Below are positions 1 through 64,000 of a stretch of 64,000 bases of DNA, piece by piece; positions within the stretch are counted from its first letter, which is position 1, and each line of letters begins with the position of its first letter. Source of the stretch: a virus. Its lineage: Duplodnaviria; Heunggongvirae; Uroviricota; Caudoviricetes. A program made the translations under genes and the position numbers. The stretch is taken from the IMG/VR virus record IMGVR_UViG_2657245091_000008, one strand, 5' to 3'. The notes under the pieces were generated by a model that was not told the DNA's origin, did not search any database, and saw nothing but the letters and a program-made list of their open reading frames with translations.

Positions 1-546
1 ATCAGCCAAAAATGCCTCCATCTCTGCATGTGGGAAGTAGGGCGCTTTGTATTTGCCATACCCCACGTTGAACTCGCCATTTTGGTTGTACCGCGTTACG
101 CCATTAAAACAGTGCCGATTAAGGTACAAAAAGGCGGCAGCATGATGTAGCTGGTCATACTTTCCTCTGTTAAATGCCTCACGCACTTCGAGGTAAGCGT
201 CAGCGTTGTTGTAATTTTGGAAAAAACTATATGACAGCGTGACGAGCGAATGTCCTTCTCGCTGCAATGTCTGATAGAAGTTAATCAGGTCACCGTTAAT
301 ATCATTAAGCAGGTTGTGGCGAAATCCTGCATTTGTAAATACGGAACCGCCACCAACGAATGGTTCTATTAACCGCTTGCCGTGTGGTAGATGCTCAAGC
401 ACTGTAGGCAACTCTGAGAATTTACCGCCTACCCATTTGAAGATCGGGCGCTCATATTCATCCTGAGTCCGAATGGTGCGCATATAGCTAATTTCAGCCA
501 TCGTATCCTGTTTTTCTATGGCTATGCTTGCTATAGATTTACTCAT
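1..546 (-). CDS. Dam-family DNA N6-adenine methyltransferase, truncated by window edge (start 546 or an internal Met)
   Basis: Minus-strand translation from ATG at 546-544 gives KWVGGK, EPFVGGGSVF and LYLNRHCFNGVTRYNQNGEFNV, closely matching E. coli Dam N-terminal motifs; ORF runs off the 5' edge; not in ORF track because incomplete. Confidence 0.8.
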   Translation of the reverse strand, partial: MSKSIASIAIEKQDTMAEISYMRTIRTQDEYERPIFKWVGGKFSELPTVLEHLPHGKRLIEPFVGGGSVFTNAGFRHNLLNDINGDLINFYQTLQREGHSLVTLSYSFFQNYNNADAYLEVREAFNRGKYDQLHHAAAFLYLNRHCFNGVTRYNQNGEFNVGYGKYKAPYFPHAEMEAFLAD

Positions 547-1189
547 AGAGCACCCCCTTATTCGCTTCGAAAACTGCCTTTGCGAATCCATGCGGAGTAG
601 CACTTCGAAAATTAGCCCTTTCAGGTCCAGGTGGCGCGGTATGGATTCTGTTATCTGGCTTGCCTAATGATTCGTCCATTAGGGCATCAGGCATGACAAA
701 GCCTTGCCCGCTCCAGAGGCATGTTTTTTTGGTGTAATTGTCTTCCTTGCAATATGCAGTGAAGTGGTAAGGATGGAAGATGTGATCAGGTTTACGCCAG
801 AATGTCGATATTTGGCTGACCGGGTTTTCAATCATGTACGGGCAACCAATCATCTTTGCAATATCGTAACACTGCCAGACGACCTGCATCGCTTTGAACT
901 GGAAAAACGGATCTTTGTCAGCCTTATGCGCAAACCAGCGCGCACCGGAAACAGCAAGGTCCGTGCACGGCGGAAAACCAGCTAAAAACACAATACGTTG
1001 TAAATTATTTCGGAGAAAAGCATAAACTTCATCACTATCGATAATCGCACTGATACGTGTCAGAACTGCGCCTGATTGCATCAGCTCATCTCTGGTCTCT
1101 GCGTGTTGTGGATCGACGATAACAGCATCTATACCATGCTCCAGCCAGGGGGCGACCATTTTCCCCGTGAAATCACAAAGACTCACCAT
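539..1189 (-). CDS. Putative DNA (cytosine-5)-methyltransferase-like protein, short form
   Basis: Motifs GFPPCTDLAVSG (like C5-MTase motif IV GFPCQ.FS.AG) and YMIENP (like ENV); likely start is ATG at 1189 (track ORF extends to 1318 across rdgC 3' end); stop overlaps dam start (ATGAGTAAA). Confidence 0.45.
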   Translation of the reverse strand: MVSLCDFTGKMVAPWLEHGIDAVIVDPQHAETRDELMQSGAVLTRISAIIDSDEVYAFLRNNLQRIVFLAGFPPCTDLAVSGARWFAHKADKDPFFQFKAMQVVWQCYDIAKMIGCPYMIENPVSQISTFWRKPDHIFHPYHFTAYCKEDNYTKKTCLWSGQGFVMPDALMDESLGKPDNRIHTAPPGPERANFRSATPHGFAKAVFEANKGVLYE

Positions 1190-1202
1190 CAGAGGTCTAT
1201 TG

Positions 1203-2108
1203 TTAACGTTCTGCTTCACCACCAACGGCCTCCACCAGCGAAGTGAACATCGCGGATAATTCAGCAGTAAACAGGATAAAGTCAGCGTCAAATCGTTGCG
1301 CAACATCCTCTCGATCAATATCGTCGTTCTGGTCGTACAATTCGTCGCTGAACGACAAAGCCTTGATACTCATATCGTCATTCAGTCTGAAAAATGCACG
1401 GTCTTGCCAGTTAACCGCAACTGTGGTTGCAACCTTACCAGCTTCTATATGACTCATGATCTCGTCGGATAGCAGGTCCACTTTTTTGCAGCGGACCGCG
1501 CCGCCATCATCAAGCAATGCTTTTAAGGTCGCTTCCTCACCGGCACGGAAACCGTTCGGGAAGCCATTTTTAATCCAGCCAGTGATGGTCAGTTCTAATG
1601 GGTCTTTCGGAGAGAAGGGGACAACGGGCAAGCTGCCAAGCGATTTCCGTAACAAAGCCAGCTGATCCTCTGCTTTTTTAGCACTGCTGGCCTCGACAAA
1701 AACCAGATGATTGCTTCGGTCTATCAGGATTTTAGCGACTGATTTTCTCGTGAAAGCACGAGGAAGCAGAGAGTGAAGCACTTCATCCTTCAGCGAATCT
1801 TTTTCAGTCTTCTTCAGCTTTCTGTCTTGCTCTTCTTCAAGTGTCAGGATTTTTTTCTGTAACTCTTCTTTGAGCACTTGAGAGGGTAGGATTTTTTCCT
1901 CTCGTTTATGCTGTATCAGAAGAAAACCTTGGTATTCATGGGTGAGGTTGTCGCCAAGAACGGGGGTCCAACCAGCTTTAGCCATATCCTGAGAACCGCA
2001 TGGGGTAAACACAAACTTGCTAAGGGCTGCATTTACTTCTGCAGTATCCCAGCTAACTTCGCGTGAAAGACGATAGATGAAGATATTTTTGAAAGCGACT
2101 GATCTCAT
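1203..2108 (-). CDS. rdgC: Recombination-associated protein RdgC
   Basis: Full-length similarity to E. coli RdgC ([55 protein letters not shown]). Confidence 0.9.
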
Positions 2109-2115
2109 GTCTCAC

Positions 2116-2159
2116 CATTTGTGTTAGAAAATACATATTAATTATCTAACACAAATGGG
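2116..2159. promoter_or_regulatory. Operator-like motif pair (14-bp inverted repeats CCATTTGTGTTAGA / TCTAACACAAATGG) upstream of rdgC
   Basis: Two inverted copies of the recurrent TGTTAGAAAA-type motif. Confidence 0.45.
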
Positions 2160-2167
2160 TGCATTTT

Positions 2168-2821
2168 CTATCCTTTCTTGAAATCGAAGTTGCTAGCAGT
2201 GGCCTGAAAGGTTCCTCCTGCCTTGAAAGCTATGTCTCCGTTAGCGGTGACAGCAATATTTTCCCCTTTAACATTGATGTTGTTGGCTGATTTGACGTTA
2301 ACACTCCCTCCTGCATTCACGATTACATCAGCCGGACCAATGATATATATCTGCCCGGACTCATTCATGCCAATCCTTGAGCCTGCTGCCGTATTGGCAA
2401 TTTCATAGCCGCCACCAGCAGTTCGTACTTCAAGAATATTGTTGCGGTGAATAACGAAGTCTTTCGTTGCTGAGATTTGGGGGCGGGGAGGTGCTCCATC
2501 TACTTCCGGCGGCGTCCAGCCGTTGCCTTTGCCAGATGCTTCTGGTGCAACGTTTGGAATTCCTCCCGGTGCATCCTGAGCGGCACCAACTATCATTGGG
2601 CGTCTGGTGTCTATTCGACCGTTAACATCTAAATAAGGAAACTCTACCCAGACCAGGTCACCTTTGACTGTGGGTACAAAAGCGTTCCCGATGGGTAACT
2701 GGTATTCCGCCCAGGGTAGATCGTCATCAGGAACGCCATTCCAGTCAGGTAAAACACGGACTTGAGCACGCATAAGCCCTGCCGGGTGCACAGTTCCAAC
2801 AATTTGCGCTCTACGCTTCAT
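2168..2821 (-). CDS. Phage baseplate central spike protein (Mu gp45 / P2 gpV-like)
   Basis: N-terminal OB-fold-like pattern (LPWAEYQLPIG...KGDLVWVEFPYLD) followed by Gly/Asn-rich beta-helix-like repeats; last gene of a four-gene operon with overlapping stops. Confidence 0.45.
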   Translation of the reverse strand: MKRRAQIVGTVHPAGLMRAQVRVLPDWNGVPDDDLPWAEYQLPIGNAFVPTVKGDLVWVEFPYLDVNGRIDTRRPMIVGAAQDAPGGIPNVAPEASGKGNGWTPPEVDGAPPRPQISATKDFVIHRNNILEVRTAGGGYEIANTAAGSRIGMNESGQIYIIGPADVIVNAGGSVNVKSANNINVKGENIAVTANGDIAFKAGGTFQATASNFDFKKG

Positions 2822-3798
2822 TTGTTCGGCACTCCCAATATCATTCGTGTTGTGTAGCCTACGCGGTCCTCAAAGTGCGCAACATTTTTTACTATCAGCT
2901 TACGGGGCATTGATTCATCAATGCGGTTTTCCTGGTCATAGCGGTATACGATAATCTCTATTACCATCCCCGGTTTTATATCAGGATTGCCTGCGACTTC
3001 TATATCCATTTTGGGGACGAGAGACAGCTGCATATTGCGAAGAGTTTCCATATCAGAGTCGGATATATAACGCACTGGGAGTGAGCTATCGCCATATTCG
3101 ACGTAGCCATCGGTCATGGAATACCCAACAAAACGATATTGATTCTTTGCTGTTGTCGCATGTTCCTGTTGGAGTAGGCGCATTTTGGACAAAGTGTATT
3201 CTGCTTTAGGGTTATTCCCCTCGTAGGTAAATGATGGCGTTTGCTTCATCAGATCAGCCAGGGTGTAAAAGTTAAATTCCCCCCGGCATACCCAACATAA
3301 TGCACCTTTGTCTCGCGCTATCTCCGAAAGCATTTTTGACGGTTTGTCACCGGCATTCAGATGATATGTAACTGCGCGTTTTAGCACGCTGCTGGTAATT
3401 TTAAGCTTGCCGGAATATGCCTTGAATATAGCGTCTGGTGTTTTGTTGGTATGTAAATTTGTGCGCGGGGAGGGGATCTTAAACCTGCGCACGTCTTCAC
3501 TGACAGCAATAACGGTAACAACATCACCAGCCAGCATTGCAGACGTAACAAAGAAATCTGTTTTAAAAGTGCCTGCATTACCGTTTGGATCGCCCATTTC
3601 AGCCACCAGCGATGCACCGTATTTGGCTTTCCAGTCATCAATTACGGTGCCGGTAGCGTCATGAATTTCCAGTTTTAGCAAAGGGGCTTTGAGGCTGGTT
3701 TTTTCTACATATACTGCGGTAAAAATCCAGTCTCGTGGCACTTTGTTATCGTTAATGAGCACTGACTGTAGAAAATATTGTTGTAACTCCTGGGCCAC
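2818..3798 (-). CDS. Putative baseplate hub-like protein (by position upstream of spike)
   Basis: 326-aa ORF translationally coupled to the spike gene; hub-then-spike order as in Mu 44-45; no motif recognised. Confidence 0.3.
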   Translation of the reverse strand: MAQELQQYFLQSVLINDNKVPRDWIFTAVYVEKTSLKAPLLKLEIHDATGTVIDDWKAKYGASLVAEMGDPNGNAGTFKTDFFVTSAMLAGDVVTVIAVSEDVRRFKIPSPRTNLHTNKTPDAIFKAYSGKLKITSSVLKRAVTYHLNAGDKPSKMLSEIARDKGALCWVCRGEFNFYTLADLMKQTPSFTYEGNNPKAEYTLSKMRLLQQEHATTAKNQYRFVGYSMTDGYVEYGDSSLPVRYISDSDMETLRNMQLSLVPKMDIEVAGNPDIKPGMVIEIIVYRYDQENRIDESMPRKLIVKNVAHFEDRVGYTTRMILGVPNK

Positions 3799-3801
3799 TT
3801 A

Positions 3802-4569
3802 TCACCCCATAGATATCGAGGTTTCGGTAATAATACGTTTTGCGTCCAACTCCCATGCTGTGATCACGTCTGCAATCACACTTATCGGCGCTTGTGTGGC
3901 ATAAATACGCTCTTCTCCAATTGGTGCTGAAACATCCGTAAAGCCGACTTCTTTGGCATCCTGTATCGAGCAAATCAACGGGACCGGGACACGAACAAGG
4001 TGAGTGGTGGCTTCAAATTGTGTACCTGTCATCAGGCGAAGCCGTGCGCCCAGTGAATTACACATCAGACTCATGGTCGCTTTATCAGTTGCCATTAACG
4101 TAACGTCATACGTCAGAATGGCCTGGGTGTATTCCAGTTCTGCTAAAGGCATTCCGGTATCCGGTTCGCAAAAACTGGCTACTTTTTTGCGGTCAATCTG
4201 CTGATCATCGTTGATATAATTGATATCCATAGTGCGTGAGATATTGACCAGGGGGAGAGCATCCCGGTTAATGTTCTGGTTTTCAGGTTTTCTCCCTTGC
4301 CCGGCATTTGCGCGACGAACTGCTTTAAGAAACTCGATCGCATTGTCGAAACGGGCCACATAGACACGCTCTGCTGGTGGACGATTCAGGAATGACGCAA
4401 AGCGTTTTTCTTCCGGCGCGGGGGCCACCAGTAAGATATCAGAAAAAATGTTGCTGATTAGCGTCGCAAACGCGTTATCCACGCTTTCAAAGCCCGTGGT
4501 CTGGAATTTTCCTGTGCGTGAGGTTTGCCATTCACCTGTTCGCGCCAGGAGGGTTTTATTTGAAGTCAT
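3802..4569 (-). CDS. Hypothetical protein (tail/baseplate module?)
   Basis: 255-aa ORF in same operon, stop/start overlap with neighbours. Confidence 0.3.
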   Translation of the reverse strand: MTSNKTLLARTGEWQTSRTGKFQTTGFESVDNAFATLISNIFSDILLVAPAPEEKRFASFLNRPPAERVYVARFDNAIEFLKAVRRANAGQGRKPENQNINRDALPLVNISRTMDINYINDDQQIDRKKVASFCEPDTGMPLAELEYTQAILTYDVTLMATDKATMSLMCNSLGARLRLMTGTQFEATTHLVRVPVPLICSIQDAKEVGFTDVSAPIGEERIYATQAPISVIADVITAWELDAKRIITETSISMG

Positions 4570-5369
4570 TCGATCACTCCGTTTTGAGTCGTATCAAAAT
4601 TCCTGGCAGGTATGCAGTAGTAAAGCGAACCAACATGCTGTGTGCCGTAGCTAAAAATACGGTGCACGTACCACCAGCGGCGGGCTACGCCGTTTACCAT
4701 CTCTTCATTCCATTCAAGAATTGATCCGACGGGGACGTTATTTGCTGCAATACGCAGAATCAGAACATCATCGGTTAAGCCATCCTGCTCACCGTCTGCG
4801 TCAATTGCATGGAAAGAGTCACGCCCGTCCGGGTTATCCAGCACATAAACGATTTCAGGTTCCTGGTAAGTCAGTTCGCGCTGGTTGTTATCCAGTTCAG
4901 TGAATGACTCTTCTCCTGTTTCGTCGCTGACTACCCCATATGTGCCAACATCTGGTCGATATAAGAGAGCCTGAAACGCGTCTGGGCTGGATTCAATAAT
5001 CAGCATCCAGTCTGCGCGGATTTGGTCGTTAAAGGCTTTATGCCCGTTATAGCGTGCTTTTAACTGTGGAGTCGGTTCTCTGCCAGCCAGGGAAGATGGA
5101 AGTATGGCTATATCTGATTCGCCAGCATCCGGAGTAAGGCCACCGTTGCTATCAGCAAAATTATCATGGCTATCAGCTTTGGCGGCGGGTTGCTCTTCCA
5201 GAATGCTGAATGAATCCGAACCTGTATTGCCATGTTCCGGCGCGCCTCCTGCATTCGCTTCAATCGGCGCTGGCGTTTCTCTCTGCGTGCTGTCATGTTC
5301 TGACTCCTTACTTGCCAGGTTTGCATCGTCAGCAAACCATTCGTCAAAACGGCCCATAAGCATCCTCAA
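4566..5369 (-). CDS. Hypothetical acidic protein (tail/baseplate module?)
   Basis: 267-aa ORF, first gene of operon; Asp/Glu-rich N-terminal half. Confidence 0.3.
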   Translation of the reverse strand: MRMLMGRFDEWFADDANLASKESEHDSTQRETPAPIEANAGGAPEHGNTGSDSFSILEEQPAAKADSHDNFADSNGGLTPDAGESDIAILPSSLAGREPTPQLKARYNGHKAFNDQIRADWMLIIESSPDAFQALLYRPDVGTYGVVSDETGEESFTELDNNQRELTYQEPEIVYVLDNPDGRDSFHAIDADGEQDGLTDDVLILRIAANNVPVGSILEWNEEMVNGVARRWWYVHRIFSYGTQHVGSLYYCIPARNFDTTQNGVIE

Positions 5370-5519
5370 AGGTCGATCTGTCAGGTATCGAAAGGAAGAT
5401 TTTCGGGAGATTGTGATTTTGGATGAAGGAGGGGGAATTCATAAAATGCACTTGCGCACAGTGCAACGGTGCGCTATAGTTATGGCATTCGGTAATCATC
5501 ACGGAGGATCAAATGACTA

Positions 5520-5822
5520 ATGACCAAAAAAATTAACATAAAGGATTTCAGGGATGCGTGGCTTGATGATTTTTTTGAATTTTCAACACCACATAGAAAG
5601 ATACCTCCTGATATTCATATGACATTGTCACGGAAGTTGGACATTATCAATGCCGCAACTACCTGTAAGGATTTAAGATCACCACCAGGTAATCGGTATG
5701 AGGAACTGTCAGGGAAGCTAAATGGCTATTCATCAGTAAGGGTGAATAAGCAATATAGGTTAATTTTTAAGTGGGTTAACGGAAAGGCCGAGGACTTGTA
5801 TCTCGACCCTCACAAATACTAA
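5520..5822 (+). CDS. higB: Type II toxin HigB (plasmid maintenance killer protein family)
   Basis: 100 aa; C-terminal YRLIFKWVNGKAEDLYLDPHKY typical of HigB/RelE-fold killer proteins; directly upstream of HTH antitoxin; GGAGGA RBS. Confidence 0.8.
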   Translation: MTKKINIKDFRDAWLDDFFEFSTPHRKIPPDIHMTLSRKLDIINAATTCKDLRSPPGNRYEELSGKLNGYSSVRVNKQYRLIFKWVNGKAEDLYLDPHKY

Positions 5823-5892
5823 AACAGATACCCGGTTACGGACCGGGTTCTGACCAGAGTCCACTTAATACGCACGCTAGTAAGGGCAAAAA

Positions 5893-6231
5893 ATGAAACA
5901 GGCAACCAGAAAACCGACGACCGTAGGTGATATCCTGCTGTACGAATACCTGGAGCCGTTAGAGCTGAAGATCAACGAGTTGGCAGAAATACTTCATGTT
6001 CATCGTAACACCGTAAGTGCTCTTGTTAATAATAATCGTAAGCTAACGATGGATATGGCATATCGCCTGGCAAAAGCATTCGATACTTCTGTAGATTTTT
6101 GGATTAATCTTCAGACCGCAGTAGACCTGTGGGAAGTCGAAAATGATATGCGCGTTCAGGAAGAGTTAAGTCGTATCAATACTGCTGAAAAATTTATTTC
6201 TCAGCGGAACCTGAATAAAAAAGCAGCCTGA
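5893..6231 (+). CDS. higA: Antitoxin HigA (XRE-family HTH, N-terminal HTH type)
   Basis: 112 aa; HTH segment LKINELAEILHVHRNTVSALVNNNRKLTMDMAYRLAKAF typical of HigA/VapI antidote proteins. Confidence 0.8.
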   Translation: MKQATRKPTTVGDILLYEYLEPLELKINELAEILHVHRNTVSALVNNNRKLTMDMAYRLAKAFDTSVDFWINLQTAVDLWEVENDMRVQEELSRINTAEKFISQRNLNKKAA

Positions 6232-6248
6232 TATAGTAAAACACATAC

Positions 6249-6280
6249 AAAAAGCCCACTTAGCAAGTGGGCTTTCCTTT
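6249..6280. terminator. Bidirectional intrinsic terminator-like hairpin after higA
   Basis: Stem AGCCCACT-loop-AGTGGGCT flanked by A-run upstream and TCCTTT downstream. Confidence 0.4.
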
Positions 6281-6287
6281 GTAATTA

Positions 6288-6647
6288 ATGAACATTAAAC
6301 CTATCCGTACAGAACAAGATTATGAGGCCGCACTGCGTGCGGTCGAACCGATGTTCGATAACGAACCGGAAATGAATACTCCGGAAGGTGATTTCTTTGA
6401 GGTTATGAGTCTTCTCATTGAGGAGTACGAGAAAAAACATTACCCAATTGAGCCACCATCACCTATTGAGGCCATTAAATTCCGTATGGAACAGCAAGGG
6501 CTGACCGTGAAGGATCTGGAACCGGCGATTGGTAAGTCAAATCGTGTTTACGAAGTGCTAAATGGGACACGAAATTTGACGTTACCTATGATTCGCCGTT
6601 TACATTCCCAGTTTGGCATTCCTCTTGAAAGCTTGGTTGGTATTTGA
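6288..6647 (+). CDS. HigA-like transcriptional regulator with C-terminal HTH (E. coli HigA / COG5499 type)
   Basis: 119 aa; C-terminal LTVKDLEPAIGKSNRVYEVLNGTRNLTLPMIRRLHSQFGIPLESL aligns with the HTH region of E. coli HigA; no cognate toxin immediately upstream. Confidence 0.6.
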   Translation: MNIKPIRTEQDYEAALRAVEPMFDNEPEMNTPEGDFFEVMSLLIEEYEKKHYPIEPPSPIEAIKFRMEQQGLTVKDLEPAIGKSNRVYEVLNGTRNLTLPMIRRLHSQFGIPLESLVGI

Positions 6648-6709
6648 GTTTGGCGGTCTGGATGACCGCTATTTTCATAAAATAGATATTAGAAATCACG
6701 GTAGTTTAT

Positions 6710-7438
6710 ATGAATACAGATTCATCAACAGAAAAATTGACTGAAAATGATCTAATCAAAGTATCTTTTGGAGATGCCATAAAAGACAAGCTATTTAATA
6801 AAGTGTTTGCATATATATTAATTTCTTTTCTAATTATTAATTGGAAAGATATACTAATATTGATGAAGTCAAAGGATGATATCCTATATACTTTATCTGT
6901 AACATTTGTTGGAGGTAAGATTCCTCTAGTTTATGAAGGCGTTTTGTCTCCTTGGCTTTATCATTTTTGCTTGCCATTTATTTTTGGAATTATTGCATCA
7001 ATTGCAGCTCCGATTGTCACTCTTTGCGTATCAAAGCTAACAAGTAAAATATATACAGAGATAAGGTATTTGGATGCCGACATGGATCAAAATAAAAGAA
7101 AGGCGTTGCAAATAAAAGAGACTGAAATAATAAAAAGCATTAATGATACACAATTCAACAAAAGAATTATGGATGAAAATAAAAATGAACTTGAGAGATT
7201 GCTTAGGCAGCAAAAAGAGATTATGGCGGCAATAAAGTTATTATATGATGATGTTGGAGTTATCATTGAGCTTTTTAAAAGTAGAGGGGTTGGTATTGAC
7301 TCCCCAGAAAAGTTATATGATTTTGTAATGGCAATAAAGAAGACTTCGCTTTATAATGGCGATCATGATTTTAATAAATTGGTTGCTGATATTTCAAATT
7401 TATTTGATAAAACGGAAATTGATTTTTCAAAAAGATGA
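6710..7438 (+). CDS. Hypothetical two-TM membrane protein with C-terminal coiled coil (candidate effector)
   Basis: 242 aa; two hydrophobic segments (FAYILISFLIINW, LYHFCLPFIFGIIASIAAPIVTLCV) then K/E-rich coiled coil; about 30 percent GC by eye. Confidence 0.5.
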   Translation: MNTDSSTEKLTENDLIKVSFGDAIKDKLFNKVFAYILISFLIINWKDILILMKSKDDILYTLSVTFVGGKIPLVYEGVLSPWLYHFCLPFIFGIIASIAAPIVTLCVSKLTSKIYTEIRYLDADMDQNKRKALQIKETEIIKSINDTQFNKRIMDENKNELERLLRQQKEIMAAIKLLYDDVGVIIELFKSRGVGIDSPEKLYDFVMAIKKTSLYNGDHDFNKLVADISNLFDKTEIDFSKR

Positions 7439-7471
7439 AAGCCTAGCCTAGGCAGCTAGGCTATGTGTGGT

Positions 7472-8665
7472 TTATGCTTTTTTTACATACTCCATGAACA
7501 TTTTTTCAGCTTGTGCTGGTGGTGTTCCAGCCATGACAAGCGCATCAATGAACGCCTGCTTCTTCAGTGCGAACTGATCGGCAAGGCGTTGCTGAAGCTC
7601 CTTGTTTTTCTGTTTCTCACGTTGCAAGGCCGCTTCTTTTGCTGCCGCCCGTTTTTTCTGTGCATCTGACAACTTTCTGGCCTTGGTCAATTGGTCACGT
7701 AGTTTGTCGATCTTGCCGTTGTCCTTTGCCAGTTTTGTACTTAAAGCTGCCTGGCGCTTCTGATAGAGCCTCCATTCGCGTTTGGCGGCTTCAACGTTCG
7801 TTTTACTGCTACGATTGCGATTAAACTCCTTCTCGTCTTCTTTTGAGAAGTGTTTGGTTGTACGGCGGCGATCGTCACCAAATGCAATTTGCGTTGCAGC
7901 CTTTTGTAGCGCACGAGCAATACTCATTTGCCAACTGGCGGACTGTAACCGCGTCATTGAGTGGATCACGTGTTTACAGGCGACGCCTTGCAGCTTCGGG
8001 TTGCGAACTTTTGGATAGGCGTATTCTTTTGGCGGTGCCAGGGCAAAGTTACCCGCAGTGGCGATGTAACGATACCAGTATTGATGACGACCACAGTCAC
8101 AATCGAAAGACACTCGCCCGGCGCACAGTGATTTAGTGATTTTGAGAGCTGATTTATCGTCTTCTGCGATGTCATCAACCATCTGATCCCATTCTTCAAA
8201 GCGTATCCGGACGATATGGTGCTGGTGGACGGATATATCCGATGCTTCTACGCGGATATTAATCACATTGTGGCGAAGAGATACGGGTGTAGCTCTTTTG
8301 ATACCAGATCCGTCATCCACGGCGTTATTTGCACGCTTAATATCGATTGCCTGGCTGGATGCCACCAGCTGGGCGTATGTGATGCCAGCCGTCTTGCTGT
8401 CATATTTTTCGCGCGTTTTACTCCGTAGCTTTTCGAAACCTTTCAGGTCGTCTCGCGTGAAGAACGTGCCGCCTTTTTTCTTCCCTAACTTGAGAATATC
8501 TTCGGCGGATTTGTTCCTCAGTCTACCTGGCGTCAGCGTCCGGTGAGCTTGTCGGCGCTTACGGGTTTGTTCTTTCCTGATAAGGTCGAATAAACGCGTG
8601 AAGTCCTTAGAGGACAGGCCGTCAGTGATATAGCGCCCGTCCTGGTTTTTCAGGAAATCAGGCAT
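7472..8665 (-). CDS. Hypothetical protein with SWIM-type zinc finger (CxC...CxH) and Lys-rich coiled-coil C-terminus
   Basis: 397 aa; FDCDCGRHQ...GVACKHVIH matches the SWIM CxCxnCxH pattern. Confidence 0.5.
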   Translation of the reverse strand: MPDFLKNQDGRYITDGLSSKDFTRLFDLIRKEQTRKRRQAHRTLTPGRLRNKSAEDILKLGKKKGGTFFTRDDLKGFEKLRSKTREKYDSKTAGITYAQLVASSQAIDIKRANNAVDDGSGIKRATPVSLRHNVINIRVEASDISVHQHHIVRIRFEEWDQMVDDIAEDDKSALKITKSLCAGRVSFDCDCGRHQYWYRYIATAGNFALAPPKEYAYPKVRNPKLQGVACKHVIHSMTRLQSASWQMSIARALQKAATQIAFGDDRRRTTKHFSKEDEKEFNRNRSSKTNVEAAKREWRLYQKRQAALSTKLAKDNGKIDKLRDQLTKARKLSDAQKKRAAAKEAALQREKQKNKELQQRLADQFALKKQAFIDALVMAGTPPAQAEKMFMEYVKKA

Positions 8666-8987
8666 TTTCTATCTCCGGTTCCGCGCTCGCGTAATCACGG
8701 ATCTTGTTCCTCAGCCATGCCACATCAGGAAGAGTTAACGTGGTCCCGGCGGGCATTTCTTCCATTTCTGACTCATGGCCCACCAGCACCCGGAATACCC
8801 AGCGCAAATCTGCATTGCCATACGCCCTGTAGGCTGCAAGGTCTGAACGATATACTTCATCAATCTTTATCGTGTACTGGAAATTATCAGAGTGATACTC
8901 CGATACCCGCTTAATCATTTCCTGGTGAAACAGCGCACGAAAAATATCGTCTTCAATGTACCTATCGTCGAGTCTGCTATAGCCCAT
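8658..8987 (-). CDS. Hypothetical protein
   Basis: 109-aa ORF overlapping the start of the SWIM protein gene by 8 bp (operon). Confidence 0.45.
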   Translation of the reverse strand: MGYSRLDDRYIEDDIFRALFHQEMIKRVSEYHSDNFQYTIKIDEVYRSDLAAYRAYGNADLRWVFRVLVGHESEMEEMPAGTTLTLPDVAWLRNKIRDYASAEPEIENA

Positions 8988-9180
8988 AACAAAGCCTCTC
9001 AGTCATAACCTGGGGGAAACTGTATGCAGGGTGTGAAATGCGAGAAACAGACAGGCCACCAGTTCAGGGGGATGTGGTTCATAAATCCCCTCACTGGTGA
9101 CAAGTGACTTTCATTAATCTTTATGCGGGGGCCAGCTTCCTTTGCTGGCATTAGATTAAAAATTAAACGGAGTGAATGAC

Positions 9181-9315
9181 ATGGATGTTATCTTCGAATT
9201 ATTAATGCTAATTGATCTGTTTATGAACGCTTCATTGACCACTCAAATACTCGCGTCAATATTTTTGTTACTCTTCTACCTGGTATTGAGGGAGTTAACA
9301 AAGCTACTAATGTGA
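9181..9315 (+). CDS. Small hydrophobic peptide (44 aa), candidate membrane toxin or immunity peptide
   Basis: ATG at 9181 preceded by GGAGTG; translation MDVIFELLMLIDLFMNASLTTQILASIFLLLFYLVLRELTKLLM; AT-rich; below ORF-track size cutoff. Confidence 0.3.
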   Translation: MDVIFELLMLIDLFMNASLTTQILASIFLLLFYLVLRELTKLLM

Positions 9316-9969
9316 TCAAAGTATCACGGTATCTTCATCAACTTCTTTCCCAGCCAGTGACTTTGGCTGGGAGGTGCCTGCTTTAACTTTTTCATGCCCA
9401 ATAATGGAAAGGAACGAAGCGAGTATGCCTGTTTTTTGCTCTTTCTCGACTGTACCGGTCATCTGCTCTACGTAATCCGCACTGGCAACGTTGTGGTATA
9501 CGGTCGCGTAGCAACACAGTATCATCAGAATATGCTCCGGCCTGATATCCTGCCAGTTCACCCTGTAGACTTCTTCTCCGTTACCGTTGTATTCGGTATC
9601 AACGATAGAGTCGGGGATTTCGAAAGCACCTTTGTTATTTTGCGGCAGGGATAATAGCTTCTGGAGTTTTAACTCTCTGTATCTTTCCATCCCGACGATG
9701 ATTGCTGCTCTGCCATCGGCATGACGGGTCTTGAGAGTCACCTGGCTTGCTCCGGTGCCAGCGGAGATCGTTGGCGTAATTTCGTCTACCAGTACCTTAA
9801 ATTTGCTTTTCCGCAGGGCTGCTATAGCTGGAGGAATTTTTTGCTTTTGCTCCAATGCTGACGCGGGAAGGGGTTTTACTTCGTTAATAATGAGAGCGCC
9901 GTCTTTCAGTATTGCAGTGAGCATTTGAGGCTTGCTGGTGGTCAGGCTGAATATTGCGATCTTTTCCAT
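9316..9969 (-). CDS. Hypothetical protein
   Basis: ATG at 9969 (MEKIAIF) preceded by GGAGGAAGG RBS; track ORF extends further to 10011. Confidence 0.5.
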   Translation of the reverse strand: MEKIAIFSLTTSKPQMLTAILKDGALIINEVKPLPASALEQKQKIPPAIAALRKSKFKVLVDEITPTISAGTGASQVTLKTRHADGRAAIIVGMERYRELKLQKLLSLPQNNKGAFEIPDSIVDTEYNGNGEEVYRVNWQDIRPEHILMILCCYATVYHNVASADYVEQMTGTVEKEQKTGILASFLSIIGHEKVKAGTSQPKSLAGKEVDEDTVIL

Positions 9970-9996
9970 TGTCCTTCCTCCACGGATGACGGATAC

Positions 9997-10020
9997 AAAA
10001 AAAGGCCGCACATGGCGGCC
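9997..10020 (-). terminator. Intrinsic terminator-like hairpin (minus strand)
   Basis: On minus strand GGCCGC-CATGT-GCGGCC followed by TTTTTTT; sits directly upstream of the RBS of 9316-9969. Confidence 0.45.
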
Positions 10021-10314
10021 TGCTTTGGCGTTATGACTCCCTACCGCGCTTCGGCTGAAAGTTAATCGTCAAAAGAACCTTCAACGGGAGCCGTTAGCGC
10101 GATGGATTATGTGCAGTTTGTGATTTCAAAAATAGTGTCAACCACTTTTTTTGGATTTTATTTTTTGACAGAAATTTGGCCTAAATCATGTTGATTTGGC
10201 TGATTATTTTTATAACATAAAAGTCATTTTGATTGCATGAAGGACGGTGCAGTGAAGTTAAGGGTTTTAGGGACCGCGCTCGCGGCTAAGATGGTAAAGT
10301 ATGGAGTTAATGAA

Positions 10315-11157
10315 ATGTTTTTTATAAAAAATGGAAAAAGATGTTCCTCAACAATACTTGCTACTGTTGTTGCTCTCTCTGTTCCCACATTTGCCTTTGC
10401 TTATGATTTTAGCAAAATTGACTGCAATGCCCCTAAAACCAGACAGATGTTAATCGATGATTATAATGAACTGCTGAAGGACGATCAGGAAGCAATCTCT
10501 GTAATTGATGCTTATAATCAGATCAATGAGATAAGAGAAAAAAATAAGCTCCAATGCCTGGGAACGTATGAATTCTCAGATGGAAGTGCGCTTAGGGTTA
10601 GATATAAGTTATATTTAAATAGCCTCGGCACACCCATATATGAATTTGCTCCAGTTGAGGAATTAACGCAAGATGACGTAAGTGCATCTATTCATAATTC
10701 CCCTGCAACTCCTGCAACTACAGCGAGCATGGCTGGACATGATAAAAAAAATAATGGTGAAACGTATGCCTGTAAGGTGGCTGTAACTTACAAGGGGGAG
10801 CGTTCTAACTATATGGGGGATTCCGGAACATGGGATCGTGTGATTACTGACTATGGCACTTATTTTTCATGGGATTTGCCACGCGGGAACCGAGGTAACA
10901 GCACAGGTCAGGATGCTTTTAGTGGCATGGACGAATCAAAGCCTGTATTAGAAAATCAGCTAGTGAGAAAGGAAATTGAAAAAGATGGTAGCGTGGTTGA
11001 TGAGTTTAGGACAGAAGTGAGTTATGGAGACAAACAACCGGTACATAAGTTTGTATATGCCCGTAGAATAAAACCTACAGGAACGAGAGAATATTATGTC
11101 ACTGATTTGACGGACAAGCGGGCATTTATGTTTCTGAATTGCCAGCGAGATTCGTAA
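10315..11157 (+). CDS. Secreted/periplasmic hypothetical protein
   Basis: Signal-peptide-like N-terminus MFFIKNGKRCSSTILATVVALSVPTFAFA from ATG 10315 (GGAG RBS); track ORF starts at 10237; AT-rich. Confidence 0.55.
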   Translation: MFFIKNGKRCSSTILATVVALSVPTFAFAYDFSKIDCNAPKTRQMLIDDYNELLKDDQEAISVIDAYNQINEIREKNKLQCLGTYEFSDGSALRVRYKLYLNSLGTPIYEFAPVEELTQDDVSASIHNSPATPATTASMAGHDKKNNGETYACKVAVTYKGERSNYMGDSGTWDRVITDYGTYFSWDLPRGNRGNSTGQDAFSGMDESKPVLENQLVRKEIEKDGSVVDEFRTEVSYGDKQPVHKFVYARRIKPTGTREYYVTDLTDKRAFMFLNCQRDS

Positions 11158-11163
11158 TTGATA

Positions 11164-11196
11164 AAGCAGGCTTAACGACTAAGCCTGCTTTTTGGA
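11164..11196 (+). terminator. Intrinsic terminator
   Basis: Perfect 10-bp stem AAGCAGGCTT/AAGCCTGCTT followed by TTTTTGGATTTT. Confidence 0.6.
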
Positions 11197-11198
11197 TT

Positions 11199-11549
11199 TT
11201 ACTCGGTAATAGTTTTGCAGTTGTTTTGGTTTAAGGCCAATCCAAGTTTGCTGGCGGCTAACTCATTTTCTGTGTGAGAACCAGCAAATACAAATCCTTG
11301 TTTTATCTTATTTACGGTGAAATATTTATTGTATATAAATGCCCAGACAAGTGAAGCTACCCAAGGACCAATTCCTGCAGTGAGAAATGCCAAGATTAGC
11401 ATCACAACGAACACCCCGATGAAAGTTATAAAGTCTTTCCTGAACAAAGCCGGGAAGGCACCAAAAAAGAACGTAGTCCAGGAGAATCCATAAAAGCCTG
11501 AGATGGACTCGCCTGTCCGAGGGTTTTCTAAGTTAATTTTAGTAGCCAA
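11199..11549 (-). CDS. Hypothetical inner-membrane protein
   Basis: 116 aa with two hydrophobic helices. Confidence 0.5.
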   Translation of the reverse strand: MATKINLENPRTGESISGFYGFSWTTFFFGAFPALFRKDFITFIGVFVVMLILAFLTAGIGPWVASLVWAFIYNKYFTVNKIKQGFVFAGSHTENELAASKLGLALNQNNCKTITE

Positions 11550-11717
11550 AGTTATTCATCCTTTAACGTAAAAAAACAAATAATTATAAAGCTGTGTGAG
11601 TGCGCTATTTTACTAATCTACACTATGTTATGCAATTTATTGGTATCAGGCCCCGGCTAGGCCGGGGCAAAAGCTATTAACTAACGATCCAGTCCATAGC
11701 AATAACATCCTCTGGAG

Positions 11718-12617
11718 CTAAATCAATAGCATGGATTTTCCCGTCCCGGATGGTGCGCCAGTGCTTTCGTGATCCACCTTCGGGCCATACCATACACCTT
11801 CAGGCCAGGAAGAACGACGACACACTGTTGCGTATCCAGTCCTGATCTTCTCTCTGGCGGTATGTAGTGACAGATTATCCTTTGGGCTTTCAGGCACAGG
11901 ATGGTGGATTGCCTGAAACATCCCCATCTTTGGATGATACCAGCGTTTATTGCGTGGTTCTGCCTCCGACATCACCTGCTTAAAGGCTTTCCGGAAGGGG
12001 GCCAGGGCCACAATGGAGCGTCGCGCAAGCAAACCATCTGGAGTTAAAAACTCATGCGTATCGGTGGGAATCCGGTAAGCGTTGACCAGGTTTCGGCATT
12101 TGGCTTCAGTCAGGCCGCATTTCGCCGCCAGCTGGCGGTAGCCAATGTAGCCTTCCGGCATATTGCCTTTCTTTATTTGCTCGACGGTTTCAGCGACTTT
12201 GGACACTTGTGCCGATACTTCGGCTACCTGGGCATTAACAGCGTTGATCCGGCGTTCATGCTCAAGATGCATTTGCGCCATTTCAGCCAGGATTTCGGCT
12301 TTTGATTTTAACGGTTCCCTGGCATTCTCCAGTTCGCGCCAGCGGTCCACCAGCCGGGCGGTGAATTCCGGAGAGAGCTGTGCGACGACAATGATACTAT
12401 CGCGCTTGCCTTGTTCGCCTTCGAAGACGTAAGCCTCGACACTACGGCGTAGTCCTAAGTTGTTGATTTTTTCGAAAACCTCAATTTGAGGAAACCGGAC
12501 AACGCCACCTTTGGCTAATGTCTCAATAGTGCGTTTCACATTATCATGACGCTTACCCACCAGTTCCGCGATCTCAATACTGGTCATTGTCGCTTTGCGA
12601 GAGATGGGCAGATTCAT
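11718..12617 (-). CDS. Phage antirepressor-like protein (Rha family N-terminus), copy 1, with aberrant C-terminal extension
   Basis: N-terminal TSIEIAELVGKRHDNVKRTIE (Rha-type); about 80 percent identical to 52798-53505 over shared length; reads on about 65 aa past where copy 2 stops; translationally coupled to icd-like gene. Confidence 0.7.
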   Translation of the reverse strand: MNLPISRKATMTSIEIAELVGKRHDNVKRTIETLAKGGVVRFPQIEVFEKINNLGLRRSVEAYVFEGEQGKRDSIIVVAQLSPEFTARLVDRWRELENAREPLKSKAEILAEMAQMHLEHERRINAVNAQVAEVSAQVSKVAETVEQIKKGNMPEGYIGYRQLAAKCGLTEAKCRNLVNAYRIPTDTHEFLTPDGLLARRSIVALAPFRKAFKQVMSEAEPRNKRWYHPKMGMFQAIHHPVPESPKDNLSLHTAREKIRTGYATVCRRSSWPEGVWYGPKVDHESTGAPSGTGKSMLLI

Positions 12618-12832
12618 CAGTGCACCTCCACGCAGTTCATCGGCAGATTCCAGTAATTGAGGATCTCCATCGCATCAAGAGTGAAGCGAGCAGCAAAAAT
12701 GCAGGGTTCTTCGGGAAGGTATGAGCGCGCTTCTGCTTCGGTTGTAGCCATGACGCAGATATACAGGTGTTTTTGGCAGGAATAGAAACGCCAGATAAAT
12801 TCAGAATGAGTTGGGGTAGGGATAGTAGCCAT
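12617..12832 (-). CDS. Icd-like host cell division inhibitor (immI-type), copy 1
   Basis: 71 aa; EFIWRF...TEAEARSYLP pattern; AAGGAGG RBS; ATGA overlap with downstream antirepressor gene as in P1 icd-ant. Confidence 0.55.
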   Translation of the reverse strand: MATIPTPTHSEFIWRFYSCQKHLYICVMATTEAEARSYLPEEPCIFAARFTLDAMEILNYWNLPMNCVEVH

Positions 12833-13017
12833 ATTGGCAGCCTCCTTTTGCTAAGTTAAGGAGCTACCGCGTGAGGTTCCAATCTCAATGGCGGTAGCAC
12901 TGACTGGGTTGGAACTACCGGCGCAAAAGGGAACCGGCCTGCCTTTCGGCAGCCCAGCCAGCACTACCATTGATCTCTGAGCTAAACGCTACGTATGGCT
13001 GTGCGATGGCATGACAC

Positions 13018-13039
13018 AAAAAAAGACGCTTTCGGCGTC
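13018..13039 (-). terminator. Intrinsic terminator (minus strand)
   Basis: On minus strand GACGC-CGAAA-GCGTC followed by TTTTTTT. Confidence 0.5.
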
Positions 13040-13145
13040 TGTGTCGCCTTTTGCATTATCCGGGGTTCCAATCCCGGCACCCGTTTTTCTAAGGTGCCGT
13101 AGAAATATACCCCACGATAATGCCAGGGCGCAACAGTCAGTATTT

Positions 13146-13313
13146 TATGCTTTGGCGGATTTCTTCCGGGCTTGCTTGCAGGCGTAGGCCATTGCTTTAG
13201 CTTTCACTTCATCCAGCTTCCCGGTAATCACTTCTTTTCCGAGAGTGACAAACCAGTCATAGCAACCGCCAGTAATGTTCTTGATTTGAAAGTTGAGGTA
13301 GCGAACAGTCATT
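13146..13313 (-). CDS. Small hypothetical protein (55 aa)
   Basis: ORF MTVRYLNFQIKNITGGCYDWFVTLGKEVITGKLDEVKAKAMAYACKQARKKSAKA with a minus-strand terminator about 100 bp downstream. Confidence 0.3.
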
Positions 13314-13628
13314 TTGACACCCCCAGCGCGAATAAAGAATGCAGATTATCGCGTGAGTGGTGGACGACGAGTGATGGGAAAAGACTGTAGTTGTTCATAG
13401 TGTAGTGACTCCTTGCTTTCGGAGCCGCCATCGACTGTTCCACGGTCTGGTGGCGGCGCAATAAAGGCTGGAACACCGTGAGTCAACGGGGGCTTTTCAG
13501 CCACCTATATTGCACCGCCATAGGTATGGCGGCGGCAATAATACGAAAAACTAAATAGTTTGTCTCAAAAAGTTGACCGGTGTGCCAATCGGTAGTGAAT
13601 GTACATCGGAGAAATTTTCAATTCAACT

Positions 13629-13650
13629 TAAAATGTTAGAAAACTAATTT
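13629..13650. promoter_or_regulatory. Operator-like motif copy
   Basis: AAATGTTAGAAAACTAATTT. Confidence 0.35.
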
Positions 13651-14222
13651 ATCAATTCAATTGCCATCTGATACAACGCCATTTCATCGGCATTGTGCCG
13701 TATGAAATCTGCTTTTCCGCCTATTTTTCCATCAGCATGAACAGGGACCAGCCAGGGATATTGTTCTCGGACCTCGGCTGGCGCTGCGTACTGGTGGTGC
13801 CATTTACACAAAGGGAGGACATATTTATGCGCGTTCTCTGCCGTTCTCCCGAAGATATGGTGCAGGGATACCACTGGGCTATGTTGCCCGTGAATATGGC
13901 AGGCAATGCAGGGGAGAGTACCGATAGCGGTCTGTATCCGGCGTTCATCGGCTGTGAGTGATCTGCCCTTCAGGCCGCGTGACGTGCGTGTTTTTTTGGG
14001 CGGAGCGGATACAGCTTTATCTTTTCTCCGCTGTTCATATTGCTTTGCTTTTTCAATTTTCTTTTGCCGATATTCAGGCGATGCGGCTTTTTCTCTCGCT
14101 CGCTGCTGCTGGCGTTGAGCTTGTTGAAGGCGCTTTGCCCTTTGTTCCTCTCGCCAGGCCGGGTCAGCCAATTTTTGCATGGCCTTTTGTCTCTGTTTCT
14201 CCCAATAACTCTGTTTCTGCAT
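13644..14222 (-). CDS. ref: Ref-like recombination enhancement function protein (HNH endonuclease)
   Basis: 192 aa; basic disordered N-terminal half and HNH-like core CIACHIHGQHSPVVSLHHIFGR...PLCKWHH; size and architecture as P1 Ref; operator-like motif in promoter region. Confidence 0.65.
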   Translation of the reverse strand: MQKQSYWEKQRQKAMQKLADPAWREEQRAKRLQQAQRQQQRAREKAASPEYRQKKIEKAKQYEQRRKDKAVSAPPKKTRTSRGLKGRSLTADERRIQTAIGTLPCIACHIHGQHSPVVSLHHIFGRTAENAHKYVLPLCKWHHQYAAPAEVREQYPWLVPVHADGKIGGKADFIRHNADEMALYQMAIELIN

Positions 14223-14269
14223 GATGGCTGCCTCTTACTTTTCAGCGATTTTTCTATGATTGATCAAAA

Positions 14270-14310
14270 TGGTTAGATATTCAAAATTGATTTTCTAACA
14301 CAAAACATTA
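14270..14310. promoter_or_regulatory. Operator-like motif pair in ref / 14495 divergent promoter region
   Basis: GGTTAGATATTCAAAATTGATTTTCTAACACAAAAC (two inverted half-sites). Confidence 0.45.
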
Positions 14311-14494
14311 ATATCATTCCTGATAACTGTTTGGAGGACATGATGCTTATAGCTTTAAGTGCGATCCACCAGCCATCTGTGAATGAGATTGGCCTGTTCT
14401 ATGTGTTGTTTTTCGGGGCGTTGGCGCTACTTGAGCTTGGTATTGAGCTTTTCGCAGTGCTTATGTTTTGCGTCACGATTTTGGGGAAATTTTG

Positions 14495-15106
14495 ATGGTG
14501 AAACGTGTTTTGAAAATTTACATCGCGGGGCCGATGACTGGTTATCCAGATTACAACCGTGCGGCGTTTAATGCGAAAGCGAGCGAGCTGATGGCTGAAG
14601 GGCATATCGTTCTGAATCCAGCGGTGTTACCTGGTGGCCTTTGCCAGAGTGAATACATGGATATTTGCCTGGCAATGGTGCGTTCTGCTGATGCGATCTA
14701 TTTGCTCAATCGATGGGAAGAATCGGTTGGTGCTCGTGCAGAGCACGCGCTGGCTGAAAAGCTGGGGCTGACTGTAATTTATGAGTCACCAACCAACATT
14801 GAATGCCAGGTTGCTCCGCATATTTACCGGGAACTGGTCAATGCACTGCGTGATATCGCTGCTGTATATCACGGCACAGAACAGCTTCGTGAGCGTTTAG
14901 CCCATACCATTTCCTATTACCTTTCTTTATCTCATGAGCACAAGCTCCGCCAGAAGGTAATGATCAAATTTATCATGAGGTTATCGAAATCCCTGGCAAA
15001 CGCCGATCCAAAGAATCCATTACCGAAAGAGGCAATGAATTACCTGAAGTCCTGCAACGTTGTTTCTGAAGATGGCGTTCTTTTGGTTAGAAGGAGTTCT
15101 GCGTGA
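14495..15106 (+). CDS. DUF4406 / nucleoside 2-deoxyribosyltransferase-like protein
   Basis: KIYIAGPMTGYPDYN...HIVLNP signature; ATG 14495 with GGGGAA RBS (track ORF begins at TTG 14468). Confidence 0.55.
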   Translation: MVKRVLKIYIAGPMTGYPDYNRAAFNAKASELMAEGHIVLNPAVLPGGLCQSEYMDICLAMVRSADAIYLLNRWEESVGARAEHALAEKLGLTVIYESPTNIECQVAPHIYRELVNALRDIAAVYHGTEQLRERLAHTISYYLSLSHEHKLRQKVMIKFIMRLSKSLANADPKNPLPKEAMNYLKSCNVVSEDGVLLVRRSSA

Positions 15107-15420
15107 GCTGGCGGGGATGGGGAAGGGCAGAAATCATGATACTCCGCCAGTGCGCCGGAACTATGACGGTCGAGAGTATTGGGAAGCTGATCGGTCGTAC
15201 CGGTGATGCCGTCAGGACTAAAGCGCGGGAGTTGGGGATCAGCATGATTCTGAAAGGAGACTTTCATCCGTCAGCCAAATACCGGCAGAGCGATATAGAA
15301 CTGGCACGGCAGCTTCATCAGTGTGGTGTTCCCCGCCGTGAGATCGCGGAAAAACTCGAAATGCCCCTGGGCATGATTAATCAGTACGTTTATTTCGAAA
15401 GGAGAGTGTATGAAGTCTGA
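15103..15420 (+). CDS. Hypothetical protein
   Basis: 105-aa ORF translationally coupled to neighbours. Confidence 0.45.
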   Translation: MSWRGWGRAEIMILRQCAGTMTVESIGKLIGRTGDAVRTKARELGISMILKGDFHPSAKYRQSDIELARQLHQCGVPRREIAEKLEMPLGMINQYVYFERRVYEV

Positions 15421-15805
15421 AGGTTTAACGCCCGCACAACTGGCAGAGCGTAACGCTGAGTATGTAACGGAAATTTCCCGGCTTGAGAAAGCGTGTGCTG
15501 CGCTGGCGGCGGAGAATGCGGCGCTGAATAAATTTATCGCACAGAGTTGCTACGTGTTTGATGGCGAGCAGGATGAAGTATCTGATGCGTATATCTGCGC
15601 AACAGATGGAGGGATGCCGCAAACCCCAGCCACCGACGCTTTTCTGGCTGATGTACGGGCGGTGGCGTTTAACGAGCTTCGCGCGGCGTTTGTCAGGCAC
15701 GCAAAAGTTGCAGGACTGGATGATGCCGATACCGTAACGCTTAAGGAAGTGACAGAAGCATTGTTGCATTGTGCGGAACAGATTCGCAAAGGAGCTGACA
15801 AGTGA
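15410..15805 (+). CDS. Hypothetical protein (shares a domain with 16209-17006)
   Basis: LEKACAALAAENAALNKF...TPATDAFLADVRA resembles ELEGNRAALAAENAKLKA...TPATDTFLDEVKT in the next-but-one gene. Confidence 0.5.
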   Translation: MKSEGLTPAQLAERNAEYVTEISRLEKACAALAAENAALNKFIAQSCYVFDGEQDEVSDAYICATDGGMPQTPATDAFLADVRAVAFNELRAAFVRHAKVAGLDDADTVTLKEVTEALLHCAEQIRKGADK

Positions 15806-16212
15806 AGAAGATGATTTTTGTGGCGGCATTGCTGACCATTACCCAACAGGCGCAGGCTTCAGCAGTTATTGTGGCATCTACCGCCGCGACCACGGCTGCT
15901 GTAGCTGCTGCGAACTCTGCGAATATCGCAAACCAACAGTCACAGCGTGCTGCCAATGCATCAGCCAGTGTTCACCCAATCGCCATTAAGGCCAGCAAGA
16001 AAAATATAGGTTTCATAACATGCGGCAAACGTTCTGACGAGGCTGTAGGTTCGCTTGGATGTACGGTATATGGGGATAGTGAGAGTAGAGAAATTCCATG
16101 GAAAACGTGGCCCGGATACGTTCTCGGCTCGAAGCTTCCTGCCAGCTATGAAGTAAACGCCGTATCGTTTGATCACTATAACGGTGTGGCAACTGTCTAT
16201 TTTGCATATTGA
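15802..16212 (+). CDS. Secreted hypothetical protein
   Basis: Signal peptide MKKMIFVAALLTITQQAQA followed by Ala/Thr-rich linker. Confidence 0.5.
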   Translation: MKKMIFVAALLTITQQAQASAVIVASTAATTAAVAAANSANIANQQSQRAANASASVHPIAIKASKKNIGFITCGKRSDEAVGSLGCTVYGDSESREIPWKTWPGYVLGSKLPASYEVNAVSFDHYNGVATVYFAY

Positions 16213-17006
16213 GGCTCCGCATGAAATTCTCCAAATTTTCTGAGTTGGTGAATCGTATTTTGTCCAATAACCACAGCCATCGTCGCGATATGGATGTAAC
16301 GATCGTTGTTCATTCGCCTGGCAGCATTGGTTCAACACCCTCAGTTGAGGTTCAGTCAATTCACGCTGGTTTTGATTGGGATTCCGGGAAAGTGCTGATT
16401 TTCCCAGCACAGCCACTGACTACGCTAACACCAGAACAGATTACTGATATTACTGATAGTGTGCGCAAAGGTCAGTCCTGGCACGCATATCAGGAATACA
16501 AGAAGCATAAAGAGCGGTTGGAAAAATTATCGATTGAACTTGATACCGCAAAACAGCGCATTGCAGAGCTGGAGGGTAATCGCGCGGCGCTGGCTGCGGA
16601 GAATGCGAAACTGAAGGCGATATGTGAGGATCGCCGCACGTTCATTATGAATGGCGTGCAGCTTGGTTTTATCAAGGTGCCGACAGTGGAAATAGATCCA
16701 GCTCTTGAAACAATTCGTATCGCCCTATCACCACAAAAAACCACTCCTGCGACCGACACTTTCCTGGATGAAGTGAAGACTGAAGCACGCAAGGAGGGCG
16801 CTTACTTTGTGGCGAACAGGATGCTGGCTGCATGGGAAGCTGGTTTTATTGATGATACTGCGAAGAACGCCGCGGATATTGCCCGGATGATTCTTACCTC
16901 TACTGAGTTTATGGCTAATGCGCGGGAAGGCGATTTTGACCGCTCATTCTCTGATGGCGTTCTCGAAGATATCGCCGAACAGCTTCGAAAAGGAGGCAAA
17001 CAGTGA
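16209..17006 (+). CDS. Hypothetical protein
   Basis: 265-aa ORF in coupled operon. Confidence 0.5.
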   Translation: MRLRMKFSKFSELVNRILSNNHSHRRDMDVTIVVHSPGSIGSTPSVEVQSIHAGFDWDSGKVLIFPAQPLTTLTPEQITDITDSVRKGQSWHAYQEYKKHKERLEKLSIELDTAKQRIAELEGNRAALAAENAKLKAICEDRRTFIMNGVQLGFIKVPTVEIDPALETIRIALSPQKTTPATDTFLDEVKTEARKEGAYFVANRMLAAWEAGFIDDTAKNAADIARMILTSTEFMANAREGDFDRSFSDGVLEDIAEQLRKGGKQ

Positions 17007-17251
17007 GTAATTCCGCACGACTACAGCTTGGTTTTTCACCGCTATCAAAAACCATCGTGTTGGCAAAAATGCGTGACTTAGGGGATGGAACAAAACGTCG
17101 TGTCGGCAATGATCGCGGTCGTGATGTAACCAACGAGGCCGCACAACTCGTTTGGCATCTAGTCATGGCTGAAGGCGGTGAAATTAATTGGGAGCTGGAT
17201 GATGGTTCTCGCATGGTATTGAAGGCAGAAAAGCAGGAGCCACCACAGTGA
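17003..17251 (+). CDS. Hypothetical protein
   Basis: 82-aa ORF, stop/start overlaps both neighbours. Confidence 0.4.
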   Translation: MSNSARLQLGFSPLSKTIVLAKMRDLGDGTKRRVGNDRGRDVTNEAAQLVWHLVMAEGGEINWELDDGSRMVLKAEKQEPPQ

Positions 17252-17523
17252 ATATCGACACCACGATAACAATCGATACGGCCCTAAATACCGGTCTGGC
17301 ACTTTTCGGTTGGCTTTACATCATGTCCCGTACCTGGCGATGGCTGGGTTCCATTTTCCTAAAAGAGTGGAAAAAACGGCGCAAACAGGAACTACGCCAG
17401 AAGGCATTAGAAGCGTTCTATGACGCATTTGAGCTTAGCCGCATTGAACCAGGCACAACAGCCAGAATAGCGACAAAAGGCGACCTGATGATAGTGATGT
17501 TCAGACAGGAGAAAACCAAATGA
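17248..17523 (+). CDS. Hypothetical protein with one TM segment
   Basis: 91-aa ORF, overlapping stop/start. Confidence 0.4.
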   Translation: MNIDTTITIDTALNTGLALFGWLYIMSRTWRWLGSIFLKEWKKRRKQELRQKALEAFYDAFELSRIEPGTTARIATKGDLMIVMFRQEKTK

Positions 17524-17744
17524 CAGAACAGACGATGACAAATCGCGAACTTGTTGATGCCGCGATTGAACTTGCTGGCGATTTTTATTCCATGATGGGT
17601 TACGAGCATCGACCTGGTTTTAAGTATTGGGAGTCACCGCATCCGCAAGAACAACAGGTGTTTGAAATGGCCTGCCGTGCTTTTGAGGTTATTCGCGGTT
17701 CTGATGTGATGGAGGCCGTTGCCGACTTGGAGGATGAAGAGTGA
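17520..17744 (+). CDS. Hypothetical protein
   Basis: 74-aa ORF, overlapping stop/start. Confidence 0.4.
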   Translation: MTEQTMTNRELVDAAIELAGDFYSMMGYEHRPGFKYWESPHPQEQQVFEMACRAFEVIRGSDVMEAVADLEDEE

Positions 17745-18052
17745 GCATCATTAAAGAAATGCCGGTAGAACGTGATGAATATGGCTGCTGGACACATCCG
17801 GAGTATGAGAAGTTTTGCGCAGGTCGTGAATATATTTCCACTGAGGAATTTGACGCCTGGATGAAGGAAAATAATCTTCAGTGGACTATTCGCAGTATGG
17901 ATGAAGATGATTTTGATCTGGACGCAGCTGGACCCGATATTGCCGCCTGGGAACCGGAGCGACCAGAGGGTGAAGGCTGGTTTGTTGGCTCTATCCATGA
18001 CACTGAAGATGGTCCAGTTTGTATCTGGCTGCGGGAGAAGGTTGCCGCATGA
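17741..18052 (+). CDS. Hypothetical protein
   Basis: 103-aa ORF, ATGA overlap with phosphatase gene. Confidence 0.45.
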
Positions 18053-18741
18053 TCCAGGCTATGCATGAAGTGAATTTATATAGCCGTATTGATGGTTCTG
18101 GCTACAGAAACATATGGGTTGTTGGTGATCTGCATGGTTGCTACACCAGACTGATGTCCGAACTCCATCGTGTGGATTTTGACCCGGCGCAGGATTTACT
18201 GATATCGGTTGGCGACCTTATCGATCGCGGCACCGAAAATGTTGAATGCCTGGAGCTATTGCAGATGCCCTGGTTTCGGTCAGTTATGGGAAACCACGAG
18301 CGATTAATGATCGATGCGTTAAGTCCTGATGGCAACGTGAATAACTGGCTAATGAATGGCGGACAATGGTTCTTCATGCTGGACGCTGATCAGGAAATAT
18401 TAGCCAGGGCGCTGGTGGAGTTGGTAAGACGTCTGCCCTATATCATTGAGTTGAACACCGGGCATGAAACTATCGTTATAGCCCATGCCGACTATCCAGG
18501 TGGAGAGTACCAGTTCGGTAAGGATGTGTCGCTTTTTGATGTTGTCTGGTCGCGCAGTCGCGTCGGTGATTCGATAGATGGCATTGGTGGAGAAATCACA
18601 GGCGCAGATCGCTTTATCTTTGGGCACACACCGGTACGAAGACCAAAAGCATACTGGAATCAGCACTACATAGACACGGGTGCGGTTTTTTGCGGAAATC
18701 TGACGCTAATGCAGGTGAAGGGAGGGCAGCTTAAAGTCTGA
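18049..18741 (+). CDS. Serine/threonine protein phosphatase (lambda PPase / NinI family)
   Basis: [50 protein letters not shown] closely match lambda phosphatase; ATG 18049 with GGGAGAAGG RBS. Confidence 0.9.
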
Positions 18742-18761
18742 TCAAATCATTTACGCACTCA

Positions 18762-18806
18762 AAATTACGTTAGAACATTGATTTTAGTTTTCTAACATAT
18801 TATTTT
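18762..18806. promoter_or_regulatory. Operator-like motif pair upstream of 18840 gene
   Basis: CGTTAGAACATTGATTTTAGTTTTCTAACATATTATTTT. Confidence 0.45.
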
Positions 18807-18839
18807 ACCGCTCGGAACAAAACAGAGTCGGTATGCATT

Positions 18840-19835
18840 ATGAGTGCAATAATCACCCCATATGTCGTAAATGAAACTGGTGTGGCTGTCTTTCCTGTAG
18901 ATAAGCCCACCAGCAATTACATCGGCGCAGGACGTCGTTTTCTTATATCCCCATTGCCGCGTGAACAGGCTGAAAACACCCCTGATGGTGTCGTTGACCT
19001 GAATTATTCACTGGTTACCAACCAGTCACTGGCACCCTTTTTTCAAAGTGAGCGCGTATTTAACGCGTTAGGTGGTGAGGATTCTCTCGTTCACTGGGTT
19101 AGCACCAACATTCACGATTGCCAGGCGCATGATAAGCGCGATTGCAGCCACCAGCTAACCACCCATTTCTATAACGGTTCTGCCGTTCGCCTGTGCTGGA
19201 AGCATGATGCGGAATACATGATGAAGGGATACGGCAAGCTGGAAGACCAACTGTCACTGAATCGCGCCAACTGGATTATGAACTGGGCTGCCAGCGAGTT
19301 AAAACTTCCGCCAGATCGCGATCTGAGCATGGTTGAACTCACCTTTTGGGCCATTCGCCGGAATCTTAAAGACGAACTGCCTGATGAAGCTGGTCGCATT
19401 GCATTTTGTCAGCCAAAAACTGAAATCCCTACCGGCACTCTGAAAGAGTCGGATATTACCTGGGAGCATAGTACCCGCGAGCTGGTGGATATTTCCGCAG
19501 AGCAGATCGTCAATCTGTCCGTCGATGAAGATTCTGGCCTCCTATATATGCGCCGTCCAAAAACCTTACTCGGAAAAAGCCCGGCTTATCTCCGGTTTGT
19601 GGTGTCTCGCCCGTGTGTAGGCTGCGGCGGTAAGGTTAATCACCCATTCATGTACCGCGCCCGCTCGTTAAACGAACACGACCGCTGGGCTGTTCCTCTT
19701 TGCGATGACTGCGCCAGAAGCGCAGAAAACGATGTCCGGGCATGGGAAAAAGCACATGGCATACGCCTTTACGTAGCCGCTAACCAGCTTTTCGACTTCG
19801 CCATCGAGCGCGGAGTAATCACGTTTAATAACTAA
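18840..19835 (+). CDS. Hypothetical Cys-rich protein (possibly DUF968-like)
   Basis: 331 aa; C-terminal CVGCGG...PLCDDCAR zinc-binding-like pairs; operator-like motifs upstream. Confidence 0.5.
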   Translation: MSAIITPYVVNETGVAVFPVDKPTSNYIGAGRRFLISPLPREQAENTPDGVVDLNYSLVTNQSLAPFFQSERVFNALGGEDSLVHWVSTNIHDCQAHDKRDCSHQLTTHFYNGSAVRLCWKHDAEYMMKGYGKLEDQLSLNRANWIMNWAASELKLPPDRDLSMVELTFWAIRRNLKDELPDEAGRIAFCQPKTEIPTGTLKESDITWEHSTRELVDISAEQIVNLSVDEDSGLLYMRRPKTLLGKSPAYLRFVVSRPCVGCGGKVNHPFMYRARSLNEHDRWAVPLCDDCARSAENDVRAWEKAHGIRLYVAANQLFDFAIERGVITFNN

Positions 19836-19871
19836 TGAGATGGTTCGGATAATTCTTGGCGGGAATAACGA

Positions 19872-20750
19872 GTGACTATGCATCAAGTCGTCAGTTTTTC
19901 AGGTGGACGAACATCGGCCTATCTCGTCCATCTGATGGAGGCACAGCGAAAAGCTGGCGCTAGCGTCCATTTTATTTTTATGGATACCGGCTGTGAACAT
20001 CCTCTGACGTATCGCTTTATTCGTGAGGTTGTGAAGTTCTGGAACGTACCGCTAACGGTGTTGCAGGTCGATATAAATCCAGAACTTGGGCAGCCAAATG
20101 GTTATACGGAATGGGAGCCAAAGGATATTCAGACGCGAATGCCGGTGCTTAAACCGTTTATGGACATGGTTAAAAAGTACGGTACGCCATACATCGGCGG
20201 CGCGTTCTGTACTGACAGGCTAAAACTCACCCCTTTCACGAAATATTGCGATGACCATTTCGGACGAGGGAATTACATCACATGGCTGGGTATTCGTGCA
20301 GACGAACCCCGTAGGCTGAAACCGAAACCGGGCGTCCGGTATCTTGCCGAGCTGTCAGATTTTGATAAGTCGGATGTTATCCGGTGGTGGCGTAAACAAC
20401 CTTTTGATTTGCAAATCCCGGAGCACCTCGGGAACTGTGTTTTCTGCATCAAAAAGTCAACGCAAAAGCTGGGGCTTGCATGTAAAGACGAACCAGGTCT
20501 GATGCGAGTTTTTAATGAGCTGGTTACAGGCAAACACGTCAGGGATGATCATCGCAGAACAGGTAAAGACATTATGTACCGTGGTCACCTGACGCTTGAC
20601 GGAATTGCCAGAATGTCTGCCAACAGCGACTACAGAAATTTGTATCAGGCGATGGTACAGGCCAGGCGATTCGATACCGGCTCGTGTTCAGAGTCATGTG
20701 AAATCTGGGGTGATCAATTGGAATTGAAATTCGAAGAGGTAGTGGCATGA
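19872..20750 (+). CDS. PAPS reductase-like / PP-loop ATP pyrophosphatase family protein
   Basis: N-terminal VVSFSGGRTSAYL PP-loop (SGGxDS-like) and overall PAPS-reductase-like length. Confidence 0.7.
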   Translation: MTMHQVVSFSGGRTSAYLVHLMEAQRKAGASVHFIFMDTGCEHPLTYRFIREVVKFWNVPLTVLQVDINPELGQPNGYTEWEPKDIQTRMPVLKPFMDMVKKYGTPYIGGAFCTDRLKLTPFTKYCDDHFGRGNYITWLGIRADEPRRLKPKPGVRYLAELSDFDKSDVIRWWRKQPFDLQIPEHLGNCVFCIKKSTQKLGLACKDEPGLMRVFNELVTGKHVRDDHRRTGKDIMYRGHLTLDGIARMSANSDYRNLYQAMVQARRFDTGSCSESCEIWGDQLELKFEEVVA

Positions 20751-20950
20751 CAATCGTAAAAACCCATACCGGTACCGTGATCACCAAAGATGGCCCGCAG
20801 GTAAAAAAACTGCACCAAACAGAGCGGATGTGGGTCGTTGGCAAAAACGAGTTTTACCACAAAGAAACTGGACGCCGCCATTTTGCAGAAAATACGCGCC
20901 GCCGACTGCTGTTAGACACCATCAAGCCTATCGAGGTGAAGCATGTTTAA
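20747..20950 (+). CDS. Hypothetical protein
   Basis: 67-aa ORF, overlapping stop/start. Confidence 0.4.
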   Translation: MTIVKTHTGTVITKDGPQVKKLHQTERMWVVGKNEFYHKETGRRHFAENTRRRLLLDTIKPIEVKHV

Positions 20951-21182
20951 ACAGAACGAAAAAGCTATCGCTCAAATTGCTGATTATATCCCGCGTGCGT
21001 GCCGGGGTATGCAGTTGCAGGAAGCCAAAGCGCGCCTGGAGAAAAAAATTGCGCTCTATATTGATGACGGCTGTGATGCCGCCGTTCTTAACGAGGCGTT
21101 CGCACCAGCTCTTAACAGTCATACTCGGGAGTCTTTTTTTTCGTGCATCGCAGCGCAACTCCACCAAGGAGGCATCCAGTGA
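20943..21182 (+). CDS. Hypothetical protein
   Basis: 79-aa ORF, overlapping stop/start. Confidence 0.4.
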   Translation: MFKQNEKAIAQIADYIPRACRGMQLQEAKARLEKKIALYIDDGCDAAVLNEAFAPALNSHTRESFFSCIAAQLHQGGIQ

Positions 21183-21823
21183 GTAACCGTTTTTACATGA
21201 TGTGCTTGCGTGAAACTGTGGGTAATAACGCCTCATTCCATTGCCATAACGGCAATGGTTACAGTTCTGATATCGATCGCGCTCATATTTACACGCTGGA
21301 AGAAGCCCAAAAAGCCTGGAATTGTGGGCGAGATATCGATCAGCCTGTTTGTGCCGATAGTGTGGATGCAATGGCTGTGTGGCACGTTGATTGCCAGTAC
21401 ATCCCTACAGAAAGCCTGATTGAGTCAGATTGCACTGCGTATGTGGCCTACAAAAAAGGTAGCTGGAACGGCAACGATGTTTACTGGCTTCAACACGGTG
21501 GATTGCCAACAGATGACTTCAGTAAAGCGACCATCTTTAGCGTCGCCAACAAAAACGAACCAGGAATAGTTTGGTTGCCATTTTCCATTGCTGATGCAGC
21601 AAAGCGCCGGACGTTCAATATCAATAACTTTAACCGCAGAACAATGGTTCAGGGCGCAGGTTTGGTCATGCCTGACTGGTTGAAAGAGCAGAACAGAAGA
21701 AAGAAGTCGCGAAGCGGGAAGGTGCGTTGGAATTGTCCGCATTGCGGAAAAATAACCTGGCAGTACAGCCCATATGATTTTGAAGGCTGTAGTGATTACA
21801 ACTGTGAAGGATGGCGAGAATGA
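21179..21823 (+). CDS. Hypothetical protein with C-terminal zinc ribbon
   Basis: GTG 21179 preceded by AAGGAGG (GTGA overlap with upstream stop); C-terminal CPHCG...CSDYNC. Confidence 0.5.
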   Translation: MSNRFYMMCLRETVGNNASFHCHNGNGYSSDIDRAHIYTLEEAQKAWNCGRDIDQPVCADSVDAMAVWHVDCQYIPTESLIESDCTAYVAYKKGSWNGNDVYWLQHGGLPTDDFSKATIFSVANKNEPGIVWLPFSIADAAKRRTFNINNFNRRTMVQGAGLVMPDWLKEQNRRKKSRSGKVRWNCPHCGKITWQYSPYDFEGCSDYNCEGWRE

Positions 21824-22398
21824 CAATTGACTATCAAGAACTGCGCGAGGCAGCGGAACAGGCAACTCAAGACGAATGGGTAGCATATATTTTGCCGGGT
21901 CATAACGGCATTTATCCTGCGCGCACGTCTGAGGGTAGGCATTGCGGATACTTTATTGACTGTCCTGGCATTGATGGACAAAGGAATGCTGGTGCTAATG
22001 CCCGTTATATTGCGGCTATCCCACCAAAAGTTGCGCTGGCACTCCTGGGCGAAATTAAGCGCCTGGAAGACACAAATATTGATGCCATGTGCCGAATTGC
22101 AGAACTGGAAGCACGGGAAATAAAACCAGCCAAAGGCGAAGTTCTTGTCGTTGTATCTGGTTTTACTGGTTGCGGAAAAAGCGCCATTGCCGGGGAAATA
22201 GAAATTGCGATGAAGGCTATTGGTGTACCGGTTCAGTGGACTAATGGCGATGCAGAAAAGCGCATGACTGGTGCTGACTGGCTGACAGCAATTGAGATGT
22301 ACAAACCAACTGTGCGCATCGTGGAAGTTAATGTGCCACGCGTCGCTGGCATTCGCATCAAAGGAGACGCAGGAGAGCAAAACGATGAAAAACCGTAA
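21811..22398 (+). CDS. Ead/Ea22-like protein
   Basis: N-terminal ELREAAEQATQDEW...NARYIAAIPPKVALALLGEIKRLE typical of Ead/Ea22-like prophage proteins. Confidence 0.55.
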   Translation: MARMTIDYQELREAAEQATQDEWVAYILPGHNGIYPARTSEGRHCGYFIDCPGIDGQRNAGANARYIAAIPPKVALALLGEIKRLEDTNIDAMCRIAELEAREIKPAKGEVLVVVSGFTGCGKSAIAGEIEIAMKAIGVPVQWTNGDAEKRMTGADWLTAIEMYKPTVRIVEVNVPRVAGIRIKGDAGEQNDEKP

Positions 22399-22574
22399 AG
22401 CAAAGATTCTGTTAGTTCGTAGAAACGCTCCTGGCGTCTGGCAGTGGGTGAGACTCAGCAACCGACGGATGGGGTTGATGAAATATTACGGGATGATGGA
22501 TTGTGGTTTTTGCAAAAAGCCCAGCGCGGCGCAAAACCGCTGGAAAAACCACTTGCGCACTAAAGGAGAGTGAT

Positions 22575-23090
22575 ATGGCGTTAACACACCGCGAACTCTG
22601 TCAGATTGCGTATAAGTTCCTTAAGCGCAACGGGTTCAAGGTTTGTTTTCATGACCGCTTTATAGCTGTAACCAGTACCGGAGAACAGCCAGATGCTATG
22701 GGATTCAGAAATTCAGCATCATGCCTGATAGAGGCGAAGTGTTCTCGTGCTGACTTGTTGGCAGATAGAAAAAAGCGTTTTCGTAAAAATCCATCTCTTG
22801 GAATGGGCGACTGGCGATTCTTTATTAGTGAGCCGGGAATTATTTCAGTTGAGGATTTACCACCTGGCTGGGGATTACTTCACGTTGTTAACGGAAGAGT
22901 ACGGAAAGTACATGGGTGGCCCAAGGGTAATTGCTGTTGGGGTAATCCTGACGATAAGCCATTTACTGGAAATAAGCAGGTTGAATGCGATTACATGTTA
23001 TCTGCATTAAGGCGCATGGAGTTGAGAGGGCACCTTAATGAAATATATGACGGTGTAATTGTTAATAAGAAAGAAGGAAACGCGGCATGA
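22575..23090 (+). CDS. Hypothetical protein, possible PD-(D/E)xK nuclease fold
   Basis: ATG 22575 after AAAGGAGAG RBS; PDAMGF...LIEAKCS resembles a D...E.K catalytic triad. Confidence 0.4.
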   Translation: MALTHRELCQIAYKFLKRNGFKVCFHDRFIAVTSTGEQPDAMGFRNSASCLIEAKCSRADLLADRKKRFRKNPSLGMGDWRFFISEPGIISVEDLPPGWGLLHVVNGRVRKVHGWPKGNCCWGNPDDKPFTGNKQVECDYMLSALRRMELRGHLNEIYDGVIVNKKEGNAA

Positions 23091-23950
23091 TCACTATTAC
23101 CAAAGAGCGACTGCTGACAATCAAGCAGTGGCGCGAAACATACGGACCTGATAGCAACGTTGTACTGCCAGCAGAAGAAGCGGAAGAACTGGCGCGTATC
23201 GTGCTGGCATCGCTGGAAGCAGAGCCTGTTCTGTATCAGTCCTGCACTCGCCCCACCTGGAATAGCGGTGTTCCGTGGACGGAATGGAAAGAACGTAGTC
23301 GTGAGTGCTACGAAGACGATTTGCGTTTTACAGACACGCCTGACCATGCCGGTTGGATATACAAATGTCGAAAACTATATACCACTCCGCCAGCGCCGAT
23401 AGCGTTAGAGGCCATTGAAAACGCAATTGAATACATTCGTAGTATCGCTTTTCACATCGATGAAGACGATTACCACGGCAAACATATTGCGTATTTCATG
23501 CGACAAGCATTGGCCTGGCTGGAAGGGCATTCATGCAGCGACGACAGACTGGGTAAAGCCGACAATCAACCAGTACGCGGCAACCAGGCTGCCGAATCCA
23601 ATCGCGGTAATGAGTGGACCGGCAATCCTGATATTGATAACGCCATCATCATGCTCGACCGCATAGATACGCTGGAAAATTGCGATGATGACCGTATTGA
23701 GGCTGTTAAGGCTGTTTTGCGTAGACTGGCAGGCAACTCTCCGGTAACTCCGGATGGTTGGATAAGCTGTAGTGAGCGAATGCCGGATAAGTTAATTCCG
23801 GTAATGGTCATGTATGAAGACGGTGAGATGTGGTCTGCAATGTGGAATGGTAATCGCTGGGATGATGGCACCGAATATCCGGATCCGCACTCAGTTACGC
23901 ACTGGCGTGAAATGCCAGCAGCACCGAAGCAGGAGGTTAACCGTGGCTAA
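23087..23950 (+). CDS. Ead/Ea22-like protein with C-terminal DUF551 domain
   Basis: N-terminal Ea22-like region; C-terminal DGWISCSERMPDK...VTHWREMPAAP matches DUF551 pattern. Confidence 0.6.
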   Translation: MITITKERLLTIKQWRETYGPDSNVVLPAEEAEELARIVLASLEAEPVLYQSCTRPTWNSGVPWTEWKERSRECYEDDLRFTDTPDHAGWIYKCRKLYTTPPAPIALEAIENAIEYIRSIAFHIDEDDYHGKHIAYFMRQALAWLEGHSCSDDRLGKADNQPVRGNQAAESNRGNEWTGNPDIDNAIIMLDRIDTLENCDDDRIEAVKAVLRRLAGNSPVTPDGWISCSERMPDKLIPVMVMYEDGEMWSAMWNGNRWDDGTEYPDPHSVTHWREMPAAPKQEVNRG

Positions 23951-24242
23951 CCTGCAACTTGCCGTTAAAGGTGAATACTTCGATGCCATGATTCGCGGAG
24001 AGAAAACGGAAGAGTATCGCCTGTGTAATGACTACTGGAATAAGCGAATTATGTTCCGGGAGTATGACCGCCTGATTATCACAAAGGGATATCCGAAGCG
24101 CGACGACTTCAGTCGCAGAATTGACGTCCCGTATAACGGATATGAAATAAAAACAATCACACATCCCCACTTCGGCGATAAACCGGTAAAGGTGTTCGCG
24201 ATAAAGGTAAAATTAACACGGAGTAATTATGTGGCGCGGTAA
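23943..24242 (+). CDS. ASCH/DUF3850-like small protein
   Basis: GTG 23943 after AGGAGG (overlaps upstream stop); KGEYFDAMIRGEKTEEYRLCNDYW resembles DUF3850. Confidence 0.45.
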   Translation: MANLQLAVKGEYFDAMIRGEKTEEYRLCNDYWNKRIMFREYDRLIITKGYPKRDDFSRRIDVPYNGYEIKTITHPHFGDKPVKVFAIKVKLTRSNYVAR

Positions 24243-24522
24243 TAATCATGGCGGAAGCCAGATGATACTTACCGAATATACGTTCGACCACAAAACCAAT
24301 AAATCACGTTCAGTATATTTGCTTCGGCACAATAGCCGCGTAAGAAATACCGTGCTGGAGCAAAATCTGACCGTCGAAATGGATAATTTGGGAAACTTCA
24401 AGCCAACAATATCGCTTGATGATTTTCCGTGTGGTTTAAGCGAAAGAGAAGCAATGCTGAAATTAGCAGAATGGTTACAAAGATTGAGCATTGCTATTGA
24501 AGATAACTGGATTCAACCATAA
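24229..24522 (+). CDS. Hypothetical protein
   Basis: 97-aa ORF. Confidence 0.4.
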   Translation: MWRGNNHGGSQMILTEYTFDHKTNKSRSVYLLRHNSRVRNTVLEQNLTVEMDNLGNFKPTISLDDFPCGLSEREAMLKLAEWLQRLSIAIEDNWIQP

Positions 24523-24546
24523 TGAAAAACAGAAAGAAAGATTGCT

Positions 24547-24756
24547 ATGACAACATTTAGTAAATTCGCAGTAATTATGATTTTATTAATCCCCCTCACT
24601 GTTACAGCAGGGGAACAGCAACATTGCACAAAAGAGAATGAACACCCTTTCATCGTTATTCAATGCGATGACGGAACGGTGACTGTGGTTAATGTAAGAA
24701 ATGACCGTGTAGCTGTTTGCCGTAAAGGCGAACCATGCAAGGAAATAAAACTATGA
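24547..24756 (+). CDS. Small secreted Cys-containing protein
   Basis: 69 aa with signal-peptide-like MTTFSKFAVIMILLIPLTVTA. Confidence 0.45.
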   Translation: MTTFSKFAVIMILLIPLTVTAGEQQHCTKENEHPFIVIQCDDGTVTVVNVRNDRVAVCRKGEPCKEIKL

Positions 24757-25502
24757 CAAGAATCACTAAAGAGCGTATTTCAGATATTATTTCCCGTATC
24801 GAAATGTATGGTCACGGTGCTGGATACACAGCAGATGAAGTATTGGAGCTTGCCAAAATAGCTTTAGCGCCTTGCAAGGATGGTAAAGCTATGACACTGA
24901 TTGACTTGTTAGTGAAGGAATTATCTAAGGGGCGTGGATGGCCTGATGGAAAAGATTTTTGCCATCTATCCATTACGATGCCAGGTAGTAGTCGCGCTAC
25001 GGTTCTTTTTGGTACGCGCCATAAAAATTACCAATCATCAAAGAATTATTCCATTGATGGCATTATTTGCGATATCAGTGACCTTGATCGCAGTGCGTTT
25101 ACATCGGTTGTCACTCGTGAACAGTATGAAGCAGCTCGCATAGCGTCTCAGAAAGTTAAGTCTGAAAGTAAGGCTTACAAGTTAGATTTTGAGCAATGGC
25201 TGGAACAGCAACGCGGGAAAATCGATGTGGACTGCGGTTGTGTGTCTGCGGAAACATTCATGCACTGGTTGCGGGTAGCTTATGAGGCTGGCAACCATCC
25301 GGATTTTCCGGATAGTTCCCAACAATCGCCCAAGAAAAGCGTAAAAACCACTCTGGAAAGAGGCTATCTTGAGGCCGCATTAAAGATTAAGCCGGGCCAT
25401 ACGCTAGGCGTCATTGATGCCATGTTGGTTCATGAAATGGCTAAGGCTTTATTGCCACTGGTAGCAGATCAACATGAGGCGAGTCATGCCAACGAAAGCT
25501 GA
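24735..25502 (+). CDS. Hypothetical protein
   Basis: 255-aa ORF. Confidence 0.5.
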   Translation: MQGNKTMTRITKERISDIISRIEMYGHGAGYTADEVLELAKIALAPCKDGKAMTLIDLLVKELSKGRGWPDGKDFCHLSITMPGSSRATVLFGTRHKNYQSSKNYSIDGIICDISDLDRSAFTSVVTREQYEAARIASQKVKSESKAYKLDFEQWLEQQRGKIDVDCGCVSAETFMHWLRVAYEAGNHPDFPDSSQQSPKKSVKTTLERGYLEAALKIKPGHTLGVIDAMLVHEMAKALLPLVADQHEASHANES

Positions 25503-25770
25503 ACTACAGACGCGTGTAGAGGAACTTGAAAAAGAGAACGCTGGCCTCAAAAAAATGCTGGCCCGGGCAGAAAGGGAGTTGTCCGGCAAACTTCTGCCAG
25601 AAGAACTGCCACCAGCAGATATACCCGAGCGAGTGTCCCGGTGGATGAAATCTTTTTGTTTGCCGTGGGAGACTTTTTGGTGCTACGACCATCGCAGATG
25701 GTGTGATGAGCTTGATAGCAGTTTCCCCTATTTTGCGGAAGGGAACTCTTGCCCTGAATGTAGGAGTTAA
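25474..25770 (+). CDS. Hypothetical coiled-coil / Cys-pair protein (tandem paralog A)
   Basis: C-terminal LPWETFWCYDHRRWCDELDSSFPYFAEGNSCPECRS paralogous to next gene; likely starts at MPTKAEL (25486). Confidence 0.5.
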   Translation: MRRVMPTKAELQTRVEELEKENAGLKKMLARAERELSGKLLPEELPPADIPERVSRWMKSFCLPWETFWCYDHRRWCDELDSSFPYFAEGNSCPECRS

Positions 25771-26075
25771 TGATGACCGGCGAGCTTTATTTTAAAATGG
25801 CACGGGAGCGGCGTGTGCATCTGGATCGGATATTTCATCTCCAGAAGAGAGTAGAAGAACTGGAACGTCGTCTGAACTGTTATCCTGTTGATATGGTGTC
25901 TGCAATACCGCCGATTCCAATAGAAATGCAGATCCGCCTATGGATGGAAGAATATGGAATGCCGTGGGAGATATTTTTCTGCTTCGACCATAAACAGTGG
26001 GTAGATGAGCTGGATAATAGTTTCCCATATTTCACAGAGAACACATGCCCAGTATGCAGGAAGAACGGAATATGA
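25770..26075 (+). CDS. Hypothetical coiled-coil / Cys-pair protein (tandem paralog B)
   Basis: C-terminal MPWEIFFCFDHKQWVDELDNSFPYFTENTCPVCRKNGI. Confidence 0.5.
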   Translation: MMTGELYFKMARERRVHLDRIFHLQKRVEELERRLNCYPVDMVSAIPPIPIEMQIRLWMEEYGMPWEIFFCFDHKQWVDELDNSFPYFTENTCPVCRKNGI

Positions 26076-26596
26076 CAAAATTTGGAAAGCTGGAAGCTCA
26101 TTTGCTAACTCGTAACTACCGCCATGATATACACCCATATAGACAGTGGATCGATGAAAGCGAAGGAGTAGTTACATTCCCTCTATACAGGTTTGATGGG
26201 ATGTTGGCTGGGTATCAGACATATAGACCAGGTGCTCCTAAGCAGCATAGCAATCCGAAGATGGCCCGGTATTTCACGCGATCACACGGCAGACAGTTAC
26301 TTTGGGGAACCTATCTTCCTTTAAAAGATGGCCCAATATGGATAACTGAGTCTATTTTTAAGAGCGCAGCTGTACACAACGCGGGCGGCAATTCGTGGGC
26401 GCTGTTAGGTTCAACTTTCTCCGCAGGATTACGCCGTCAACTTGCGATGCTGCCGTATGACTTTCGTGTAATAGGTGACAATGATGCGGCTGGTGAATCA
26501 CTTGTGAAGTCTTTCGGAAAAGGTTTTGTGGCCCCGGATCTTGACGAGCTACAACCACATGAAGTGTCTCATTTGATTTTTAGCCATAGCCAATAA
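26072..26596 (+). CDS. Hypothetical protein, possible Toprim-like acidic motif
   Basis: 175 aa from MTKFGKLEAH; contains IGDNDAAGE. Confidence 0.4.
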   Translation: MTKFGKLEAHLLTRNYRHDIHPYRQWIDESEGVVTFPLYRFDGMLAGYQTYRPGAPKQHSNPKMARYFTRSHGRQLLWGTYLPLKDGPIWITESIFKSAAVHNAGGNSWALLGSTFSAGLRRQLAMLPYDFRVIGDNDAAGESLVKSFGKGFVAPDLDELQPHEVSHLIFSHSQ

Positions 26597-26804
26597 GCAT
26601 CTCTCCCCTTTGAGGTCACAATTAGTGGCCTTAAACAATGTGTTTTCTACCTCGATTTAGCCTTTATTATCGTTTTGCATTTCTCTAATCCGGGCAACGA
26701 GGTTACGCTGATCCGTTGGTGATGAATAGTAGCAAAGCGCACAAAATCATCAGCGGTGGTTGATGTACGTAACGCGTTTGCACCAAAGGTGTCTCTTTAA
26801 TGTA

Positions 26805-26824
26805 TACTGTATAAATGAACAGTA
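26805..26824 (+). promoter_or_regulatory. LexA (SOS) box upstream of humD
   Basis: TACTGTATAAATGAACAGTA = CTGT-N8-ACAG, 20 bp upstream of humD start. Confidence 0.65.
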
Positions 26825-26843
26825 TCATTGAGGTGAAAACGCT

Positions 26844-27233
26844 ATGGGCTTCCCTTCTCCTGCGGCGGATTATGTTGAAAGCCGAATTTCTCTTGATCAG
26901 CAACTAATCAGGCATCCATCAGCAACCTACTTCATGCGGGCGGCAGACAGCCATCACCGTGAGGGAATATTGCAGGGTGCTTTGCTGGTGGTTGATTCTT
27001 CGCTTACTCCAGTTGATGGTTCGCTGCTTGTGTGCGCTATGGAGGGTGAATATCGCATAAAGAGATACCGAAAGTATCCGCGCCAGCACCTGGAGGATTT
27101 AAGCACCGGGAAGAAAGAGGCGTTACCAGTAGATGACGATGGTTACACGGGTAGTAATGCTGTTTTTGGTGTGATCACTCATGTCATCAATGATGCCCGA
27201 AGTGGGGAGTTTGATGATTGTCCGGTCATTTAA
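26844..27233 (+). CDS. humD: HumD, UmuD'-like translesion polymerase accessory protein (LexA/S24 peptidase fold)
   Basis: 129 aa starting MGFPSPAADYVE (UmuD' form without N-terminal cleavage segment); adjacent to phd-doc as in P1. Confidence 0.85.
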   Translation: MGFPSPAADYVESRISLDQQLIRHPSATYFMRAADSHHREGILQGALLVVDSSLTPVDGSLLVCAMEGEYRIKRYRKYPRQHLEDLSTGKKEALPVDDDGYTGSNAVFGVITHVINDARSGEFDDCPVI

Positions 27234-27305
27234 GCTGCAAAGTGCTGGTGCTTTATGCCTGTGAAGTTTATGATTGTGTACACATAACGAGTACACGAGG
27301 TGTTT

Positions 27306-27527
27306 ATGCAGTCCATTAACTTCCGTACCGCGCGCGGCAACCTTTCTGAATTGCTCAACAATGTTGAAGCCGGGGAAGAGGTTGAAATCACCCGCAGAGG
27401 CCGTGAACCAGCAGTAATTGTCAGCAAGGCTACTTTCGAAGCCTACAAAAAGGCGGCGCTGGATGCTGAATTTGCATCCCTGTTTGACACCCTGGACTCC
27501 ACCAACAAGGAACTGGTTAACCGATAA
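27306..27527 (+). CDS. phd: Phd antitoxin (prevent-host-death)
   Basis: [49 protein letters not shown]... essentially matches P1 Phd as I recall it. Confidence 0.9.
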
Positions 27528-27907
27528 TGAGGCATATATCACCGGAAGAACTTATTGCGCTTCATGATGCGAATATAAGCCGCTACGGCGGCCTGCCGGG
27601 AATGTCAGATCCGGGTAGGGCAGAGGCCATTATCGGGAGAGTTCAGGCCAGAGTTGCCTACGAAGAGATCACCGACCTTTTCGAAGTCTCCGCAACCTAC
27701 CTGGTGGCTACTGCGAGAGGGCATATATTCAATGATGCCAATAAGCGTACCGCGCTAAACAGTGCGCTGCTATTTCTACGCCGTAACGGTATACAGGTAT
27801 ATGATTCTCCCGTGCTGGTGGAACTTGCGGTGGGGGCTGCAACTGGTGAAATCCCCGTATCTTCAGTAGCGGAAAAACTACGTGAACTATATGGTTCCAA
27901 TATTTGA
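27527..27907 (+). CDS. doc: Doc toxin (death-on-curing, Fic fold)
   Basis: [39 protein letters not shown]...[23 protein letters not shown] matches P1 Doc; ATGA overlap with phd. Confidence 0.9.
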
Positions 27908-27936
27908 AAAGAAGCCCGCTCAACCAGGCGGGCTTC
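27903..27936 (-). terminator. Intrinsic terminator ending the 31822-to-27943 minus-strand operon
   Basis: On minus strand GAAGCCCGC-loop-GCGGGCTTC followed by TTTTCAAAT. Confidence 0.55.
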
Positions 27937-27942
27937 CTACTA

Positions 27943-29049
27943 TCACTCAATGATTTTTTCTGCTGTCAGCCAGCTAATTTCTTGCCTGTCTTTCGGCGGT
28001 TTTAGCATGTGGGCGTATTCAGCAACATTCTCCCACGGAATTGTTTTTGCCCACTCAACGATAGCATTGTGATCTGCAGTGAAGAGTGGAATGGTGTGCG
28101 ATTTCAACCACTCCAATGTTGTAACGCCATGTTTTTTGGCGTGGTGCTGTGCATGATGCCGGGCTATCACTCGTAATGGCATTATCCATTCACTACCATC
28201 AGGCATCGAAAAGCGCATTGTCTTCGGCATATCTGATTCAAGAACAGCCTCCCTAATACCAGGAAACTCACCAAGAACCATACGACGGTAGTAATCGCTG
28301 TTTTTACCACCATATATTTCTGCAATGTTATCAAGATAACCTTGAGAAATAATGGGGGTATCTTCTGCGTTCAGCTTGATGGCTGTATAAATACCACATG
28401 GATTTTCTTCTGATTTAGCACGACCATGATGGGAATCGTAAAAGTGTCCATGCTCCTCCTCTGAAGGAGCGGACATTAAAAGTATACGTGAATCGTCACT
28501 TACTAACGATGCTCTTAACATGCTGAATAGCCGATCGCCAGCAAGAGCCGCCTCCGTAACAATGATTAAAAGATGTTCAGCATAATATCCACCGAAACCT
28601 TCCTCATAATTTCGGTGATATGGCTTAATTTCGCAGCCCCAATATTCCCGGTAACGATGATTGATGCCGTTTCCATCGACTTTAAAATATTCTCCCAGCA
28701 ATGGGATTCTGTTACTGACTCTATCCCAATACGTACTTATGTATTGGATAACTTGCCTGCGACAATTATAGAACTTTGGGGAAACAATAACCGTTTTAGA
28801 CTCAGGCATCAGGATTGTATAAAGAATACTAATTATAGCGATAACCGTCTTTTGGCCTATCCCTTCAGGAGTGGTGACGCTGACTGCTGAACCTTTTTGT
28901 TGAATCGCCTCAACAATTAGCTTTTGCTGGTGGGTTAACTTAACACCCATCAACTCTTCTGCTGCTAATGCCCAGTCATGGCTATATTTGCTTACCAGCT
29001 CTCTCCACTCTGGTAATTCGGTGATGTTTTTAGGCGTCAGCATCAGCAT
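27943..29049 (-). CDS. Terminase-large-subunit (PacB) ATPase-domain paralog, degenerate, no nuclease domain
   Basis: Aligns with the PacB ATPase domain encoded at 34384-35892 (HQQKLIVEAIQQKGS...; FYDSHHGRAKSEENPCGIYTAI vs FYDSHHSQAKTPDNPKGIWTAI); Walker A becomes EGIGQKT, Walker B LDE becomes VTE; 368 aa vs 502 aa. Confidence 0.6.
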   Translation of the reverse strand: MLMLTPKNITELPEWRELVSKYSHDWALAAEELMGVKLTHQQKLIVEAIQQKGSAVSVTTPEGIGQKTVIAIISILYTILMPESKTVIVSPKFYNCRRQVIQYISTYWDRVSNRIPLLGEYFKVDGNGINHRYREYWGCEIKPYHRNYEEGFGGYYAEHLLIIVTEAALAGDRLFSMLRASLVSDDSRILLMSAPSEEEHGHFYDSHHGRAKSEENPCGIYTAIKLNAEDTPIISQGYLDNIAEIYGGKNSDYYRRMVLGEFPGIREAVLESDMPKTMRFSMPDGSEWIMPLRVIARHHAQHHAKKHGVTTLEWLKSHTIPLFTADHNAIVEWAKTIPWENVAEYAHMLKPPKDRQEISWLTAEKIIE

Positions 29050-29836
29050 CCTCCGCTACCTCTGCCTCCACATCTGCCGCGACTTCATCGGACTGTTCTT
29101 CTTTGGCCTGTTCTGCAATCGCCGCACGGCATTTGGCCCTTGCTGTGGCGATTGCTTCAGCACGCACATCATCAGGAATCGTTGACGTGATATACATATC
29201 CAGTTCTTCGGCGCGGAACACTGTTTGGTCCAGATATTCGCGTAGCATCCAGGTAAATTCGAAATCACACGCGATAATCTCTGCGCTACCTTCTGCACCA
29301 TTTGGGAAATGAATAAATGCCTGTTTAGCCAAACCGATAACACGACATGCGGTTGCCAAAACAGCGACAACCAGATTTACATTTTCACACGCTACGGGCT
29401 GATTAACGCCGGAGATTACTCCATTTAACTGTCGGTTATATGGAAGGTAGTTTGAGATGCGTTCTACGCGCCATGTGCCAGTCAGGCTGCCATTTTTAAA
29501 GATAATTGGTGTAACGGATAGCCCAAGCTCGCGTATAAGTCGTTGCGCTATAGCAGGATCATTAAACAGGTCTAATGCTACACATTCGAAAGACTGCGCA
29601 AGGGCAAACAGTTCTTCCAGAGAGTAGTCTTTGCCCCTGGCGGTGATGTAACGACGAACGCCGCTGTCTGCATCACTCCATATAGCTACGCCATGCTCTT
29701 CATTCAGTTCTTCATTAAAGCCGAGATACGTCATGATAGTGCGTTCAATCGTGTCAAACGGCAGTGACATGTCGGCGTTAACAGCCACCAGCAGGCCATT
29801 ACGCAAGCGGTATTGAATTGTTTTGGTGCTTTCCAT
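29030..29836 (-). CDS. Hypothetical protein with acidic C-terminal tail
   Basis: 268-aa ORF in same operon; C-terminal Asp/Glu/Ala-rich tail. Confidence 0.5.
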   Translation of the reverse strand: MESTKTIQYRLRNGLLVAVNADMSLPFDTIERTIMTYLGFNEELNEEHGVAIWSDADSGVRRYITARGKDYSLEELFALAQSFECVALDLFNDPAIAQRLIRELGLSVTPIIFKNGSLTGTWRVERISNYLPYNRQLNGVISGVNQPVACENVNLVVAVLATACRVIGLAKQAFIHFPNGAEGSAEIIACDFEFTWMLREYLDQTVFRAEELDMYITSTIPDDVRAEAIATARAKCRAAIAEQAKEEQSDEVAADVEAEVAEDADADA

Positions 29837-29842
29837 GTCAAA

Positions 29843-30499
29843 TTACTCCACTACAAACCAGTCACATGCCAGTAAATCAGCAACAGACGGCAACCAAACG
29901 TTGTCTATATTTTGCGCATCCTTCAATACAAAATGGTCGCCATAAGGAACCTGAATGTCGTGGAAATTGACGCACCCAGCTAGAACTAACCAGCAGCATT
30001 GCTTTTCGCCTTTCCACCCGCGTCGAGATACCTTTCTTCCTTCTTTCAACCACGTCAGCGCGACAGAAAAGTCGGCTGCTTCAAGGTCGATTTCTTCTTG
30101 TTGGGTAGTGATACCACCAGCAGAAATAGTTACGTCCCTGGCTGTAATGAATGTCACCCCATTGTGACCTTCAATCCTGAGCGATACCCCATTTTCGAAG
30201 ATGTCGTTAGTTCGACTAAAGCCATCTTTAAATTTCTTTTCTGATAAACAGGACAGATGACCTTCTTCATCAACGACAAGATAGCCGCCAACTTGTGGTA
30301 GGTGTTTTTGCAAAAACATTGCATCAACATAGATTCTTACTCCTTTGGGTTCTGTGACCTCGATTTCACCACAATTAGGCATCACAGGAGTAATACCACC
30401 GATGTATTTGATATTCTTGATTTTCGATGCACTAACGTTTTTGTGAGCTTTGTATTTGGGAAGGAACTTAAAAAGCTCTTTCGTTGCCATGTTATTCAT
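29843..30499 (-). CDS. Hypothetical protein with C-terminal DUF2829 (Tad2-like) domain
   Basis: C-terminus ALTWLKEGRKVSRRGWKGEK...VWLPSVADLLACDWFVVE fits the DUF2829 pattern as I recall it. Confidence 0.5.
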   Translation of the reverse strand: MNNMATKELFKFLPKYKAHKNVSASKIKNIKYIGGITPVMPNCGEIEVTEPKGVRIYVDAMFLQKHLPQVGGYLVVDEEGHLSCLSEKKFKDGFSRTNDIFENGVSLRIEGHNGVTFITARDVTISAGGITTQQEEIDLEAADFSVALTWLKEGRKVSRRGWKGEKQCCWLVLAGCVNFHDIQVPYGDHFVLKDAQNIDNVWLPSVADLLACDWFVVE

Positions 30500-30513
30500 A
30501 GTCTTTTCTCTGC

Positions 30514-31008
30514 TTATAACTTTTCGTACTGAAGCGGTGAACGCTTAATTTCAAAGTGGCCTTCCGATGTGCTACCAAAGCCACCAGCACCACGTTCCGT
30601 TTCGTTGAGTTCCTCAACCTCGACTAGTGAGACTTGTTCAACACGCTCAAAAATGCCTTGCATGACAGCCATTCCAGGCTTGAGACAAACGCCTTCCCCG
30701 CCGGGATCAGTAATCAGTTTTGCCATGATTTCACCGCGATAATCGGAGTCGATAATTCCTACGCAGTTAGCCAGGCGAGTATGTTTTTTGCAGCCCAATC
30801 CGGATCGCGGATAGAGTTTCAGACACCAGCCGGGCGGGATCTCCATAGCCAGTCCGGTATACACCCACCAGCTTGAGGAAATTGCACCATTGCTATCGAC
30901 GCATGGTTTTATTTCAACAGCCTCAAAATCCATCGCCGCCGATCCGGAGGTGGCATAAGCTGGAAGTTTTGCTGCCGGATGTAGGCGTTTCACTTTTACG
31001 TAAATCAT
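30514..31008 (-). CDS. dut: dUTP diphosphatase (trimeric dUTPase)
   Basis: dUTPase motifs: GSAAMD, PRSG, GIIDSDYRGEI, RGAGGFGST. Confidence 0.8.
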   Translation of the reverse strand: MIYVKVKRLHPAAKLPAYATSGSAAMDFEAVEIKPCVDSNGAISSSWWVYTGLAMEIPPGWCLKLYPRSGLGCKKHTRLANCVGIIDSDYRGEIMAKLITDPGGEGVCLKPGMAVMQGIFERVEQVSLVEVEELNETERGAGGFGSTSEGHFEIKRSPLQYEKL

Positions 31009-31481
31009 TGTTTTTTAGCTCTCTGCGTGAAGGTGTAAACCCGACGTTTGATATGTGGAACGGTAGGAACAGGAAGACAGGAACTTTCAATAACTCCTTG
31101 CTCCTCCAGCGATCGCACCGCCCGCAAGAACTGCGACGTGTCGCCGCCAAACTGGCGGGCATAGGTGCTGCCGTTATGAAGTATTTGAGCTATTACCCGA
31201 GCTTTTGTCTGGCTGACACGATATGCGAATAGCCGCACGGCCTCTTCTGGCGCAATCGCTAACTGATAGCCTTTCCCGGCACGGTGTCGAATGAATCCAT
31301 GCGCCAGTAGGTTTTTGAGTTCGTTACGAGTGCGAACAGATCCGTAATCCAGGAAGTGTGGATTGATAACGACTGGCTTAAACCATTCCGTAGGTGCTTT
31401 AGCTAATAGAGCTAACAGCTTCCCGGATAATTCTGGATAGGAAGACGGGTAACAATTCAGAGATGGGTAATAAGTTTTCAC
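31005..31481 (-). CDS. Hypothetical protein
   Basis: 158-aa ORF, overlapping stop/start in operon. Confidence 0.5.
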   Translation of the reverse strand: MKTYYPSLNCYPSSYPELSGKLLALLAKAPTEWFKPVVINPHFLDYGSVRTRNELKNLLAHGFIRHRAGKGYQLAIAPEEAVRLFAYRVSQTKARVIAQILHNGSTYARQFGGDTSQFLRAVRSLEEQGVIESSCLPVPTVPHIKRRVYTFTQRAKKQ

Positions 31482-31822
31482 CGACGCCCCCTTGCAGGAT
31501 ATCGACCTGCATTAGTATCCGGTGCAATAAAGCCGGTAGTGGGGCGAGTGAAAGCGAGATTAATCTTCTCGACCATAGTGCGATAATTTTCCTGATAGTG
31601 GGCCAGGAGTTTTTCGGCGGCAATGATGGTTACTTTCCGGACGTAGCTTTCTGCTTCCTCCAGATTTCGCCAGTTTTTTTCGAGGGTAAACACAGGGACG
31701 GCCTCAAGCCCGGTCATGATGCCGAACACAACGACAGCATGACTGTTCTTAACACCAGCGGCGAAGGTTACGGTGTAACCATCCACCTTGAAGCGTCTTG
31801 ATTCCGTGATTTGACTCTGCAA
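31478..31822 (-). CDS. Hypothetical protein (first gene of operon)
   Basis: 114-aa ORF; operator-like motif about 55 bp upstream. Confidence 0.5.
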   Translation of the reverse strand: MQSQITESRRFKVDGYTVTFAAGVKNSHAVVVFGIMTGLEAVPVFTLEKNWRNLEEAESYVRKVTIIAAEKLLAHYQENYRTMVEKINLAFTRPTTGFIAPDTNAGRYPARGRR

Positions 31823-31876
31823 AGCACCCTCCTAAATAGGCGAGGGTACTTTACAGCAAAGGCGTTAATCTAAAAA

Positions 31877-31897
31877 GATGTGTTAGAAATTTAATTT
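31877..31897. promoter_or_regulatory. Operator-like motif upstream of the 31822-to-27943 operon
   Basis: GATGTGTTAGAAATTTAATTT. Confidence 0.45.
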
Positions 31898-32924
31898 ACG
31901 AATCCATCAGGCGGCTATTAGCCCCCACAGACACGCCGCCACGGCGAAGATACCGCATAAGTGTTTCCGGTTTCTTCCAGGTTCCTTCCTGCATGATCTC
32001 CACCATAGACACCTGCTTTTCAGCCATATCAATAGCGGCCCCGACGCGTGCACTATGCCCGGTCCACGTCCGGTATCTTCCTTTGTTTGGCGTAGCATCT
32101 CTTTTATTCAGCAACACCCAGGCGTCGCTGAATATTTTCTCCATTGCAGGTGCAGTAAGGGGTGTTGTCGTGATCCTGGCCTTATTGCTACGGTGTATCG
32201 GCGGGAACAGCACTGCGTCAGGATGTTCGCGAAGCCCGGAAACATCCAGCCAGTCATTCAGCACAGCGGTAGTGCGACGGGAAAGCACCTTATCAAGCCC
32301 GGCGGCGGTCGTTATTGTCTTCGTGTGTGAAATATGTAGCGTGACAGTGTCACCTGTTTGATCCAGATCTCCTACACGAATACGCGAGATTTCCGACATA
32401 CGCATCAGCGTATTGTATGCAACAAAGAGAAAAGCCCGGTTGCGCAGGTCCACCAGCCGTTCTGACCTGGACAACAGGACGTCGAGCAGTTTCAGATCGT
32501 CCCACCGAAGCGGTATAGCCTGGCCTGTTCGTTCGCCTTTTTCAGTTGCCGCTTCGCGCCGGATGCGCCGCATAGCCAGAGAAACACTTTTATCATCCGA
32601 AAGTGGCGGAAGACCACAATGCGAAAGCAGCATGTTCAGCATGGCGTAGTGCTTATCAATGGTGGTCGAAGCCAGATCGGCATCATGCAGCTGAAGAAAA
32701 TACTCGCGGGCCATTTCTGGTGAGATCGGAAACCAGGCAAGCTGGCGAGCGTGACACCAGCGCGCCCAGGAATGAAACACCAACCGGAGGTCGCGCAGAG
32801 TATTCGGCGCATAAGCCCCCTGGTCATTCATGAACCGCATAAAGTTTTCTGCGGCTTCCTGGTACTCTTTGCCAATGTTGCGCAGAAAACCACCGGAACT
32901 GCCAGAGATAATTAATTCACTCAT
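31896..32924 (-). CDS. cre: Cre-like tyrosine site-specific recombinase
   Basis: Collinear similarity to P1 Cre (SWARWCHARQLAWFPISPE, VSLAMRRIRRE, AYNTLMRMSEISRIRVGDL, WTGHSARVGAAIDMA); R-H-R-Y-type catalytic residues present; divergent, not identical. Confidence 0.85.
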   Translation of the reverse strand: MSELIISGSSGGFLRNIGKEYQEAAENFMRFMNDQGAYAPNTLRDLRLVFHSWARWCHARQLAWFPISPEMAREYFLQLHDADLASTTIDKHYAMLNMLLSHCGLPPLSDDKSVSLAMRRIRREAATEKGERTGQAIPLRWDDLKLLDVLLSRSERLVDLRNRAFLFVAYNTLMRMSEISRIRVGDLDQTGDTVTLHISHTKTITTAAGLDKVLSRRTTAVLNDWLDVSGLREHPDAVLFPPIHRSNKARITTTPLTAPAMEKIFSDAWVLLNKRDATPNKGRYRTWTGHSARVGAAIDMAEKQVSMVEIMQEGTWKKPETLMRYLRRGGVSVGANSRLMDS

Positions 32925-33076
32925 GAAACTATTTGACCTCTATATACAGATGACGCTACGCGAAAAATATAAAAATGACAGGGTAGCTATAAGTTAATTT
33001 TCAAAATACAAGCCTTTGATTCGAGGCACGTATTTTCAGTGATGTCAACACTGTTCATCTACACATGATTATAGCC

Positions 33077-33108
33077 TAACTTTAAATAATGCCAATTATT
33101 TAAAGTTA
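33077..33108. other. lox-like recombination site candidate
   Basis: TAACTTTAAATAAT-GCCA-ATTATTTAAAGTTA, perfect 14-bp inverted arms (or 12-bp arms with 8-bp spacer ATGCCAAT); arms share TAACTT and ATA with loxP arm ATAACTTCGTATA; about 150 bp upstream of cre-like start. Confidence 0.5.
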
Positions 33109-33285
33109 CAGAATGGCGATTTTTTTTAATCCATCATAGATTGATTTTGACCAGTAACACGTTGCCTTCATGGTCTTTAATTTGCGAAGTGTGGTTTATA
33201 CAGTTGGTTTTCTAAAATTGATGACAAAAAATCACAGTTCGATCCTTTACTCACTCTGTTATTCGACATAAATTTGTCATAGTAA

Positions 33286-33307
33286 TTTTATGTTAGAAAA
33301 CTAAATC
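33286..33307. promoter_or_regulatory. Operator-like motif upstream of 33319 gene
   Basis: TTTTATGTTAGAAAACTAAATC. Confidence 0.45.
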
Positions 33308-33318
33308 GAGTAGGAATA

Positions 33319-34356
33319 ATGAGTAAGAAGTCGATCGAGAAAGAGTACAAACGGTTCCTGCAAACCGCTGAACGGTGGAAAGAGCTGGTGGTCGCAAACT
33401 CTGTTTTCCATGATACCAGTTATGCTGGCGAGGAATTCCGCCATGTTGCATTAACGCATGACCAAAACATATTAGAAGAAGCTGAAAAATGTCTTGCTGA
33501 ATGGAAAGCCTTCGTTGACATGTGCCGCGATGCCGACGGCAAAGCGTCGAACATTGTTGAGTCTGTATATTCTCCGATCCCATTCATCATTGAGGACACC
33601 AATCAAAGCACGCATGTTGTTGTGCAAAGCGCTACAACAACACGTACATTTACACGTGAACAATTGCTCAAAAAATACGACAAAATCATAAAGAAAAGCC
33701 TGAAAAATAGGGTTTTTTCTCAAATTGTAGGTGCTCTTGAAGAAGAACAGCGCTTCTTTGAAGCTGAGCCTGAAGGCGAGATCTACCGGGCGCGTAAAGA
33801 GGCATATACAGATGTTGTGCTGACAACAAACATCGAAGGCAGCAATGCCCTTTCTCGCTTTAGAGTTGGCGCACATGGCGCATTGGTTTTCGCAAGACTA
33901 CCGAAGACAACGATCCCCGTTGTCAATAATGTTGGTGAACGCCGGAGCATTACAATTTATTCAGGCGTCGAATCGGTACCTTGCAGCCTTCTCGGCGATT
34001 TTAACTTATATCGTGTTCGTGACCTGGAAAAACACCAGCCAAGCTACGTTGCGAAGTCGTACATCTTAAGGAACATCGATATTCGCAATGAAAGCCTTAA
34101 GCAGAAATCCGCTAAGATGCTGGAGGATGCCGATCCGGCTATTCGCCATATCATTGAGCGTAAGATACGTACATCACGTGAAGCAATGGCAAGGCTGGAT
34201 AAAATGGATCTGGAATTGTTAGACGTAATGATGGCCTCTGGAGACGACCTGACCGGCATTAAACTGAATGAAGCTCGTAAAAAATACGGCAAAGCAATCG
34301 AAGAACGTTACGGATACACATTCCCCCAAACGCAGTACGCCGCGAAGCTCTGGTAA
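33319..34356 (+). CDS. Hypothetical protein occupying the c1-like position (convergent with pacB)
   Basis: 345-aa ORF; operator-like motif overlaps its promoter region; no HTH recognised. Confidence 0.5.
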   Translation: MSKKSIEKEYKRFLQTAERWKELVVANSVFHDTSYAGEEFRHVALTHDQNILEEAEKCLAEWKAFVDMCRDADGKASNIVESVYSPIPFIIEDTNQSTHVVVQSATTTRTFTREQLLKKYDKIIKKSLKNRVFSQIVGALEEEQRFFEAEPEGEIYRARKEAYTDVVLTTNIEGSNALSRFRVGAHGALVFARLPKTTIPVVNNVGERRSITIYSGVESVPCSLLGDFNLYRVRDLEKHQPSYVAKSYILRNIDIRNESLKQKSAKMLEDADPAIRHIIERKIRTSREAMARLDKMDLELLDVMMASGDDLTGIKLNEARKKYGKAIEERYGYTFPQTQYAAKLW

Positions 34357-34364
34357 TCACAACC

Positions 34365-34390
34365 GGCCCCGCATCGCGGGGCTTTATATA
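34365..34390 (+). terminator. Intrinsic terminator after 33319-34356
   Basis: GGCCCCGC-ATC-GCGGGGC followed by TTTATATAT. Confidence 0.5.
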
Positions 34391-35892
34391 TCCAGATCTG
34401 GCATTTCGATATCCGCCAGAACCTGATCTCGGAAAGTTGCCATTTCGGCACCAATATCTTCATTAGCAGGCACATAGTCCACCAGCATAGTGAAGCAGTA
34501 GGTATCCCATCGGTCAGGCGATTTGATGTTTAGCTTTTGCCGCATGTGCTCTTTGCGCATCATCGCCATTTTCCCTTCCTCATTCAGTAAAAAGGGGATT
34601 TTTGACGCTTGCTCTGCCGTTTTAGGGTCACTGTCTATCCGCATACGCCCTGACTTTATGGCATCACGCGCCATAATATTTGCGTAGGCACGCTGATTAA
34701 CAAATCGCTCCCTGTCTTTGTTCGCAAACATGGGTTTTCCCCACCGAATACGTACCGGGTTCGCACCACGACGCACCAACTGCGCACACGTATCAGAACC
34801 AAAACCATCGGCATCAACCGCGATTGTTATATTCGGGTATTTTTCCGGCGTACATTCGTTATATATAAAGTCAGCAAAGGCCAATGGGTCCATAGTGCCA
34901 GGCATCTCCATTACCTTAAAGTTAACAACGCGCCGCTTATCCCTGTGACCAGATACCTTGCAGATGTTGAGGACCGACTTATCTCGCCCATTACCAACGT
35001 CAGCCGTTGCCACCCATCCCCAGTTTTTCTCCAACAACACCTTGCGGCGAGCAGCGCGATCGCATTCATCACGACCAAGCAAATAGCCGTTAATTTCTCG
35101 TGGGAACTGACCAAGCACCTTGACCATATACTCAATAGAATCGCGCCCACCATATTCCAGAAGCTTCTGCTTGATGAATTGTGGTGTGACGAACGGTGAT
35201 TCTTCCGAGTTAAGAACAATTGCTGTCCAGATCCCTTTCGGGTTGTCTGGGGTTTTTGCTTGAGAATGGTGCGAATCGTAGAAATAACCACTTGGCCTTG
35301 TTGGCTGGGATAGCATCAACATCCGGTTATCTTCTTCAGTAAGAGCACCGGTCATTACGCCGATCGCCTTATCAGATATACCAGATGCTTCATCCAGAAT
35401 TAGAAGCAAATGTGCCGCGTGTTCCCCCGCCAGCGCTTCTTCGTTGCCGAGTCGATAACCTTTGCAGAGAACTTCCCAAATCCCCTTACGGGAGCGCTCA
35501 TAAAACATGGTGTCAGAGAGGACAAAATAGGTCTGCAACCACCCATGACGCTTAACTGCATTCGCCCAATACTGTTTAACGTATTTGAATACGCCTGTTT
35601 TTACCTGGCCTATCTTGTTAGCAACAATGATGACACGGGCATCGGGGAACAGGATCATAAAAATCAACAGCAACATCGCGGTAAGGGACGACTTCCCCGT
35701 TCCGTGTCCGGACGTGACGGTCGTCCTACTCCCCGTTTCCTGCACTGACTGAATGATCTGCTGCTGCTGGTGGGAGGGGAACATCCCAAAAATATCGACA
35801 ACAGCCTGGGTAAAGTTGTAGCGGTATTTGATTACCATATCGCGCCAGCGTGGATCGCTGGTGACGCATTTAATCTTGCGCCCGCCAGCCAT
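34384..35892 (-). CDS. pacB: Terminase large subunit (PacB-like)
   Basis: 502 aa; Walker A VTSGHGTGKSS, Walker B LLLILDEAS, C-terminal acidic nuclease-like residues; directly follows pacA-like gene. Confidence 0.8.
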   Translation of the reverse strand: MAGGRKIKCVTSDPRWRDMVIKYRYNFTQAVVDIFGMFPSHQQQQIIQSVQETGSRTTVTSGHGTGKSSLTAMLLLIFMILFPDARVIIVANKIGQVKTGVFKYVKQYWANAVKRHGWLQTYFVLSDTMFYERSRKGIWEVLCKGYRLGNEEALAGEHAAHLLLILDEASGISDKAIGVMTGALTEEDNRMLMLSQPTRPSGYFYDSHHSQAKTPDNPKGIWTAIVLNSEESPFVTPQFIKQKLLEYGGRDSIEYMVKVLGQFPREINGYLLGRDECDRAARRKVLLEKNWGWVATADVGNGRDKSVLNICKVSGHRDKRRVVNFKVMEMPGTMDPLAFADFIYNECTPEKYPNITIAVDADGFGSDTCAQLVRRGANPVRIRWGKPMFANKDRERFVNQRAYANIMARDAIKSGRMRIDSDPKTAEQASKIPFLLNEEGKMAMMRKEHMRQKLNIKSPDRWDTYCFTMLVDYVPANEDIGAEMATFRDQVLADIEMPDLDI

Positions 35893-37256
35893 TAATCATC
35901 CTCCGGCGGTTCTATCGCGATATCATCATCTCCGGCGTCATACCCTGCATCAGATGCATCATAATCACCGTAAATTTCAGCCGTTGCCGAAGGGTCAATA
36001 TCCAGCTCTTCGTCGTTGGCCTCGAATTCTCCAGCTTTACGCTCGCCATTGCGGTCGTAATCTCCGCACCCCAATTCTTCAACAATGGTTGCCACATCCG
36101 CCCGGCGCTCTGCCAGCCATTGCGGATGGTTAGCCTGAAGCGTTGCAAACTCCCTTGCCTCTTTGTCCAGCTGTTCATCATCAACATCATTGACGTCAGA
36201 AACAGGTGGTTCGAGAAGAGTGATAGCTTTCGCCGCGCGCGCCGCGAGGATAGCCGGGACGCTGACCCCCTGGCGCTCGATGTATTCAGCAACACCGATA
36301 TCATCCAGTTCCTCGCGCTCACGCATACGTATAGCGGCGGCGATAACTCTGGCAGCGCGTGCGTCAGCGCCAATGCGATATTCAATCTCTTTGCCACGCT
36401 GTTCGGCCTGTAGGCGTGCTAATTCGAGTTTTTCTCTGGCCTCAGCCTCTTTGAATGCTTGCTGGCGAGCGCTCTGACGAAGCTTTTCATCCCCCTGTCG
36501 CAGCTTTTGTTCGGACTGATATATAGCTGCCAACCTACTGATAAAATCATTCATGTAGTAGGCCGCGTCACTGATTAGACCGAGAAGGCGCTGCCCAGGG
36601 TGCATTCCTTCTGGCTCTTTATCGCCCAAGGCGTCTATTTCCGCCTGTAGACGTTCGGCCTCCTGATCAACAATGCTTTGATACTGAAGTGCGCGCTCTT
36701 GCGCCATTTGAATTGCTAACCGCAGGTGTTCTTCTGCGCCGTTCTTCATCATATCGCGAGCCACATTCGTAGTGGGCAATGTGGCACGCTGCACAGCACC
36801 GCCAGGGATCATTGCTGAAGATCCCTCAATTTTTGGGGCGCTTTTATCTTCTTCGGGGATCATTTTCGCCATTTTTTCGCGCAATGATCTCCTGACAGAT
36901 TCTTTTATCTCATTGTTATTATTGGTATTACTTTCATGATCCGAAGTTTTCTTTCTTGGCATACTTCGGAAAGAACCTGCACCCTGCGAATTGTCAATTT
37001 CTGTAAATTTTGTTTTTTCTGCACCCTCTTCCAGCTTTTTTGTTGCTCTTCCCGCCCGTTTTTTTTCAGGTGATTTGGTGCTTTTTTTTGTTGTCTTTAC
37101 CTGCGACCGCACCTCATTTTTTTTCATATTGAGATGCTTTCTGGCTGTATTGAAGCTAAGACCATGCTCCTCACAGTATTCCTTTACAGTGATCCCTTTT
37201 TCTTCACGCAACGCTATAAAGCGGGCGCGGTGCTCCTCCCAATTAACCAGACTCAT
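35892..37256 (-). CDS. pacA: Terminase small/pac-recognition subunit (PacA-like)
   Basis: 454 aa; N-terminal HTH-like region, highly acidic C-terminus; GATC-rich pac-like cluster inside 5' part; ATGA coupling with lpa-like gene upstream. Confidence 0.7.
   Translation of the reverse strand: MSLVNWEEHRARFIALREEKGITVKEYCEEHGLSFNTARKHLNMKKNEVRSQVKTTKKSTKSPEKKRAGRATKKLEEGAEKTKFTEIDNSQGAGSFRSMPRKKTSDHESNTNNNNEIKESVRRSLREKMAKMIPEEDKSAPKIEGSSAMIPGGAVQRATLPTTNVARDMMKNGAEEHLRLAIQMAQERALQYQSIVDQEAERLQAEIDALGDKEPEGMHPGQRLLGLISDAAYYMNDFISRLAAIYQSEQKLRQGDEKLRQSARQQAFKEAEAREKLELARLQAEQRGKEIEYRIGADARAARVIAAAIRMREREELDDIGVAEYIERQGVSVPAILAARAAKAITLLEPPVSDVNDVDDEQLDKEAREFATLQANHPQWLAERRADVATIVEELGCGDYDRNGERKAGEFEANDEELDIDPSATAEIYGDYDASDAGYDAGDDDIAIEPPEDD
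36800..36945. other. pac-like packaging site candidate (cluster of GATC-containing hexamers)
   Basis: Five GATC within about 140 bp (36807, 36820, 36858, 36886, 36938), four in TGATC(C/T) hexamers, inside the 5' region of pacA as in P1. Confidence 0.4.
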
Positions 37257-37645
37257 AAAGCAACACCACGCTTTTTAACGGCGGCATTCCACAGCTTATT
37301 CGCCATGTCCACCAGCTCTCGTTGCTCTTTTCGCGCCTGTTCGACTGATTTCCTGCTACAGTTTTTAACCAGTAAGCTACCGTATTCAGGCGTGCGCCCG
37401 CGCACCTTGAACTGATATCCGTTCAGACCATGTAGCCAGTATTTTCGTGGATACACACGATCATCCAGCTCACAGATTGCCCTGCTTGAACGAACAAAAT
37501 GACGAATGATGTTAGTTACACTTACTCGTGAAACATGGAGATGAGGGTATTTTTCTTTGGCGAGAGTGGTAATTTCAGTGACTGTCAGATAGCAGTCAGC
37601 CCTGATCATGATATCCGCAATTTCTGCGCTGCTGATTTGTTCCAT
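37253..37645 (-). CDS. Lpa-like late promoter activator (by position upstream of pacA)
   Basis: 130-aa ORF immediately upstream of and overlapping pacA; operator-like motif upstream; assignment by synteny only. Confidence 0.45.
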   Translation of the reverse strand: MEQISSAEIADIMIRADCYLTVTEITTLAKEKYPHLHVSRVSVTNIIRHFVRSSRAICELDDRVYPRKYWLHGLNGYQFKVRGRTPEYGSLLVKNCSRKSVEQARKEQRELVDMANKLWNAAVKKRGVAL

Positions 37646-37718
37646 TAATCCCCCGGGCAGGAAATGACCGAGGGGATGATAATGAGAATGTTAAAACTGT
37701 ATAGACTGGTAAAAAGAT

Positions 37719-37740
37719 GATTGTATTAGAAAATTAATAT
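37719..37740. promoter_or_regulatory. Operator-like motif upstream of lpa-like gene
   Basis: GATTGTATTAGAAAATTAATAT. Confidence 0.45.
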
Positions 37741-37753
37741 TAAACACCTAATG

Positions 37754-38146
37754 CTACCAGCGAGACAAACGAACAACATGTTTCACTTTTGCGATCCACT
37801 TTCCGCGATAACTATTGATTACGGCCTGTGCCAGCTTCAAATTGGCTTCAAAATCAGCCTTACTACCATCAGACTCCACCAGCATTCCTCCATCTATTTC
37901 TGGTAAACATAGATAATCCTGCTCAACCTGCAGCGGCATTGATGGCTCTCTGAATGGCGTTACTTGCTCTGCTTTCCAGCGAAATCTAACCCTCATCCCC
38001 CTGGTGGTCATTACTAGATAGCCTGTTATAGTGCTTTTATGGCCCACATCAGTACGCGTGGCATTGCATGACACGATCTTACAGTTAGCGATAGACCACT
38101 CCATATTGGTGGCCTGTTGAGTGCTTAATTTGGTAGTCCCGTACAT
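37754..38146 (-). CDS. Hypothetical protein
   Basis: 130-aa ORF, ATGA overlap with upstream gene. Confidence 0.45.
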   Translation of the reverse strand: MYGTTKLSTQQATNMEWSIANCKIVSCNATRTDVGHKSTITGYLVMTTRGMRVRFRWKAEQVTPFREPSMPLQVEQDYLCLPEIDGGMLVESDGSKADFEANLKLAQAVINSYRGKWIAKVKHVVRLSRW

Positions 38147-38721
38147 CAGAAAGCCTCCCAGTCAGTCGCGATAATATCCACACCAGTTGCAAACCAGTCT
38201 GTCTGCGCCTGTAAATCCCCATTCATCATTACCAGGCGAGGCATCACCATCACATCGCACCCTTCCACAATATCGAATGCCTCTTCCGGCAAGAATTCGA
38301 AGAGCTTTTCTTTGCTGCCAATGCTGCCACGGAACATCGATATATAGCTCCCTTTAGGCCATGATGTCCGCCGGGCATCAAGCCCTTTCATCATCCAGTA
38401 AAAAGCCGAGGAAAAAGGGATATTCTTTTTGCCAATGATTACATTATTCGCTTCTGTGTACTTCAGGAACTTAACTAACCTTACCATTGACTCGGATAAC
38501 GCAACGTATGGCTCATGATTGATTGCTGACACGCTTACACCGTGCAATCCAACGCTTACCACTGTCATATCGCCGCTCTGTGCGGTTTCGATATTGACGC
38601 CTTTGCGAACTAATGAGGCGTAAAGTTCCTCTCGCTTTTGGGTCCAGCGTTCCCGCTTCCCTATGAAGTCACTCAAAATGAGATCTTCTTCTGCATATGC
38701 GTTATCGTTCGCCATTAACAT
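38146..38721 (-). CDS. Hypothetical protein with C-terminal DUF2829 (Tad2-like) domain
   Basis: C-terminus FYWMMKGLDARRTSWPKGSYISM...MPRLVMMNGDLQAQTDWFATGVDIIATDWEAF fits the DUF2829 pattern. Confidence 0.45.
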   Translation of the reverse strand: MLMANDNAYAEEDLILSDFIGKRERWTQKREELYASLVRKGVNIETAQSGDMTVVSVGLHGVSVSAINHEPYVALSESMVRLVKFLKYTEANNVIIGKKNIPFSSAFYWMMKGLDARRTSWPKGSYISMFRGSIGSKEKLFEFLPEEAFDIVEGCDVMVMPRLVMMNGDLQAQTDWFATGVDIIATDWEAF

Positions 38722-39175
38722 AACGTCTCCTTTTTTACGCGCGCGACTATCCCCCGGAAGTACCGGTAGTGATGTCGTAACTTCGTATTAATTAAGGGGT
38801 ACAGCCTGAGCGGCTATATGATGAATTGAAAGGAGTTGTGGCGGTGGTGCCTCCACCTGCCAGGTTAGCCACTCCTGGCGACGTCACTTATCAGAACGTA
38901 GTGAATGAAAATGGCTTCGTCACGAGCGCATAGCCGCAATTACCACAACGGAAACGGCGCTCGCATTAATTAAACGCCTTTTCCTGTTGTGCGCCGTACT
39001 CTTCCGGCTGTCACACCGAATCGCCAGGATGGTGAGTCCCTGAGTCCGCTATCCCTCCAGCGGTGACTTGCACATTCCGGCTACCTGATGTGCCCATGCA
39101 GTGTTAGTAAGGTACCTAACAGCTACACCAGACCGCTAACGACGCATGTGCCATACGTCGTGTTACAACCAAATA

Positions 39176-39251
39176 TGGTGGCCCCTACCGGATTTGAACC
39201 GGTGACCGTGCGATTATGAGTCGCCTGCTCTAACCACTGAGCTAAAGGGCC
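39176..39251 (-). tRNA. tRNA-Ile2 (anticodon CAU, ileX-like; elongator Met not excluded)
   Basis: GGCCCTTTAGCTCAGTGGTTAGAGCAGGCGACTCATAATCGCACGGTCACCGGTTCAAATCCGGTAGGGGCCACCA; canonical cloverleaf, near-identical anticodon arm to E. coli ileX. Confidence 0.8.
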
Positions 39252-39388
39252 AGATTACTGTTAATTCCGCTTACGCTTTTTGCCAGAACCGCGTAAGGCT
39301 TTTGCCGCTTGCTCGACCCCATATGCAACCACCAGCAAAAATAAAAATGTCCAACCAGGGTTCTTATCGGCAAACGCCCAAAAATTCA

Positions 39389-39712
39389 TCACTTACAGCC
39401 ACCTTGCATTTCCTCGGATAATTCATTGATTTTAGTGCTCAATAAGTAATCAAAGTAAAGATAAAACACAAAAGTAACGATAGTGCTTAAAGTGTCTGAA
39501 ATTGCGTATTTCAGCTCAGGAAGCATGACAAAGCAGACAAATAGCGGAAGAAATAACTGCACTATGCACAGGCTCTCCTTCCACAACCATCTATATCTGA
39601 AGTCTGACAACAAAAACTCCATTGCTTGAAACTTTATTAGATTGCGGTGCCTGGTGCCTCCAGGTGACGTTAACCAGTTAACAATTAACGCCGGGATGTT
39701 TGACTTAACCAC
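39389..39712 (-). CDS. Hypothetical small membrane protein
   Basis: 107-aa AT-rich ORF between tRNA genes, hydrophobic. Confidence 0.3.
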   Translation of the reverse strand: MVKSNIPALIVNWLTSPGGTRHRNLIKFQAMEFLLSDFRYRWLWKESLCIVQLFLPLFVCFVMLPELKYAISDTLSTIVTFVFYLYFDYLLSTKINELSEEMQGGCK

Positions 39713-39872
39713 TAAGGAGGATTGTTTTAACTGTTCCGCGTGCGCTTAGCCGCATTCACCGCAATGGTAAGAGCACTTGGCTGGCTGGGCGGCGATGACG
39801 CCTGTACGCATTTGGTGATCCGGTTCTGCTTCCGGCATTCGCTTAATTAGCCAAATACTCTTAACGTTGCGC

Positions 39873-39959
39873 TGGCGGAGAGTAATGGAATCGAACCATC
39901 ATCGCTTGCGCAATGGGACGGTTTTCAAGACCGCTTGAGCACCATGCTCCCTACTCTCC
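39873..39959 (-). tRNA. tRNA-Ser-like (anticodon UGA), type II with atypical D-arm
   Basis: Acceptor GGAGAGT/ACTCTCC+GCCA, anticodon arm CGGTCTTGAAAACCG as in E. coli tRNA-Ser(UGA), long variable arm, T-loop GGTTCGATTCC; D-arm non-canonical. Confidence 0.55.
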
Positions 39960-40323
39960 CGTTATTGTGGCGACCGGTGCTGATCTCCGGCTTGCGGTTA
40001 TTTCAGACTCTCACGGGCGTTTAATTGCCCCGCCGAACAGCTCTTTTCCGCAATAGCTGCAATGTCTTTCGCGCATCAGCCTGCGCATTCACCACAATGT
40101 TGAGAACACTGGTTGTCACGCTGCAACGCAACATTTATTCGTAGATTGGGATATGACCCCGTTACGCCAGTGTTCTCAACGTTGTAGTGCCGGTTACGGT
40201 TCCGGCCAGGCCTCTTCCTCAACGGGGTGTTCTCCATACGGACTACCGTTTATTGGTCGTTCCTGCGGTTTATGTTGTGAAGCCAGATGCTTATCTTCTG
40301 GTTGCTTCAAAGAGCTGCACTTC

Positions 40324-40412
40324 CTCACAACGGTAAGGGTACTTCGTAGGGATTCGAACCCTCTGCCAAGCTCGGCGATCTCCGACGTCGCAAAATACCC
40401 TTACCTGTTGTG
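40324..40412 (-). pseudogene. tRNA-like remnant (acceptor, D-arm and T-arm but no anticodon arm)
   Basis: T-loop signature AGGGTTCGAATCCCT and pairing acceptor-like stem, only about 65 nt core, enclosed by a 16-bp extended stem. Confidence 0.3.
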
Positions 40413-40413
40413 C

Positions 40414-40489
40414 TGGTGCCGATTAACGGACTCGAACCGCTGACCATTCGCTTACAAAGCGACTGCTCTACCAACTGAGCTAAATCGGC
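40414..40489 (-). tRNA. tRNA-Thr (anticodon UGU)
   Basis: GCCGATTTAGCTCAGTTGGTAGAGCAGTCGCTTTGTAAGCGAATGGTCAGCGGTTCGAGTCCGTTAATCGGCACCA; canonical cloverleaf. Confidence 0.8.
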
Positions 40490-40493
40490 AATT

Positions 40494-40580
40494 TGGTGGG
40501 GAGTGATGGAGTCGAACCACCCGAGTCGCAATGACAGTAGATTTACAGTCTACCCCGCTACCCCTACGGACTAACTCCCC
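40494..40580 (-). tRNA. tRNA-Tyr-like (anticodon GUA), type II with atypical D-arm
   Basis: Acceptor GGGGAGT/ACTCCCC+ACCA, anticodon arm GTAGACTGTAAATCTAC, long variable arm, T-loop GGTTCGACTCC. Confidence 0.55.
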
Positions 40581-40585
40581 TAAAG

Positions 40586-40662
40586 TGGCGATGGTGGGTG
40601 GATTCGAACCACCGACCGACAGCTTAGAAGGCTGCTGCTCTATCCTACTGAGCTACACCATC
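40586..40662 (-). tRNA. tRNA-Arg (anticodon UCU)
   Basis: GATGGTGTAGCTCAGTAGGATAGAGCAGCAGCCTTCTAAGCTGTCGGTCGGTGGTTCGAATCCACCCACCATCGCCA; perfect acceptor, D and T stems. Confidence 0.8.
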
Positions 40663-41883
40663 ACTTGCCGGGTACGTCTCCGGCGAGGGCTTCCACCTCC
40701 GTATGCTTTTCGGCGCACCGCGCCCTGGCTGCAATTCGGTAACAGGGGATGCATAACCCTGGCTTCCAGCGTGATTAGCGCCTTCAGCATGACGGGATAT
40801 ACCCGTTACAAGAAATTCCCCCAGGATGCCATTAAGCAATGGCTGTTACGCGGGAGGGACGTAACAGGTAAGGGCGCTGACCAGAAAGACCTGACCCTTC
40901 TCATTCATCTGGTTAATCACACCAGCGCCCTTGCCTGTTATGCCTCCCCGTTCCCTAATACACAGACGGGGACACTCTGCGGTCGATTTTTTGACGGGGG
41001 ACGACTCATACCCCGTGGCGTCTGGCTTCTTAGGCCGCTACCATCATCAGATCATCGTTTGCATTTACTTTAATGGTCGGTTTCTAAACCGCCGCAAAGT
41101 CGCTAACCATGACGAAAACCCTAAAAAAGCCCACCCGAAGATGGGCAAATACGCTACATCTCACACAAGAAAGAAGCCGACTGCCTGAGCTGGATTCACT
41201 TTCAAATGCCCGCAGAAAGGGATCACAAGTCGGCTTCTTTCTTGATGCGGCACTCTCTCCGCCCGTCACCGCTCTGTCTCGGTTGTCGCGTTTGCCACGC
41301 CAGCCGTAACGAGGTTTAAAGTCTTTGCACGTTTCCATCACTCGACTGCCGTCTGTGGCTGTTCGTTGCAGCGGGGGTGCCTCCCCCTGGGGATATCCCC
41401 GGCCTTACCCCATTCTTTCAAGACACAATGCAAGGCCACATCCGCATAGGTGCATTACCGCAACATTAAGGAGACTCAGGGCAAAAGGTAACCGCCACAA
41501 AAATCCCTATGCCTCCTTAATGTTGAAGATGTGCATTGATGATTAGATGCAGCATGTACTGTTACTCTCTGCCGGACCATCATCAATGAACACCTTAAAA
41601 AGACCTTCCGTGGCTCAACATGTATTGTCGTTTACTCCGCAAAGTGCTCTCTCTGAAACCACTTTCCGCACTAAACCTGTTGAACTTTGGTCAGCTCGGT
41701 GCCAAAGCGTGCTTTTGCTTTACTATACTTTTCTAACACTTTAATTTGTTAACAGCCGGTGGGCAAACAATAACCAATAAGTGACTATCAAGCCCAGCAA
41801 GCGAAACGTGGGTGCCGCCCACCAGCAAGGAAAATTCTATGTTAAGTTATCATCACAATCAATACATTCGAATTGTGATTTTA

Positions 41884-41900
41884 GATTTCTAACACATTAC
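41884..41900. promoter_or_regulatory. Operator-like motif copy
   Basis: GATTTCTAACACATTAC. Confidence 0.3.
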
Positions 41901-43120
41901 TTCCCGTAAAGATCTTCTACGCCCCCATTCTTCTTATCCCATTCGTTCGCCCATACCCGGCAAGCGTCAATGATTTCCTGACGACGATCTCCTTGCATGA
42001 ACGGGATGCTTTCATGGAAACAGCTTGGAATGCAGGCCACACTGAATACGGTATCAAACTCCGTCTGCTTGATTGCCTCCAGCGTCTCTGGACGCATTTT
42101 TAATTCATCGATTGGCGCATCCTTAGAGTCCATAATCCGGCGATATAAGCGCGGAAAATCCGTCTCCAGGTACGCCATAATTTTATCTGCGAGACATTCG
42201 TCTATGTCGGTATTCCAGTCCTTTTCGAAGCCCGGCAGGCGATAGTAAAGCGGCGTTCCCCATACCGATGGGATCACATCCATCGTTAACAGGCGATTGG
42301 TTCTGATTTGTTGATGGTAATTAGCCGTCAGCAGTGCTTCGCCACGCTGCCCAGTTTCCGCAACCAGGCCGTGCGGATACTCATGGATGTAGGCAATGGC
42401 ATCCCTTCCATCATACATAAGTGGAAATGTCTCTGGTCTTTGTCCCATGCCACAAGCACGGTTCAGATCGTGACCAAGCTGTGAGCACTCTCGCTTTAAT
42501 GTTTCGATAATGCTCTGCGCTGTAGCCAACTTTTTACGCAGTGTGACGCCTTCGCCTTGATAATCAATGCATTGCTGATTGAGCTTGGTTAAACGCTCTT
42601 TTAGTTCCCGGCGCTCTCTTTTCAGCGTGCGGTTATCCTTCTCCGCAACATCCAGCCGCTTTGTCAGGCTGGGCGGATAGTCTTTTTTGTAACGGTTCAA
42701 ATCGGCTTCGGCAGATTTACGCAGTGTATTTGCCTGTTCAAGACGCGCTTCCAGATTGCCGATCTCATTACGCATATTCGCGGCAAATTGATTAACTGCA
42801 TCACCCAGGCTTTCAACTGTCGCTGATACGCCTGTGACTTGTGAAAAACGGATCAAGCCATCATTAACGGCTTGTTGGTATTCCTCAAACTGATCCACCA
42901 GCTTATTGTAATCAACTGCCCCATCATCAAGCAGCTTGTTGATTTCCGCCACCAGGTTATCTGTAGTGGCAATGACACTCTCGTGCAGTCGCTTTGACAG
43001 GTCATCACCCGGATTCCGTTTCTGTATAAGAGCGATTTGTGTGCGCAGCGTTTCAATTGCTGTCGAGATAATTTCCAGATTAGAAGTATCAGTGTGTTGA
43101 CTCATTGCTGTTCCCGTCAC
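41897..43120 (-). CDS. Hypothetical protein (N-terminal coiled coil)
   Basis: 407-aa ORF; operator-like motif just upstream. Confidence 0.55.
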   Translation of the reverse strand: MTGTAMSQHTDTSNLEIISTAIETLRTQIALIQKRNPGDDLSKRLHESVIATTDNLVAEINKLLDDGAVDYNKLVDQFEEYQQAVNDGLIRFSQVTGVSATVESLGDAVNQFAANMRNEIGNLEARLEQANTLRKSAEADLNRYKKDYPPSLTKRLDVAEKDNRTLKRERRELKERLTKLNQQCIDYQGEGVTLRKKLATAQSIIETLKRECSQLGHDLNRACGMGQRPETFPLMYDGRDAIAYIHEYPHGLVAETGQRGEALLTANYHQQIRTNRLLTMDVIPSVWGTPLYYRLPGFEKDWNTDIDECLADKIMAYLETDFPRLYRRIMDSKDAPIDELKMRPETLEAIKQTEFDTVFSVACIPSCFHESIPFMQGDRRQEIIDACRVWANEWDKKNGGVEDLYGK

Positions 43121-43126
43121 CTTGTT

Positions 43127-43153
43127 AAATTAGTTTTCTAACATATTTTATTA
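43127..43153. promoter_or_regulatory. Operator-like motif upstream of 41897-43120 gene
   Basis: AAATTAGTTTTCTAACATATTTTATTA. Confidence 0.45.
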
Positions 43154-43218
43154 GTTTGATGGCGGTATCGGAAGATGCAATAAACAAAAAACCCGCTAAT
43201 TGGCGGGTTTTTATGCAA

Positions 43219-43533
43219 TTACTGTGTTGCAGCCTGATAAATAAGATACGCGATAAATACAGGTACGATGGCCCATTGCAGCAATGAAAGTAGCCTCATT
43301 ACTGTTATTGGGGTAACTCCATCCACGTATTGTTTCTCTGACATTTTCCCGAACCAACTAACCGACAACAGTGCCGAGTTTTCCCCCAATTCCAGCTCTC
43401 TGAGAGCTTCACGGATTAACGGCGCTGTCACAGCCTTAACCGGTGTGCTCAACGTGATACTCCGCGTCCTCCCCGCATCGTCAGCGAACGCCAGACTCAC
43501 ATAATATTTTTTGCTCAATGTACAAACTCCCAA
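43219..43533 (-). CDS. Hypothetical small protein with C-terminal TM helix
   Basis: 104-aa ORF. Confidence 0.4.
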   Translation of the reverse strand: MGVCTLSKKYYVSLAFADDAGRTRSITLSTPVKAVTAPLIREALRELELGENSALLSVSWFGKMSEKQYVDGVTPITVMRLLSLLQWAIVPVFIAYLIYQAATQ

Positions 43534-43715
43534 TCATCAGCGCTTGCACTTTCCGGGGTTATGTGAACCTTATCGCCAGTAACAATATTGCGAGCTTCAA
43601 AACTTCCATTGATACGTTTCGAGATCTCAATACATAGAGCCTGCTGCCATGAGCGACGACGAGCGATAGCATTAGTTCCTGCAGGGATAAGTTCTGCCAC
43701 GTTAAGTAAACGCAA
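43515..43715 (-). CDS. Small DUF2829-like protein (stand-alone Tad2-like candidate)
   Basis: 66 aa; NAIARRRSWQ...ESASADDWEFVH fits the DUF2829 pattern (basic-W motif and terminal DWE). Confidence 0.35.
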   Translation of the reverse strand: MRLLNVAELIPAGTNAIARRRSWQQALCIEISKRINGSFEARNIVTGDKVHITPESASADDWEFVH

Positions 43716-43729
43716 AACGATTTCTCCGT

Positions 43730-44224
43730 TTAATCAAGACAAACATACTCCGTGATAGCTTTTATGGCTTCAGCGGCACTGCGCGCCTCAAAGCAGTAGT
43801 AACCGGCTTCAGTGAGGCGAGTCATCCAGACGAGTTGTTCGGGAGTCAGGCGATTTCTCCCATGTTTCATCTCAATGCGCATTCCGTGGTATCCCCCACA
43901 AGCAAGGTCTATAGAAAGATCGGGATATCCCTTCTTTTGGCCCTCTGCCACCATTTTTATTGCCGTCCTTATGCCTCGCAGGCCACCGTTTGGAGTGGCG
44001 TGAGTATGCTCATACACATAACGCATATTGCGATACAACCAGTCCAGGACGCGAACCTGCTCGTAATGCTCATGGTTCCTTTTGATTAGATCTGGGTTTT
44101 TCTCCAGTTCTCTAAGAGCTGCGGCATGTGGGGATGTTTCAGAATATTCACTGCGACGCCTTCTCTTTCGCGCTATTTTTCTAACACACCCATTGATAGT
44201 AAATGTGCGAAATAATAACAACAA
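43730..44224 (-). CDS. VRR-NUC domain nuclease-like protein
   Basis: EHYEQVRVLDWL...GYPDLSIDLACGGYHGMRIEMKHGRNRLTPEQLVWMTRL matches VRR-NUC; track start is TTG and overlaps an operator-like motif, true start probably further downstream. Confidence 0.6.
   Translation of the reverse strand: MLLLFRTFTINGCVRKIARKRRRRSEYSETSPHAAALRELEKNPDLIKRNHEHYEQVRVLDWLYRNMRYVYEHTHATPNGGLRGIRTAIKMVAEGQKKGYPDLSIDLACGGYHGMRIEMKHGRNRLTPEQLVWMTRLTEAGYYCFEARSAAEAIKAITEYVCLD
44174..44194. promoter_or_regulatory. Operator-like motif at 5' end of VRR-NUC gene
   Basis: TATTTTTCTAACACACCCATT. Confidence 0.4.
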
Positions 44225-44360
44225 CGTTAGATTTGTAAAACAAGAGAGATACTACTCAAGGATGGTCTATATGCAACAGGTCGGATTTGCTTTTAGAGTA
44301 AAGAGTGACCTTAATCAACAAGGAGGGTAAATCGCATGGCATTTACCCAACCTGTTATTT

Positions 44361-44621
44361 TTAAAGGGTTATTTTATCCTGTTCGGATAATTCTTTGATT
44401 GTCTTGTCGATTGCGATCAACCAACCTTCATAGGTTAAATCATCAACAAGTTCTACCAACTTATCATCGGTGTGAGGAAAGTATATCCAGCTCCAGTTCG
44501 CAGGGTTTTCTGCTTTTCGCAGCGTAAAAACCTTCTTGTATCGGTGGAACTCAAGGATATACCCCTTCGATATGGAATATTCCTTTAGGTCTTCGACCGT
44601 AAACCTACGATTCTTTCGCAT
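44361..44621 (-). CDS. Hypothetical protein
   Basis: 86-aa ORF. Confidence 0.45.
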   Translation of the reverse strand: MRKNRRFTVEDLKEYSISKGYILEFHRYKKVFTLRKAENPANWSWIYFPHTDDKLVELVDDLTYEGWLIAIDKTIKELSEQDKITL

Positions 44622-44623
44622 GG

Positions 44624-45058
44624 CTACCCCATGATTCGATATTTCTCTATAGACTCGTCGTAACTTGTGTACACGTATGGCTCTGTATCATCGGCATAAG
44701 GTGCGACTTCCAGAGCATGAACAGGATTGTATACCGCGTCATTTTCCAGGCGATCGCTCGAATACAGATGCCCAGCCAAAACCGTAAGCGCCGGGCGACT
44801 CATTTTGTAGATCTCTGCCACATCACTATCTACAACTTGTCCAAATGATATGTCGCCGCGCTCCAGCAATAACGTTTTAAGCGCAGGCCACCACGGCCCA
44901 TAAAGGTGATAAAGCTGTGGATCTCGTTTCAGCCTTTCCACCATGCCATTCAGATATGCATCCAGAAACGCCTCTTCACTCCTGCCATTGAGCGCCTGCG
45001 GCAAAATGTCCTCAAGGTAGGATTCCGTCGGTTTTACAGTGTCAATTAATGTCGTCAT
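44624..45058 (-). CDS. Hypothetical protein
   Basis: 144-aa ORF immediately downstream of darB. Confidence 0.5.
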   Translation of the reverse strand: MTTLIDTVKPTESYLEDILPQALNGRSEEAFLDAYLNGMVERLKRDPQLYHLYGPWWPALKTLLLERGDISFGQVVDSDVAEIYKMSRPALTVLAGHLYSSDRLENDAVYNPVHALEVAPYADDTEPYVYTSYDESIEKYRIMG

Positions 45059-45094
45059 TCAAATTCGGCCCCGGTTGGGGCCGCTCCTTATCTG

Positions 45095-48000
45095 TTAGGC
45101 CGCATCGGCGATTATTTTACGCAGTTCATCTACCGAGTAACGCGTAGATACCATCCATGCAGGACGGTCAAAGTTCACATCAGCAACCGGGTTTGCTTCA
45201 AAATTCCAGAAACGCCCGCCAATCTTCTTAATCGCGTCTTTGGCGTTCCGTATTGTCGAGGAACCTGGTTGGTCGGCAATGAGATAAACCGCGCCAACGT
45301 CCTCGCTGACGCTCCACCAGCGCCCGCGAACACGCGCCTTAGCGCGAATCGGCTTATCATTAACCACAATGATATAGTCATCATTCGCCGCTTCATCAGC
45401 TCTGGCTTCAGCCACTGCCGCCTGCTCTTCTCTTTTGCTTTCAGCCTGCTCAAGCCTTTCCGCGATCTCTGATTCAGTGGCCCCGCCGTTTTTCAGCGAT
45501 ACATAGTCCTGCCACGTTGCCGATTTGAGCGCATCCGGCAACTCATTCACATAGTCGCCGTCTTTCAACTCACGGGCGCGACGGGTAGCCATTTCTACCA
45601 GGCGATTAACAGAAACAGCATCAGCAAAATCGTCCTTACTAATGTATTTTTCATCAAATGCATTGATGACAGCCCCCACCTTAATCCACTGTGCTGCCGG
45701 TGATTCCAGGGGGTTATCAGCCTGAACAATGGCTAGTTTTGCTCCATCTACCCCATTATTCGCCAGCTGTTCCAATGCCGCCCATCCATCTGCATCACTG
45801 AGTGATTTATATTGCTCAAACAATGCATCGCGCCAGGCCACCAGCGCAGAACGTGTTTTTTCGATCTTCGTCTTAATTTTCGCTATCTTGACCTGATTAA
45901 ACATCCGTTCAATATCATCGATATTGCTAAAGGCTTTCATCCTGCCCTGGAATAAACGGTATGCCAGCACGGTCCTCCAGAATGATTCCAGACCTTCTCC
46001 GGACGGTTTGCGGAACAAGCTAAGAATATCTTCAGAAGTGACTTTATTAAGCGAACGACCTGACAGACCACGCCCAGCCATCCAGTTTTCGAACTCCTGG
46101 GCAACATCATCCATCGTTGCCTGTGCGCCCCATGCCTGCATTCCCTGGATGTAATCATACCCATACAATGCCTGGAGGAATCCCTCGCCGTCCACGATAT
46201 TCAGCGGGTTATCACTGGCTTGTATTTTTGCCACTTCACGCTTCAGCGCCTCGTCGTTGCCATCAGGATATATCCATCGCTCAGGTGCTATATCCGATGC
46301 TCGCCCGATTTTTTGGCCTATCACGCCATCATAGGTCGATGACAGTGCGATCTGACCATCATCTGTGCGATAAGCCCAGTATTTAATAGCTGACCCACCG
46401 CCCCATGCATTACCAGGTTTACCAGCAATAACATTCATTACCCCATTACGAATAGCATCATAGAACTGATCGCGAGTAAGTATTGTTGATAGCTGGTGGC
46501 ACTGAACACCACGCGCAGCCGTTGCGCGCGATTCAGCAACCCCCTCTTCAAAAGTTACCGCTTCAATCACAGAGTCAAACGGCAATGTAACGATTGACCC
46601 CGGTGATCGAGCGTAACGACTTGCTCTATCCAGCCAGGCGATACGGCAGATGTATTGTGCTTTTTCACCGTCAATTTTTTCCACCCGGACAATCGCTGTT
46701 GTTTCGCGATCATCAATGACTGCACGGTAATAACTACCTTTATGCAACAGGATATTCTTGTCAGTGCGCATATATTCCTGTGGGTTCTGAATAACATCGA
46801 TACTGATATCCAGCACACCAGACTTAATAGCGCGCTCCACATCACCACGAGAGCGTTTCATTATGGTATCCGCGTCTTTTGCCCTGGTGATCGCAAACCG
46901 CAGCACCCGCGCACGTTTTCTGTAGCTACTCAACTGCTCAAGCGCGTATTTTTGCCCATTCCTGTTCGTACCCGCTTTTATCAGGTCGTCAAGATTGCGC
47001 TGGTAATACTCTATCTGTTCCATCGCGCTTTTCAGTTCTGTCTCCATCATGCCGATATCTTTTCCGGCGGCGTTTGCCGCTTTCAGGTAGATATCGAGAG
47101 CATTGTTGGCCTCGCGCTGTGCTTTCAGTTTCAGACGTTCTTCACGCTCTTGCGCCTGGCGAGCCATGATTGCGCGGCGTTCTTCCGGGTTTGCCGCCAG
47201 CATAATGGCGCGTTCATCAGCATCATCCGCATCACCATTGGCGATCTCTGACATGTCGGAGGTCATCACCATCTTGATCCAGTCTTTCTTACGTTTCAGC
47301 GTATCCAGACGGAAGTCGTCGAATGTGCCTTTGCCACAATAGTAGTGAACATTGACCTTTTCTTGCGGTGAACCTACGCGCGCACCGCGCCCATTTCGTT
47401 GGTCGATACTGGCTGGCGTCCAGGGCAGTGTCAGGTGGTGGATATCGGTTGTCCCGATGTGCAGGTTAATACCTACTTCAGCCTTCTTGTTACAGATTAT
47501 GATGCGCGTGCGACCTTCGTTATAGTCGGCGGCAATACCTTCCATGCCCTCAAGGCCAGCATCATTTTTAGCGGAGAGATAATCCTCATATTGGGCAAGT
47601 TTGCTGTAGTAGGTTTCCCATGCCCCTTCTTTGTATTCACCGTTTTTGTTTGGAGTAGGTTCGGTCGGCTTATTCACCTTCTTCAGCTTGATGCCGCCAG
47701 CCTGGCTAACTGTCGTTGCATTGATAATGCCAATCTCCTGCTCCGGCATTTGCAGTGCACTGGCGATAATACGGCGCAGCTTCTGGTGCTGGGCTTTTTC
47801 ATCAATAAAGACGATCTGCTTACCGTTCTTCAGACCTTCACGAAGATTTTCGATCAGCGCGGCATACTTCGGCGGGATGGGGTGCGATACCTGCTGCATA
47901 TCAATACCGGCAGCCGCAATGGCCTTAAGTATTTCAGCTTCCAGTTCAATGCTGGCACGTATTTCAACATGCGTCGGATGTTCACTAAAAGCGGTCTTCA

Positions 48001-51000
48001 CTACCTTGCTGGTACGCGTACTGACCAGCCCGCCAGCGCCGTCTTCCTCGGCCTCATCAACATCATCTGCCACTTTACCGCCAGCTACTTTTGGCAAGGC
48101 ATCAGCAATAGCTTTTACCTGGTCTGCAAGCTCAACGGGGAACTGGAATGTAATCGCACTGGCATACAGATCCGGGTCTATAGCAACCTTGTCCATGTCA
48201 CGGATGATGGAGAAGATGAAATCATCCGGTTTGTCGTTAGTGATATGCCCGTTTTCATCGACTGTCAGCTCATCATTGCGACTTAACTCCTGAGCACGCT
48301 TACGAAGCTCTTCATAAGCAGTCTCCTGCTCCCCTGTCATCGGGATCTGCAAGGTGTTCTCAATGATGTCGGGAATTTTAACCGTTGCTCCGACATCTGC
48401 AGCAGTCTTCAGAGTGGTCCAACGATGGAAAATACCACGCAGGCCGTCAAGGTTCTGGAAGCCCACCAGCCCCTGCTTCTCTTCCACTTCCCCGGAAATT
48501 TTCTGGACCTGAACTGTGGCTGTTTTGCCAAACACACGAACGAAATCATCAGGCGTAATGATGCCCATGCGCATCCACTCTTCCTGCGGAATGACAGTAG
48601 ACAGCATGTTGAAGGCATCAATCGGACTGTTCACCAGCGGAGTTGCCGTCAGCATGACTACACCACGCCCGTTGTTGCGTTTCATCATGTACGCAGCTTT
48701 TACAGCCATGTCGCGGGCCATCTTGGATACTGCCGGGTTAGGCAAATATGCCAGTTGTCCCGCTTCACGCCCGGCATTAAAGGAGTTGCGGTAGTTATGC
48801 CCCTCGTCGGCAATCACGCTATCGAAGTTCATATCCTCAAAGTACGGGATATTCTGCTTCTTCGTTGTACCGGTATTCGCGGCCTGATCCTTAATCTTGT
48901 TCTTCTTCTGCGCATCACGGTGTTTACCGGACGCCAGGTCAAGACGCCCCATTTCCACAGCATTAAAGACAGCTTGCTGTGAGTTCTCCTCGATGGTTTT
49001 TTCTCGTAGCGGGATAGACGCGAATTGTTCTTTTGTCATGATGACCGTTCGCCAATTTGACGACGGGATCATGTTCATGCGCTGAACGATAACGGCGCTG
49101 GCGGACTCTTTCACAACATTTCTGGTAAGAGGCTGCCCGTTACTGTCGAGGCGTGGTTCGCCATTTTCATCAAGCACCGGCGCGGTCAGAATATTTCCGC
49201 TGTCATCACGAACTTCATCCAAACCGATAAACATCATATTGGCGAAGGCATCAGCACTGTAGAAACTCTGTGCCTCGTGATACCAGTTCTGATAAACCGC
49301 CTTCGGAACAACAATACACGTGCGTTTAGTGCGACCTGTTTCGAAGTTATACGCCTCAAGCGCAAGCGCGGTCGTGGTTTTACCCAGCCCGGTACCAAAT
49401 CCCATGATGCCGCGCCCATCTTCTGACAAGCGCCGAACTTCTTCATTCTGATAAGTCAGAGGAATGCGCTTTCCACTAATCCCTTCCAGGCCAAGCGGTG
49501 CGTCAGAATGCGTGAACGGAATGAAACCATTGAATGCGTCGTTATACTCGCGGGCTATCTGATCAGCCTGCGGGTGAGTGCGTAACCAGTCGTTAAAGCT
49601 AACTTCCAGTTGAGCAATTTTATCCAGGTACTCGTTAGCGTTCTGCCCACGCGGTTTAACACCGTTCAGGTAGTTTTCTAACTGGTTCAGGAAGCCGTCT
49701 TTATTGTTGGCCTTCTTGAACTCATTCCCGTTTTTGCCGTTTACGGTTCGTAGCTGATAGCCGGTAAATACACCGTCCTTACCTTCGTAATCGTCCGGAG
49801 ATACCAGAATGCCATCGACGACCTTCAGATCAGGTTCAGTGTACTTAAACTCGTCATAGCCCTGCTCTGCCAGGAACTCTTTTATCAAGCGGCGATCCAG
49901 CCAGCGGGCATTCAGATTAACGGTGACTTTATTTAGTGGCGTGAAAATACGTTTCTCTTCGATTTTCGCCAACTGACGCTCAAAGTTGGCTTTCTGCTCA
50001 CCTGTTGACGCATCACGCCAGCTCATCAGCAAAGCTGTTTTGGTTGCAATATCGCCGCTGGTGGCGCGGTCCATCGGCAGCAGGCAGCCATACCCATCAA
50101 TAGCGATATCATCAAATTTCGCCAGGTATTCAAGGGCCGCGTCGTCGTCCTCTGGCAGTTCACCAGCAAACGCCTCACGAAAGTCTCCCAGCGTTATAGG
50201 ATTAAGGGCTACATCACTGAAAAGATGTGCTATCACTTGTTCAGGACGTGTAAAGTCAATACCGGCAGCACCATCCGTTACATCAAGTCGCCCTGCCAGA
50301 AGGTCAGAAGTGGAACCATCCTGTTTCACATTGCCAGTGAACGTCATCCAGTTTTTAGCGCCAGCTTCAGCAAGCCCATTCAGCTTAATGGCGTGCGGTG
50401 GCCCATACTTCGCAACTTCTGCTGCCGCCAGGCGGGATGCATCTGCCAGTTTGTCATCAACGTTCACACCCAGGTTACGCAAATCAAGTGCCTTGTTGAT
50501 CAACTGACCTATCAGCGCACCGCGCATAACGCGCTCCCTGTCTTTTTCTCGCTGCTTGCCAGCAAAGCGAATCATTGCTGCCACTTCATCACTGACAACC
50601 GATGGATAGTCGGACGCGATCGCCGATATCTGGTCCCATGACAAAGCCAGAATCCCGTTTGTTGACTGGAACGCGATCTGCAGATCGCCAAACGTCGAAA
50701 CACCATATCGACTTACATCAAGCGCGGAGGATTTGGTTGTCGTGTCCTTAACCCATTTCAGACCATCAAACTCATGCCAGATACCGCCTACAAGGCGTTT
50801 ATCGCCCACTTTCGCGCCCTGCCATGCCTGAGTAGTTACGCCGAGCAAATCCCAATTGATGCGACTATCAAAGCGACGAGATAGCGCGGTTTTCATCGAC
50901 TCATTGGATACACGACCGTCTTTTTTCACCACCAGGGTATTGCGGAAGCTGGTACGTTCCATGTCGCCGTAAACAAATCGCTTCCCTTCGGTTGTAAACC

Positions 51001-51931
51001 ATTTTCCTTTGAGGAAGGTATCCCAAAGGACGTTTGCCGATTTGAGTGTTGAATCATCCGTGTCGGGGATCATCTCCAGGAAGGTTTCCGGGTGTTTACG
51101 CAATACCCATACGTCCACCACGGTATCTGTACCGGATTCGCTGAACGTACCAGAAGGCATACGATGTGCGCCCAAAAATTCCGCTTTACGGCTGACTTTA
51201 TCGCGCAATTTTTTATATTTCGCACCATCGGTCATGCCATTCGGCACCACCAATACGATAAGCCCACCAGGCTTAACCTTGTCGATCGTGCGCAGCACAA
51301 AGTAATTGCCAACGTTCTTCTCGTTTGCATATGCCGGATCAAGCCCGGCGACACCGGAACGCCCTTCACCAAACGGTACGTTACCAACAGCGTGATCATA
51401 CATTGCGTCTTTCGCCGCCAGCGCCTCAAACGCCCCGATATTCACATCGTCTTCCGGGTGCAAAAGCTGGTTTATTCGACCGGAAATCGGAGACAGTTCG
51501 GCGCTGGTCATTATCATGCCCTGCCGTTTTGTCTCCTGGAAAATACCTGTGCCCGCTGATGGTTCCAGTACGTGCCCGCCATCAATACCGTAGTCAGCAA
51601 ACAGATCCCATATACCTTCAGCCATAAACTGTGGCGTGTAGTATTCGTATTGGCTGCCCTCACCATCTGTCAGGCCGCCTTCACCGGTATACCCGGCAAG
51701 AATCTGACGTTGTTCGTCAGTTAATTTCGCCCCATCGAAGCCGGGCGGAAGGGAATTAAGAAGATTTACTGCGGCATTATTTGCTGCCCGGCGTGTTTTC
51801 TGAATACTGACGCCATCGGCTTTCCTGACGCCAAAGGTCGCAACAGCACGTAATTTATGCAACCGACTAACAATTTCAATCAGTTCGCCTAAGCTGGAGG
51901 CTTCACTGATTGAATGAAGTAGTTTGTCCAA
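45095..51931 (-). CDS. darB: DarB-like giant antirestriction protein (N6-adenine methyltransferase plus DExH helicase domains)
   Basis: 2278 aa; MTase motif I LEPSAGTGIF and motif IV NVPFG; helicase Walker A GFGTGLGKTT and VIADEGHNYRN; size matches P1 DarB (about 2255 aa). Confidence 0.8.
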   Translation of the reverse strand: MDKLLHSISEASSLGELIEIVSRLHKLRAVATFGVRKADGVSIQKTRRAANNAAVNLLNSLPPGFDGAKLTDEQRQILAGYTGEGGLTDGEGSQYEYYTPQFMAEGIWDLFADYGIDGGHVLEPSAGTGIFQETKRQGMIMTSAELSPISGRINQLLHPEDDVNIGAFEALAAKDAMYDHAVGNVPFGEGRSGVAGLDPAYANEKNVGNYFVLRTIDKVKPGGLIVLVVPNGMTDGAKYKKLRDKVSRKAEFLGAHRMPSGTFSESGTDTVVDVWVLRKHPETFLEMIPDTDDSTLKSANVLWDTFLKGKWFTTEGKRFVYGDMERTSFRNTLVVKKDGRVSNESMKTALSRRFDSRINWDLLGVTTQAWQGAKVGDKRLVGGIWHEFDGLKWVKDTTTKSSALDVSRYGVSTFGDLQIAFQSTNGILALSWDQISAIASDYPSVVSDEVAAMIRFAGKQREKDRERVMRGALIGQLINKALDLRNLGVNVDDKLADASRLAAAEVAKYGPPHAIKLNGLAEAGAKNWMTFTGNVKQDGSTSDLLAGRLDVTDGAAGIDFTRPEQVIAHLFSDVALNPITLGDFREAFAGELPEDDDAALEYLAKFDDIAIDGYGCLLPMDRATSGDIATKTALLMSWRDASTGEQKANFERQLAKIEEKRIFTPLNKVTVNLNARWLDRRLIKEFLAEQGYDEFKYTEPDLKVVDGILVSPDDYEGKDGVFTGYQLRTVNGKNGNEFKKANNKDGFLNQLENYLNGVKPRGQNANEYLDKIAQLEVSFNDWLRTHPQADQIAREYNDAFNGFIPFTHSDAPLGLEGISGKRIPLTYQNEEVRRLSEDGRGIMGFGTGLGKTTTALALEAYNFETGRTKRTCIVVPKAVYQNWYHEAQSFYSADAFANMMFIGLDEVRDDSGNILTAPVLDENGEPRLDSNGQPLTRNVVKESASAVIVQRMNMIPSSNWRTVIMTKEQFASIPLREKTIEENSQQAVFNAVEMGRLDLASGKHRDAQKKNKIKDQAANTGTTKKQNIPYFEDMNFDSVIADEGHNYRNSFNAGREAGQLAYLPNPAVSKMARDMAVKAAYMMKRNNGRGVVMLTATPLVNSPIDAFNMLSTVIPQEEWMRMGIITPDDFVRVFGKTATVQVQKISGEVEEKQGLVGFQNLDGLRGIFHRWTTLKTAADVGATVKIPDIIENTLQIPMTGEQETAYEELRKRAQELSRNDELTVDENGHITNDKPDDFIFSIIRDMDKVAIDPDLYASAITFQFPVELADQVKAIADALPKVAGGKVADDVDEAEEDGAGGLVSTRTSKVVKTAFSEHPTHVEIRASIELEAEILKAIAAAGIDMQQVSHPIPPKYAALIENLREGLKNGKQIVFIDEKAQHQKLRRIIASALQMPEQEIGIINATTVSQAGGIKLKKVNKPTEPTPNKNGEYKEGAWETYYSKLAQYEDYLSAKNDAGLEGMEGIAADYNEGRTRIIICNKKAEVGINLHIGTTDIHHLTLPWTPASIDQRNGRGARVGSPQEKVNVHYYCGKGTFDDFRLDTLKRKKDWIKMVMTSDMSEIANGDADDADERAIMLAANPEERRAIMARQAQEREERLKLKAQREANNALDIYLKAANAAGKDIGMMETELKSAMEQIEYYQRNLDDLIKAGTNRNGQKYALEQLSSYRKRARVLRFAITRAKDADTIMKRSRGDVERAIKSGVLDISIDVIQNPQEYMRTDKNILLHKGSYYRAVIDDRETTAIVRVEKIDGEKAQYICRIAWLDRASRYARSPGSIVTLPFDSVIEAVTFEEGVAESRATAARGVQCHQLSTILTRDQFYDAIRNGVMNVIAGKPGNAWGGGSAIKYWAYRTDDGQIALSSTYDGVIGQKIGRASDIAPERWIYPDGNDEALKREVAKIQASDNPLNIVDGEGFLQALYGYDYIQGMQAWGAQATMDDVAQEFENWMAGRGLSGRSLNKVTSEDILSLFRKPSGEGLESFWRTVLAYRLFQGRMKAFSNIDDIERMFNQVKIAKIKTKIEKTRSALVAWRDALFEQYKSLSDADGWAALEQLANNGVDGAKLAIVQADNPLESPAAQWIKVGAVINAFDEKYISKDDFADAVSVNRLVEMATRRARELKDGDYVNELPDALKSATWQDYVSLKNGGATESEIAERLEQAESKREEQAAVAEARADEAANDDYIIVVNDKPIRAKARVRGRWWSVSEDVGAVYLIADQPGSSTIRNAKDAIKKIGGRFWNFEANPVADVNFDRPAWMVSTRYSVDELRKIIADAA

Positions 51932-52082
51932 AGGATTTCCCCCTCTAAACCGTAAAAAATTCCGCTATGCGGTACGGTTGAGAGGGTATGGAGAATGTTA
52001 TTTTCAGGGGGACGATACTACCGTCAAAATCACATACTCCCCATAGTTTGCCTACTTATTAACCCATGACCGGGAGAAAAAT

Positions 52083-52568
52083 ATGGCAAACATTGAACCT
52101 CGCTGGCTAATTGAAGCCCGTAAGCACATTGGCCTGACTGAAATAAAAGGCGCTAAACACAACCCTGAAATCGTTCAGTTCTGGCGCGACATCAAGCGCG
52201 GCGGAATTAAAGACGATGAAACGCCGTGGTGCGCAGCATTTGTCGGTGCAATGCTGGAACGTGTAGGCATCCGCTCAACAAGATTTGAGTCGGCAAAATC
52301 CTATCTGGATTGGGGCGAGAAATTAGATACACCGGCATACGGATGTATCGTTGTATTTACCCGCGTAGGCGGTGGACACGTAGGCTTCGTTGTCGGACGC
52401 CGCGCCAATGGCGATCTGCTTGTCTTGGGTGGGAACCAGGGGGATGCGGTTAATATTCGCGCATTCCCAACATCAAGAGTGTCTGGCTATCGCTGGCCTG
52501 CTGGCGAACCACGCAATACCGCTCTGTTACCAGTCGGAGACGCAGCAACCTCAACTAATGAGGCATGA
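52083..52568 (+). CDS. Putative cell-wall peptidase-like protein (TIGR02594 / CHAP-NlpC-P60-like); possibly Ulx-equivalent
   Basis: 161 aa; PWCAAFVGAML and GGGHVGFVVG Cys/His signature; divergent from darB. Confidence 0.5.
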   Translation: MANIEPRWLIEARKHIGLTEIKGAKHNPEIVQFWRDIKRGGIKDDETPWCAAFVGAMLERVGIRSTRFESAKSYLDWGEKLDTPAYGCIVVFTRVGGGHVGFVVGRRANGDLLVLGGNQGDAVNIRAFPTSRVSGYRWPAGEPRNTALLPVGDAATSTNEA

Positions 52569-52592
52569 AAAAAGCCCCGGCCAGGCCGGGGC
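52567..52592 (-). terminator. Intrinsic terminator (minus strand) ending the icd/ant copy 2 operon
   Basis: On minus strand GCCCCGG-loop-CCGGGGC followed by TTTTTTC. Confidence 0.55.
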
Positions 52593-52600
52593 ATCACGCT

Positions 52601-52801
52601 TCAAGTCACGATCCAATCATTACCGACTATATCAGCCGTCGATAAATCAACTTCCCGGATCTGGAGTCCATTAATACAAAACCATCCGGTAGTAGAGTAA
52701 TTATCAGGCCAGGCCCATACACCAACACTCCATGCTTTACGGCGGCACACTTCAGCCTGTCCTTCCCTGATTTTTTTTACCGCCTGCATGATGTCCATCA
52801 C
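52601..52801 (-). CDS. Small DUF2829-like protein downstream of antirepressor copy 2
   Basis: 66 aa; VKKIREGQAEVCRRKAWSVGVW...ADIVGNDWIVT fits the DUF2829 pattern; terminator follows. Confidence 0.4.
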   Translation of the reverse strand: MMDIMQAVKKIREGQAEVCRRKAWSVGVWAWPDNYSTTGWFCINGLQIREVDLSTADIVGNDWIVT

Positions 52802-53505
52802 TCACCTCCCCAACCGATCACCTGGAATTGCCCCATTTTGGGGTGATACCAGCGTTTTCCTCGGTGTTCAGCCTCCGACATCATCCGGTTAAAAGCATTC
52901 ATGAAGGGATATAAGGCCACGATGGAACGACGCGACAATACCCCCTCTGGAGTTAAAAACTCATGCGTATCGGTGGGAATCCGGTAAGCGTTGACAAGGT
53001 TGCGGCATTTGGCTTCAGTCAGGCCACATTTCGCCGCCAGCTGGCGGTAGCCAATGTAGCCTTCCGGAATATTGCCTTTCTTTATTTGCTCGACGGTTTC
53101 AGCGACCTGGCTAACCTTTGACTCAACAGCATGAATCCGCTTTTGCTGCTGAACTGCATTCGCAGCCATTGCAGCGATCATCTCTATTTCGGTCAACGGC
53201 TGGCGTACTTGTTCTTCCAGTTCGCGCCAGCGGTCCACCAGCCGGGCGGTGAATTCGGGAGAGAGCTGCGCGACGACAATGATGCTGTCTCGTTTGCCTT
53301 GCTCGCCTTCGAAGACGTAAGCCTCAACGCCACGACGCAATCCTAAGTTATTGATTTTTTCGAAAACAGCCATTGGCGGTTTTCGGATAATGCTTCGAGC
53401 AACCATACGCTCAATACTACGTTTAACGTCAGAGTGTTGGCTTCCCACCAGCTCCGCAATCTCAATGCTGGTCATTGATAGTTTTTCGAGAATGCAGATA
53501 CCCAT
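52798..53505 (-). CDS. Phage antirepressor-like protein (Rha family N-terminus), copy 2
   Basis: MTSIEIAELVGSQHSDVKRSIE; paralog of 11718-12617; ATGA coupling with icd-like gene. Confidence 0.7.
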   Translation of the reverse strand: MGICILEKLSMTSIEIAELVGSQHSDVKRSIERMVARSIIRKPPMAVFEKINNLGLRRGVEAYVFEGEQGKRDSIIVVAQLSPEFTARLVDRWRELEEQVRQPLTEIEMIAAMAANAVQQQKRIHAVESKVSQVAETVEQIKKGNIPEGYIGYRQLAAKCGLTEAKCRNLVNAYRIPTDTHEFLTPEGVLSRRSIVALYPFMNAFNRMMSEAEHRGKRWYHPKMGQFQVIGWGGE

Positions 53506-53729
53506 CAGTGAGCCTCCGCAATGCCGGGATTGGTAATATTGCGATACCAGGGATTAGTGTTTGGTTGTGGGGAAGTAGAGAAACGACCAGTAAGAACACC
53601 ATGCTGATCAGGGATCAGAGAACGGGCTTCTTTTTCGGTTGCGGCAATTGCGAAGTGATCGCAGCGTTTTTGCAGGGAGTGGAAACGCCAGATGAATTCT
53701 GGACGTGAACAAGGATTGGCATTAACCAT
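53505..53729 (-). CDS. Icd-like host cell division inhibitor, copy 2
   Basis: 74 aa; EFIWRFHSLQK...TEKEARSLIP paralog of 12617-12832. Confidence 0.55.
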   Translation of the reverse strand: MVNANPCSRPEFIWRFHSLQKRCDHFAIAATEKEARSLIPDQHGVLTGRFSTSPQPNTNPWYRNITNPGIAEAH

Positions 53730-54057
53730 AGTTACGGCCTCACTAACAGGTTTAACAACCTGCCACCCGCTGTCAAACAGGTGGCAGGACGTGACAGGGT
53801 TGACAGACTGGCGTTAGTGAAACCAGCAGGCCGAAGCCTCCCCATCACGCCCCACCATAATTCGGGCGTAACGCGGTTTACGGACACAAAAATACCGCAA
53901 TATCGGAAATCTGCGGTTGTCCGCACTAACATTCAGGCTGTCAAACCCGGTCGCAGAATTTGCTACGACGGCATGAATATAAGCCTGAAAACATGGAAGA
54001 TCAACTAAAAATTTCAGCAATGGATGACTTCAGTCGATGATGCAGATCATACATTCC

Positions 54058-54096
54058 GTTTTAGAAACAGCAAATTAATTTTCTAACATAAATCAT
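54058..54096. promoter_or_regulatory. Operator-like motif pair
   Basis: TTTTAGAAACAGCAAATTAATTTTCTAACATAAATCATC. Confidence 0.4.
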
Positions 54097-54142
54097 CGGC
54101 CGAGCATTTTCCGATCATTGGGATGTTTTGTAGACACACAGG

Positions 54143-55105
54143 TCATCCCCTAAATCCCGCAGGGATTGACCAATCCTCACGGTCAAATTCAGACCGATAG
54201 CCACGCTGTTTCATCAGGTCAAAGGCTTCACCAATGGTTGCACACCCCTGGGAGCCAGAATAATCCATTGAGAAATCTAGGGCACTGGATTGTTTAGGCT
54301 TATTCACTGCGGTAGCGGCACTACGTATCCATGCAAATTTTTTTGCCAGCTTTTCAGCGGTACGATACAGAGCCTGCCGTTTTGCGTGCCCCTCGTCTGA
54401 ACGACGCTTTGCAGCTCTCGCTTTTGCCGCCGCCAGGCAGTGGTTGGTATGTTCTTCCCTGATTACTGGTTTTTTATCCAGTACCACGTTATCCGTTTGA
54501 GAACTATCTGCTGGTGAAGCCTTTGGCTGAACCGCGCATGATCTTTCTCTTCTTTTGGCTATAGAGTGACTCTTATTTTCTATTGGCTGTTCATTTTGAA
54601 CATGGGGGGACTTGTTCAATTTGAACAGGGGGTTCCCAGTTTCAAAAAAATAACGAACCTTTGAAATCAACTGCTTAACCAGTTTTGTGGCGTTGGCAAA
54701 TTTGATGCCCTGCTTACCCCCTATCTCCATTGCTACATGAATGAAGTGGAGAAATTGTGTCGTAAACCGATATACGTTACACACCTGGGCATTGTTATTC
54801 GCTACCTGATGTTGCTTAACAAGCATTCCGCACTTCGTCGCTTCAGCAAATGCCCGGCGCACAGTAGAAATACTGCGTCCTGTAATCTCGGACATATCAG
54901 CATATGAGCGACGGATCATGTATTCATCGGTAGACCCTGCCAGGTTAGCGAACTCGGCAATAATGGCGCTATGTGAAGGGGAAAGAAGACCGCTATGACG
55001 AGCAAAAAAACTCAACTGATGACCTTTGATTTTTTTGTGGTATTCAGTGTTGTTTTTATACTCAGAAGTGTTGAAAGTTACTGAAACTGAATTTAAAATA
55101 CTCAC
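54143..55105 (-). CDS. Hypothetical HTH-containing protein (possible RepL-type replication/regulatory protein)
   Basis: 320 aa; HTH-like MSEITGRSISTVRRAFAEATKCGMLVKQ; operator-like motifs flank the gene. Confidence 0.45.
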   Translation of the reverse strand: MSILNSVSVTFNTSEYKNNTEYHKKIKGHQLSFFARHSGLLSPSHSAIIAEFANLAGSTDEYMIRRSYADMSEITGRSISTVRRAFAEATKCGMLVKQHQVANNNAQVCNVYRFTTQFLHFIHVAMEIGGKQGIKFANATKLVKQLISKVRYFFETGNPLFKLNKSPHVQNEQPIENKSHSIAKRRERSCAVQPKASPADSSQTDNVVLDKKPVIREEHTNHCLAAAKARAAKRRSDEGHAKRQALYRTAEKLAKKFAWIRSAATAVNKPKQSSALDFSMDYSGSQGCATIGEAFDLMKQRGYRSEFDREDWSIPAGFRG

Positions 55106-55274
55106 CAGATAGTTCCGTGAAAAAATCTATCTACCGTATAAATCTATGGCAGTGGATTTATACACCCAAAAAGCCGCTTCTCAGCGGCTTTTGCTTTTTT
55201 GGCAGTCGCTACCGGAGCAGTGACCGCGATCCTACTCGATCCCATCCACCAGGATCAACAGTGTATATAAATAC

Positions 55275-55295
55275 ACTATGTTAGAAATTTAACTT
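55275..55295. promoter_or_regulatory. Operator-like motif upstream of 54143-55105 gene
   Basis: ACTATGTTAGAAATTTAACTT. Confidence 0.4.
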
Positions 55296-55305
55296 AACAA
55301 GGCGA

Positions 55306-56304
55306 TTACCCCCTTCTAGAAACGAAGAGTAACGGGGTGGTGTTTTTGTTCTCTTTCGGTGATAACTCTGGTTCTTTCTTGCCTGATACCGGTAAGCCAT
55401 AAGTAGCATTTGCCCCAAGAGATTCAAGCATCGCAGCCACTATGCGGGCATCATCTTCAGACTGCATACGGCAGAGCGCCCGGCGCTGTTCTGCGCTGAT
55501 AAAAACAGGCATTTCCTGGATAGCGTCACGCAAAATCCGGCGGCATTGCTTTGCATTTTCCCCCTGGCTTTCCATCATCGCTGTTTGAGCGCGCAGCTTA
55601 TCTCGAAGCTGTATGTTTTCCACTTCAAGGAGCATCAATTCTGATTCCAGGGCTTCACGATGTGCAGATTCGAGCATGGCTTGCTGATTTTTCATTGCTG
55701 AAAAGTGGTGAACCAGATCCGTAGCAGCGTTATCAGTAAAACCTTGTTCGATAAGTGCTGCATGAATAGCCGCATCGCGCTCTTCTGCTGATTCAAGCAT
55801 CAGGCTTTTCTTGTCGAGGCTGATATAGTTAGGCACAGTTACGTAATCAAAGCCGTGGAAAGACTTTACCAGGGATACCGATGAATCTGGACCAGATGTA
55901 GCCCACGACCAACCACCAGCACCAGAATTAATCATGCCCTGAACAATACGCCCGGTGTCTGTATCCAGTATTTCCTGCGTATGCGTAACAATGCCGTTGT
56001 CGTCAATCGAAATGTCGATAGTCCTGTTTGACGGCACGTTCTCCAATACAACAGGCTTCCCATCTACCATCACAACAGAGACTTCCGGCAAGTTCAGGCT
56101 TTTCGTTTTGTTATAGTGCATCGCCCGGCGACCATGACCGTAATAACCATACATCTCACCCAGCGCGATACGCTCTTTTGTTTCTGGCGAGTTGAATGTG
56201 TCTCGTACCGACTGAATGACGTAATTTCGGTTGTTCTGCGGTGTGTGTTTGCGGATTTTCTCTACCAGGGAGAAGCGATCCGTAACAGTATTCAGTGATT
56301 GCAT
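55306..56304 (-). CDS. Putative head morphogenesis protein (prohead protease/scaffold-like, pro position)
   Basis: 332-aa ORF directly downstream of portal-like gene; C-terminal coiled coil; by synteny. Confidence 0.4.
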   Translation of the reverse strand: MQSLNTVTDRFSLVEKIRKHTPQNNRNYVIQSVRDTFNSPETKERIALGEMYGYYGHGRRAMHYNKTKSLNLPEVSVVMVDGKPVVLENVPSNRTIDISIDDNGIVTHTQEILDTDTGRIVQGMINSGAGGWSWATSGPDSSVSLVKSFHGFDYVTVPNYISLDKKSLMLESAEERDAAIHAALIEQGFTDNAATDLVHHFSAMKNQQAMLESAHREALESELMLLEVENIQLRDKLRAQTAMMESQGENAKQCRRILRDAIQEMPVFISAEQRRALCRMQSEDDARIVAAMLESLGANATYGLPVSGKKEPELSPKENKNTTPLLFVSRRG

Positions 56305-56317
56305 TATTTCCCTCCGG

Positions 56318-58000
56318 TTAATTGCTCATCACAAATTTTGCAAAGTTTATTAACTGTTCTGGCGTCCAGTTTTCCGGATCGTCACCGGACGACAACGGCG
56401 CGGATTCGTACATACCATGCTCGTTGTTTTGCTCTGATTCATTCGCCTTAAACTCTTTGATCATGGTGTTGAGAGTGTCATCGTCGATGTGCAACTGCTC
56501 GATGAACAGATAACGCATAAACGCGTCACTACCAGCCAGTTTCGGGTTGTTCTGGATCTGGTCCATAATTTGGGAGATGACAGCAACAAAGTTGGCGCGT
56601 GCATCCAGTTCCCGGTTTTCCTCTTCCTGGATAGCAGTGTTCATTGAGTTGAATTGCACGTCATAAGGACGGTTTTTTTCGGTGTAAACCTTCCCGTATT
56701 TATAAGCGAGGTGAATATCATGAAGCCGATAAATAGTTCGCTGGGCGGCCTGTCTGATCCAGTTCGCACGTAATGCGGCCTGGATAGCTGTTTGCTGCCA
56801 ACCGCCTTCCCCAAGTCCACCACTCATCTGATCAGCCCAGCCAAGCATTGTTGCGTCAATGCCTAGGCTTGCAGCAAGCTGCCGGAGGTGAAACATAACG
56901 TCTTCGATACCACTGATATCTGCGGGTATGGATTGCGTATCAATGGTGATGCCATTCTTCCCATCCCCCATAACAGGTATCAGGTGGTTTAGCACCGTCG
57001 GAATAGCGTTGGCATTAATCGACCTTTGCGCCACCAGGTCACTATGACGCTTCAATGCCTGACTGACGCCACGCGTATAGTTCGCCGCATTAACCGGGTC
57101 CAGTGTATTCGTCGTAAGAGCAATCAGGCGGTCAATTTTGGCTGCATTATTTCGCGTTGATTTCAGCGCGGCGAGCGCAGCACATAAATTCAGGTAAGGT
57201 TCATAGCTGTATTCAAGGAATGAAGTTCCGTAATTCTGCGTCTCCATTAACGGCTTATCAGCCTGCTCACTTAACAGTGAGTACCCTTTTGTGCCGTAGC
57301 TAACCGGAATAACTTTATGCTGCGGCGTCCAATAGGGATTTTTCATGGAAACCAGATTCCACGGTTCGGTTATTACTCTGCGCAAACTATGCGTATCCAG
57401 GATGTAATCACCACTGAAACCTACCAGCTGGCTACCACGATAAAACTCCTGGACGAAGTGTGGCAGAGTGTAATAACTGGACTCAATGCCTGTTATCCCC
57501 CTGCCCTGTTCAGCATAAGGGCGGACATAAGACACCCCAAAGATCGCCATAATCATGGCCCATGAAGGAAGTCCGTCATTAATCATCGCCCCCAAATCAG
57601 CGGTTAACTCTTCACATCTACTTACTGCCTCGGCATCGGAACCATCCTTTGGCGAAAGGATGAATGCTTGTCCGGTTTTTTTTGAAGGCGCAAGCGCATG
57701 TGCAATGTGAATGTTTAAAGCCGTCGAGATAGTCGGGCTTTTAGCCATCGTTTCCAGGATGTTGTACTTTTGCAGGCGCTCGCCGGGCAGTTCAGCGGAT
57801 AAAGAAATTGAATCTGCTGCACTCGTCATGCCATCGCTGTTGCTCCCCAGTATACCTGGACGTAAAGCAGACAGGCCGGAACGAGCAACGACACTATGCC
57901 CGCTCGTAAAAACGACCGGATCGGCGGGCGTAACATCACCACCGTTGAAGGCTTTCTTCAATGCTGACAGAAAGCCTTTATTTTTGTCTTTCGTTGCCAT
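56318..58000 (-). CDS. Putative portal protein (prt position)
   Basis: 560-aa ORF in head gene block between Dar-like genes and pro-like gene; by size and synteny. Confidence 0.45.
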   Translation of the reverse strand: MATKDKNKGFLSALKKAFNGGDVTPADPVVFTSGHSVVARSGLSALRPGILGSNSDGMTSAADSISLSAELPGERLQKYNILETMAKSPTISTALNIHIAHALAPSKKTGQAFILSPKDGSDAEAVSRCEELTADLGAMINDGLPSWAMIMAIFGVSYVRPYAEQGRGITGIESSYYTLPHFVQEFYRGSQLVGFSGDYILDTHSLRRVITEPWNLVSMKNPYWTPQHKVIPVSYGTKGYSLLSEQADKPLMETQNYGTSFLEYSYEPYLNLCAALAALKSTRNNAAKIDRLIALTTNTLDPVNAANYTRGVSQALKRHSDLVAQRSINANAIPTVLNHLIPVMGDGKNGITIDTQSIPADISGIEDVMFHLRQLAASLGIDATMLGWADQMSGGLGEGGWQQTAIQAALRANWIRQAAQRTIYRLHDIHLAYKYGKVYTEKNRPYDVQFNSMNTAIQEEENRELDARANFVAVISQIMDQIQNNPKLAGSDAFMRYLFIEQLHIDDDTLNTMIKEFKANESEQNNEHGMYESAPLSSGDDPENWTPEQLINFAKFVMSN

Positions 58001-58064
58001 GAATCACCGCAAATTGTTTCCAGTTTTGCGGCAGCATAATCAGTATGTGATTTCAGCGGTTGGT

Positions 58065-59462
58065 TTAGTTTTCCGTACGGCAATTATTTAAATCTGTAGA
58101 ATTTTCAAACATAGCAAAGTTCAGACCTTTCCCTTCGCCAAATTCACCCTCAATTTCATCAGATACAGCAGACAAAATACGACGCAGATCAACATCGCCA
58201 CCGCCGAACATATCGCCTAATGCCTGTTGTTTATGAGTCAGCTCGTCGTTGATTTTTTGCGCCATTTTTTTGAATGCTGCCCCCATACGCTTCGCACTGC
58301 GATTATTTGCTACGATGAATAACGCCAATGCCTCAGCTTCCGGTGTACTGTCGCCGAATAACCCCCTTTGGGCGATCACTTCTTCAACGGCCTGACCGTT
58401 GTCTTTGGCTTCACGTACAAGATTAATTGCTTCCTGGAGTGCTGCTATCGCCTGTGTATCCAGGCTATTAACCTGCTCTATACCGTCCACTAATCCTGTT
58501 ACTGCGTCATGGTGAGCGTCGCCAGACAGCGACTGCATTTGCGCAAAATCGCTGGCTGCCGTATTTAATGCGGTCAGGATATTACGCATTTCCGGATCTG
58601 GCTCTTCCGACACCAGCCGAACAAGCCTTTCATCCTTGTACGCTTTGGCAAAAATTGCATTCTGAATGCGATCGATAAGCTGTTTCGTGGGACGCCCATC
58701 GGCAGTAAGCAAGCCTGCCGTCGCTGTATCGCCAATTTCACGCAAAAACGCACGAATAAACGCATCATTGGATCGCGCCAGCAGATTTCCATCATCTGAA
58801 GGATTAAATAGCGCCATGACGCTCTCAGTGAGAAATTGCGCATCCGCATACGCTTTTTCACTTGCTGCCATCTCTTGCAGATCGCTAATGTTTGAATCGC
58901 GGGCAAATTGAGCGCGGTCTACATCTGTGAGTCTTTCTCGCACCAGTACGGGCATAGACATTTGCGAAATTTCGTCAGGATTCAGACCAAACTCTTTCGC
59001 ATGGTCGATCAGGTACTGGCGATACTCATCCGCCTGTCCCTGCTCATAGGCACGCCAGATACCCATACTCCTTCCGTTGCCGGATTCAACAACGTTGTCC
59101 GGACCGACTATCGGCGCTCCGTGGCTGCTCATACCGGAATCCGTTAATTGTGCCGGGCGTAAATTAGAGGCAATACGGTTAACCTGGAGTTTGCTGGATA
59201 GCCGGGTACGATCTCGTGGTTGGAGTTCTTCCGGGAAGGCCGGGTTAATCGTACCGTCAAGGTTGTTCGAAATGATCAGACTGCTGGCATCAACGACCTT
59301 AAAAGCCGTCTTTACCTCTGCACCTTTGCTGGTGACTACGTAGCTACTTCGCCCCAGACGTGTTTCTTCCCTTTCTAATGAAGAAACCAGAGCAATGACG
59401 CTGTTAATATCTGCGGCCTCGGAAAGCGCAGAAGTAACTGATTTGTTCAAAATACACTCCAA
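58065..59462 (-). CDS. Hypothetical head-associated protein (Ddr-like position)
   Basis: 465-aa ORF downstream of darA-like gene. Confidence 0.4.
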   Translation of the reverse strand: MECILNKSVTSALSEAADINSVIALVSSLEREETRLGRSSYVVTSKGAEVKTAFKVVDASSLIISNNLDGTINPAFPEELQPRDRTRLSSKLQVNRIASNLRPAQLTDSGMSSHGAPIVGPDNVVESGNGRSMGIWRAYEQGQADEYRQYLIDHAKEFGLNPDEISQMSMPVLVRERLTDVDRAQFARDSNISDLQEMAASEKAYADAQFLTESVMALFNPSDDGNLLARSNDAFIRAFLREIGDTATAGLLTADGRPTKQLIDRIQNAIFAKAYKDERLVRLVSEEPDPEMRNILTALNTAASDFAQMQSLSGDAHHDAVTGLVDGIEQVNSLDTQAIAALQEAINLVREAKDNGQAVEEVIAQRGLFGDSTPEAEALALFIVANNRSAKRMGAAFKKMAQKINDELTHKQQALGDMFGGGDVDLRRILSAVSDEIEGEFGEGKGLNFAMFENSTDLNNCRTEN

Positions 59463-59544
59463 CTATAGAGAAAGCTGTGAGTGTAAAAAGTGTGTGATTT
59501 ATGTGAGAACAGATAAGTGAAAGGGGCATTTCAGCCCCTTTTGA

Positions 59545-59913
59545 TTACCCGGCATAACCGTTAGCTTTCACCCAGCTTATGGTCTGCTCTTTAGCCTGCT
59601 CCAACGTAAGGAACTCGCCAACATAGTTTGAGATCCCACGCAGCGCATCAATAAATTCCATTTGTGTGGACTTTGTGAAGACACCGCCCAAGAAGTCAGT
59701 CACTATCTTAGGGACTTCATCTACAACAGGATCAGTCTGTTGTTGCGGTTCCGCTACCGGTTGCGCGGCAGTCCCCAGGCCCAATTTCAGCATCACATCA
59801 ACAATCTGCTTACCAATGGTGACGCGTTGCAATACTGGCGCAGTTTTCTGCGCCTGCATTAGATCTGATAGCTCTTTACCTAATTTCAGGCGGTCTAAAA
59901 CAGATATGGTCAT
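59545..59913 (-). CDS. Hypothetical small protein (DdrA-like position)
   Basis: 122-aa ORF coupled to darA-like gene stop. Confidence 0.4.
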   Translation of the reverse strand: MTISVLDRLKLGKELSDLMQAQKTAPVLQRVTIGKQIVDVMLKLGLGTAAQPVAEPQQQTDPVVDEVPKIVTDFLGGVFTKSTQMEFIDALRGISNYVGEFLTLEQAKEQTISWVKANGYAG

Positions 59914-61871
59914 TAAGCACCTCCCTGCTGAATTTCAGCCAGAATGTTGATCAGGTAGTCAACTGCTGCACCCACAGTGGCTTCGTTCTCGTCGTATCGA
60001 CCTGCACTGATTAGAGCGTTTGCTGCTTCCTGCACATGATCAAGTTCAGCACTGATGACCGTCAGATCGCGGGATGTAAACTGCTCCGGCACGGATTTCA
60101 GGTACTCCAGCGCTTTATCTGCCTCCTGATCAGCTTCACTTGCTGATTCACCCGTTTCTTCTGGCTCCTGTTCTGGTGCTGGTTGTGGTTGTGATTCTGG
60201 CTCAACCATATGCTCTGTTTTTACTTCGCTTGAATGATTTTGAAGGGCGTTATACACGTCCATAATGAAAAGGTTCTCCCCATCACTAAGTGGATACGCC
60301 ACGTTTGGAAACGCTTTGCGGAAAAGAATTTTCACTTGCGCCTTGAATGTTTTCAGGTCACTGCCAAACAGGTCCACATAGCCATCAATATGTTTCGACA
60401 TGCTGGACGCAACCAATTGGCCTGCAAAATCTTTCAGCTCATCTTCATCAGGAAGATAGAGCAACTCGTACTGGCTGACTTCTTCATCTGTCAGTTTACG
60501 GTCATACGTAATGATACCGTGACGAGCATATTCGTAATACTGATCAGCCTGGTCAGGACGATCAAGCACGGCTTTATTTCCATCCGGAACAGCACCAACA
60601 CCAGCCGGGCGAGATTGAAGTGCATAGTGGTATTTACCTACATCTTGGCTCTCTGGTTGTAATACTGGGTTCGTTTCGGGGTCTGTCTGTGGTGGTTCGG
60701 AGTCTTCCAACTGGCCTGGTAACACATCAACTTTATATTTATCTGCGTTATGCTCTCGGTAGGCTTTAAGTAATTTGGTTGCAGCATCTGCCAAACTGCC
60801 TCCTTTGACAGCACTGGCATCAATACTGAATTTACCTTCAGGTGCTACTATCGTAACGAAATTGTCACTGCCGGACGTGACATAATTAACTTCAGCGCCA
60901 TTATCCAGCACTGTTTTTCCGTCAATGGCAAGATTATGTTTTACATGTCGCAGCTGGTCACTAAACGCTCGTTCTTTCGTTTTTTCACCTTTAGCAGACA
61001 ACAATTTATCGCGTTTTGCTTGTAATTCCTCGTTGATGGCTTTCTGGGCATCAAGTTTTTTTTGCATCTCCGTAAGAGCAGCACGCTTTTCAGTCAGCCC
61101 ACGTTGCGCAACTTCCACCTGATCAATCATTATTGACCGTTCTTCTGCCAGTTTATCTGCTTCATTGAGATAACTCTCAATATCTGCCTTCATTTTGTCC
61201 TGGCGCTCTTTTGCTTTCTTAAATTTTTCGCTGTTACGCTCAATCAAATTAGATAGCGCCTGGCATACCTGGCTTAAAGAAACATCTCTCCCACCAATCG
61301 GGGCGACAACGTGAGTTACGTTACGTTTATTAAGTAAAAACTGAAATGCAACAAGCTCGTCGTTACTCTTTATTTTTGCCCCGTCAGCTGTTGGAGAGTG
61401 GAAAATTATGCTTGTACTCTGCCCGTCAGTAAGCGGTATCTGCGCGGTCAAAACAGGGATATTAGCTACCCGACGTACACGACCGATAATCGCACCACCA
61501 ATACAATTACGTCCATTTTCATCGGTCCCAGCTTCATCAGTCCCTGCCATAATATTCGTACCATTCAGGCCACGATTCAGCGCACGGACGAAAGCTCGCA
61601 TTGTTTGAGCTAACCGAATTCTGGTTGTAGTTATGGACTCAAACATAGCTTCGTCAGACACAACCAGAATTTCATTGCCCATATAGGCAAGCTCAATATC
61701 TTCTAAGGTCGCCGCCTCAAAAATCAGGTCATCTTCGCTTAATTCTTCTGAAGACCAGCGACTTGGCATATAGCCGGGGATCGTATCAGCAAAAGTAGAC
61801 TGAATATTAATTCGTAAAGGATTGTTAATCATGCTCATCCTCCAGGCGCGCGATTTCTTCTTTAAGAGCAC
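59913..61871 (-). CDS. DarA-like internal head/antirestriction protein
   Basis: 652-aa ORF with central coiled coil and acidic C-terminus; flanked by hdf-like, lydA/lydB-like and cin as in P1 darA operon; by synteny and size. Confidence 0.45.
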   Translation of the reverse strand: MLLKKKSRAWRMSMINNPLRINIQSTFADTIPGYMPSRWSSEELSEDDLIFEAATLEDIELAYMGNEILVVSDEAMFESITTTRIRLAQTMRAFVRALNRGLNGTNIMAGTDEAGTDENGRNCIGGAIIGRVRRVANIPVLTAQIPLTDGQSTSIIFHSPTADGAKIKSNDELVAFQFLLNKRNVTHVVAPIGGRDVSLSQVCQALSNLIERNSEKFKKAKERQDKMKADIESYLNEADKLAEERSIMIDQVEVAQRGLTEKRAALTEMQKKLDAQKAINEELQAKRDKLLSAKGEKTKERAFSDQLRHVKHNLAIDGKTVLDNGAEVNYVTSGSDNFVTIVAPEGKFSIDASAVKGGSLADAATKLLKAYREHNADKYKVDVLPGQLEDSEPPQTDPETNPVLQPESQDVGKYHYALQSRPAGVGAVPDGNKAVLDRPDQADQYYEYARHGIITYDRKLTDEEVSQYELLYLPDEDELKDFAGQLVASSMSKHIDGYVDLFGSDLKTFKAQVKILFRKAFPNVAYPLSDGENLFIMDVYNALQNHSSEVKTEHMVEPESQPQPAPEQEPEETGESASEADQEADKALEYLKSVPEQFTSRDLTVISAELDHVQEAANALISAGRYDENEATVGAAVDYLINILAEIQQGGA

Positions 61872-62460
61872 GTGTCTTAGCTACTTCCTGAGACAAGGCA
61901 GCTTTAACATTACCCGTATCTTGCATTACTTTGTCTGACTTGCTCTGGAGTTTAGACAGTTTGTCGTTAGCATTAGCGATATCTTCACGGAGTGCATCAC
62001 GTGATTCTTTCGCTTCAGCTAATTTCTGAGCGTTAGATTTAACTCCCTGCCGCTTCTTATTTCCGTCATCAATATTTTTTGCTGCACGAGCAAGTTTTCG
62101 AGCTAATGACTTCTGGAAAGAAGTTGCTCCACGATTAAATAAAGCCGCAAGAGATTGCCCCAAAGCCGACATTGTTTTTACTGGCTTGAACGGTACTGTT
62201 TTACCATTCAGTTTGATCCCAGATATATCACCGGTATCGTTAACCTGAACTTCCATTGTCTGTTCATCAATACCAATAAGGGTAAACGTGCGCGTCATGA
62301 TCCCATCTTTCTTCCTGCCATTACTTGCAGGGATCACCCTCGCTATCTTGTAACCACCTTTGCTGATTTCTTTGACGAGTTTTGCCAGCCCCTTTTCGTT
62401 TAACTCATCATAATTAAGAAGAACATAATTATTCTTATTTGACATCCCAGTCTCCTTCAC
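61825..62460 (-). CDS. Hdf-like protein (coiled-coil homolog of a DarA fragment)
   Basis: 211-aa ORF; C-terminal coiled coil resembles the central coiled coil of the darA-like protein. Confidence 0.4.
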   Translation of the reverse strand: MKETGMSNKNNYVLLNYDELNEKGLAKLVKEISKGGYKIARVIPASNGRKKDGIMTRTFTLIGIDEQTMEVQVNDTGDISGIKLNGKTVPFKPVKTMSALGQSLAALFNRGATSFQKSLARKLARAAKNIDDGNKKRQGVKSNAQKLAEAKESRDALREDIANANDKLSKLQSKSDKVMQDTGNVKAALSQEVAKTRALKEEIARLEDEHD

Positions 62461-62881
62461 GCTTTTCGATCGTAAACTGGCGCTCTATGCAGTCATTGAT
62501 AGGGAAAATGCGATAAAGCGGATTCAGTCGACAGTTACCGTTAGTCAATGTGACTTTCAGATCCCACTTCGTTGGCTCAAGATATTTCGTATCGATGAGC
62601 AAATACTCTTCTCTCTCACCGCGTTTTGAGGCGTCAACTGGTCGCGTTTTCCCTGAAATAACCACAGATGGATTTTTCAGGTCTTGCAACCAATATTCGA
62701 TTTGAGCATTGCTGACCCAGCTTCGCTTAACACGTAGCGAAACAGGAAATGCTATAGCGGATTCTTTCACTACAGCGTCACCAATACTCAAAATCTCAAC
62801 ACTCTTGCGACGAAAAATGAAACGGTCAATGATGGCAACAAATGCCATGATAAAAATGAAATAATTTCCAAAGTTACCCAT
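62435..62881 (-). CDS. LydB-like antiholin candidate
   Basis: 148 aa with N-terminal TM helix, immediately downstream of holin-like gene. Confidence 0.4.
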   Translation of the reverse strand: MGNFGNYFIFIMAFVAIIDRFIFRRKSVEILSIGDAVVKESAIAFPVSLRVKRSWVSNAQIEYWLQDLKNPSVVISGKTRPVDASKRGEREEYLLIDTKYLEPTKWDLKVTLTNGNCRLNPLYRIFPINDCIERQFTIEKREGDWDVK

Positions 62882-63207
62882 TATTTCTCTCCACCTTTTC
62901 CCCCATTCGCTATTACGCTTAAGAGATTCAAGACGTTACTAGCTCTGGACTTCAAGCCCTGTAAAATTTCACTACCGTTGTTACTGGCAATCAGAACAAC
63001 GCAGAAAATGATACCTTCAGGCCATTCTTGGCTAACCGCCACCCCATACCCCGCAAGCCCGGCTGTTACCGCAGTAAACAATTCACTCGCAAGATTGAGC
63101 AGGGACGCAGAAATGCGCCCGTCTCTAACTCCGAGAAGGAATACGCCGGTTCCACTTAGTAGGGATGTTATGACTACTACAGCCAGATTTTCATAATCTG
63201 CAAACAT
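62881..63207 (-). CDS. LydA-like holin candidate
   Basis: 108 aa, two to three TM helices and charged C-terminus; first gene of the dar-like operon. Confidence 0.45.
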   Translation of the reverse strand: MFADYENLAVVVITSLLSGTGVFLLGVRDGRISASLLNLASELFTAVTAGLAGYGVAVSQEWPEGIIFCVVLIASNNGSEILQGLKSRASNVLNLLSVIANGGKGGEK

Positions 63208-63312
63208 ACCCCTCCAGAAATAACATCTAATGCGCCACTAACTTAGTCAGTTTGTTATTTCCTTACAGGACATCTTCTAAAATCTCCCCCCTTAACATAC
63301 AAGGGGGGACAT

Positions 63313-63873
63313 ATGCTTATTGGATACATTCGCGTATCAACTAATGACCAAAACACCGCTTTACAACGAAACGCCCTTGAAAGCGCAGGATGTGAGCTAA
63401 TTTTTGAGGATAAGGCGAGCGGCAAAAAGGCTGAACGCCCAGGGTTAAAAAAGGTTCTGCGTATTCTTTCCAGAGGTGACACCCTGGTCGTATGGAAGTT
63501 AGATCGTCTTGGGCGCAGCATGCGTCACTTGGTTGTGCTGGTGGAAGAGCTGCGTGACAGAGGCATTAACTTCCGAAGTCTCACTGACTCCATCGACACC
63601 AGTACACCAATGGGGCGCTTTTTCTTTCACGTAATGGGGGCGCTGGCAGAAATGGAACGTGAGCTTATCGTTGAACGTACACGCGCTGGACTTGATGCAG
63701 CTCGCGCAGAAGGTCGTATAGGTGGGCGTCGGCCTAAATACAAAGAAGAAACATGGCAGCAAATGCGGCGATTGCTGGAGAAGGGCATCCCCCGTAAGCA
63801 GGTTGCAATCATCTATGATGTGGCTGTTTCCACGCTTTATAAGAAGTTTCCGGCGTCATCATTTCAATCCTAA
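63313..63873 (+). CDS. cin: Cin/Gin/Hin-family serine DNA invertase
   Basis: MLIGYIRVSTNDQNT...LVVWKLDRLGRSM...FFFHVMGALAEMERELI...GRIGGR; near-full-length similarity to P1 Cin. Confidence 0.85.
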   Translation: MLIGYIRVSTNDQNTALQRNALESAGCELIFEDKASGKKAERPGLKKVLRILSRGDTLVVWKLDRLGRSMRHLVVLVEELRDRGINFRSLTDSIDTSTPMGRFFFHVMGALAEMERELIVERTRAGLDAARAEGRIGGRRPKYKEETWQQMRRLLEKGIPRKQVAIIYDVAVSTLYKKFPASSFQS

Positions 63874-63890
63874 ACCTTGGTTTAAGAGAA
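63865..63890. other. cix/hix-like inversion crossover site at 3' end of cin
   Basis: Reverse complement TTCTCTTAAACC-AA-GGTTTAGGATTG closely resembles hixL TTCTTGAAAACC-AA-GGTTTTTGATAA. Confidence 0.5.
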
Positions 63891-64000
63891 CTCGGTACCA
63901 GCGGTGAAAAGATCCCCCTGTTGAGCACGGCTAACACATGGAGTGCGCGCCAGACTTTCAACGGCGGGATCACCGGGGCGCTGACAGGGAACGCCGACAC

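Follow-up and report, generated by a model that had tools for sequence, protein, structure and literature searches.

Tad2 sponges are a major route by which phages evade the Thoeris, CBASS, and Pycsar defenses. The Tad2 fold starts with alpha1, continues as a five-stranded antiparallel sheet, and has alpha3 preceding beta5. The Tad2 homotetramer is built through alpha1 and the alpha2/beta2 insertion, and the beta2-beta3 insertion bears the alpha2 dimer interface and, in HgmTad2, also the cyclic-dinucleotide site. ModTad2 sequesters His-ADPR. Tad2 contacts have been published as W25, N26, W73, S76, T78, and D79 (bioRxiv 10.1101/2023.05.01.538930) and, in a second study, as W21, N22, W87, S90, T92, and D93 (10.1101/2023.11.15.567273). 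Tad2 has also been reported in 93% of D6-group phage-plasmids (10.1101/2025.09.12.675607). The presence of Tad2 in D6/P1 elements is therefore already published, but the subfamily of mini domains described here and its link to the antirepressor Ant are not.

The DNA analyzed here (the window) is a 64,000-nucleotide stretch of the IMG/VR record IMGVR_UViG_2657245091_000008. Judged by its identity to phage D6 (98.5%) and to E. coli plasmids (99.5%), it is a D6-like, P1-family phage-plasmid of E. coli. The original prediction had singled out four ORFs ending in a shared pattern, and this part held: all four lie on the minus strand where they had been placed, and in each, an N-terminal helix precedes a basic-residue-W motif and the protein finishes with DW and two to four further residues. 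Their main features are the following.

29843-30499, minus strand: ORF1, 218 aa, in which a beta-rich linker connects a Dec-like OB-fold N-domain to a Tad2/DUF2829 domain of canonical size
29843-30094, minus strand: the Tad2 portion of ORF1, covering aa 136-218 and the stop codon
30188-30499, minus strand: the Dec-like OB-fold at the N-terminus of ORF1, aa 1-104
38146-38721, minus strand: ORF2 (D6 orf6), 191 aa, an N-domain and a divergent Tad2-like domain at aa 103-190 (about 38149-38415)
43515-43715, minus strand: ORF3 (D6 orf11), a 66-aa mini (phrog_7206)
52601-52801, minus strand: ORF4 (D6 orf17), a 65/66-aa mini (phrog_7385)

The C-terminal ends observed in the set were DWFVVE, DWEAF, DWEFVH, and DWIVT. 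Among the 793 six-frame segments that run from stop to stop and are at least 40 aa long, nine end in DW.{1,4}, and five of these nine belong to the set. The DW-ending ORF at 62435-62935 is LydB (PF16084), where the motif is due to chance, and it was rejected as a member. A search of the window and the remainder of D6 turned up no other copy of the domain. On balance, we regard it as probable that the element encodes five members of the DUF2829/Tad2 superfamily in two classes, ORF1 and ORF2 as likely sponges and the Ant-associated minis together with a diverged ORF3. The first class is of canonical size and C-terminal in a larger protein (ORF1 and ORF2); the second comprises the 66-aa minis (ORF3, ORF4, and the C-terminus of Ant copy 1).

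Pfam bore out the presence of DUF2829 in two of the four ORFs. Against the PF11195 gathering score of 25 bits, ORF1 (62.3 bits, E=6.6e-17, aa 143-217) and ORF2 (39.1 bits, E=1.1e-9) passed, but ORF4 stayed below it at 15.1 bits (E=0.034) and ORF3 gave no match. ORF2, which among sequenced phages occurs in D6 only, scored 21.4 bits with a custom Tad2 HMM (shuffle maximum, 7.8). A phmmer search of the PDB with ORF1 retrieved ModTad2 (9eib, 2.7e-10), SPO1 Tad2 (Gp34.65; 8sme, 4.7e-6), and also Tad2 8v3e, and the ORF1 family profile matched ModTad2 at 7.5e-16, AcrIIA7/HgmTad2 at 1e-10, and SPO1 Tad2 at 7e-10. The D6 homolog, orf114, is annotated as a DUF2829 protein. By these matches, the Tad2 domain of ORF1 is closest to the His-ADPR sponge ModTad2. 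AcrIIA7 is itself a DUF2829 protein and a detectable homolog, and the ORF1 homolog in NZ_CP031917.1 is labeled 'MW1434 family type I TA system toxin' in the plasmid annotation, which would fit an AcrIIA7-like anti-CRISPR or a toxin. Both are extremely unlikely, as AcrIIA7 (HgmTad2) has itself been shown to be a sponge for gcADPR and cyclic dinucleotides, the Tad2 authors argue for an anti-Thoeris rather than an anti-CRISPR role of DUF2829 proteins, no NCBIfam model matched any of the proteins in the set, and nothing here supports a toxin role.

The N-terminal domains of ORF1 and ORF2 had both been taken as unknown, but that of ORF1 is a Dec-like OB-fold. A five-sequence profile of the ORF1 N-domain matched the OB-fold of phage L Dec (6e3c; E=3.2e-5, 27.4 bits) over 70 residues, spanning Dec residues 23-91; as a single sequence, it matched the same protein at E=0.33. 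The Dec-like OB-fold joined to Tad2 is a recurrent architecture, seen in several phage lineages. The Dec OB-fold binds capsids (PMC6449081, PMC11398494), and a homolog from phage Dolphis bears the annotation of capsid decoration protein, as would fit an ORF1 that primarily docks on the capsid by its OB-fold and displays its Tad2-like domain there instead of acting as a cytoplasmic sponge. We consider such a role quite improbable, since ORF1 and its homologs sit among early or accessory genes, outside the head module (dut-ORF1-isaA here, ssb-J46_0048-isaA in SJ46, and next to regulators in SopranoGao), and the D6 version keeps the Tad2 domain while the OB module is absent.

The two 66-aa proteins and the C-terminal extension of Ant most likely belong to the same superfamily as Tad2, as profile comparisons indicate, and would form a subfamily of their own. 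The ORF4-type profile aligned end to end with a Tad2 reference profile of 15 sequences over 63 columns (hhalign 89.9%, E=1.7e-6, score 34.3), and the controls reached 10.1 for the reversed alignment and 16.3 as the maximum of 60 column shuffles. The only large gap in this alignment falls exactly at the Tad2 insertion. A seven-sequence Tad2 profile was too shallow for such a comparison (hhalign 0.3-9.7%). The intact Ant-fused domains scored 10.8-12.3 bits against PF11195, below the threshold, and ORF3-family members 11-13 bits, likewise below the threshold of 25; PF11195 was the sole or top Pfam match, spanning the whole model, for ORF4, three of the four fused domains, and two ORF3-family members. 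The first W and the terminal DW are 38 residues apart in all three minis compared (ORF3, ORF4, and an intact Ant-fused domain). The minis would correspond to the Tad2 core (alpha1, beta1-beta2, beta3-beta4, alpha3, beta5) minus the beta2-beta3 insertion and the second tryptophan.

ORF3 is the more distant of the two free-standing minis. R19, W23, D61, and W62 are invariant in its family of 66-aa proteins, and the gene lies between a VRR-NUC (pmgM-like) gene on one side and a pmgR-like gene on the other, with darB-ulx upstream. The ORF3-type profile matched the ORF4-type profile well (hhalign 91.5%, E=8.4e-7), and its direct match to Tad2 was marginal (6.8%, score 18.7, null maximum 16.4). Homolog searches with ORF4, ORF3, and the ORF1 C-domain found only three to five close relatives each, so that deep alignments were not possible. 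An exhaustive HMMER search with the ORF3 family added only six relatives of 66-76 aa, plus spurious repeat proteins (PKD, FG-GAP), and three distant ORF3-type relatives sought in genome and viral contigs were not located. PDB sequence searches with ORF4 and with profiles of the ORF3 family gave nothing or chance matches (Fc-receptor and MHC proteins). ORF3 in the darB-pmg block may be a further diverged paralog of the minis.

The structural comparison with Tad2 that the original prediction had proposed gave mixed results. The AF2 model of ORF4 (pLDDT 53.6) was too uncertain for use, and the confident model of ORF3 (pLDDT 83.6) did not retrieve a solved Tad2 from the PDB, its matches being Tudor, PWWP, and SH3-like barrels; its secondary-structure order is that of the published Tad2 topology without alpha2. 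These barrels are one of the points that speak for the 66-aa proteins being unrelated to DUF2829, with R-x-x-W and the terminal DW convergent or due to chance in an unrelated small SH3-like barrel. The low ORF3-type/Tad2 value, the sub-threshold Pfam score of every mini, and single mini sequences that scored against the Tad2 HMM no higher than their own shuffles point in the same direction. We still judge a lack of homology unlikely: the ORF4-type/Tad2 score is far above its null maximum, with collinear columns and a gap at the known insertion, and one Pfam family recurs as the only match for diverged sequences. In addition, the ORF3-family HMM placed ORF4, the Ant C-terminus, and ORF2 first among non-self matches in the 793 window segments, and the best BFVD match of the ORF3 model was a 66-aa DUF2829 protein of Pectobacterium phage CBB (A0A1L2CVD1), albeit a weak one (E=0.015, TM 0.36).

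Common ancestry with Tad2 is our preferred reading for the minis, and the genomic setting of the ORF4-type minis is that of an antirepressor. The window contains two cassettes with the features listed below.

11718-12617, minus strand: antirepressor copy 1 (Rha/Ant), 299 aa here; the native Ant::mini-domain fusion has 308-313 aa
11677-11799, minus strand: C-terminal half of the fused mini, now out of frame, ending in ...HWRTIRDGKIHAIDLAPEDVIAMDWIVS and a stop
11790-11792, minus strand: 1-nt deletion, GGG to GG, the frameshift site (column 71 of the DNA alignment)
12617-12832, minus strand: icd-like gene at the head of cassette 1 (D6 orf83; homolog annotated Icd-like in L003-L006)
52574-52592, minus strand: intrinsic terminator closing the icd-ant-ORF4 operon, with eight G-C pairs and then a T run
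52798-53505, minus strand: antirepressor copy 2 (D6 orf18), 235 aa, from the D6 annotation
53505-53729, minus strand: icd-like gene at the head of cassette 2 (D6 orf19 annotation)

Ant copy 1 matched Phage_pRha (PF09669) at 35.9 bits (cutoff 29.9) and phrog_63 at 2.7e-45, and contains a phrog_7385 match at aa 252-280. The two Ant copies are 71% identical, and both have an icd-like gene directly upstream; with the Phage_pRha match, this identifies copy 1 as a Rha/Ant antirepressor. In cassette 2, the likely ATG start of ORF4 at 52798 overlaps the ant stop (TGATG), with a GGAGG Shine-Dalgarno upstream. A fifth copy of the domain, decayed and fused in frame to Ant copy 1, had been proposed; the copy is real, but it is a native Ant::mini fusion split by one frameshift and not an old remnant. 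The out-of-frame half at 11677-11799 matched the ORF4-type HMM at E=2.3e-5 and an improved HMM at 2.6e-22, and the fusion is intact in D6 orf82, plasmids L003-L006, and viral contigs. The plasmid NZ_CP031917.1 is 100% identical over 301 bp and carries the same 1-nt lesion. We weighed programmed frameshifting as an explanation for Ant copy 1 but discarded it, as the relatives are simply in frame. Across 49 IMG/VR loci with an ORF4-type domain, it was fused to Ant in 25 and directly followed Ant in 21 (46/49 together). ORF4-type minis appear to belong integrally to both paralogous icd-ant cassettes. In cassette 2 the mini is translationally coupled to the preceding ant, and in cassette 1 it is fused to ant in frame, a fusion that the single-base frameshift breaks here.

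The original prediction that all these domains are nucleotide-signal sponges fared differently in the two classes, and the pocket separates them. We compared the pocket positions in SPO1 numbering (W25, N26, W73, S76, T78, D79), with the following residues.

ORF1: W,K,W,S,A,D (GWKG...VWLPSVAD; N26 to K, T78 to A)
ORF2: W,P,W,T,V,D (SWPKG...DWFATGVD)
ORF4: W,S,V,S,A,D
Ant C-domain: W,P,I,A,E,D
ORF3: W,Q,V,T,E,S

The Trp-Trp-Asp core is retained in ORF1 and ORF2 only. The second Trp is present in 15 of 15 reference Tad2 domains and the GWNG Asn in 13 of 15, one of the exceptions being ORF1 itself; both are missing from all minis, as is the entire beta2-beta3 insertion, and ORF3 has also lost the pocket Asp. 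ORF1 and ORF2 are genuine PF11195 members, and ORF1 matches solved sponges. We rate the predicted sponge function as likely for ORF1, as plausible for ORF2, and as doubtful for the minis. ORF1 and ORF2 would oligomerize and sequester host immune-signaling nucleotides of the Thoeris, Pycsar, or CBASS type, with a stronger case for ORF1 than for ORF2. The unusual change of the phosphate-contacting Asn to Lys in ORF1, along with the fusion at its N-terminus, may modify sponge activity or eliminate it.

A battery of five sponges with different specificities, the 66-aa minis included, seems to us rather unlikely, although it has several points in its favor. The Tad2 family is functionally plastic and inhibits CBASS, Pycsar, and Thoeris types I, II, and IV (10.1101/2025.08.24.671296), bona fide Tad2 proteins as short as 76 aa exist, and the position of ORF4 in an early immI-type operon would fit an anti-defense role. 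Of the pocket residues, ORF4-type domains also retain Ser, Asp, and the first Trp, which makes some ligand binding possible. On the other hand, the minis have lost the near-universal residues and the insertion with its dimer interface and cyclic-dinucleotide site, and obligatory fusion or adjacency to Ant is unexpected for a free, abundant sponge. The fusion and adjacency, seen in a single phage lineage, suggest that the ORF4-type minis more probably act with Ant than as canonical gcADPR sponges, and they would do so as a multimerization module or a module binding a partner or ligand. It is very unlikely that the Ant-linked mini is a small-molecule sensor in which binding of a host immune or stress nucleotide gates Ant activity. 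If so, the prophage would hear host defense signals and respond with a lytic switch or changed superinfection immunity, the sponge fold having been repurposed as a receptor.

The minis represent a stripped-down branch of the fold, 66 residues long, that escapes current models (Pfam and, in the runs made here, NCBIfam), so searches for anti-defense genes may undercount relatives of the Tad2 family. The branch is strictly coupled, by fusion and by translational coupling, to an antirepressor that controls the lysis-lysogeny switch, which suggests that the fold has a use beyond sponging. The proteins are small and easily expressed in E. coli, making direct testing possible.

Compared with known systems, the C-domain of ORF1 is about 42% identical to ModTad2/MoTad2 (9eib) and of the same length class. 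With the Tad2 family (PF11195; SPO1 Gp34.65, 8sme), it shares alpha1, the G-W-x-G loop, the W-x-P-S-x-x-D block, and the terminal DW, but it has Lys for the phosphate-contacting Asn, a shorter insertion, and a fused 135-aa N-terminal region, whereas characterized Tad2 proteins are mostly free-standing and of about 90-100 aa. ORF2 is more divergent, yet above the Pfam threshold, and it has Pro in place of the Asn, an insertion of another kind, and an N-domain of 100 aa. HgmTad2/AcrIIA7 (8kbi, 9kzr) belongs to the same DUF2829 fold family as ORF1 (family profile, ~1e-10), but its 41-residue insertion binds cyclic dinucleotides, while the insertion of ORF1 is short and the minis have none. The N-domain of ORF1 aligns with the OB-fold of phage L Dec, including the GGYL...G.L.Y......F motif, but carries a Tad2 domain where Dec has its trimeric spike.

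In size, the minis resemble short phage DUF2829 proteins of 66 aa (CBB) and 76 aa (Vibrio JSF38 and Pectobacterium PP99). The 76-aa proteins have GWNG and W-V-P-S, which are absent from the minis, and the CBB protein was compared by its weak structure match. A tblastn search with ORF4 and ORF3 over 50,697 phage records gave matches in D6 only, and P1 therefore lacks both. The order icd-ant is common to the P1 immI operon (c4-icd-ant) and both D6-like cassettes, but in the D6-like cassettes a Tad2-like mini domain comes last, as a fusion or as a separate protein.

Escherichia phage D6, a plasmid prophage of the P1 family, shares 98.5% identity with the region, and E. coli plasmids match it with identities of up to 99.5%. 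All ORFs considered here are carried on the minus strand:

29843-30499, minus strand: ORF1, with a C-terminal Tad2-like domain; counterpart D6 orf114, already annotated as a DUF2829 protein
38146-38721, minus strand: ORF2, with a C-terminal Tad2-like domain; D6 orf6, annotated as hypothetical
43515-43715, minus strand: ORF3, a stand-alone 66-aa protein ("mini"); D6 orf11, annotated as hypothetical
52601-52801, minus strand: ORF4, the second stand-alone mini; D6 orf17, annotated as hypothetical
11718-12617, minus strand: Rha/Ant antirepressor copy 1, with a mini domain at its C-terminus (Ant C-domain)

Within the region, ~90% identity to P1, P7, and RCS47 is confined to the stretch at ~40200-40950 (D6 7145-7850), where the D6 annotation places three tRNA genes, Ser ("apparent UGA anticodon"), Thr, and Asn.

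The original prediction counted four DUF2829 domains, and at the PF11195 (Tad2-like) gathering score of 25 bits this held for two of them: ORF1 (62.3 bits, E=6.6e-17) and ORF2 (39.1 bits, E=1.1e-9) pass, ORF4 stays under the threshold (15.1 bits, E=0.034), and ORF3 had no match in the Pfam search. Plain phmmer matched ORF1 to the solved Tad2 proteins ModTad2 (9eib, 2.7e-10), 8v3e, and SPO1 Gp34.65 (4.7e-6), with weaker matches to AcrIIA7, and ORF2 scored 21.4 bits against our own 15-sequence Tad2 HMM (shuffle maximum 7.8). At the level of sequence, homology of both ORFs to the Tad2-like domain is established. No model matched ORF1 in an NCBIfam scan. The ORF1 homologue on plasmid NZ_CP031917.1 (1340-1879) is annotated as an "MW1434 family type I TA system toxin", which conflicts with the Tad2/DUF2829 assignment.

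Of the two N-terminal domains described as unknown, that of ORF1 (30188-30499, minus strand) has an assignment: its five-sequence profile matches the OB-fold of phage L Dec (6e3c, E=3.2e-5, 70 residues). Dec is a decoration protein of the phage L capsid. Ralstonia phage p2110 has the Dec-like module by itself, Pseudomonas phage Dolphis gp96 joins it to another C-terminus, and in SJ46, Ro157c2YLVW, SopranoGao, and apparently Acidovorax phage AP1 it is fused to Tad2. The ORF1 gene lies among accessory genes, outside the head module, in the order dut-ORF1-isaA here and ssb-J46_0048-isaA in SJ46. D6 orf114 (D6 30127-30567, 146 aa) has no OB module, carries an insertion that is longer and differs from the window's, and retains GWNG where the window has GWKG, differences that indicate that the locus is mosaic among D6-like elements.

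The terminal DW motif is not a chance similarity. Among the 793 six-frame segments with a length of 40 aa or more, nine end in DW.{1,4}, and five of the nine are members of this set. LydB (62435-62935, minus strand, 166 aa), a holin antagonist (PF16084, 87 bits) ending in ...GDWDVK, is a chance match to the motif. Compared pairwise, the copies are too divergent for significance, except for ORF4 and the Ant C-terminus (44% identity, E ~2e-9). A six-frame scan of the window and a search of the remainder of D6 turned up no additional copies.

Homologue searches with ORF4 and ORF3 gave shallow families, to which an exhaustive search added six more diverged ORF3 relatives of 66-76 aa; R19, W23, D61, and W62 are invariant across the ORF3 family. 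No mini reaches the Pfam PF11195 threshold, and against our 15-sequence HMM the minis score no better than their own shuffles. PF11195 is the sole or top Pfam match, with the whole model spanned, for ORF4, three of the four intact Ant-fused domains, and two ORF3-family members. In hhalign, the profile built around ORF4 (ORF4-type) aligns end to end with the Tad2 profile over 63 columns (89.9%, E=1.7e-6, score 34.3; reversed control 10.1, shuffle maximum 16.3), and the Tad2 beta2-beta3 insertion coincides exactly with the sole large gap of this alignment. A remote relationship to DUF2829 is very probable for the ORF4-type. The corresponding ORF3-type profile aligns with Tad2 over 23 N-terminal columns (6.8%, E=0.0053, score 18.7; shuffle maximum 16.4) and with the ORF4-type over 60 (91.5%, E=8.4e-7, score 35.6, a comparison run without a null control), and is probably a DUF2829 relative by way of the ORF4-type.

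Ligand contacts are W25, N26, W73, S76, T78, and D79 in SPO1 Tad2 (10.1101/2023.05.01.538930) and W21, N22, W87, S90, T92, and D93 in HgmTad2 (10.1101/2023.11.15.567273). All 15 reference Tad2 domains have the second Trp and the Asp, and the Asn of GWNG is absent only from Kc263 and the window's ORF1. The residue patterns observed in the window are as follows.

Residues at SPO1 Tad2 positions W25/N26/W73/S76/T78/D79
ORF1: W, K, W, S, A, D
ORF2: W, P, W, T, V, D
ORF4: W, S, V, S, A, D
Ant C-domain: W, P, I, A, E, D
ORF3: W, Q, V, T, E, S

The spacing between the first Trp and the terminal DW is 38 residues in all three minis compared and 51-77 in full-size domains, a shortening that corresponds to the insertion being lost. 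This insertion bears alpha2, the dimer interface, in Tad2, and in HgmTad2 the cyclic-dinucleotide site is formed by it as well.

The fifth copy, proposed to be a decayed in-frame fusion to the antirepressor, is indeed fused, but "decayed" does not describe it. A six-frame scan located its C-terminal half in another frame at 11677-11799, ending in ...DVIAMDWIVS, and one G is gone from a GGG run at ~11790-11792. In four related plasmids and D6 orf82, Rha/Ant (308-313 aa) ends in a complete, in-frame 66-aa ORF4-like domain, so the fusion in the window is native and carries one lesion, rather than being an old remnant. The identical one-G lesion is present in NZ_CP031917.1, and the missing G may be a true mutation or a homopolymer sequencing error. 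The darB-like ORF, intact in the window (45095-51931, minus strand, 2278 aa), is split into ~12 small CDS in NZ_CP031917.1 (16555-22874), suggesting that this assembly contains numerous indel errors or mutations, a point that bears on whether the shared frameshift is real. On several IMG/VR contigs (L058-L060, L067), the N-terminal part of Ant is interrupted and the mini domain is intact, in a frame of only ~122 aa stop to stop. A GC-rich hairpin, GCCCCGGCCTAGCCGGGGC (11650-11668, minus strand), lies 3′ of the fusion and is nearly identical to the ORF4 terminator stem but has no T tract.

The two Ant copies share 71% identity, and an icd-like gene directly precedes each. Cassette 1 (minus strand) consists of icd (12617-12832) and the ant::mini fusion; cassette 2 (minus strand) consists of icd (53505-53729), ant (52798-53505), and ORF4, and is closed by a strong terminator. 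The likely ATG of ORF4 is preceded by GGAGG and shares the sequence TGATG with the stop codon of ant, which it overlaps. All 49 IMG/VR loci with an ORF4-type domain are D6-like elements; in 25 the domain is joined to Ant and its C-terminus is intact, in 21 it directly follows Ant, and the remaining three are at contig ends or rearranged, with fused and separate forms occurring together on many contigs. D6 is the only one of 50,697 sequenced phage records in which ORF3 and ORF4 are found. A VRR-NUC (pmgM-like) gene and a pmgR-like gene flank ORF3, and ulx-darB is located upstream.

ModTad2, the nearest characterised relative of ORF1, acts by sequestering His-ADPR (type II Thoeris) and blocks Pycsar as well, and specificity in the Tad2 family is plastic (10.1101/2025.08.24.671296). 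By analogy, ORF1 would be a signal sponge, whose ligand is not predictable because of this plasticity, and ORF2 is plausibly one as well. The minis, in which the insertion and the second Trp are absent, are unlikely to be canonical sponges. More probably, they would work for the antirepressor, as a module for multimerisation or for binding a partner or ligand, a role suggested by their strict coupling to Ant (guilt by association and Rosetta-stone logic, within one lineage).

In the published literature searched, we found no report of the 66-aa subfamily or its Ant fusion or coupling, of five copies in one genome, or of a Dec-like OB-fold joined to Tad2. The canonical Tad2 copy is already known, since a phage-plasmid survey lists "Tad2 AcrIIA7 (anti-Thoeris)" for 93% of the elements in the D6 group and 56% of those in the P1 group (10.1101/2025.09.12.675607).

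Follow-up and report, generated by a model that had tools for sequence, protein, structure and literature searches.

The locus analyzed here lies in a stretch of 64,000 nucleotides (referred to below as the window) and comprises a gene for a divergent Cre-like recombinase and a palindrome in the adjacent intergenic region. It raises the question of whether these two components represent a natural Cre/lox-type pair of altered specificity, in which the palindrome is the target of the enzyme, as an earlier note made from the sequence alone had proposed, and, if so, whether such a pair has already been described.

In a megablast search of positions 31800-33400 against phage records, the match was Escherichia phage D6 (97.1% identity), in which the gene is annotated as "dre: tyrosine recombinase". 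At the protein level, the product encoded in the window is 100% identical to Dre (AAV84949.1; 342/342 residues). The collinearity with P1 Cre and the identity of approx. 40% estimated in the earlier note were borne out by BLASTP against P1 Cre (E = 4e-77, 41% identity over 322 residues). Independent confirmation came from a PDB sequence search, in which Dre residues 22-341 were collinear with Cre residues 21-340 (E = 5e-69, e.g. 1NZB), the match spanning the N-terminal as well as the catalytic domain. Pfam analysis of the recombinase identified Phage_integrase (5e-17) and also Phage_int_SAM_1, the latter (2.6e-4) slightly under the curated cut-off.

The catalytic R-K-H-R-W residues and the tyrosine nucleophile (R175, K202, H290, R293, W316 and Y325) are all found in the Dre protein of the window; five of these (R175, H290, R293, W316 and Y325) have been given as Dre catalytic residues at the same positions (PMC4777119). 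The alignment with Cre that the earlier note had suggested places the specificity residues R44, P259 and K263 of Dre opposite K43, R259 and G263 of Cre (BLASTP alignment). The transfer of the Dre/Panto residues at these three positions into Cre resulted in activity on rox (PMC4957104).

The palindrome adjoining the gene, TAACTTTAAATAAT-GCCA-ATTATTTAAAGTTA, is composed of two 14-nt arms, 100% complementary to each other, and a 4-nt spacer (14-4-14). The complete site, TAACTTTAAATAATGCCAATTATTTAAAGTTA, is therefore 32 bp long, not 34 bp as stated previously. It corresponds letter for letter to a misc_recomb feature of GenBank AY753669, annotated there as "region of crossover (rox) site for Dre recombinase", and it is also identical to the wild-type roxP used in recombination experiments (PMC4777119). 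The site begins 153 bp upstream of the ATG codon of dre, very close to the 150 bp that had been proposed, and it is the sole perfect, closely spaced inverted repeat within the 394-bp gap between dre and c1, in agreement with its description as the only strong palindrome of the intergenic region.

On the scale of the entire 64-kb window, rox is the longest of all perfect palindromes whose spacer is at most 10 nt. The next-longest ones are terminator-like, GC-rich hairpins with 10-12-nt arms, and an arm of 14 nt was reached in none of 30 block shuffles, in which the largest arm was 11 nt. Neither a further copy of rox (up to three mismatches) nor an additional rox half-site (up to two mismatches) was detected in the 64-kb window, the whole element being approx. 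95 kb. The same holds for loxP, whose presence elsewhere in the element had been named as an argument against the proposed pair: it is absent from the 64-kb window when up to three mismatches are allowed. When rox and loxP are compared in register, 21 of the 32 positions match, including the TAACTT and ATA of each arm that the earlier note had pointed out, and 11 differ. The positions of rox, dre and the neighboring features are collected in Table 1.

Table 1. Features of the dre-rox region (positions refer to the window).
Feature	Position	Strand	Remarks
114-aa ORF, 158-aa ORF and dut, downstream of dre	30514..31822	-	order as orf2, orf3, dut of AY753669
dre, Cre-type tyrosine recombinase	31896..32924	-	342 aa, ATG start; same protein sequence as D6 Dre
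candidate sigma-70 promoter for dre	33068..33095	-	consensus match 11/12
rox, 32-bp target of Dre	33077..33108		14-bp inverted arms TAACTTTAAATAAT, asymmetric 4-bp spacer GCCA; exact AY753669 rox
c1, prophage repressor homologue	33319..34356	+	345 aa; corresponds to c1 of AY753669 and D6_1 "prophage repressor" of MF356679
pacB, terminase gene	34384-35892	-	position and length as in AY753669 and MF356679
pacA, terminase gene	35892-37256	-	position and length as in AY753669 and MF356679

The genetic surroundings of the module are those of a P1-type element. The genes c1 and dre are divergently oriented on opposite sides of rox, and the packaging genes pacB and pacA (together 34384..37256, minus strand) are placed near the recombination site, as in P1. 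The product of c1 gave no match in Pfam; that of dut (30514-31008) matched the dUTPase family (1.7e-14). The local gene order, lpa-pacA-pacB-c1-rox-dre-orf-orf-dut, is the same in D6 and parallels that of P1. Moreover, the collinearity between the window and D6 extends across the rox junction (D6 coordinates 61995-91159 followed by 1-32271), and D6 matches span 85.5% of its length at approx. 96% identity.

The possibility that the window is phage D6 itself was rejected, given the 97% identity and about 9 kb of DNA without a D6 match (approx. 14% of the window, mainly between 15.5 and 29 kb). The window most closely matches NZ_CP031917.1, a circular 95-kb plasmid from the E. coli O45:H2 strain FWSEC0003 (99.8% identity over 24 kb). 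D6-like plasmid prophages constitute a recognised group (PMC6799933).

The segments without a D6 counterpart are located at 15529-17245, 19841-22092, 22580-23390, 23760-25353, 25765-26789 and 27898-29064. The region 15529-29064 is a variable accessory-gene region of the phage-plasmid, and contains a second terminase-like ORF (27943-29049). An ORF placed just past dut (29843-30499, minus strand) is annotated as "Thoeris anti-defense Tad2 family protein" in NZ_CP031917.1 (L002 1050-1589); this ORF region has a partial match in D6 (approx. 89%).

A search of complete E. coli genomes revealed matches to the dre-rox module in 124 out of 5,426. The matching places numbered 129, of which 126 were on plasmids of approx. 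88-96 kb and 3 were chromosomal. The Dre/rox module is thus common in E. coli, and nearly always carried by phage-plasmids of approx. 90 kb.

The best explanation of these results, and one that we consider almost certain, is that this locus holds the Dre/rox module by which a D6-like plasmid prophage of the P1 family carries out site-specific recombination. No evidence against this identification was found. The proposal of a natural pair of altered specificity with the palindrome as target was therefore correct, the protein being Dre and the site rox. What the earlier note did not recognize is that the pair is already named and widely used, and hence is no new variant.

The implicit reading of that note, i.e. 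a new Cre-family recombinase with a so far unreported target specificity and a candidate for a novel tool, could draw on the identity with Cre of just 41% and on the mismatches with loxP at 11 of the 32 positions of the site. Set against this are the 342 residues shared with the published Dre, a site that is the published rox, and the previous re-finding of the same pair in E. coli strains (PMC4957104). Novelty is refuted by the identity of both components, and we give this reading practically no weight. Since the protein and the site are those of a published pair, the finding is already known, and its value as a discovery is small: Dre/rox has been known since 2004, when it was reportedly first described, in phage D6, by Sauer and McDermott. 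It is now a standard orthogonal partner of Cre/lox in the engineering of mouse, zebrafish, yeast and bacteria. The result is of value for calibration, in that a reading of the raw sequence alone correctly recognized the recombinase as a homologue of Cre and identified its true target.

A different role for the same components, namely that the recombinase is an integrase inserting the element into the host chromosome and the palindrome an attP-like site, might be suggested by the Pfam class, which is just "Phage integrase family", and by the three chromosomal places among the 129 in E. coli. However, one listed match of this kind extends over just 19% of the query (74% identity), and the 126 remaining places are plasmids of approx. 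88-96 kb. D6 itself has plasmid replication and partition genes, and the 32-bp symmetric core without arm-type sites resembles Cre/lox. An integrase/attP role was rejected on the grounds that nearly all matches are on plasmids, and we regard it as highly improbable.

For the Dre/rox module of a plasmid prophage, the course of recombination may be predicted from homology to Cre. Dre monomers would bind the two 14-bp arms of rox, and two rox sites would synapse within a Dre tetramer. Tyr325 would act as the nucleophile, forming a 3′-phosphotyrosine link with the help of R175, K202, H290, R293 and W316, and strand exchange would take place in two steps, via a Holliday junction, inside the central region of rox. 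Dre acts without accessory proteins. The form of rox consists of two inverted arms and an asymmetric center, without accessory arm sites (half-sites with up to two mismatches, searched in the window). The tetramer, the phosphotyrosine link and the Holliday junction are well-established features of the Cre family, known from structural and biochemical work. The precise cleavage positions in rox are still unsettled (PMC4777119).

The parallel with Cre/lox of P1 and the gene order conserved beside the packaging genes lead us to infer that Dre/rox most likely serves (i) to circularise terminally redundant infecting DNA, and (ii) to resolve dimers of the plasmid prophage, which would provide stable low-copy segregation. 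The presence of pacA and pacB a few kb away fits the former role. For a Salmonella prophage of the D6 type, multimer resolution is the role that has been assigned to this module (PMC6799933).

Comparison with D6 revealed 28 nucleotide differences within dre, all of which are synonymous (0 non-synonymous). A further 13 differences occur in the dre-c1 intergenic region and none of them falls within the 32-bp rox, although three (33109, 33111 and 33116) are no more than 8 bp beyond its right edge, the nearest being one base past it. This distribution of changes indicates that purifying selection is visible, at the level of the sequence, on both dre and rox.

Nine elements were included in a broader comparison (the window, D6 and seven further E. 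coli plasmids). The recombinases of the seven plasmids share from 341/342 to 305/342 residues with Dre, with DNA identity down to approx. 79%. The rox site is exact in five of these plasmids and carries a single changed base (T to C, right arm) in the other two, and is thus invariant in seven of the nine elements, even beside recombinases that are merely 89-94% identical to Dre. Its distance from the ATG codon is 153 bp in every element compared. In the alignment of relatives, rox stands out as invariant, the sequence varying on either side of it. Dre alleles that are 89-94% identical and share one common site could help to map the specificity-neutral sequence space, which would be of use in recombinase engineering.

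The variant of rox, ATTATCTAAAGTTA, was identified in plasmids of E. coli FDAARGOS_1289 and PSS-08-1 (L004 1778-1809, L005 1778-1809), which encode Dre proteins 340/342 identical to Dre. The T-to-C change, at the position corresponding to 33100 of the window, makes the arms imperfectly symmetric.

In NZ_CP031917.1 (L002), dre is annotated as a frameshifted pseudogene. The sole difference from dre of the window is one missing G, in the GGG run at window position 32279. Since the copy in the window is intact, the frameshift in the plasmid record probably reflects either an error of homopolymer sequencing in that assembly or a very recent mutation.

The most divergent relatives are pPEC148_3 (L008) and pBY68-1 (L009), in which Dre is approx. 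90% identical at the protein level and approx. 79% at the DNA level, and rox is exact. In these plasmids, dre-rox is placed amid fragments of IS26, IS1, IS30 and IS110 together with mph(A), and an IS1 remnant occupies the expected place of c1. An exact rox in such surroundings indicates that the dre-rox module survives in rearranged resistance plasmids (49-218 kb).

A candidate promoter for dre overlaps the recombination site. Its −35 hexamer (TTGGCA, 33095-33090) is located within the spacer and right arm of rox and is separated by a 16-nt gap from the −10 hexamer (TATAAT, 33073-33068). The −10 hexamer is TATAAT in eight of the nine elements (the window, D6 and six plasmids), with pPEC148_3 having TATGAT instead. 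A single promoter-like site was found, compared with 2.2 expected from shuffles, so what speaks for this promoter is the quality of the match and its conservation rather than any enrichment. Dre bound at rox would cover the −35 hexamer, and could therefore repress the candidate promoter and form an autoregulatory loop.

At the c1-side edge of rox (33109-33240; columns 185-320 of alignment A2), the similarity among D6-like plasmids collapses over approx. 130 bp. In this segment, which contains indels, some plasmid pairs are essentially unalignable, whereas the dre side is approx. 90-100% conserved. Conservation returns at GATCCTTTACTCAC (about 33241) and extends through to the start of c1. The variable segment could have been swapped by recombination at rox, or it could merely be unconstrained DNA. 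In the former case, rox could be a natural crossover point, at which the adjoining immunity-control segment is exchanged between co-resident phage-plasmids. The joint reading, in which Dre is autoregulated through the −35 hexamer embedded in rox and rox is also a natural crossover point, is tentative and, in our view, rather unlikely to hold as a whole. Neither dre autoregulation via rox nor a role of rox as a natural crossover was found described in the literature searched (the primary Dre paper excepted).

An inverted repeat, TTTTCTAA (33207-33214) and its partner TTAGAAAA (33293-33300), flanks the presumed c1 promoter region, and the corresponding alignment columns are invariant across the relatives. 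The two copies may be putative operator sites for a C1 repressor of the D6 type.

Among the named systems, the closest is Dre/rox of Escherichia (Salmonella) phage D6 (AY753669, MF356679), which has an identical protein, the same 32-bp site and the same 153-bp spacing. The neighbors lpa, pacA, pacB, c1, orf2, orf3 and dut are common to D6 and the window. Locally the two differ at the DNA level (97.1% identity), with the 28 synonymous changes in dre and the 13 intergenic changes described above.

The resemblance to Cre/loxP of phage P1 is more distant. The two recombinases share fold and family, are collinear at 41% identity and have the catalytic residues in common; both sites are built of inverted arms around an asymmetric center (with 21 common positions), and in both cases the module belongs to a plasmid prophage and has c1 and pacAB as neighbors. 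In contrast, rox is formally 14-4-14 and loxP 13-8-13, three positions of the arm differ (TTTAAA in rox, TTCGTA in loxP), and the specificity residues are R44/P259/K263 in Dre and K43/R259/G263 in Cre. For a protein and a site identical to those of the window, published experiments have shown that Dre recombines rox efficiently and that neither Dre nor Cre acts on the site of the other (PMC4777119; PMC12331466; PMC4957104).

The third system is Panto/pox of Pantoea sp. aB, which comprises a Cre-type recombinase and a site, pox, that differs from rox by one nucleotide in the arm and also in its spacer (PMC4957104). Panto is 52% identical to Dre, and each of the two enzymes recombines both rox and pox (PMC4957104). 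Unlike Panto, the protein encoded in the window is Dre itself.

What the first reader, a model, noticed from the sequence alone, without database searches (positions are those of the whole stretch)
33319..34356. Unknown 345-aa gene in the c1-equivalent position with an operator-like motif in its promoter
It is convergent with pacB and separated from cre only by the lox-like region, which is where c1 lies in P1, and it is preceded by one copy of the recurrent motif (autoregulation?). It shows no recognisable HTH or similarity to what I recall of C1, so it may be a novel immunity repressor or something else entirely.
Basis: inference. Interest (0 to 1): 0.45.

Follow-up and report, generated by a model that had tools for sequence, protein, structure and literature searches.

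The report
Phage D6 c1 repressor gene
The "unknown" 345-aa gene is the already-annotated c1 prophage repressor of a phage D6-like plasmid prophage. It is a very distant relative of the phage P1 C1 repressor, it has its own set of operator-like sites (two of them in its own promoter region), and its predicted core looks like the replication-terminator protein Tus.

Summary
An ORF at 33319-34356 (+) encodes 345 aa. It is convergent with pacB and divergent from the Cre-like recombinase gene dre across the rox site. It is preceded by the window's most recurrent motif.

The gene is not unknown. The window is 98.8-99.3% identical over this region to phage D6, and the protein is 100% identical to D6 "c1: phage repressor protein". 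Pairwise identity to P1 C1 is only 21%, and NCBI's C1 equivalog model is missed by far. Homology is nevertheless solid: both proteins fall in PHROG 1678 and in precomputed Pfam PF27008 (Phage_P7_repressor_C1), and intermediate relatives link them.

The motif (TTRTGTTAGAAAAYTAAWTT) has 16 strong copies against 0.4 expected, and 15 of them are non-coding. They lie upstream of c1 (two copies), lpa, repL, ref and both immI modules, which parallels the P1 C1 regulon. The copy 28 nt before the c1 start is exact in all 28 distinct relatives examined. No P1-type operator, Coi or Lxc is present.

New here: the predicted core (residues 1-245) matches only Tus in the PDB by two methods.

Verdict: a known gene with an inferred autoregulated repressor function. 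The extra value lies in the operator set and the Tus-like fold.

The parts
33319..34356 (+). c1 gene, D6-type C1 prophage repressor, 345 aa. Core residues 1-245 are homologous to P1 C1. Residues ~246-345 are a helical C-terminal extension absent from P1 C1.
   Evidence: ORF. 100% aa identity to D6 c1. PHROG 1678 E 2.8e-170. Precomputed PF27008. Alignment with P1 C1. AF2 model pLDDT 85.8.
33288..33307 (+). Proximal operator-like site TTATGTTAGAAAACTAAATC (core 33291-33301), 28 nt upstream of the c1 ATG and just before the ribosome-binding site.
   Evidence: 27.1 bits in the PWM scan, 25.3 leave-one-out. Core exact at -27 to -33 in all 28 distinct upstream regions from relatives with C1 down to 44% identity.
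33201..33220 (-). Distal, weaker, inverted operator-like site CAATTTTAGAAAACCAACTG (core 33207-33217), 84 bp from the proximal core.
   Evidence: 16.9 bits, 9.6 leave-one-out. TTTTCTAA is invariant in an otherwise diverged stretch of the 5-lineage alignment. An exact TGTTAGAAAA lies in the same place and orientation in L010 and L011.
33246..33274 (+). Candidate weak sigma-70 promoter for c1: TTTACT-17-TAAATT (8 of 12).
   Evidence: Own scan. It falls below the 9/12 threshold of the tool scan. CCTTTACTCA and TAAATTT are conserved islands in alignment A3. Inference only.
33312..33315 (+). Shine-Dalgarno-like AGGA within the invariant TCGAGTAGGAA.
   Evidence: Sequence. Invariant in alignment A3.
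33077..33108 (.). rox site (Dre target), which marks the boundary between dre and the c1 control region.
   Evidence: Sequence. Annotated as misc_recomb in the D6 records.
34365..34383 (.). GC-rich hairpin between the convergent c1 and pacB genes (terminator-like).
37721..37740 (+). Operator-like site about 80 nt upstream of lpa (37253..37645, -). It has the same position and the same orientation of the TCTAAT core as Olpa in P1.
   Evidence: 26.6 bits. Sequence comparison with P1 Olpa. A copy lies at the same distance in L010.
55276..55295 (+). Operator-like site upstream of the repL homologue.
   Evidence: 26.0 bits. Mapping to D6 annotation.
54072..54091 (-). Operator-like site upstream of the second immI-like module (C4 RNA, icd, anti-repressor).
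   Evidence: 30.5 bits. C4 and a1b1 RNAs at 53777-53982. D6 annotation.
13631..13650 (+). Operator-like site upstream of the first immI-like module (small ORFs, isrK-like and C4 RNAs, icd, anti-repressor).
   Evidence: 28.5 bits. Rfam. D6 annotation and mapping.
14284..14303 (-). Operator-like site in the divergent ref / early-operon promoter region.
   Evidence: 28.5 bits. Mapping to D6 orf87 (ref) and orf88.
2119..2154 (.). Palindromic pair of overlapping operator-like sites upstream of the hrdC-dmt operon.
   Evidence: 23.5 and 26.6 bits. Mapping.
18765..18800 (.). Second palindromic pair (13.0 and 28.8 bits) between the ppp and pdcB-like genes.
   Evidence: Mapping.
31878..31897 (+). Operator-like site upstream of the orf117-orf116-dut operon, overlapping the dre stop codon.
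   Evidence: 28.9 bits. A copy lies at the same relative place in L010.
43127..43146 (-). Operator-like site upstream of the pmgS homologue. Further sites lie at 41722-41741, 41878-41897, 44170-44189 and 44224-44243.
   Evidence: Mapping.

Best explanation
The ORF is the c1 gene of a D6-like P1-family plasmid prophage, that is, the primary immunity (immC) repressor. Its core (residues 1-245) is a very divergent homologue of P1/P7 C1 and lacks a helix-turn-helix. Like P1 C1, it most likely binds an asymmetric operator of about 17-20 bp. In this lineage that operator is TTRTGTTAGAAAAYTAAWTT, which shares the TCTAA core with the P1 operator ATTGCTCTAATAAATTT. The sites are dispersed over the genome in front of lpa (late-gene activator), repL (lytic replication), ref, two c4-icd-antirepressor modules and other early operons, so the repressor would keep the prophage quiescent. 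Two sites flank the weak c1 promoter: one lies between the promoter and the ribosome-binding site, and an inverted one lies 84 bp upstream. This implies negative autoregulation, possibly with looping. The immC region is stripped down compared with P1: there is no coi, imcA or imcB, no P1-type operators, and no Lxc in the window. The element should therefore be heteroimmune to P1, and induction should run through the two C4-controlled anti-repressor modules. Shown here: gene identity, family membership, non-random motif, conserved positions of the sites. Inferred: that this protein binds the motif, that it represses, and that it autoregulates.
For: Identity and synteny: 98.8-99.3% nucleotide identity to D6 over 31800-37300 and 100% aa identity to D6 c1. 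The order dre-rox-c1-pacB-pacA-lpa is conserved in relatives with C1 at 51% and 44% identity. Homology to P1 C1: both fall in PHROG 1678 (E 2.8e-170 and 2.6e-140). Both types carry precomputed PF27008 Phage_P7_repressor_C1. There is a colinear BLASTP match of 21% over 240 aa. NCBIfam phage_rep_C1 gives E 8.9e-6 over residues 7-240. Intermediates P0054, P0055, P0060 and P0073 hit the window protein at 1e-12 to 4e-6 library-wide and P1 C1 at 9e-33 to 4e-46. Motif: 16 sites of at least 14 bits against 0.4 expected, and 15 of 16 are non-coding. The sites map upstream of lpa, repL, ref, c1 and both immI modules, the same targets as P1 C1 (P1 annotation; PMC8546580). The site before lpa has the same distance and core orientation as P1 Olpa. 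The proximal c1 site is exact in 28 of 28 distinct upstream regions, and both sites are conserved islands in diverged DNA. A third C1 lineage has a different recurrent motif with the same TCTAA core. No other repressor candidate is annotated in D6.
Against: There is no experimental evidence here, or in the papers I could read, that D6 C1 binds this motif or maintains lysogeny. The two papers most likely to discuss it (Sauer & McDermott 2004; Gilcrease & Casjens 2018) are not held. The score against NCBI's C1 equivalog model is 25 bits against a cut-off of 500. The c1 promoter is only an 8/12 match and is not called by the standard scan. Several sites do not overlap a convincing promoter; the lpa site, for example, lies 18 bp upstream of the best -35. 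The weight matrix was trained on the sites it then scores, although leave-one-out scores stay at or above 23 bits for 11 sites.
Confidence: 0.85

Rival explanations
1. The recurrent motif is not this protein's operator. It is instead a shared early-promoter element (it contains an extended -10-like TGTTAGAAA) or the site of another factor, and c1 merely has such a promoter.
For: The motif contains TGnTAGAAA, which resembles an extended -10. At c1 it lies 12-28 nt before the start codon, where a promoter for a short-leader mRNA could lie. No binding data exist.
Against: Motif orientation relative to the downstream gene is mixed. It is opposite at lpa, repL, orf117 and immI-1, and the same at c1, pmgS, ref and immI-2. 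It also occurs as overlapping palindromic pairs (2119-2154, 18765-18800). Both features are typical of P1 C1 operators and not of a directional promoter element. The set of genes it precedes matches the P1 C1 regulon. It shares the TCTAA core, position and orientation with P1 Olpa.
Confidence: 0.08
2. The gene is a C1-family relic or has been re-purposed, for example as a Tus-like replication-fork or plasmid-maintenance DNA binder. Immunity would then be provided by something else, such as the C4 RNA/anti-repressor modules alone or an unrecognised repressor.
For: The core fold matches only Tus. The long form carries an extra conserved C-terminal domain of unknown role. Coi, Lxc and ImcA/B are absent.
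Against: The protein is conserved full-length across many plasmids and viral contigs from 100% down to 25-35% identity. The gene keeps the immC position, and its putative sites sit in front of lytic regulators, not at replication origins or termini. P1 C1, a member of the same family, is a proven transcriptional repressor (PMC8546580).
Confidence: 0.04
3. The ORF is an ordinary conserved hypothetical gene, and its position next to rox is coincidental.
For: The local Pfam-A copy gives no hit, and PHROG 1678 is labelled 'unknown function'.
Against: P1 C1 itself scores E 2.6e-140 against the same PHROG. Newer Pfam places both in Phage_P7_repressor_C1. Synteny and motif evidence are as above.
Confidence: 0.02

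Closest known systems
Phage D6 c1 (AAV84948.1 in AY753669; ASR76322.1 = D6_1 in MF356679)
   Same: 100% amino-acid identity. The same neighbours dre, rox, pacB, pacA and lpa.
   Different: Nothing at the protein level. The window as a whole is a mosaic D6 relative, 92-98% identical in blocks with some blocks replaced. The D6 records annotate no operators.
Phage P1/P7 C1 repressor (283 aa; NCBIfam NF041318, Pfam PF27008, PHROG 1678)
   Same: Homologous core of about 240 residues. The same genomic position (convergent with pacB, next to lox/cre). No HTH. Many dispersed asymmetric sites with a TCTAA core in front of lpa, repL, ref, the immI operon and c1 itself. Some sites occur as overlapping inverted pairs (PMC8546580).
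   Different: Only 21% identity, and far below the equivalog cut-off. An extra helical C-terminal domain of about 100 aa is conserved in the long-form clade. The operator sequence differs, with no P1 operator within 3 mismatches in 64 kb. There is no coi, imcA or imcB between c1 and the recombination site, and no Lxc in the window. The paired sites have a different geometry: cores 22 bp apart and divergent, against 12 bp apart and convergent in P1 Oc1ab.
E. coli Tus (replication terminus site-binding protein, PDB 1ECR/4XR0; Pfam PF05472)
   Different: No usable sequence similarity (hhalign probability 5%, P 0.008). The function differs: transcriptional repression at many sites against polar fork arrest. 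C1 is smaller, and the long form adds a C-terminal helical domain.
Lambda CI / LexA-type HTH-peptidase S24 repressors
   Same: The role as prophage maintenance repressor with autoregulation.
   Different: No HTH, no S24 domain and no symmetric dimer operators. Induction is presumably by anti-repressors rather than RecA-mediated cleavage.

Membership tests
P1/P7 C1 repressor family (Pfam PF27008 Phage_P7_repressor_C1; PHROG 1678) | Significant profile-level sequence homology to P1/P7 C1 over the core | tested here: met
   PHROG 1678: window protein E 2.8e-170, P1 C1 E 2.6e-140. Precomputed PF27008 on both D6-type and P1-type clusters. Transitive phmmer/BLASTP links.
P1/P7 C1 repressor family | Equivalog-level similarity (NCBIfam NF041318 phage_rep_C1, cut-off 500 bits) | tested here: not met
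   25.4 bits, E 8.9e-6, residues 7-240. The protein is a distant subfamily, not an equivalog of P1 C1.
P1/P7 C1 repressor family | immC position: convergent with pacB, adjacent to the lox-type site and the cre-type recombinase | tested here: met
   The position is conserved in L010 and L011.
P1/P7 C1 repressor family | Many dispersed asymmetric operators in front of lpa, repL, ref, the immI operon and c1 | tested here: met
   16 sites against 0.4 expected. Their positions map to those genes. This is computational only.
P1/P7 C1 repressor family | P1 operator specificity (ATTGCTCTAATAAATTT) | tested here: not met
   0 matches with up to 3 mismatches in the window. The D6-type consensus matches the P1 consensus at about 10 of 15 aligned positions around TCTAA.
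P1/P7 C1 repressor family | Accessory immC/immT factors Coi, ImcA, ImcB and Lxc (Bof) | tested here: not met
   No tblastn hit better than E 0.3 in the window. No conserved small ORF lies between rox and c1. The window covers only about 70% of a D6-size genome, so Lxc elsewhere is not excluded here. PMC6799933 reports that Lxc was not detected in a D6-like plasmid.
P1/P7 C1 repressor family | Binds operator DNA and represses lytic genes; null mutants are clear-plaque or induced | not testable with these tools
   Needs EMSA or footprinting and genetics.
Tus / Ter-binding protein (Pfam PF05472) | Tus fold (two alpha/beta domains joined by long beta strands) | tested here: met
Tus / Ter-binding protein (Pfam PF05472) | Sequence membership in PF05472 | tested here: not met
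   No Pfam hit for the window protein. One of 47 family members hits Ter at E 0.015. hhalign probability is 5%.
Tus / Ter-binding protein (Pfam PF05472) | Polar arrest of replication forks at bound sites | not testable with these tools
   Needs 2D-gel or helicase-arrest assays.
HTH (lambda CI / Cro / XRE-type) phage repressors | Helix-turn-helix DNA-binding domain | tested here: not met
   No HTH family in Pfam at E up to 1. Fold searches return no HTH proteins for the core.

The most novel reading that the evidence does not exclude
The C1 repressors of P1-family phage-plasmids, this D6-type protein included, are Tus-fold proteins. They would be monomeric clamps that read an asymmetric site with long inter-domain beta strands, and they may share ancestry with the enterobacterial replication terminator Tus. 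That would explain why this long-studied repressor family has no HTH and uses asymmetric operators. It would also raise the question of whether operator-bound C1 is a polar barrier to replication or transcription. In the long-form clade, a conserved extra C-terminal helical domain might supply the cooperativity or looping that P1 obtains from the separate co-repressor Lxc.
Probability: 0.5. Interest if true: 0.55.

Novelty: already known. Interest (0 to 1): 0.3.

Why it matters
The gene itself adds nothing new. It is the D6 c1 gene, which sits next to the widely used Dre/rox recombination system. D6-like plasmid prophages are common in E. coli and Salmonella: 197 plasmid records match this region. 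Three things are useful. First, there is a concrete and testable operator consensus and regulon map for D6-type immunity, which the public D6 records do not annotate. Second, this lineage appears to run P1-style immunity without Coi, ImcA/B or Lxc. Third, a fold-level link between the C1 family and Tus gives a structural hypothesis for how an HTH-less repressor recognises asymmetric operators.

Tried and rejected
- tblastn of the protein against 50,697 phage records at E 1e-3 found only D6. P1 c1 is too distant for this, so profiles were needed.
- The local Pfam-A copy gave no hit for the window protein or for P1 C1. PF27008 is newer than that copy.
- PDB sequence searches with the protein and with a 47-member profile gave nothing meaningful.
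- I tested whether the C-terminal extension is a fused Lxc/Bof. There is no similarity to P1 Lxc and no relative of the extension in any phage record other than D6, so I rejected this at sequence level.
- I tested for a coi-like small gene between rox and c1. The only candidate is a 33-aa ORF at 33170-33271, which lies in the least conserved, indel-rich part of the spacer. Rejected.
- Profile-profile comparison of C1 with Tus gave probability 5%. The Tus homologues retrieved were all more than 81% identical, so the Tus profile stayed shallow.
- The afdb50 fold library was unavailable.
- Sauer & McDermott 2004, Gilcrease & Casjens 2018 and Lobocka 2004 are not held. I therefore cannot say whether the D6 operator consensus has been published. 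Full-text searches for the motif string, for 'C1 repressor' with Tus, and for D6-like operators found nothing relevant.
- Promoter scans around the sites gave only weak 8-9/12 matches in AT-rich DNA and were not informative.

Full report
OBSERVATION

- It converges on a terminase large-subunit gene (34384..35892, -; PHROG terminase hits). The two are 27 nt apart, with a GC-rich hairpin at 34365-34383 between them.
- It diverges from a tyrosine recombinase gene (31896..32924, -; Pfam Phage_integrase).
- The 394-bp spacer contains the 32-bp inverted-repeat site TAACTTTAAATAATGCCAATTATTTAAAGTTA at 33077-33108.

WHAT THE WINDOW IS

Megablast of 31800-37300 against phage records hits only Escherichia phage D6.
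- Identity is 98.8% over 100% of the query to the immC-region record AY753669, and 99.3% to the genome MF356679/NC_050154.
- In those records the neighbours are annotated dre, rox, pacB, pacA and lpa. The ORF itself is annotated 'c1: phage repressor protein; similar to the C1 repressor of phage P1' and 'prophage repressor'.
- tblastn shows 100% amino-acid identity.
- Over the full 64 kb the window is a mosaic D6 relative, with 92-98% identical blocks and some blocks replaced.
- The same region occurs in 197 plasmid records of E. coli, Salmonella, Shigella and others. Their identity tiers are about 99%, 84%, 77% and 69%.
So the gene is not unknown.

IS IT REALLY A C1 HOMOLOGUE?

- Pairwise BLASTP to P1 C1 (283 aa) gives 21% identity over 240 colinear residues.
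- A database tblastn does not reach P1.
- The local Pfam-A copy has no model for either protein.
- NCBI's equivalog model for C1 scores 25 bits against a cut-off of 500.

Profile evidence is nevertheless clear.
- P1 C1 and the window protein both match PHROG 1678, with E 2.6e-140 and 2.8e-170.
- Every D6-type and P1-type cluster in the large protein collection carries the precomputed Pfam domain PF27008, named Phage_P7_repressor_C1.
- An exhaustive phmmer search finds 59 cluster representatives. Several of them (P0054, P0055, P0060, P0073) hit the window protein at library-wide E-values of 1e-12 to 4e-6. They hit P1 C1 at 9e-33 to 4e-46.

The shared part is residues 1 to about 245. The D6 type then has about 100 further residues that P1 C1 lacks. 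This extension is conserved in a long-form clade down to 25-35% identity, with invariant positions such as the D in MD.EL and the R..YG motif. It has no relatives in phage records outside D6 and no similarity to P1 Lxc.

THE MOTIF

TGTTAGAAAA is the most frequent 10-mer of the window, with 9 exact copies, and four sites share an exact 14-mer.
- A 20-nt matrix (consensus TTRTGTTAGAAAAYTAAWTT) finds 16 sites of at least 14 bits against 0.4 expected. Leave-one-out scores are at least 23 bits for 11 sites.
- With a crude gene call, 15 of the 16 lie in non-coding DNA. Shuffles of the non-coding DNA alone give 0.085.
- I mapped the sites onto the D6 annotation and the Rfam hits. They lie upstream of c1 (two), lpa, repL, ref with a divergent early operon, both c4-icd-antirepressor modules, hrdC-dmt, orf117-dut, pmgS and pmgM. 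Two more lie in an unannotated stretch.
- This is essentially the P1 C1 regulon: operators at lpa, repL, ref, the immI operon and c1 (P1 annotation; PMC8546580).
- The lpa site sits about 80 nt before the start codon, with its TCTAAT core in the same orientation as P1 Olpa.
- Read in the P1 orientation, the D6-type consensus matches the P1 consensus at about 10 of 15 positions around TCTAA.
- No P1-type operator occurs in the window even with 3 mismatches allowed.
- Two loci (2119-2154 and 18765-18800) are overlapping inverted pairs. These recall P1's bivalent operators, but the geometry differs.

THE C1 CONTROL REGION

The proximal site (33288-33307, +) ends 12 nt before the ATG, next to the invariant TCGAGTAGGAA that holds the ribosome-binding site. 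A weaker inverted site (33201-33220, -) lies 84 bp upstream. Between them is a weak promoter candidate, TTTACT-17-TAAATT (33246-33274; 8 of 12).
- In an alignment of five lineages whose c1 regions are 69-84% identical, the DNA between rox and c1 is largely scrambled. The two site cores, CCTTTACTCA, TAAATTT and the ribosome-binding region stand out as conserved islands.
- Across 38 loci with 28 distinct upstream sequences, the proximal core is exact and 27-33 nt before the start in every case.
- In two relatives with C1 at 51% and 44% identity (the second with a different rox-like site), both copies are exact TGTTAGAAAA, in the same orientations, 84 and 96 bp apart.
- A third lineage (Enterobacter and Pantoea; C1 about 31% identical) has neither the D6 nor the P1 motif. 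It has a recurrent GCAATTCTAAGGA(G/T) upstream of c1 and at one or two other intergenic places. This suggests lineage-specific operators built around a common TCTAA core.
- There is no conserved small ORF in the coi/imcA/imcB position, and no Coi, ImcA, ImcB or Lxc homologue in the window.

STRUCTURE

There is no solved relative by sequence.
- AlphaFold2 with a 21-sequence alignment gives pLDDT 85.8 for the full protein. The core is mixed alpha/beta with unusually long strands (99-112 and 155-171). It is followed by two long helices (233-269 and 276-306) and a small helical bundle.
- Foldseek against the PDB gave four significant hits, all Tus structures (E 3.5e-9 to 1.2e-6, probability 1.00, TMq 0.47-0.53). 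The next hit had E 0.19.
- Sequence-level signals are weak but consistent in register. hhalign gives P 0.008 (probability 5%), aligning C1 85-196 with Tus 145-268. phmmer of Tus against the family gives several sub-threshold matches with the same offset. One family member hits Pfam Ter at E 0.015.
- The family's invariant R157 and R159 lie on the long strand that aligns with Tus 229-231.
- I found no paper in the held library that links C1 to Tus. That is not proof of novelty.

MECHANISM, WITH STATUS

Shown:
- gene identity;
- C1-family membership;
- a non-random, conserved, intergenic motif at C1-regulon positions;
- two conserved copies at c1;
- absence of P1 operators and of Coi, ImcA/B and Lxc in the window.

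Inferred:
- the protein binds the motif, probably as a Tus-like clamp on an asymmetric site;
- it represses lpa, repL and the anti-repressor operons to maintain the plasmid prophage;
- it represses its own synthesis through the site between promoter and ribosome-binding site, possibly helped by the upstream site. The 84-bp spacing is about 8 helical turns;
- induction works through the two C4-RNA-controlled anti-repressor modules;
- the element is heteroimmune to P1.

The role of the C-terminal domain is unknown. Self-association that replaces Lxc is a guess.

VERDICT

This is a correct observation of a known gene. Its suggestion of a novel or unrelated protein is not supported. Novelty is 'already known' and interest is low to moderate. 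The operator and regulon map and the Tus-like fold are the only parts that go beyond the public annotation.

Noticed in passing
window 33068-33095 (- strand): The best sigma-70-like promoter in the region (TTGGCA-16-TATAAT, 11 of 12) lies inside the rox site and reads towards dre. Recombinase expression and the recombination site therefore overlap physically.
   Followed up: no
window 39176-40662 (- strand): ARAGORN and Rfam call five tRNA genes, all on the - strand: Met, Ser(tga), Thr, Tyr and Arg(tct). The D6 GenBank record lists only Ser, Thr and Asn, and puts them on the + strand. This is either a real difference or an annotation problem.
   Followed up: partly
window 12887-13097 and 53777-53982 (- strand): There are two separate immI-like modules. 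Each has an Rfam C4 antisense RNA, plus an isrK-like RNA in one and a c4-a1b1 target in the other. Each is followed by icd and an anti-repressor gene, and each has an operator-like site upstream. P1 has a single such module.
   Followed up: partly
whole window, e.g. 33384-33391 inside c1: The Chi sequence GCTGGTGG occurs 42 times in 64 kb against 1.5 expected, on both strands. It is also the top 9-mer in related loci L010 and L011.
   Followed up: partly
window 40700-41897: About 1.2 kb between the tRNA cluster and pmgS is unannotated in D6 (L008 7850-9085). It carries two operator-like sites (41722-41741 and 41878-41897, both -) and only short ORFs, so it may hold an unrecognised C1-controlled small gene or RNA.
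   Followed up: no
window 2119-2154 and 18765-18800: These are overlapping inverted pairs of operator-like sites that form imperfect palindromes. They are reminiscent of P1 bivalent operators, but the cores are 22 bp apart and divergent.
   Followed up: partly
L046 5895, L047 5897 and 12304, L048 5896, 12334 and 1391: In Enterobacter and Pantoea P1-like elements whose C1 is about 31% identical to this one, a different motif recurs: GCAATTCTAAGGA(G/T). It lies about 105 nt upstream of c1 and at other intergenic places, and it shares only the TCTAA core with the P1 and D6 operators.
   Followed up: partly
window 15528-17246, 19837-30438, 39257-40586: These blocks have no match or only patchy matches to D6. 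The window is therefore a mosaic D6-like element rather than D6 itself. Closest plasmid in the c1 region: E. coli CP058021 at 99.8%.
   Followed up: no
window 27943-29049 (- strand): A 368-aa ORF shares N-terminal motifs with the pacB/terminase ATPase region, for example '...HQQKLIVEAIQ...' against '...HQQQQIIQSVQ...' and 'GHFYDSHH' against 'GYFYDSHH'. It may be a second, truncated terminase-like gene in a block that differs from D6.
   Followed up: no

Follow-up and report, generated by a model that had tools for sequence, protein, structure and literature searches.

A five-GATC array inside pacA is likely the recognition part of the packaging initiation site of a D6-like plasmid-prophage

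The pacA-like gene of the viral DNA analyzed here (the window, a single stretch of 64,000 nucleotides) carries a dense group of GATC sites inside its own coding region. The question is whether this group serves as a pac (packaging initiation) site, as the Dam hexamers in pacA do for phage P1. The 161-bp P1 pac contains seven Dam hexamers arranged in the HEX4 and HEX3 arrays; hemimethylated DNA is bound, and methylation promotes cleavage (PMC10028697). Synonymous recoding of the pac hexamers lowered the phage titer approximately nine-fold (PMC10028697). In the P1 record, pacA contains four TGATCA copies at nt 195–229 and three TGATCG/A copies at nt 325–348, with an annotated IHF site at nt 256–268 and staggered cuts at nt 275–285. 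The original prediction had described P1 pac as a cluster of TGATCA/G Dam hexamers inside pacA, in agreement with both the record and the cited study. Sequence comparison makes it likely that the five-GATC array of the window is what the packaging machinery of this D6-like phage recognizes in its pac site. It is probably a D6-type variant of P1 pac that works in a similar manner, and not a standard P1 pac. Both GenBank records of D6 lack a pac annotation.

The identity of the element was inspected through its similarity to phage D6. The pacA ORF was 99.7% identical to D6 pacA at the DNA level, and none of the four base differences fell inside the flagged region (36800–36945). The first 20 kb of the window, in which position 1 corresponds to D6 position 61995, displayed an identity of only 95.6% to D6, and gaps were present. 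Because the pacA gene is nearly identical to that of D6, yet the first 20 kb diverge, the sequence identifies the element as a D6-like plasmid-prophage, a relative of D6 but not D6 itself.

PacA matched the terminase profile phrog_1711 (2e-183) and small-terminase PHROGs as well. At default thresholds, Pfam and NCBIfam assigned the protein to no family, and a search for solved structures related to PacA found none. Residues 7–42 matched HTH_23/HTH_Tnp_1 with sub-threshold scores. The overall identity between the PacA proteins of D6 and P1 was approximately 22%; the alignment was confined to the helix-turn-helix at the N terminus and to the C-terminal part, and tblastn at 1e-5 did not link them. 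Their homology is accepted because of this N- and C-terminal alignment and the PHROG matches. The GATC array lies within the DNA coding for the fast-evolving linker of PacA. After pacB, the c1 repressor gene is followed by rox, and the order lpa–pacA–pacB–c1–rox (recombination site) matches the synteny of P1 and D6. The array and rox are laid out in the same way as pac and lox in P1. Like a P1-type pac, the array is located toward the 5′ end of pacA, ahead of pacB, and within a P1-like immC/packaging module. The features are collected in Table 1.

Table 1. Positions of the genes, repeat elements and candidate cut regions, in window coordinates unless marked aa.
Feature	Position	Strand	Details
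pacA (small terminase / pacase A subunit)	35892..37256	-	454 aa, 1365-nt ORF; assigned by identity to D6 pacA and PHROG matches
PacA N-terminal helix-turn-helix	aa 7–42		
PacA linker	~aa 45–165		basic, fast-evolving
PacA C-terminal part			conserved
pacB (large terminase / pacase B)	34384..35892	-	adjoins pacA downstream; phrog_2 large terminase, 2e-40
lpa (late promoter activator)	37253..37645	-	PF25716, 5e-57; 4-nt overlap of its 3′ end with the pacA start
rox site (Dre recombinase)	33077..33108	.	3.7 kb from the array, on the side toward which pacA is transcribed
Dam-family N6-adenine methyltransferase gene, 5′ part	1..546	-	182 codons, cut by the window edge; PF02086, 5e-36
Element 1 (pacA nt 316), TCATGATCCGA	36934..36944	+	TGATCC on the + strand; throughout the D6 group, absent in the 55% relative L058
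Element 2 (pacA nt 368), AATGATCTCC	36883..36892	+	inverted partner of element 3; relatives carry perfect AAATGATCCC
Element 3 (pacA nt 396), AAATGATCCCC inside GCGAAAATGATC	36855..36865	-	12-mer shared with the Xenorhabdus and Rosenbergiella lineages
Element 4 (pacA nt 434), AAGATCCCT	36818..36826	+	degenerate copy; relatives have AATGATCCCT or GATGATCTCT
Element 5 (pacA nt 447), AATGATCCCT	36804..36813	-	repeats element 3 directly, 51 bp away
Isolated GATC (pacA nt 63), GGGATCAC	37191..37194	.	codons G-I-T of the helix-turn-helix
Candidate cut region 1, gap between elements 1 and 2	36890–36937		48 bp, 73% A+T
Candidate cut region 2, GATC-free conserved island CAAAATTTACAGAAATTGACAAT (pacA nt 245–267), ATTGACAA	36990..37012	-	

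The GATC sites were located at 36807–36810, 36820–36823, 36858–36861, 36886–36889, and 36938–36941. These positions bear out the predicted five sites in about 140 bp, as the exact span is 135 bp. They also place the cluster in the 5′ third of a pacA-like gene (nt 316–450 of 1365), now matched to D6 pacA. The array is thus a dense group of Dam sites within approximately 160 bp, as expected for a P1-type site. Four of the five sites read TGATC(C/T), as had been proposed, when both strands are considered: TGATCC occurs on the minus strand at 36806 and 36857, while TGATCT at 36885 and TGATCC at 36937 occur on the plus strand. The fifth site, at 36820, is AGATCC/GGATCT. The tally of hexamers in the array is therefore three TGATCC, one TGATCT, and one AGATCC. 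None of the five matched the P1 consensus TGATC(A/G), and TGATCA was absent from 36800–36945.

A density above that of the surroundings had been set as a check on the cluster. The five-site span is the tightest in the window, the next independent one being 270 bp. On the other hand, a span of 135 bp or less appeared somewhere in 25% of the trials when the 232 GATC sites of the window were placed randomly, so density alone is not significant window-wide. The window has no overall excess of GATC (232 observed, 251 expected). Other measures were significant. Perfect AATGATCCC 9-mers occur only twice in the 64 kb, both inside the array. Synonymous resampling, with the protein fixed and the codon usage of the window itself, yielded an expected 1.9 GATC against the five observed (P = 0.008).

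The conserved unit was found to exceed the hexamer. It is an asymmetric 10–11 bp sequence, AAATGATCCC(T), which occurs in both orientations and forms direct and inverted pairs. The window contains two copies of GGGATCATT at a distance of 51 bp, plus the inverted partner AATGATCTCC. In the 74% relative L006, four perfect AAATGATCCCT copies form two inverted pairs, with 16 bp separating the arms of one pair and 3 bp those of the other. Read along the coding strand, the elements at nt 316, 368, and 434 share one orientation, and those at nt 396 and 447 have the opposite one. Neighbors in the same orientation are spaced by 52 and 51 bp, approximately five helical turns, and the largest internal gap of the array is 52 bp.

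To follow the sites through related genes, plasmids were searched with tblastn, and this PacA was identified in 141 records at identities between 100% and approximately 25%. In plasmids with PacA identities of 94, 93, 74, 73, and 68%, the five sites were found at exactly nt 316, 368, 396, 434, and 447, while the other GATCs within pacA came and went. The linker DNA around the sites was approximately 61–64% identical in the relatives with 68–74% PacA identity, and the sites stood out as islands of identity. All five were kept in 24 of the 26 distinct linker sequences of the D6 group, taken from plasmids and viral contigs. The two losses, at nt 368 (L035) and at nt 396 (L056), were due to a single T-to-C change each. 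The core bases were invariant at 20 of 20 positions, as compared with 38–42% of the other linker bases (permutation P ≤ 5e-5); five random tetramers were equally conserved in at most 5 of 100,000 permutations. In the more distant L058, an uncultured relative with 55% identity, single sites have turned over. Its right array still has five sites, built from TGATCC/GGATCA units, some of which are shifted. As the sites of L058 lie partly elsewhere and five remain, individual sites turn over while the array persists.

The same data bear on the proposal that the GATCs are a by-product of conserved PacA peptide motifs (D-H, G/R-S, and M-I-P twice), without a role at the DNA level. M-I-P and D-H are indeed conserved wherever the sites occur, the amino acid sequence alone predicts the 1.9 GATC mentioned above, and the site at nt 63 falls on G-I-T, a conserved stretch of the helix-turn-helix. 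However, the array uses all three reading frames, namely GAT-C (nt 316), xGA-TCx (nt 368 and 434), and xxG-ATC (nt 396 and 447). For the sites at nt 368 and 434, AGA (Arg) and GGA (Gly) alternate as the first codon, and GATC is retained. The synonymous choice leans toward GATC, as the resampling indicated, and the neighboring linker accepts many substitutions and indels. Across lineages, the DNA word is the common feature, and it is encoded as DH, DQ, MI, GS, RS, or VIT. The peptide by-product is therefore very improbable. The invariance, the use of three frames, and the nonsynonymous changes that keep GATC place the sites under DNA-level selection independent of the protein; the alignments indicate that the constraint acts on DNA, not on protein. 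The isolated GATC at nt 63 is a separate case. It is kept in the D6 group, and L058 has GGA ATT at this position. Its conservation could be explained by protein constraint, and its membership in pac is uncertain.

Inverted repeats in a coding region could also form hairpins in the pacA mRNA and control its translation or stability. The 171-nt RNA folded better than shuffled sequences (z = -3.1), with arms pairing over 9–11 bp. This value arises because inverted GATC repeats fold automatically: palindromic GATC-centered repeats in two orientations pair regardless of function. Moreover, the arms vary among relatives (GAGATCATT and GGGATCTTC in D6 versus GGGATCATT) with the partner unchanged, which implies no compensation. 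Rfam gave no match, and the P1-type arrays elsewhere are direct 12-bp repeats without such hairpins. A role of the repeats as mRNA hairpins is thus extremely improbable.

The DNA-level constraint could alternatively reflect a regulatory or sequestration cluster of the Dam/SeqA type, for instance for timing pacA–pacB expression or marking new DNA, with pac located elsewhere. GATC clusters serve sequestration at replication origins, some lineages have GATC clusters upstream of pacA too, and another conserved island, devoid of GATC, is located 55 bp upstream of the array. Against this, no promoter-like site was found in or beside the array, which occupies the same gene position as the experimentally defined P1 pac hexamers needed for packaging. 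The 10–11 bp unit is conserved beyond GATC, implying that something besides Dam or SeqA reads the sequence specifically. We consider such a cluster unlikely, and the pac reading is retained.

Methylation of the sites would be available from two sources. The hosts are Dam-positive enterobacteria, and a Dam-type methylase is also encoded by the phage. The window encodes this enzyme, a D12-class adenine methylase, up to residue 182. The complete D6 homologue (orf63, annotated as dmt-like) scored 249 bits on TIGR00571 dam, above the cut-off of 115. These matches suggest that the phage enzyme is specific for GATC.

We extended the comparison beyond the D6 group. Genome and viral-contig scans provided 89 more loci, which fell into 13 lineages when grouped at 70% identity across the region. 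GATC arrays were present at pacA nt ~120–470 in all 13, P1 included. Over these lineages, the GATC density was 19.9 per kb between nt 140 and 480, a five-fold increase relative to the 3.8 per kb elsewhere in pacA. A chance cluster without function, which would accord with the ordinary GATC count of the window and with the random placements, has a next to negligible probability in view of this recurrence and of the positional conservation of the five sites through approximately 38% nucleotide divergence.

The layout was bipartite in 12 of the 13 lineages, with a left array at nt 119–260 and a right array at nt 300–470. The left arrays often consist of TGATCA with a strict 12-bp period. The D6 group has no GATC from nt 64 to 315, where each of the 12 other lineages has its left array. 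In L058, the nearest outgroup of the D6 group, the left array consists of TGATCA, GGATCA, and GGATCA with a 12-bp spacing (nt 157, 169, and 181), and the D6 group has a four-codon gap there. An unbiased k-mer count returned AAATGAT as the most widespread word, present in 10 of the 13 lineages (null maximum of 8). This word reflects the 12-mer GCGAAAATGATC. In the Xenorhabdus and Rosenbergiella lineages, that sequence is the first site on the right-hand side, and D6 carries it unchanged around element 3; the Citrobacter lineage has GCCAAAATGATC at that site. Because element 3 and the first right-hand sites share this 12-mer, the D6 array corresponds to the right-hand array, and it is probably the counterpart of the P1 HEX3 array.

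Taken together, the equivalent gene position, the DNA conservation in the D6 group, and the arrays in all 13 lineages support the pac-like reading of the original prediction. Its remark that the hexamer differs slightly from P1 holds as to the difference but understates it, as the unit is asymmetric, the left array is absent, and no IHF consensus was found. The search for the IHF consensus WATCAANNNNTTR with at most one mismatch gave no hit in pacA nt 100–560 of D6, L006, L007, and L058; the P1 control was recovered with this loose consensus at the single threshold used. Since neither the P1 hexamer (TGATCA/G) nor the 4+3 layout was found, the array was classed as a variant and not as a standard P1 pac.

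The position of the cut was considered separately, and it may fall outside 36800–36945. The first candidate is the gap between elements 1 and 2. The second is the upstream island, in which synonymous positions are kept, in L058 too. The island holds A(T/C)TGACAA. Its reverse complement, TTGTCAGT, is present where the P1 cut has been mapped, which hints weakly at a cleavage region. The P1-derived ACTGAC/TTGTCAGT word was found between the arrays in 5 of the 13 lineages (post hoc P ~0.014); it is absent from a close relative of P1, and its orientation is opposite in P1. No shared cut-site motif was established, as the unbiased k-mers gave only GATC flanks (AAATGAT) and ACTGAC was too weak to place the cut. 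The TGTCAG word at D6 nt 358–363 was discarded as a cut motif since it is not conserved. Contig ends were also considered as possible stand-ins for DNA ends. A contig break at pacA nt 321–330 was seen in one draft genome, and it is an isolated case, as a scan of 28 viral contigs gave no other break there.

With the array as the recognition part of pac, packaging could be envisaged as follows. Late in infection, the N-terminal helix-turn-helix of PacA would bind several AAATGATCC(C/T) elements, and PacA together with PacB would cut the concatemer within the array or beside it, after which headful packaging would run toward pacB, c1, and rox. Every element contains GATC, through which the host Dam and the phage Dam-family enzyme would gate cleavage, by analogy with P1. 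Fully methylated sites would be cut, while newly replicated hemimethylated sites would be bound and left uncut, again as in P1. As the DNA signal lies within the coding sequence of the PacA linker, the site and its reader protein are inherited together.

The divergence from P1 allows a more tentative proposal. It is possible, though doubtful, that the D6 group rebuilt the P1-type signal as a one-armed, IHF-independent site, with the specificity of PacA moved from the palindromic TGATCA to the asymmetric 10–11 bp AAATGATCCC in inverted pairs. The putative recognition helix reads NTARKH in the D6 group versus NTARRY or NTARRE elsewhere, and this change might, equally tentatively, coincide with the proposed specificity shift. 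If the shift is real, the pac sites of D6 and P1 would not cross-react, and a second Dam-gated signal would be available for phagemid and transduction tools. It would also be a natural case of a terminase co-evolving with a site in its own gene.

E. coli and Salmonella frequently carry D6-like plasmid-prophages, as the 141 plasmid records with this pacA illustrate. A known pac signal would help to predict which DNA is packaged and transduced, and it would enable phagemids to be built from D6 without cross-reaction with P1 vectors. Specialists would anticipate such an array in D6 pacA; only the absence of a left arm and the asymmetry of the unit come as a mild surprise. The new details are the family-wide array pattern and the loss of the left arm in the D6 group. 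The comparison of the 13 lineages indicates that the entire P1 superfamily has a GATC array within pacA in common. The unit, copy number, and layout of the array vary over time and the array itself is retained, which offers natural variants for studying the joint evolution of a small terminase and its methylation-gated site.

The closest experimentally defined system is P1 pac, where PacA and PacB carry out the Dam-regulated, staggered cleavage between the two arrays. The D6-like array resembles it in its location in the 5′ third of pacA in the same module, in its multiple GATC-centered repeats within approximately 140 bp, in the presence of a Dam-type methylase on the phage, and in lying inside the coding sequence of the presumed reader protein. 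The differences concern the unit, which is the asymmetric AAATGATCC(C/T) in both orientations instead of the palindromic TGATCA, and the copy number, which is five as compared with seven. In P1, the 4+3 arrays flank a hexamer-free core of approximately 90 bp that contains the cut, and the D6-like array does not have this arrangement. Within the P1 superfamily, the pacA arrays of Pantoea, Xenorhabdus, Serratia, Citrobacter, Rosenbergiella, and L058 occupy the same position in the gene as that of D6. They are bipartite. Only in the D6 group is the left array missing, and additional sites are present at nt 316 and 434 instead; the TGATCC/GGATCA units are common to L058 and D6. Outside this superfamily, P22 (gene 3), SPP1 (gene 1), and Sf6 also have pac inside the small-terminase gene, an N-terminal helix-turn-helix reader, and headful packaging. 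To our knowledge, their pac sites are not GATC arrays and have no known methylation control.

The candidate pac array consists of five GATC elements within pacA, the small-terminase gene. Among the natural variants of the D6 group, two IMG/VR contigs, L035 and L056, retained four of the five sites each, the missing one having been destroyed by a single T-to-C change. The site at pacA nt 368 became GACC in L035, and the site at nt 396 became GACC in L056, where the change also replaced Ile with Thr. The pacA copies of NZ_CP069647 and NZ_MK356558, the latter a 168-kb Salmonella plasmid, were frameshifted or broken into short ORFs. All five GATC elements were still present in these disrupted copies. 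Both genes probably became pseudogenes only recently, within prophages that are defective.

In the draft IMG genome 2537562191, a D6-like plasmid was found in two contigs, broken exactly at pacA nt 321–330. The end of one contig (L061) and the start of the other (L050) share a 10-nt overlap, ATGAAAATAA, which lies close to the first GATC element on its 3' side. The position of this break could be a coincidence or the trace of a physical DNA end. The linker island of pacA (see the table) was kept across the D6 group and in L058, a 55% relative, synonymous positions included. It contains the reverse complement of a word found at the P1 pac cut.

GATC sites were also clustered elsewhere in the window. 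The intergenic triplet may function as an origin or as a control element that is sensitive to Dam. In other lineages, those in which a divergent parM, not lpa, precedes pacA, a second GATC cluster was observed just upstream of the pacA start. This arrangement was seen in the Citrobacter-type loci L011, L015, and L063, and in L086, L095, and L013, at a distance of 12–176 bp from pacA. These clusters comprise at most six sites, as exemplified by L011 with sites at −125, −98, −86, −72, and −60.

Features located in the window
Feature	Coordinates	Strand	Remarks
pacA linker island	36990–37012		23 bp; coding strand CAAAATTTACAGAAATTGACAAT; without GATC
191-aa ORF	38146–38721	−	Two genes upstream of lpa
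320-aa ORF	54143–55105	−	Length equal to D6 repL
GATC triplet	55228–55256		Three sites in 29 bp; intergenic gap between the 320-aa and 332-aa ORFs
332-aa ORF	55306–56304	−	Length equal to D6 pro, head protease
GATC cluster	59862–60131		Five sites in 270 bp; second densest in the window
652-aa ORF	59913–61871	−	Start overlapped by the GATC cluster

Near lpa, aa 103–190 of the 191-aa ORF form a domain resembling Tad2, Thoeris anti-defence 2 (PF11195, 1.1e-9); the ORF corresponds to orf6, which is labeled "hypothetical" in the D6 record. Between the methylase gene and pacA, the window is approximately 3.9 kb longer than D6 (1–35892 versus D6 61995–91159 plus 1–2800). The identity to D6 is only 95.6% over the first 20 kb of the window, as compared with 99.7% at pacA. 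This additional DNA and the uneven identity mark the window as a mosaic D6-like variant.
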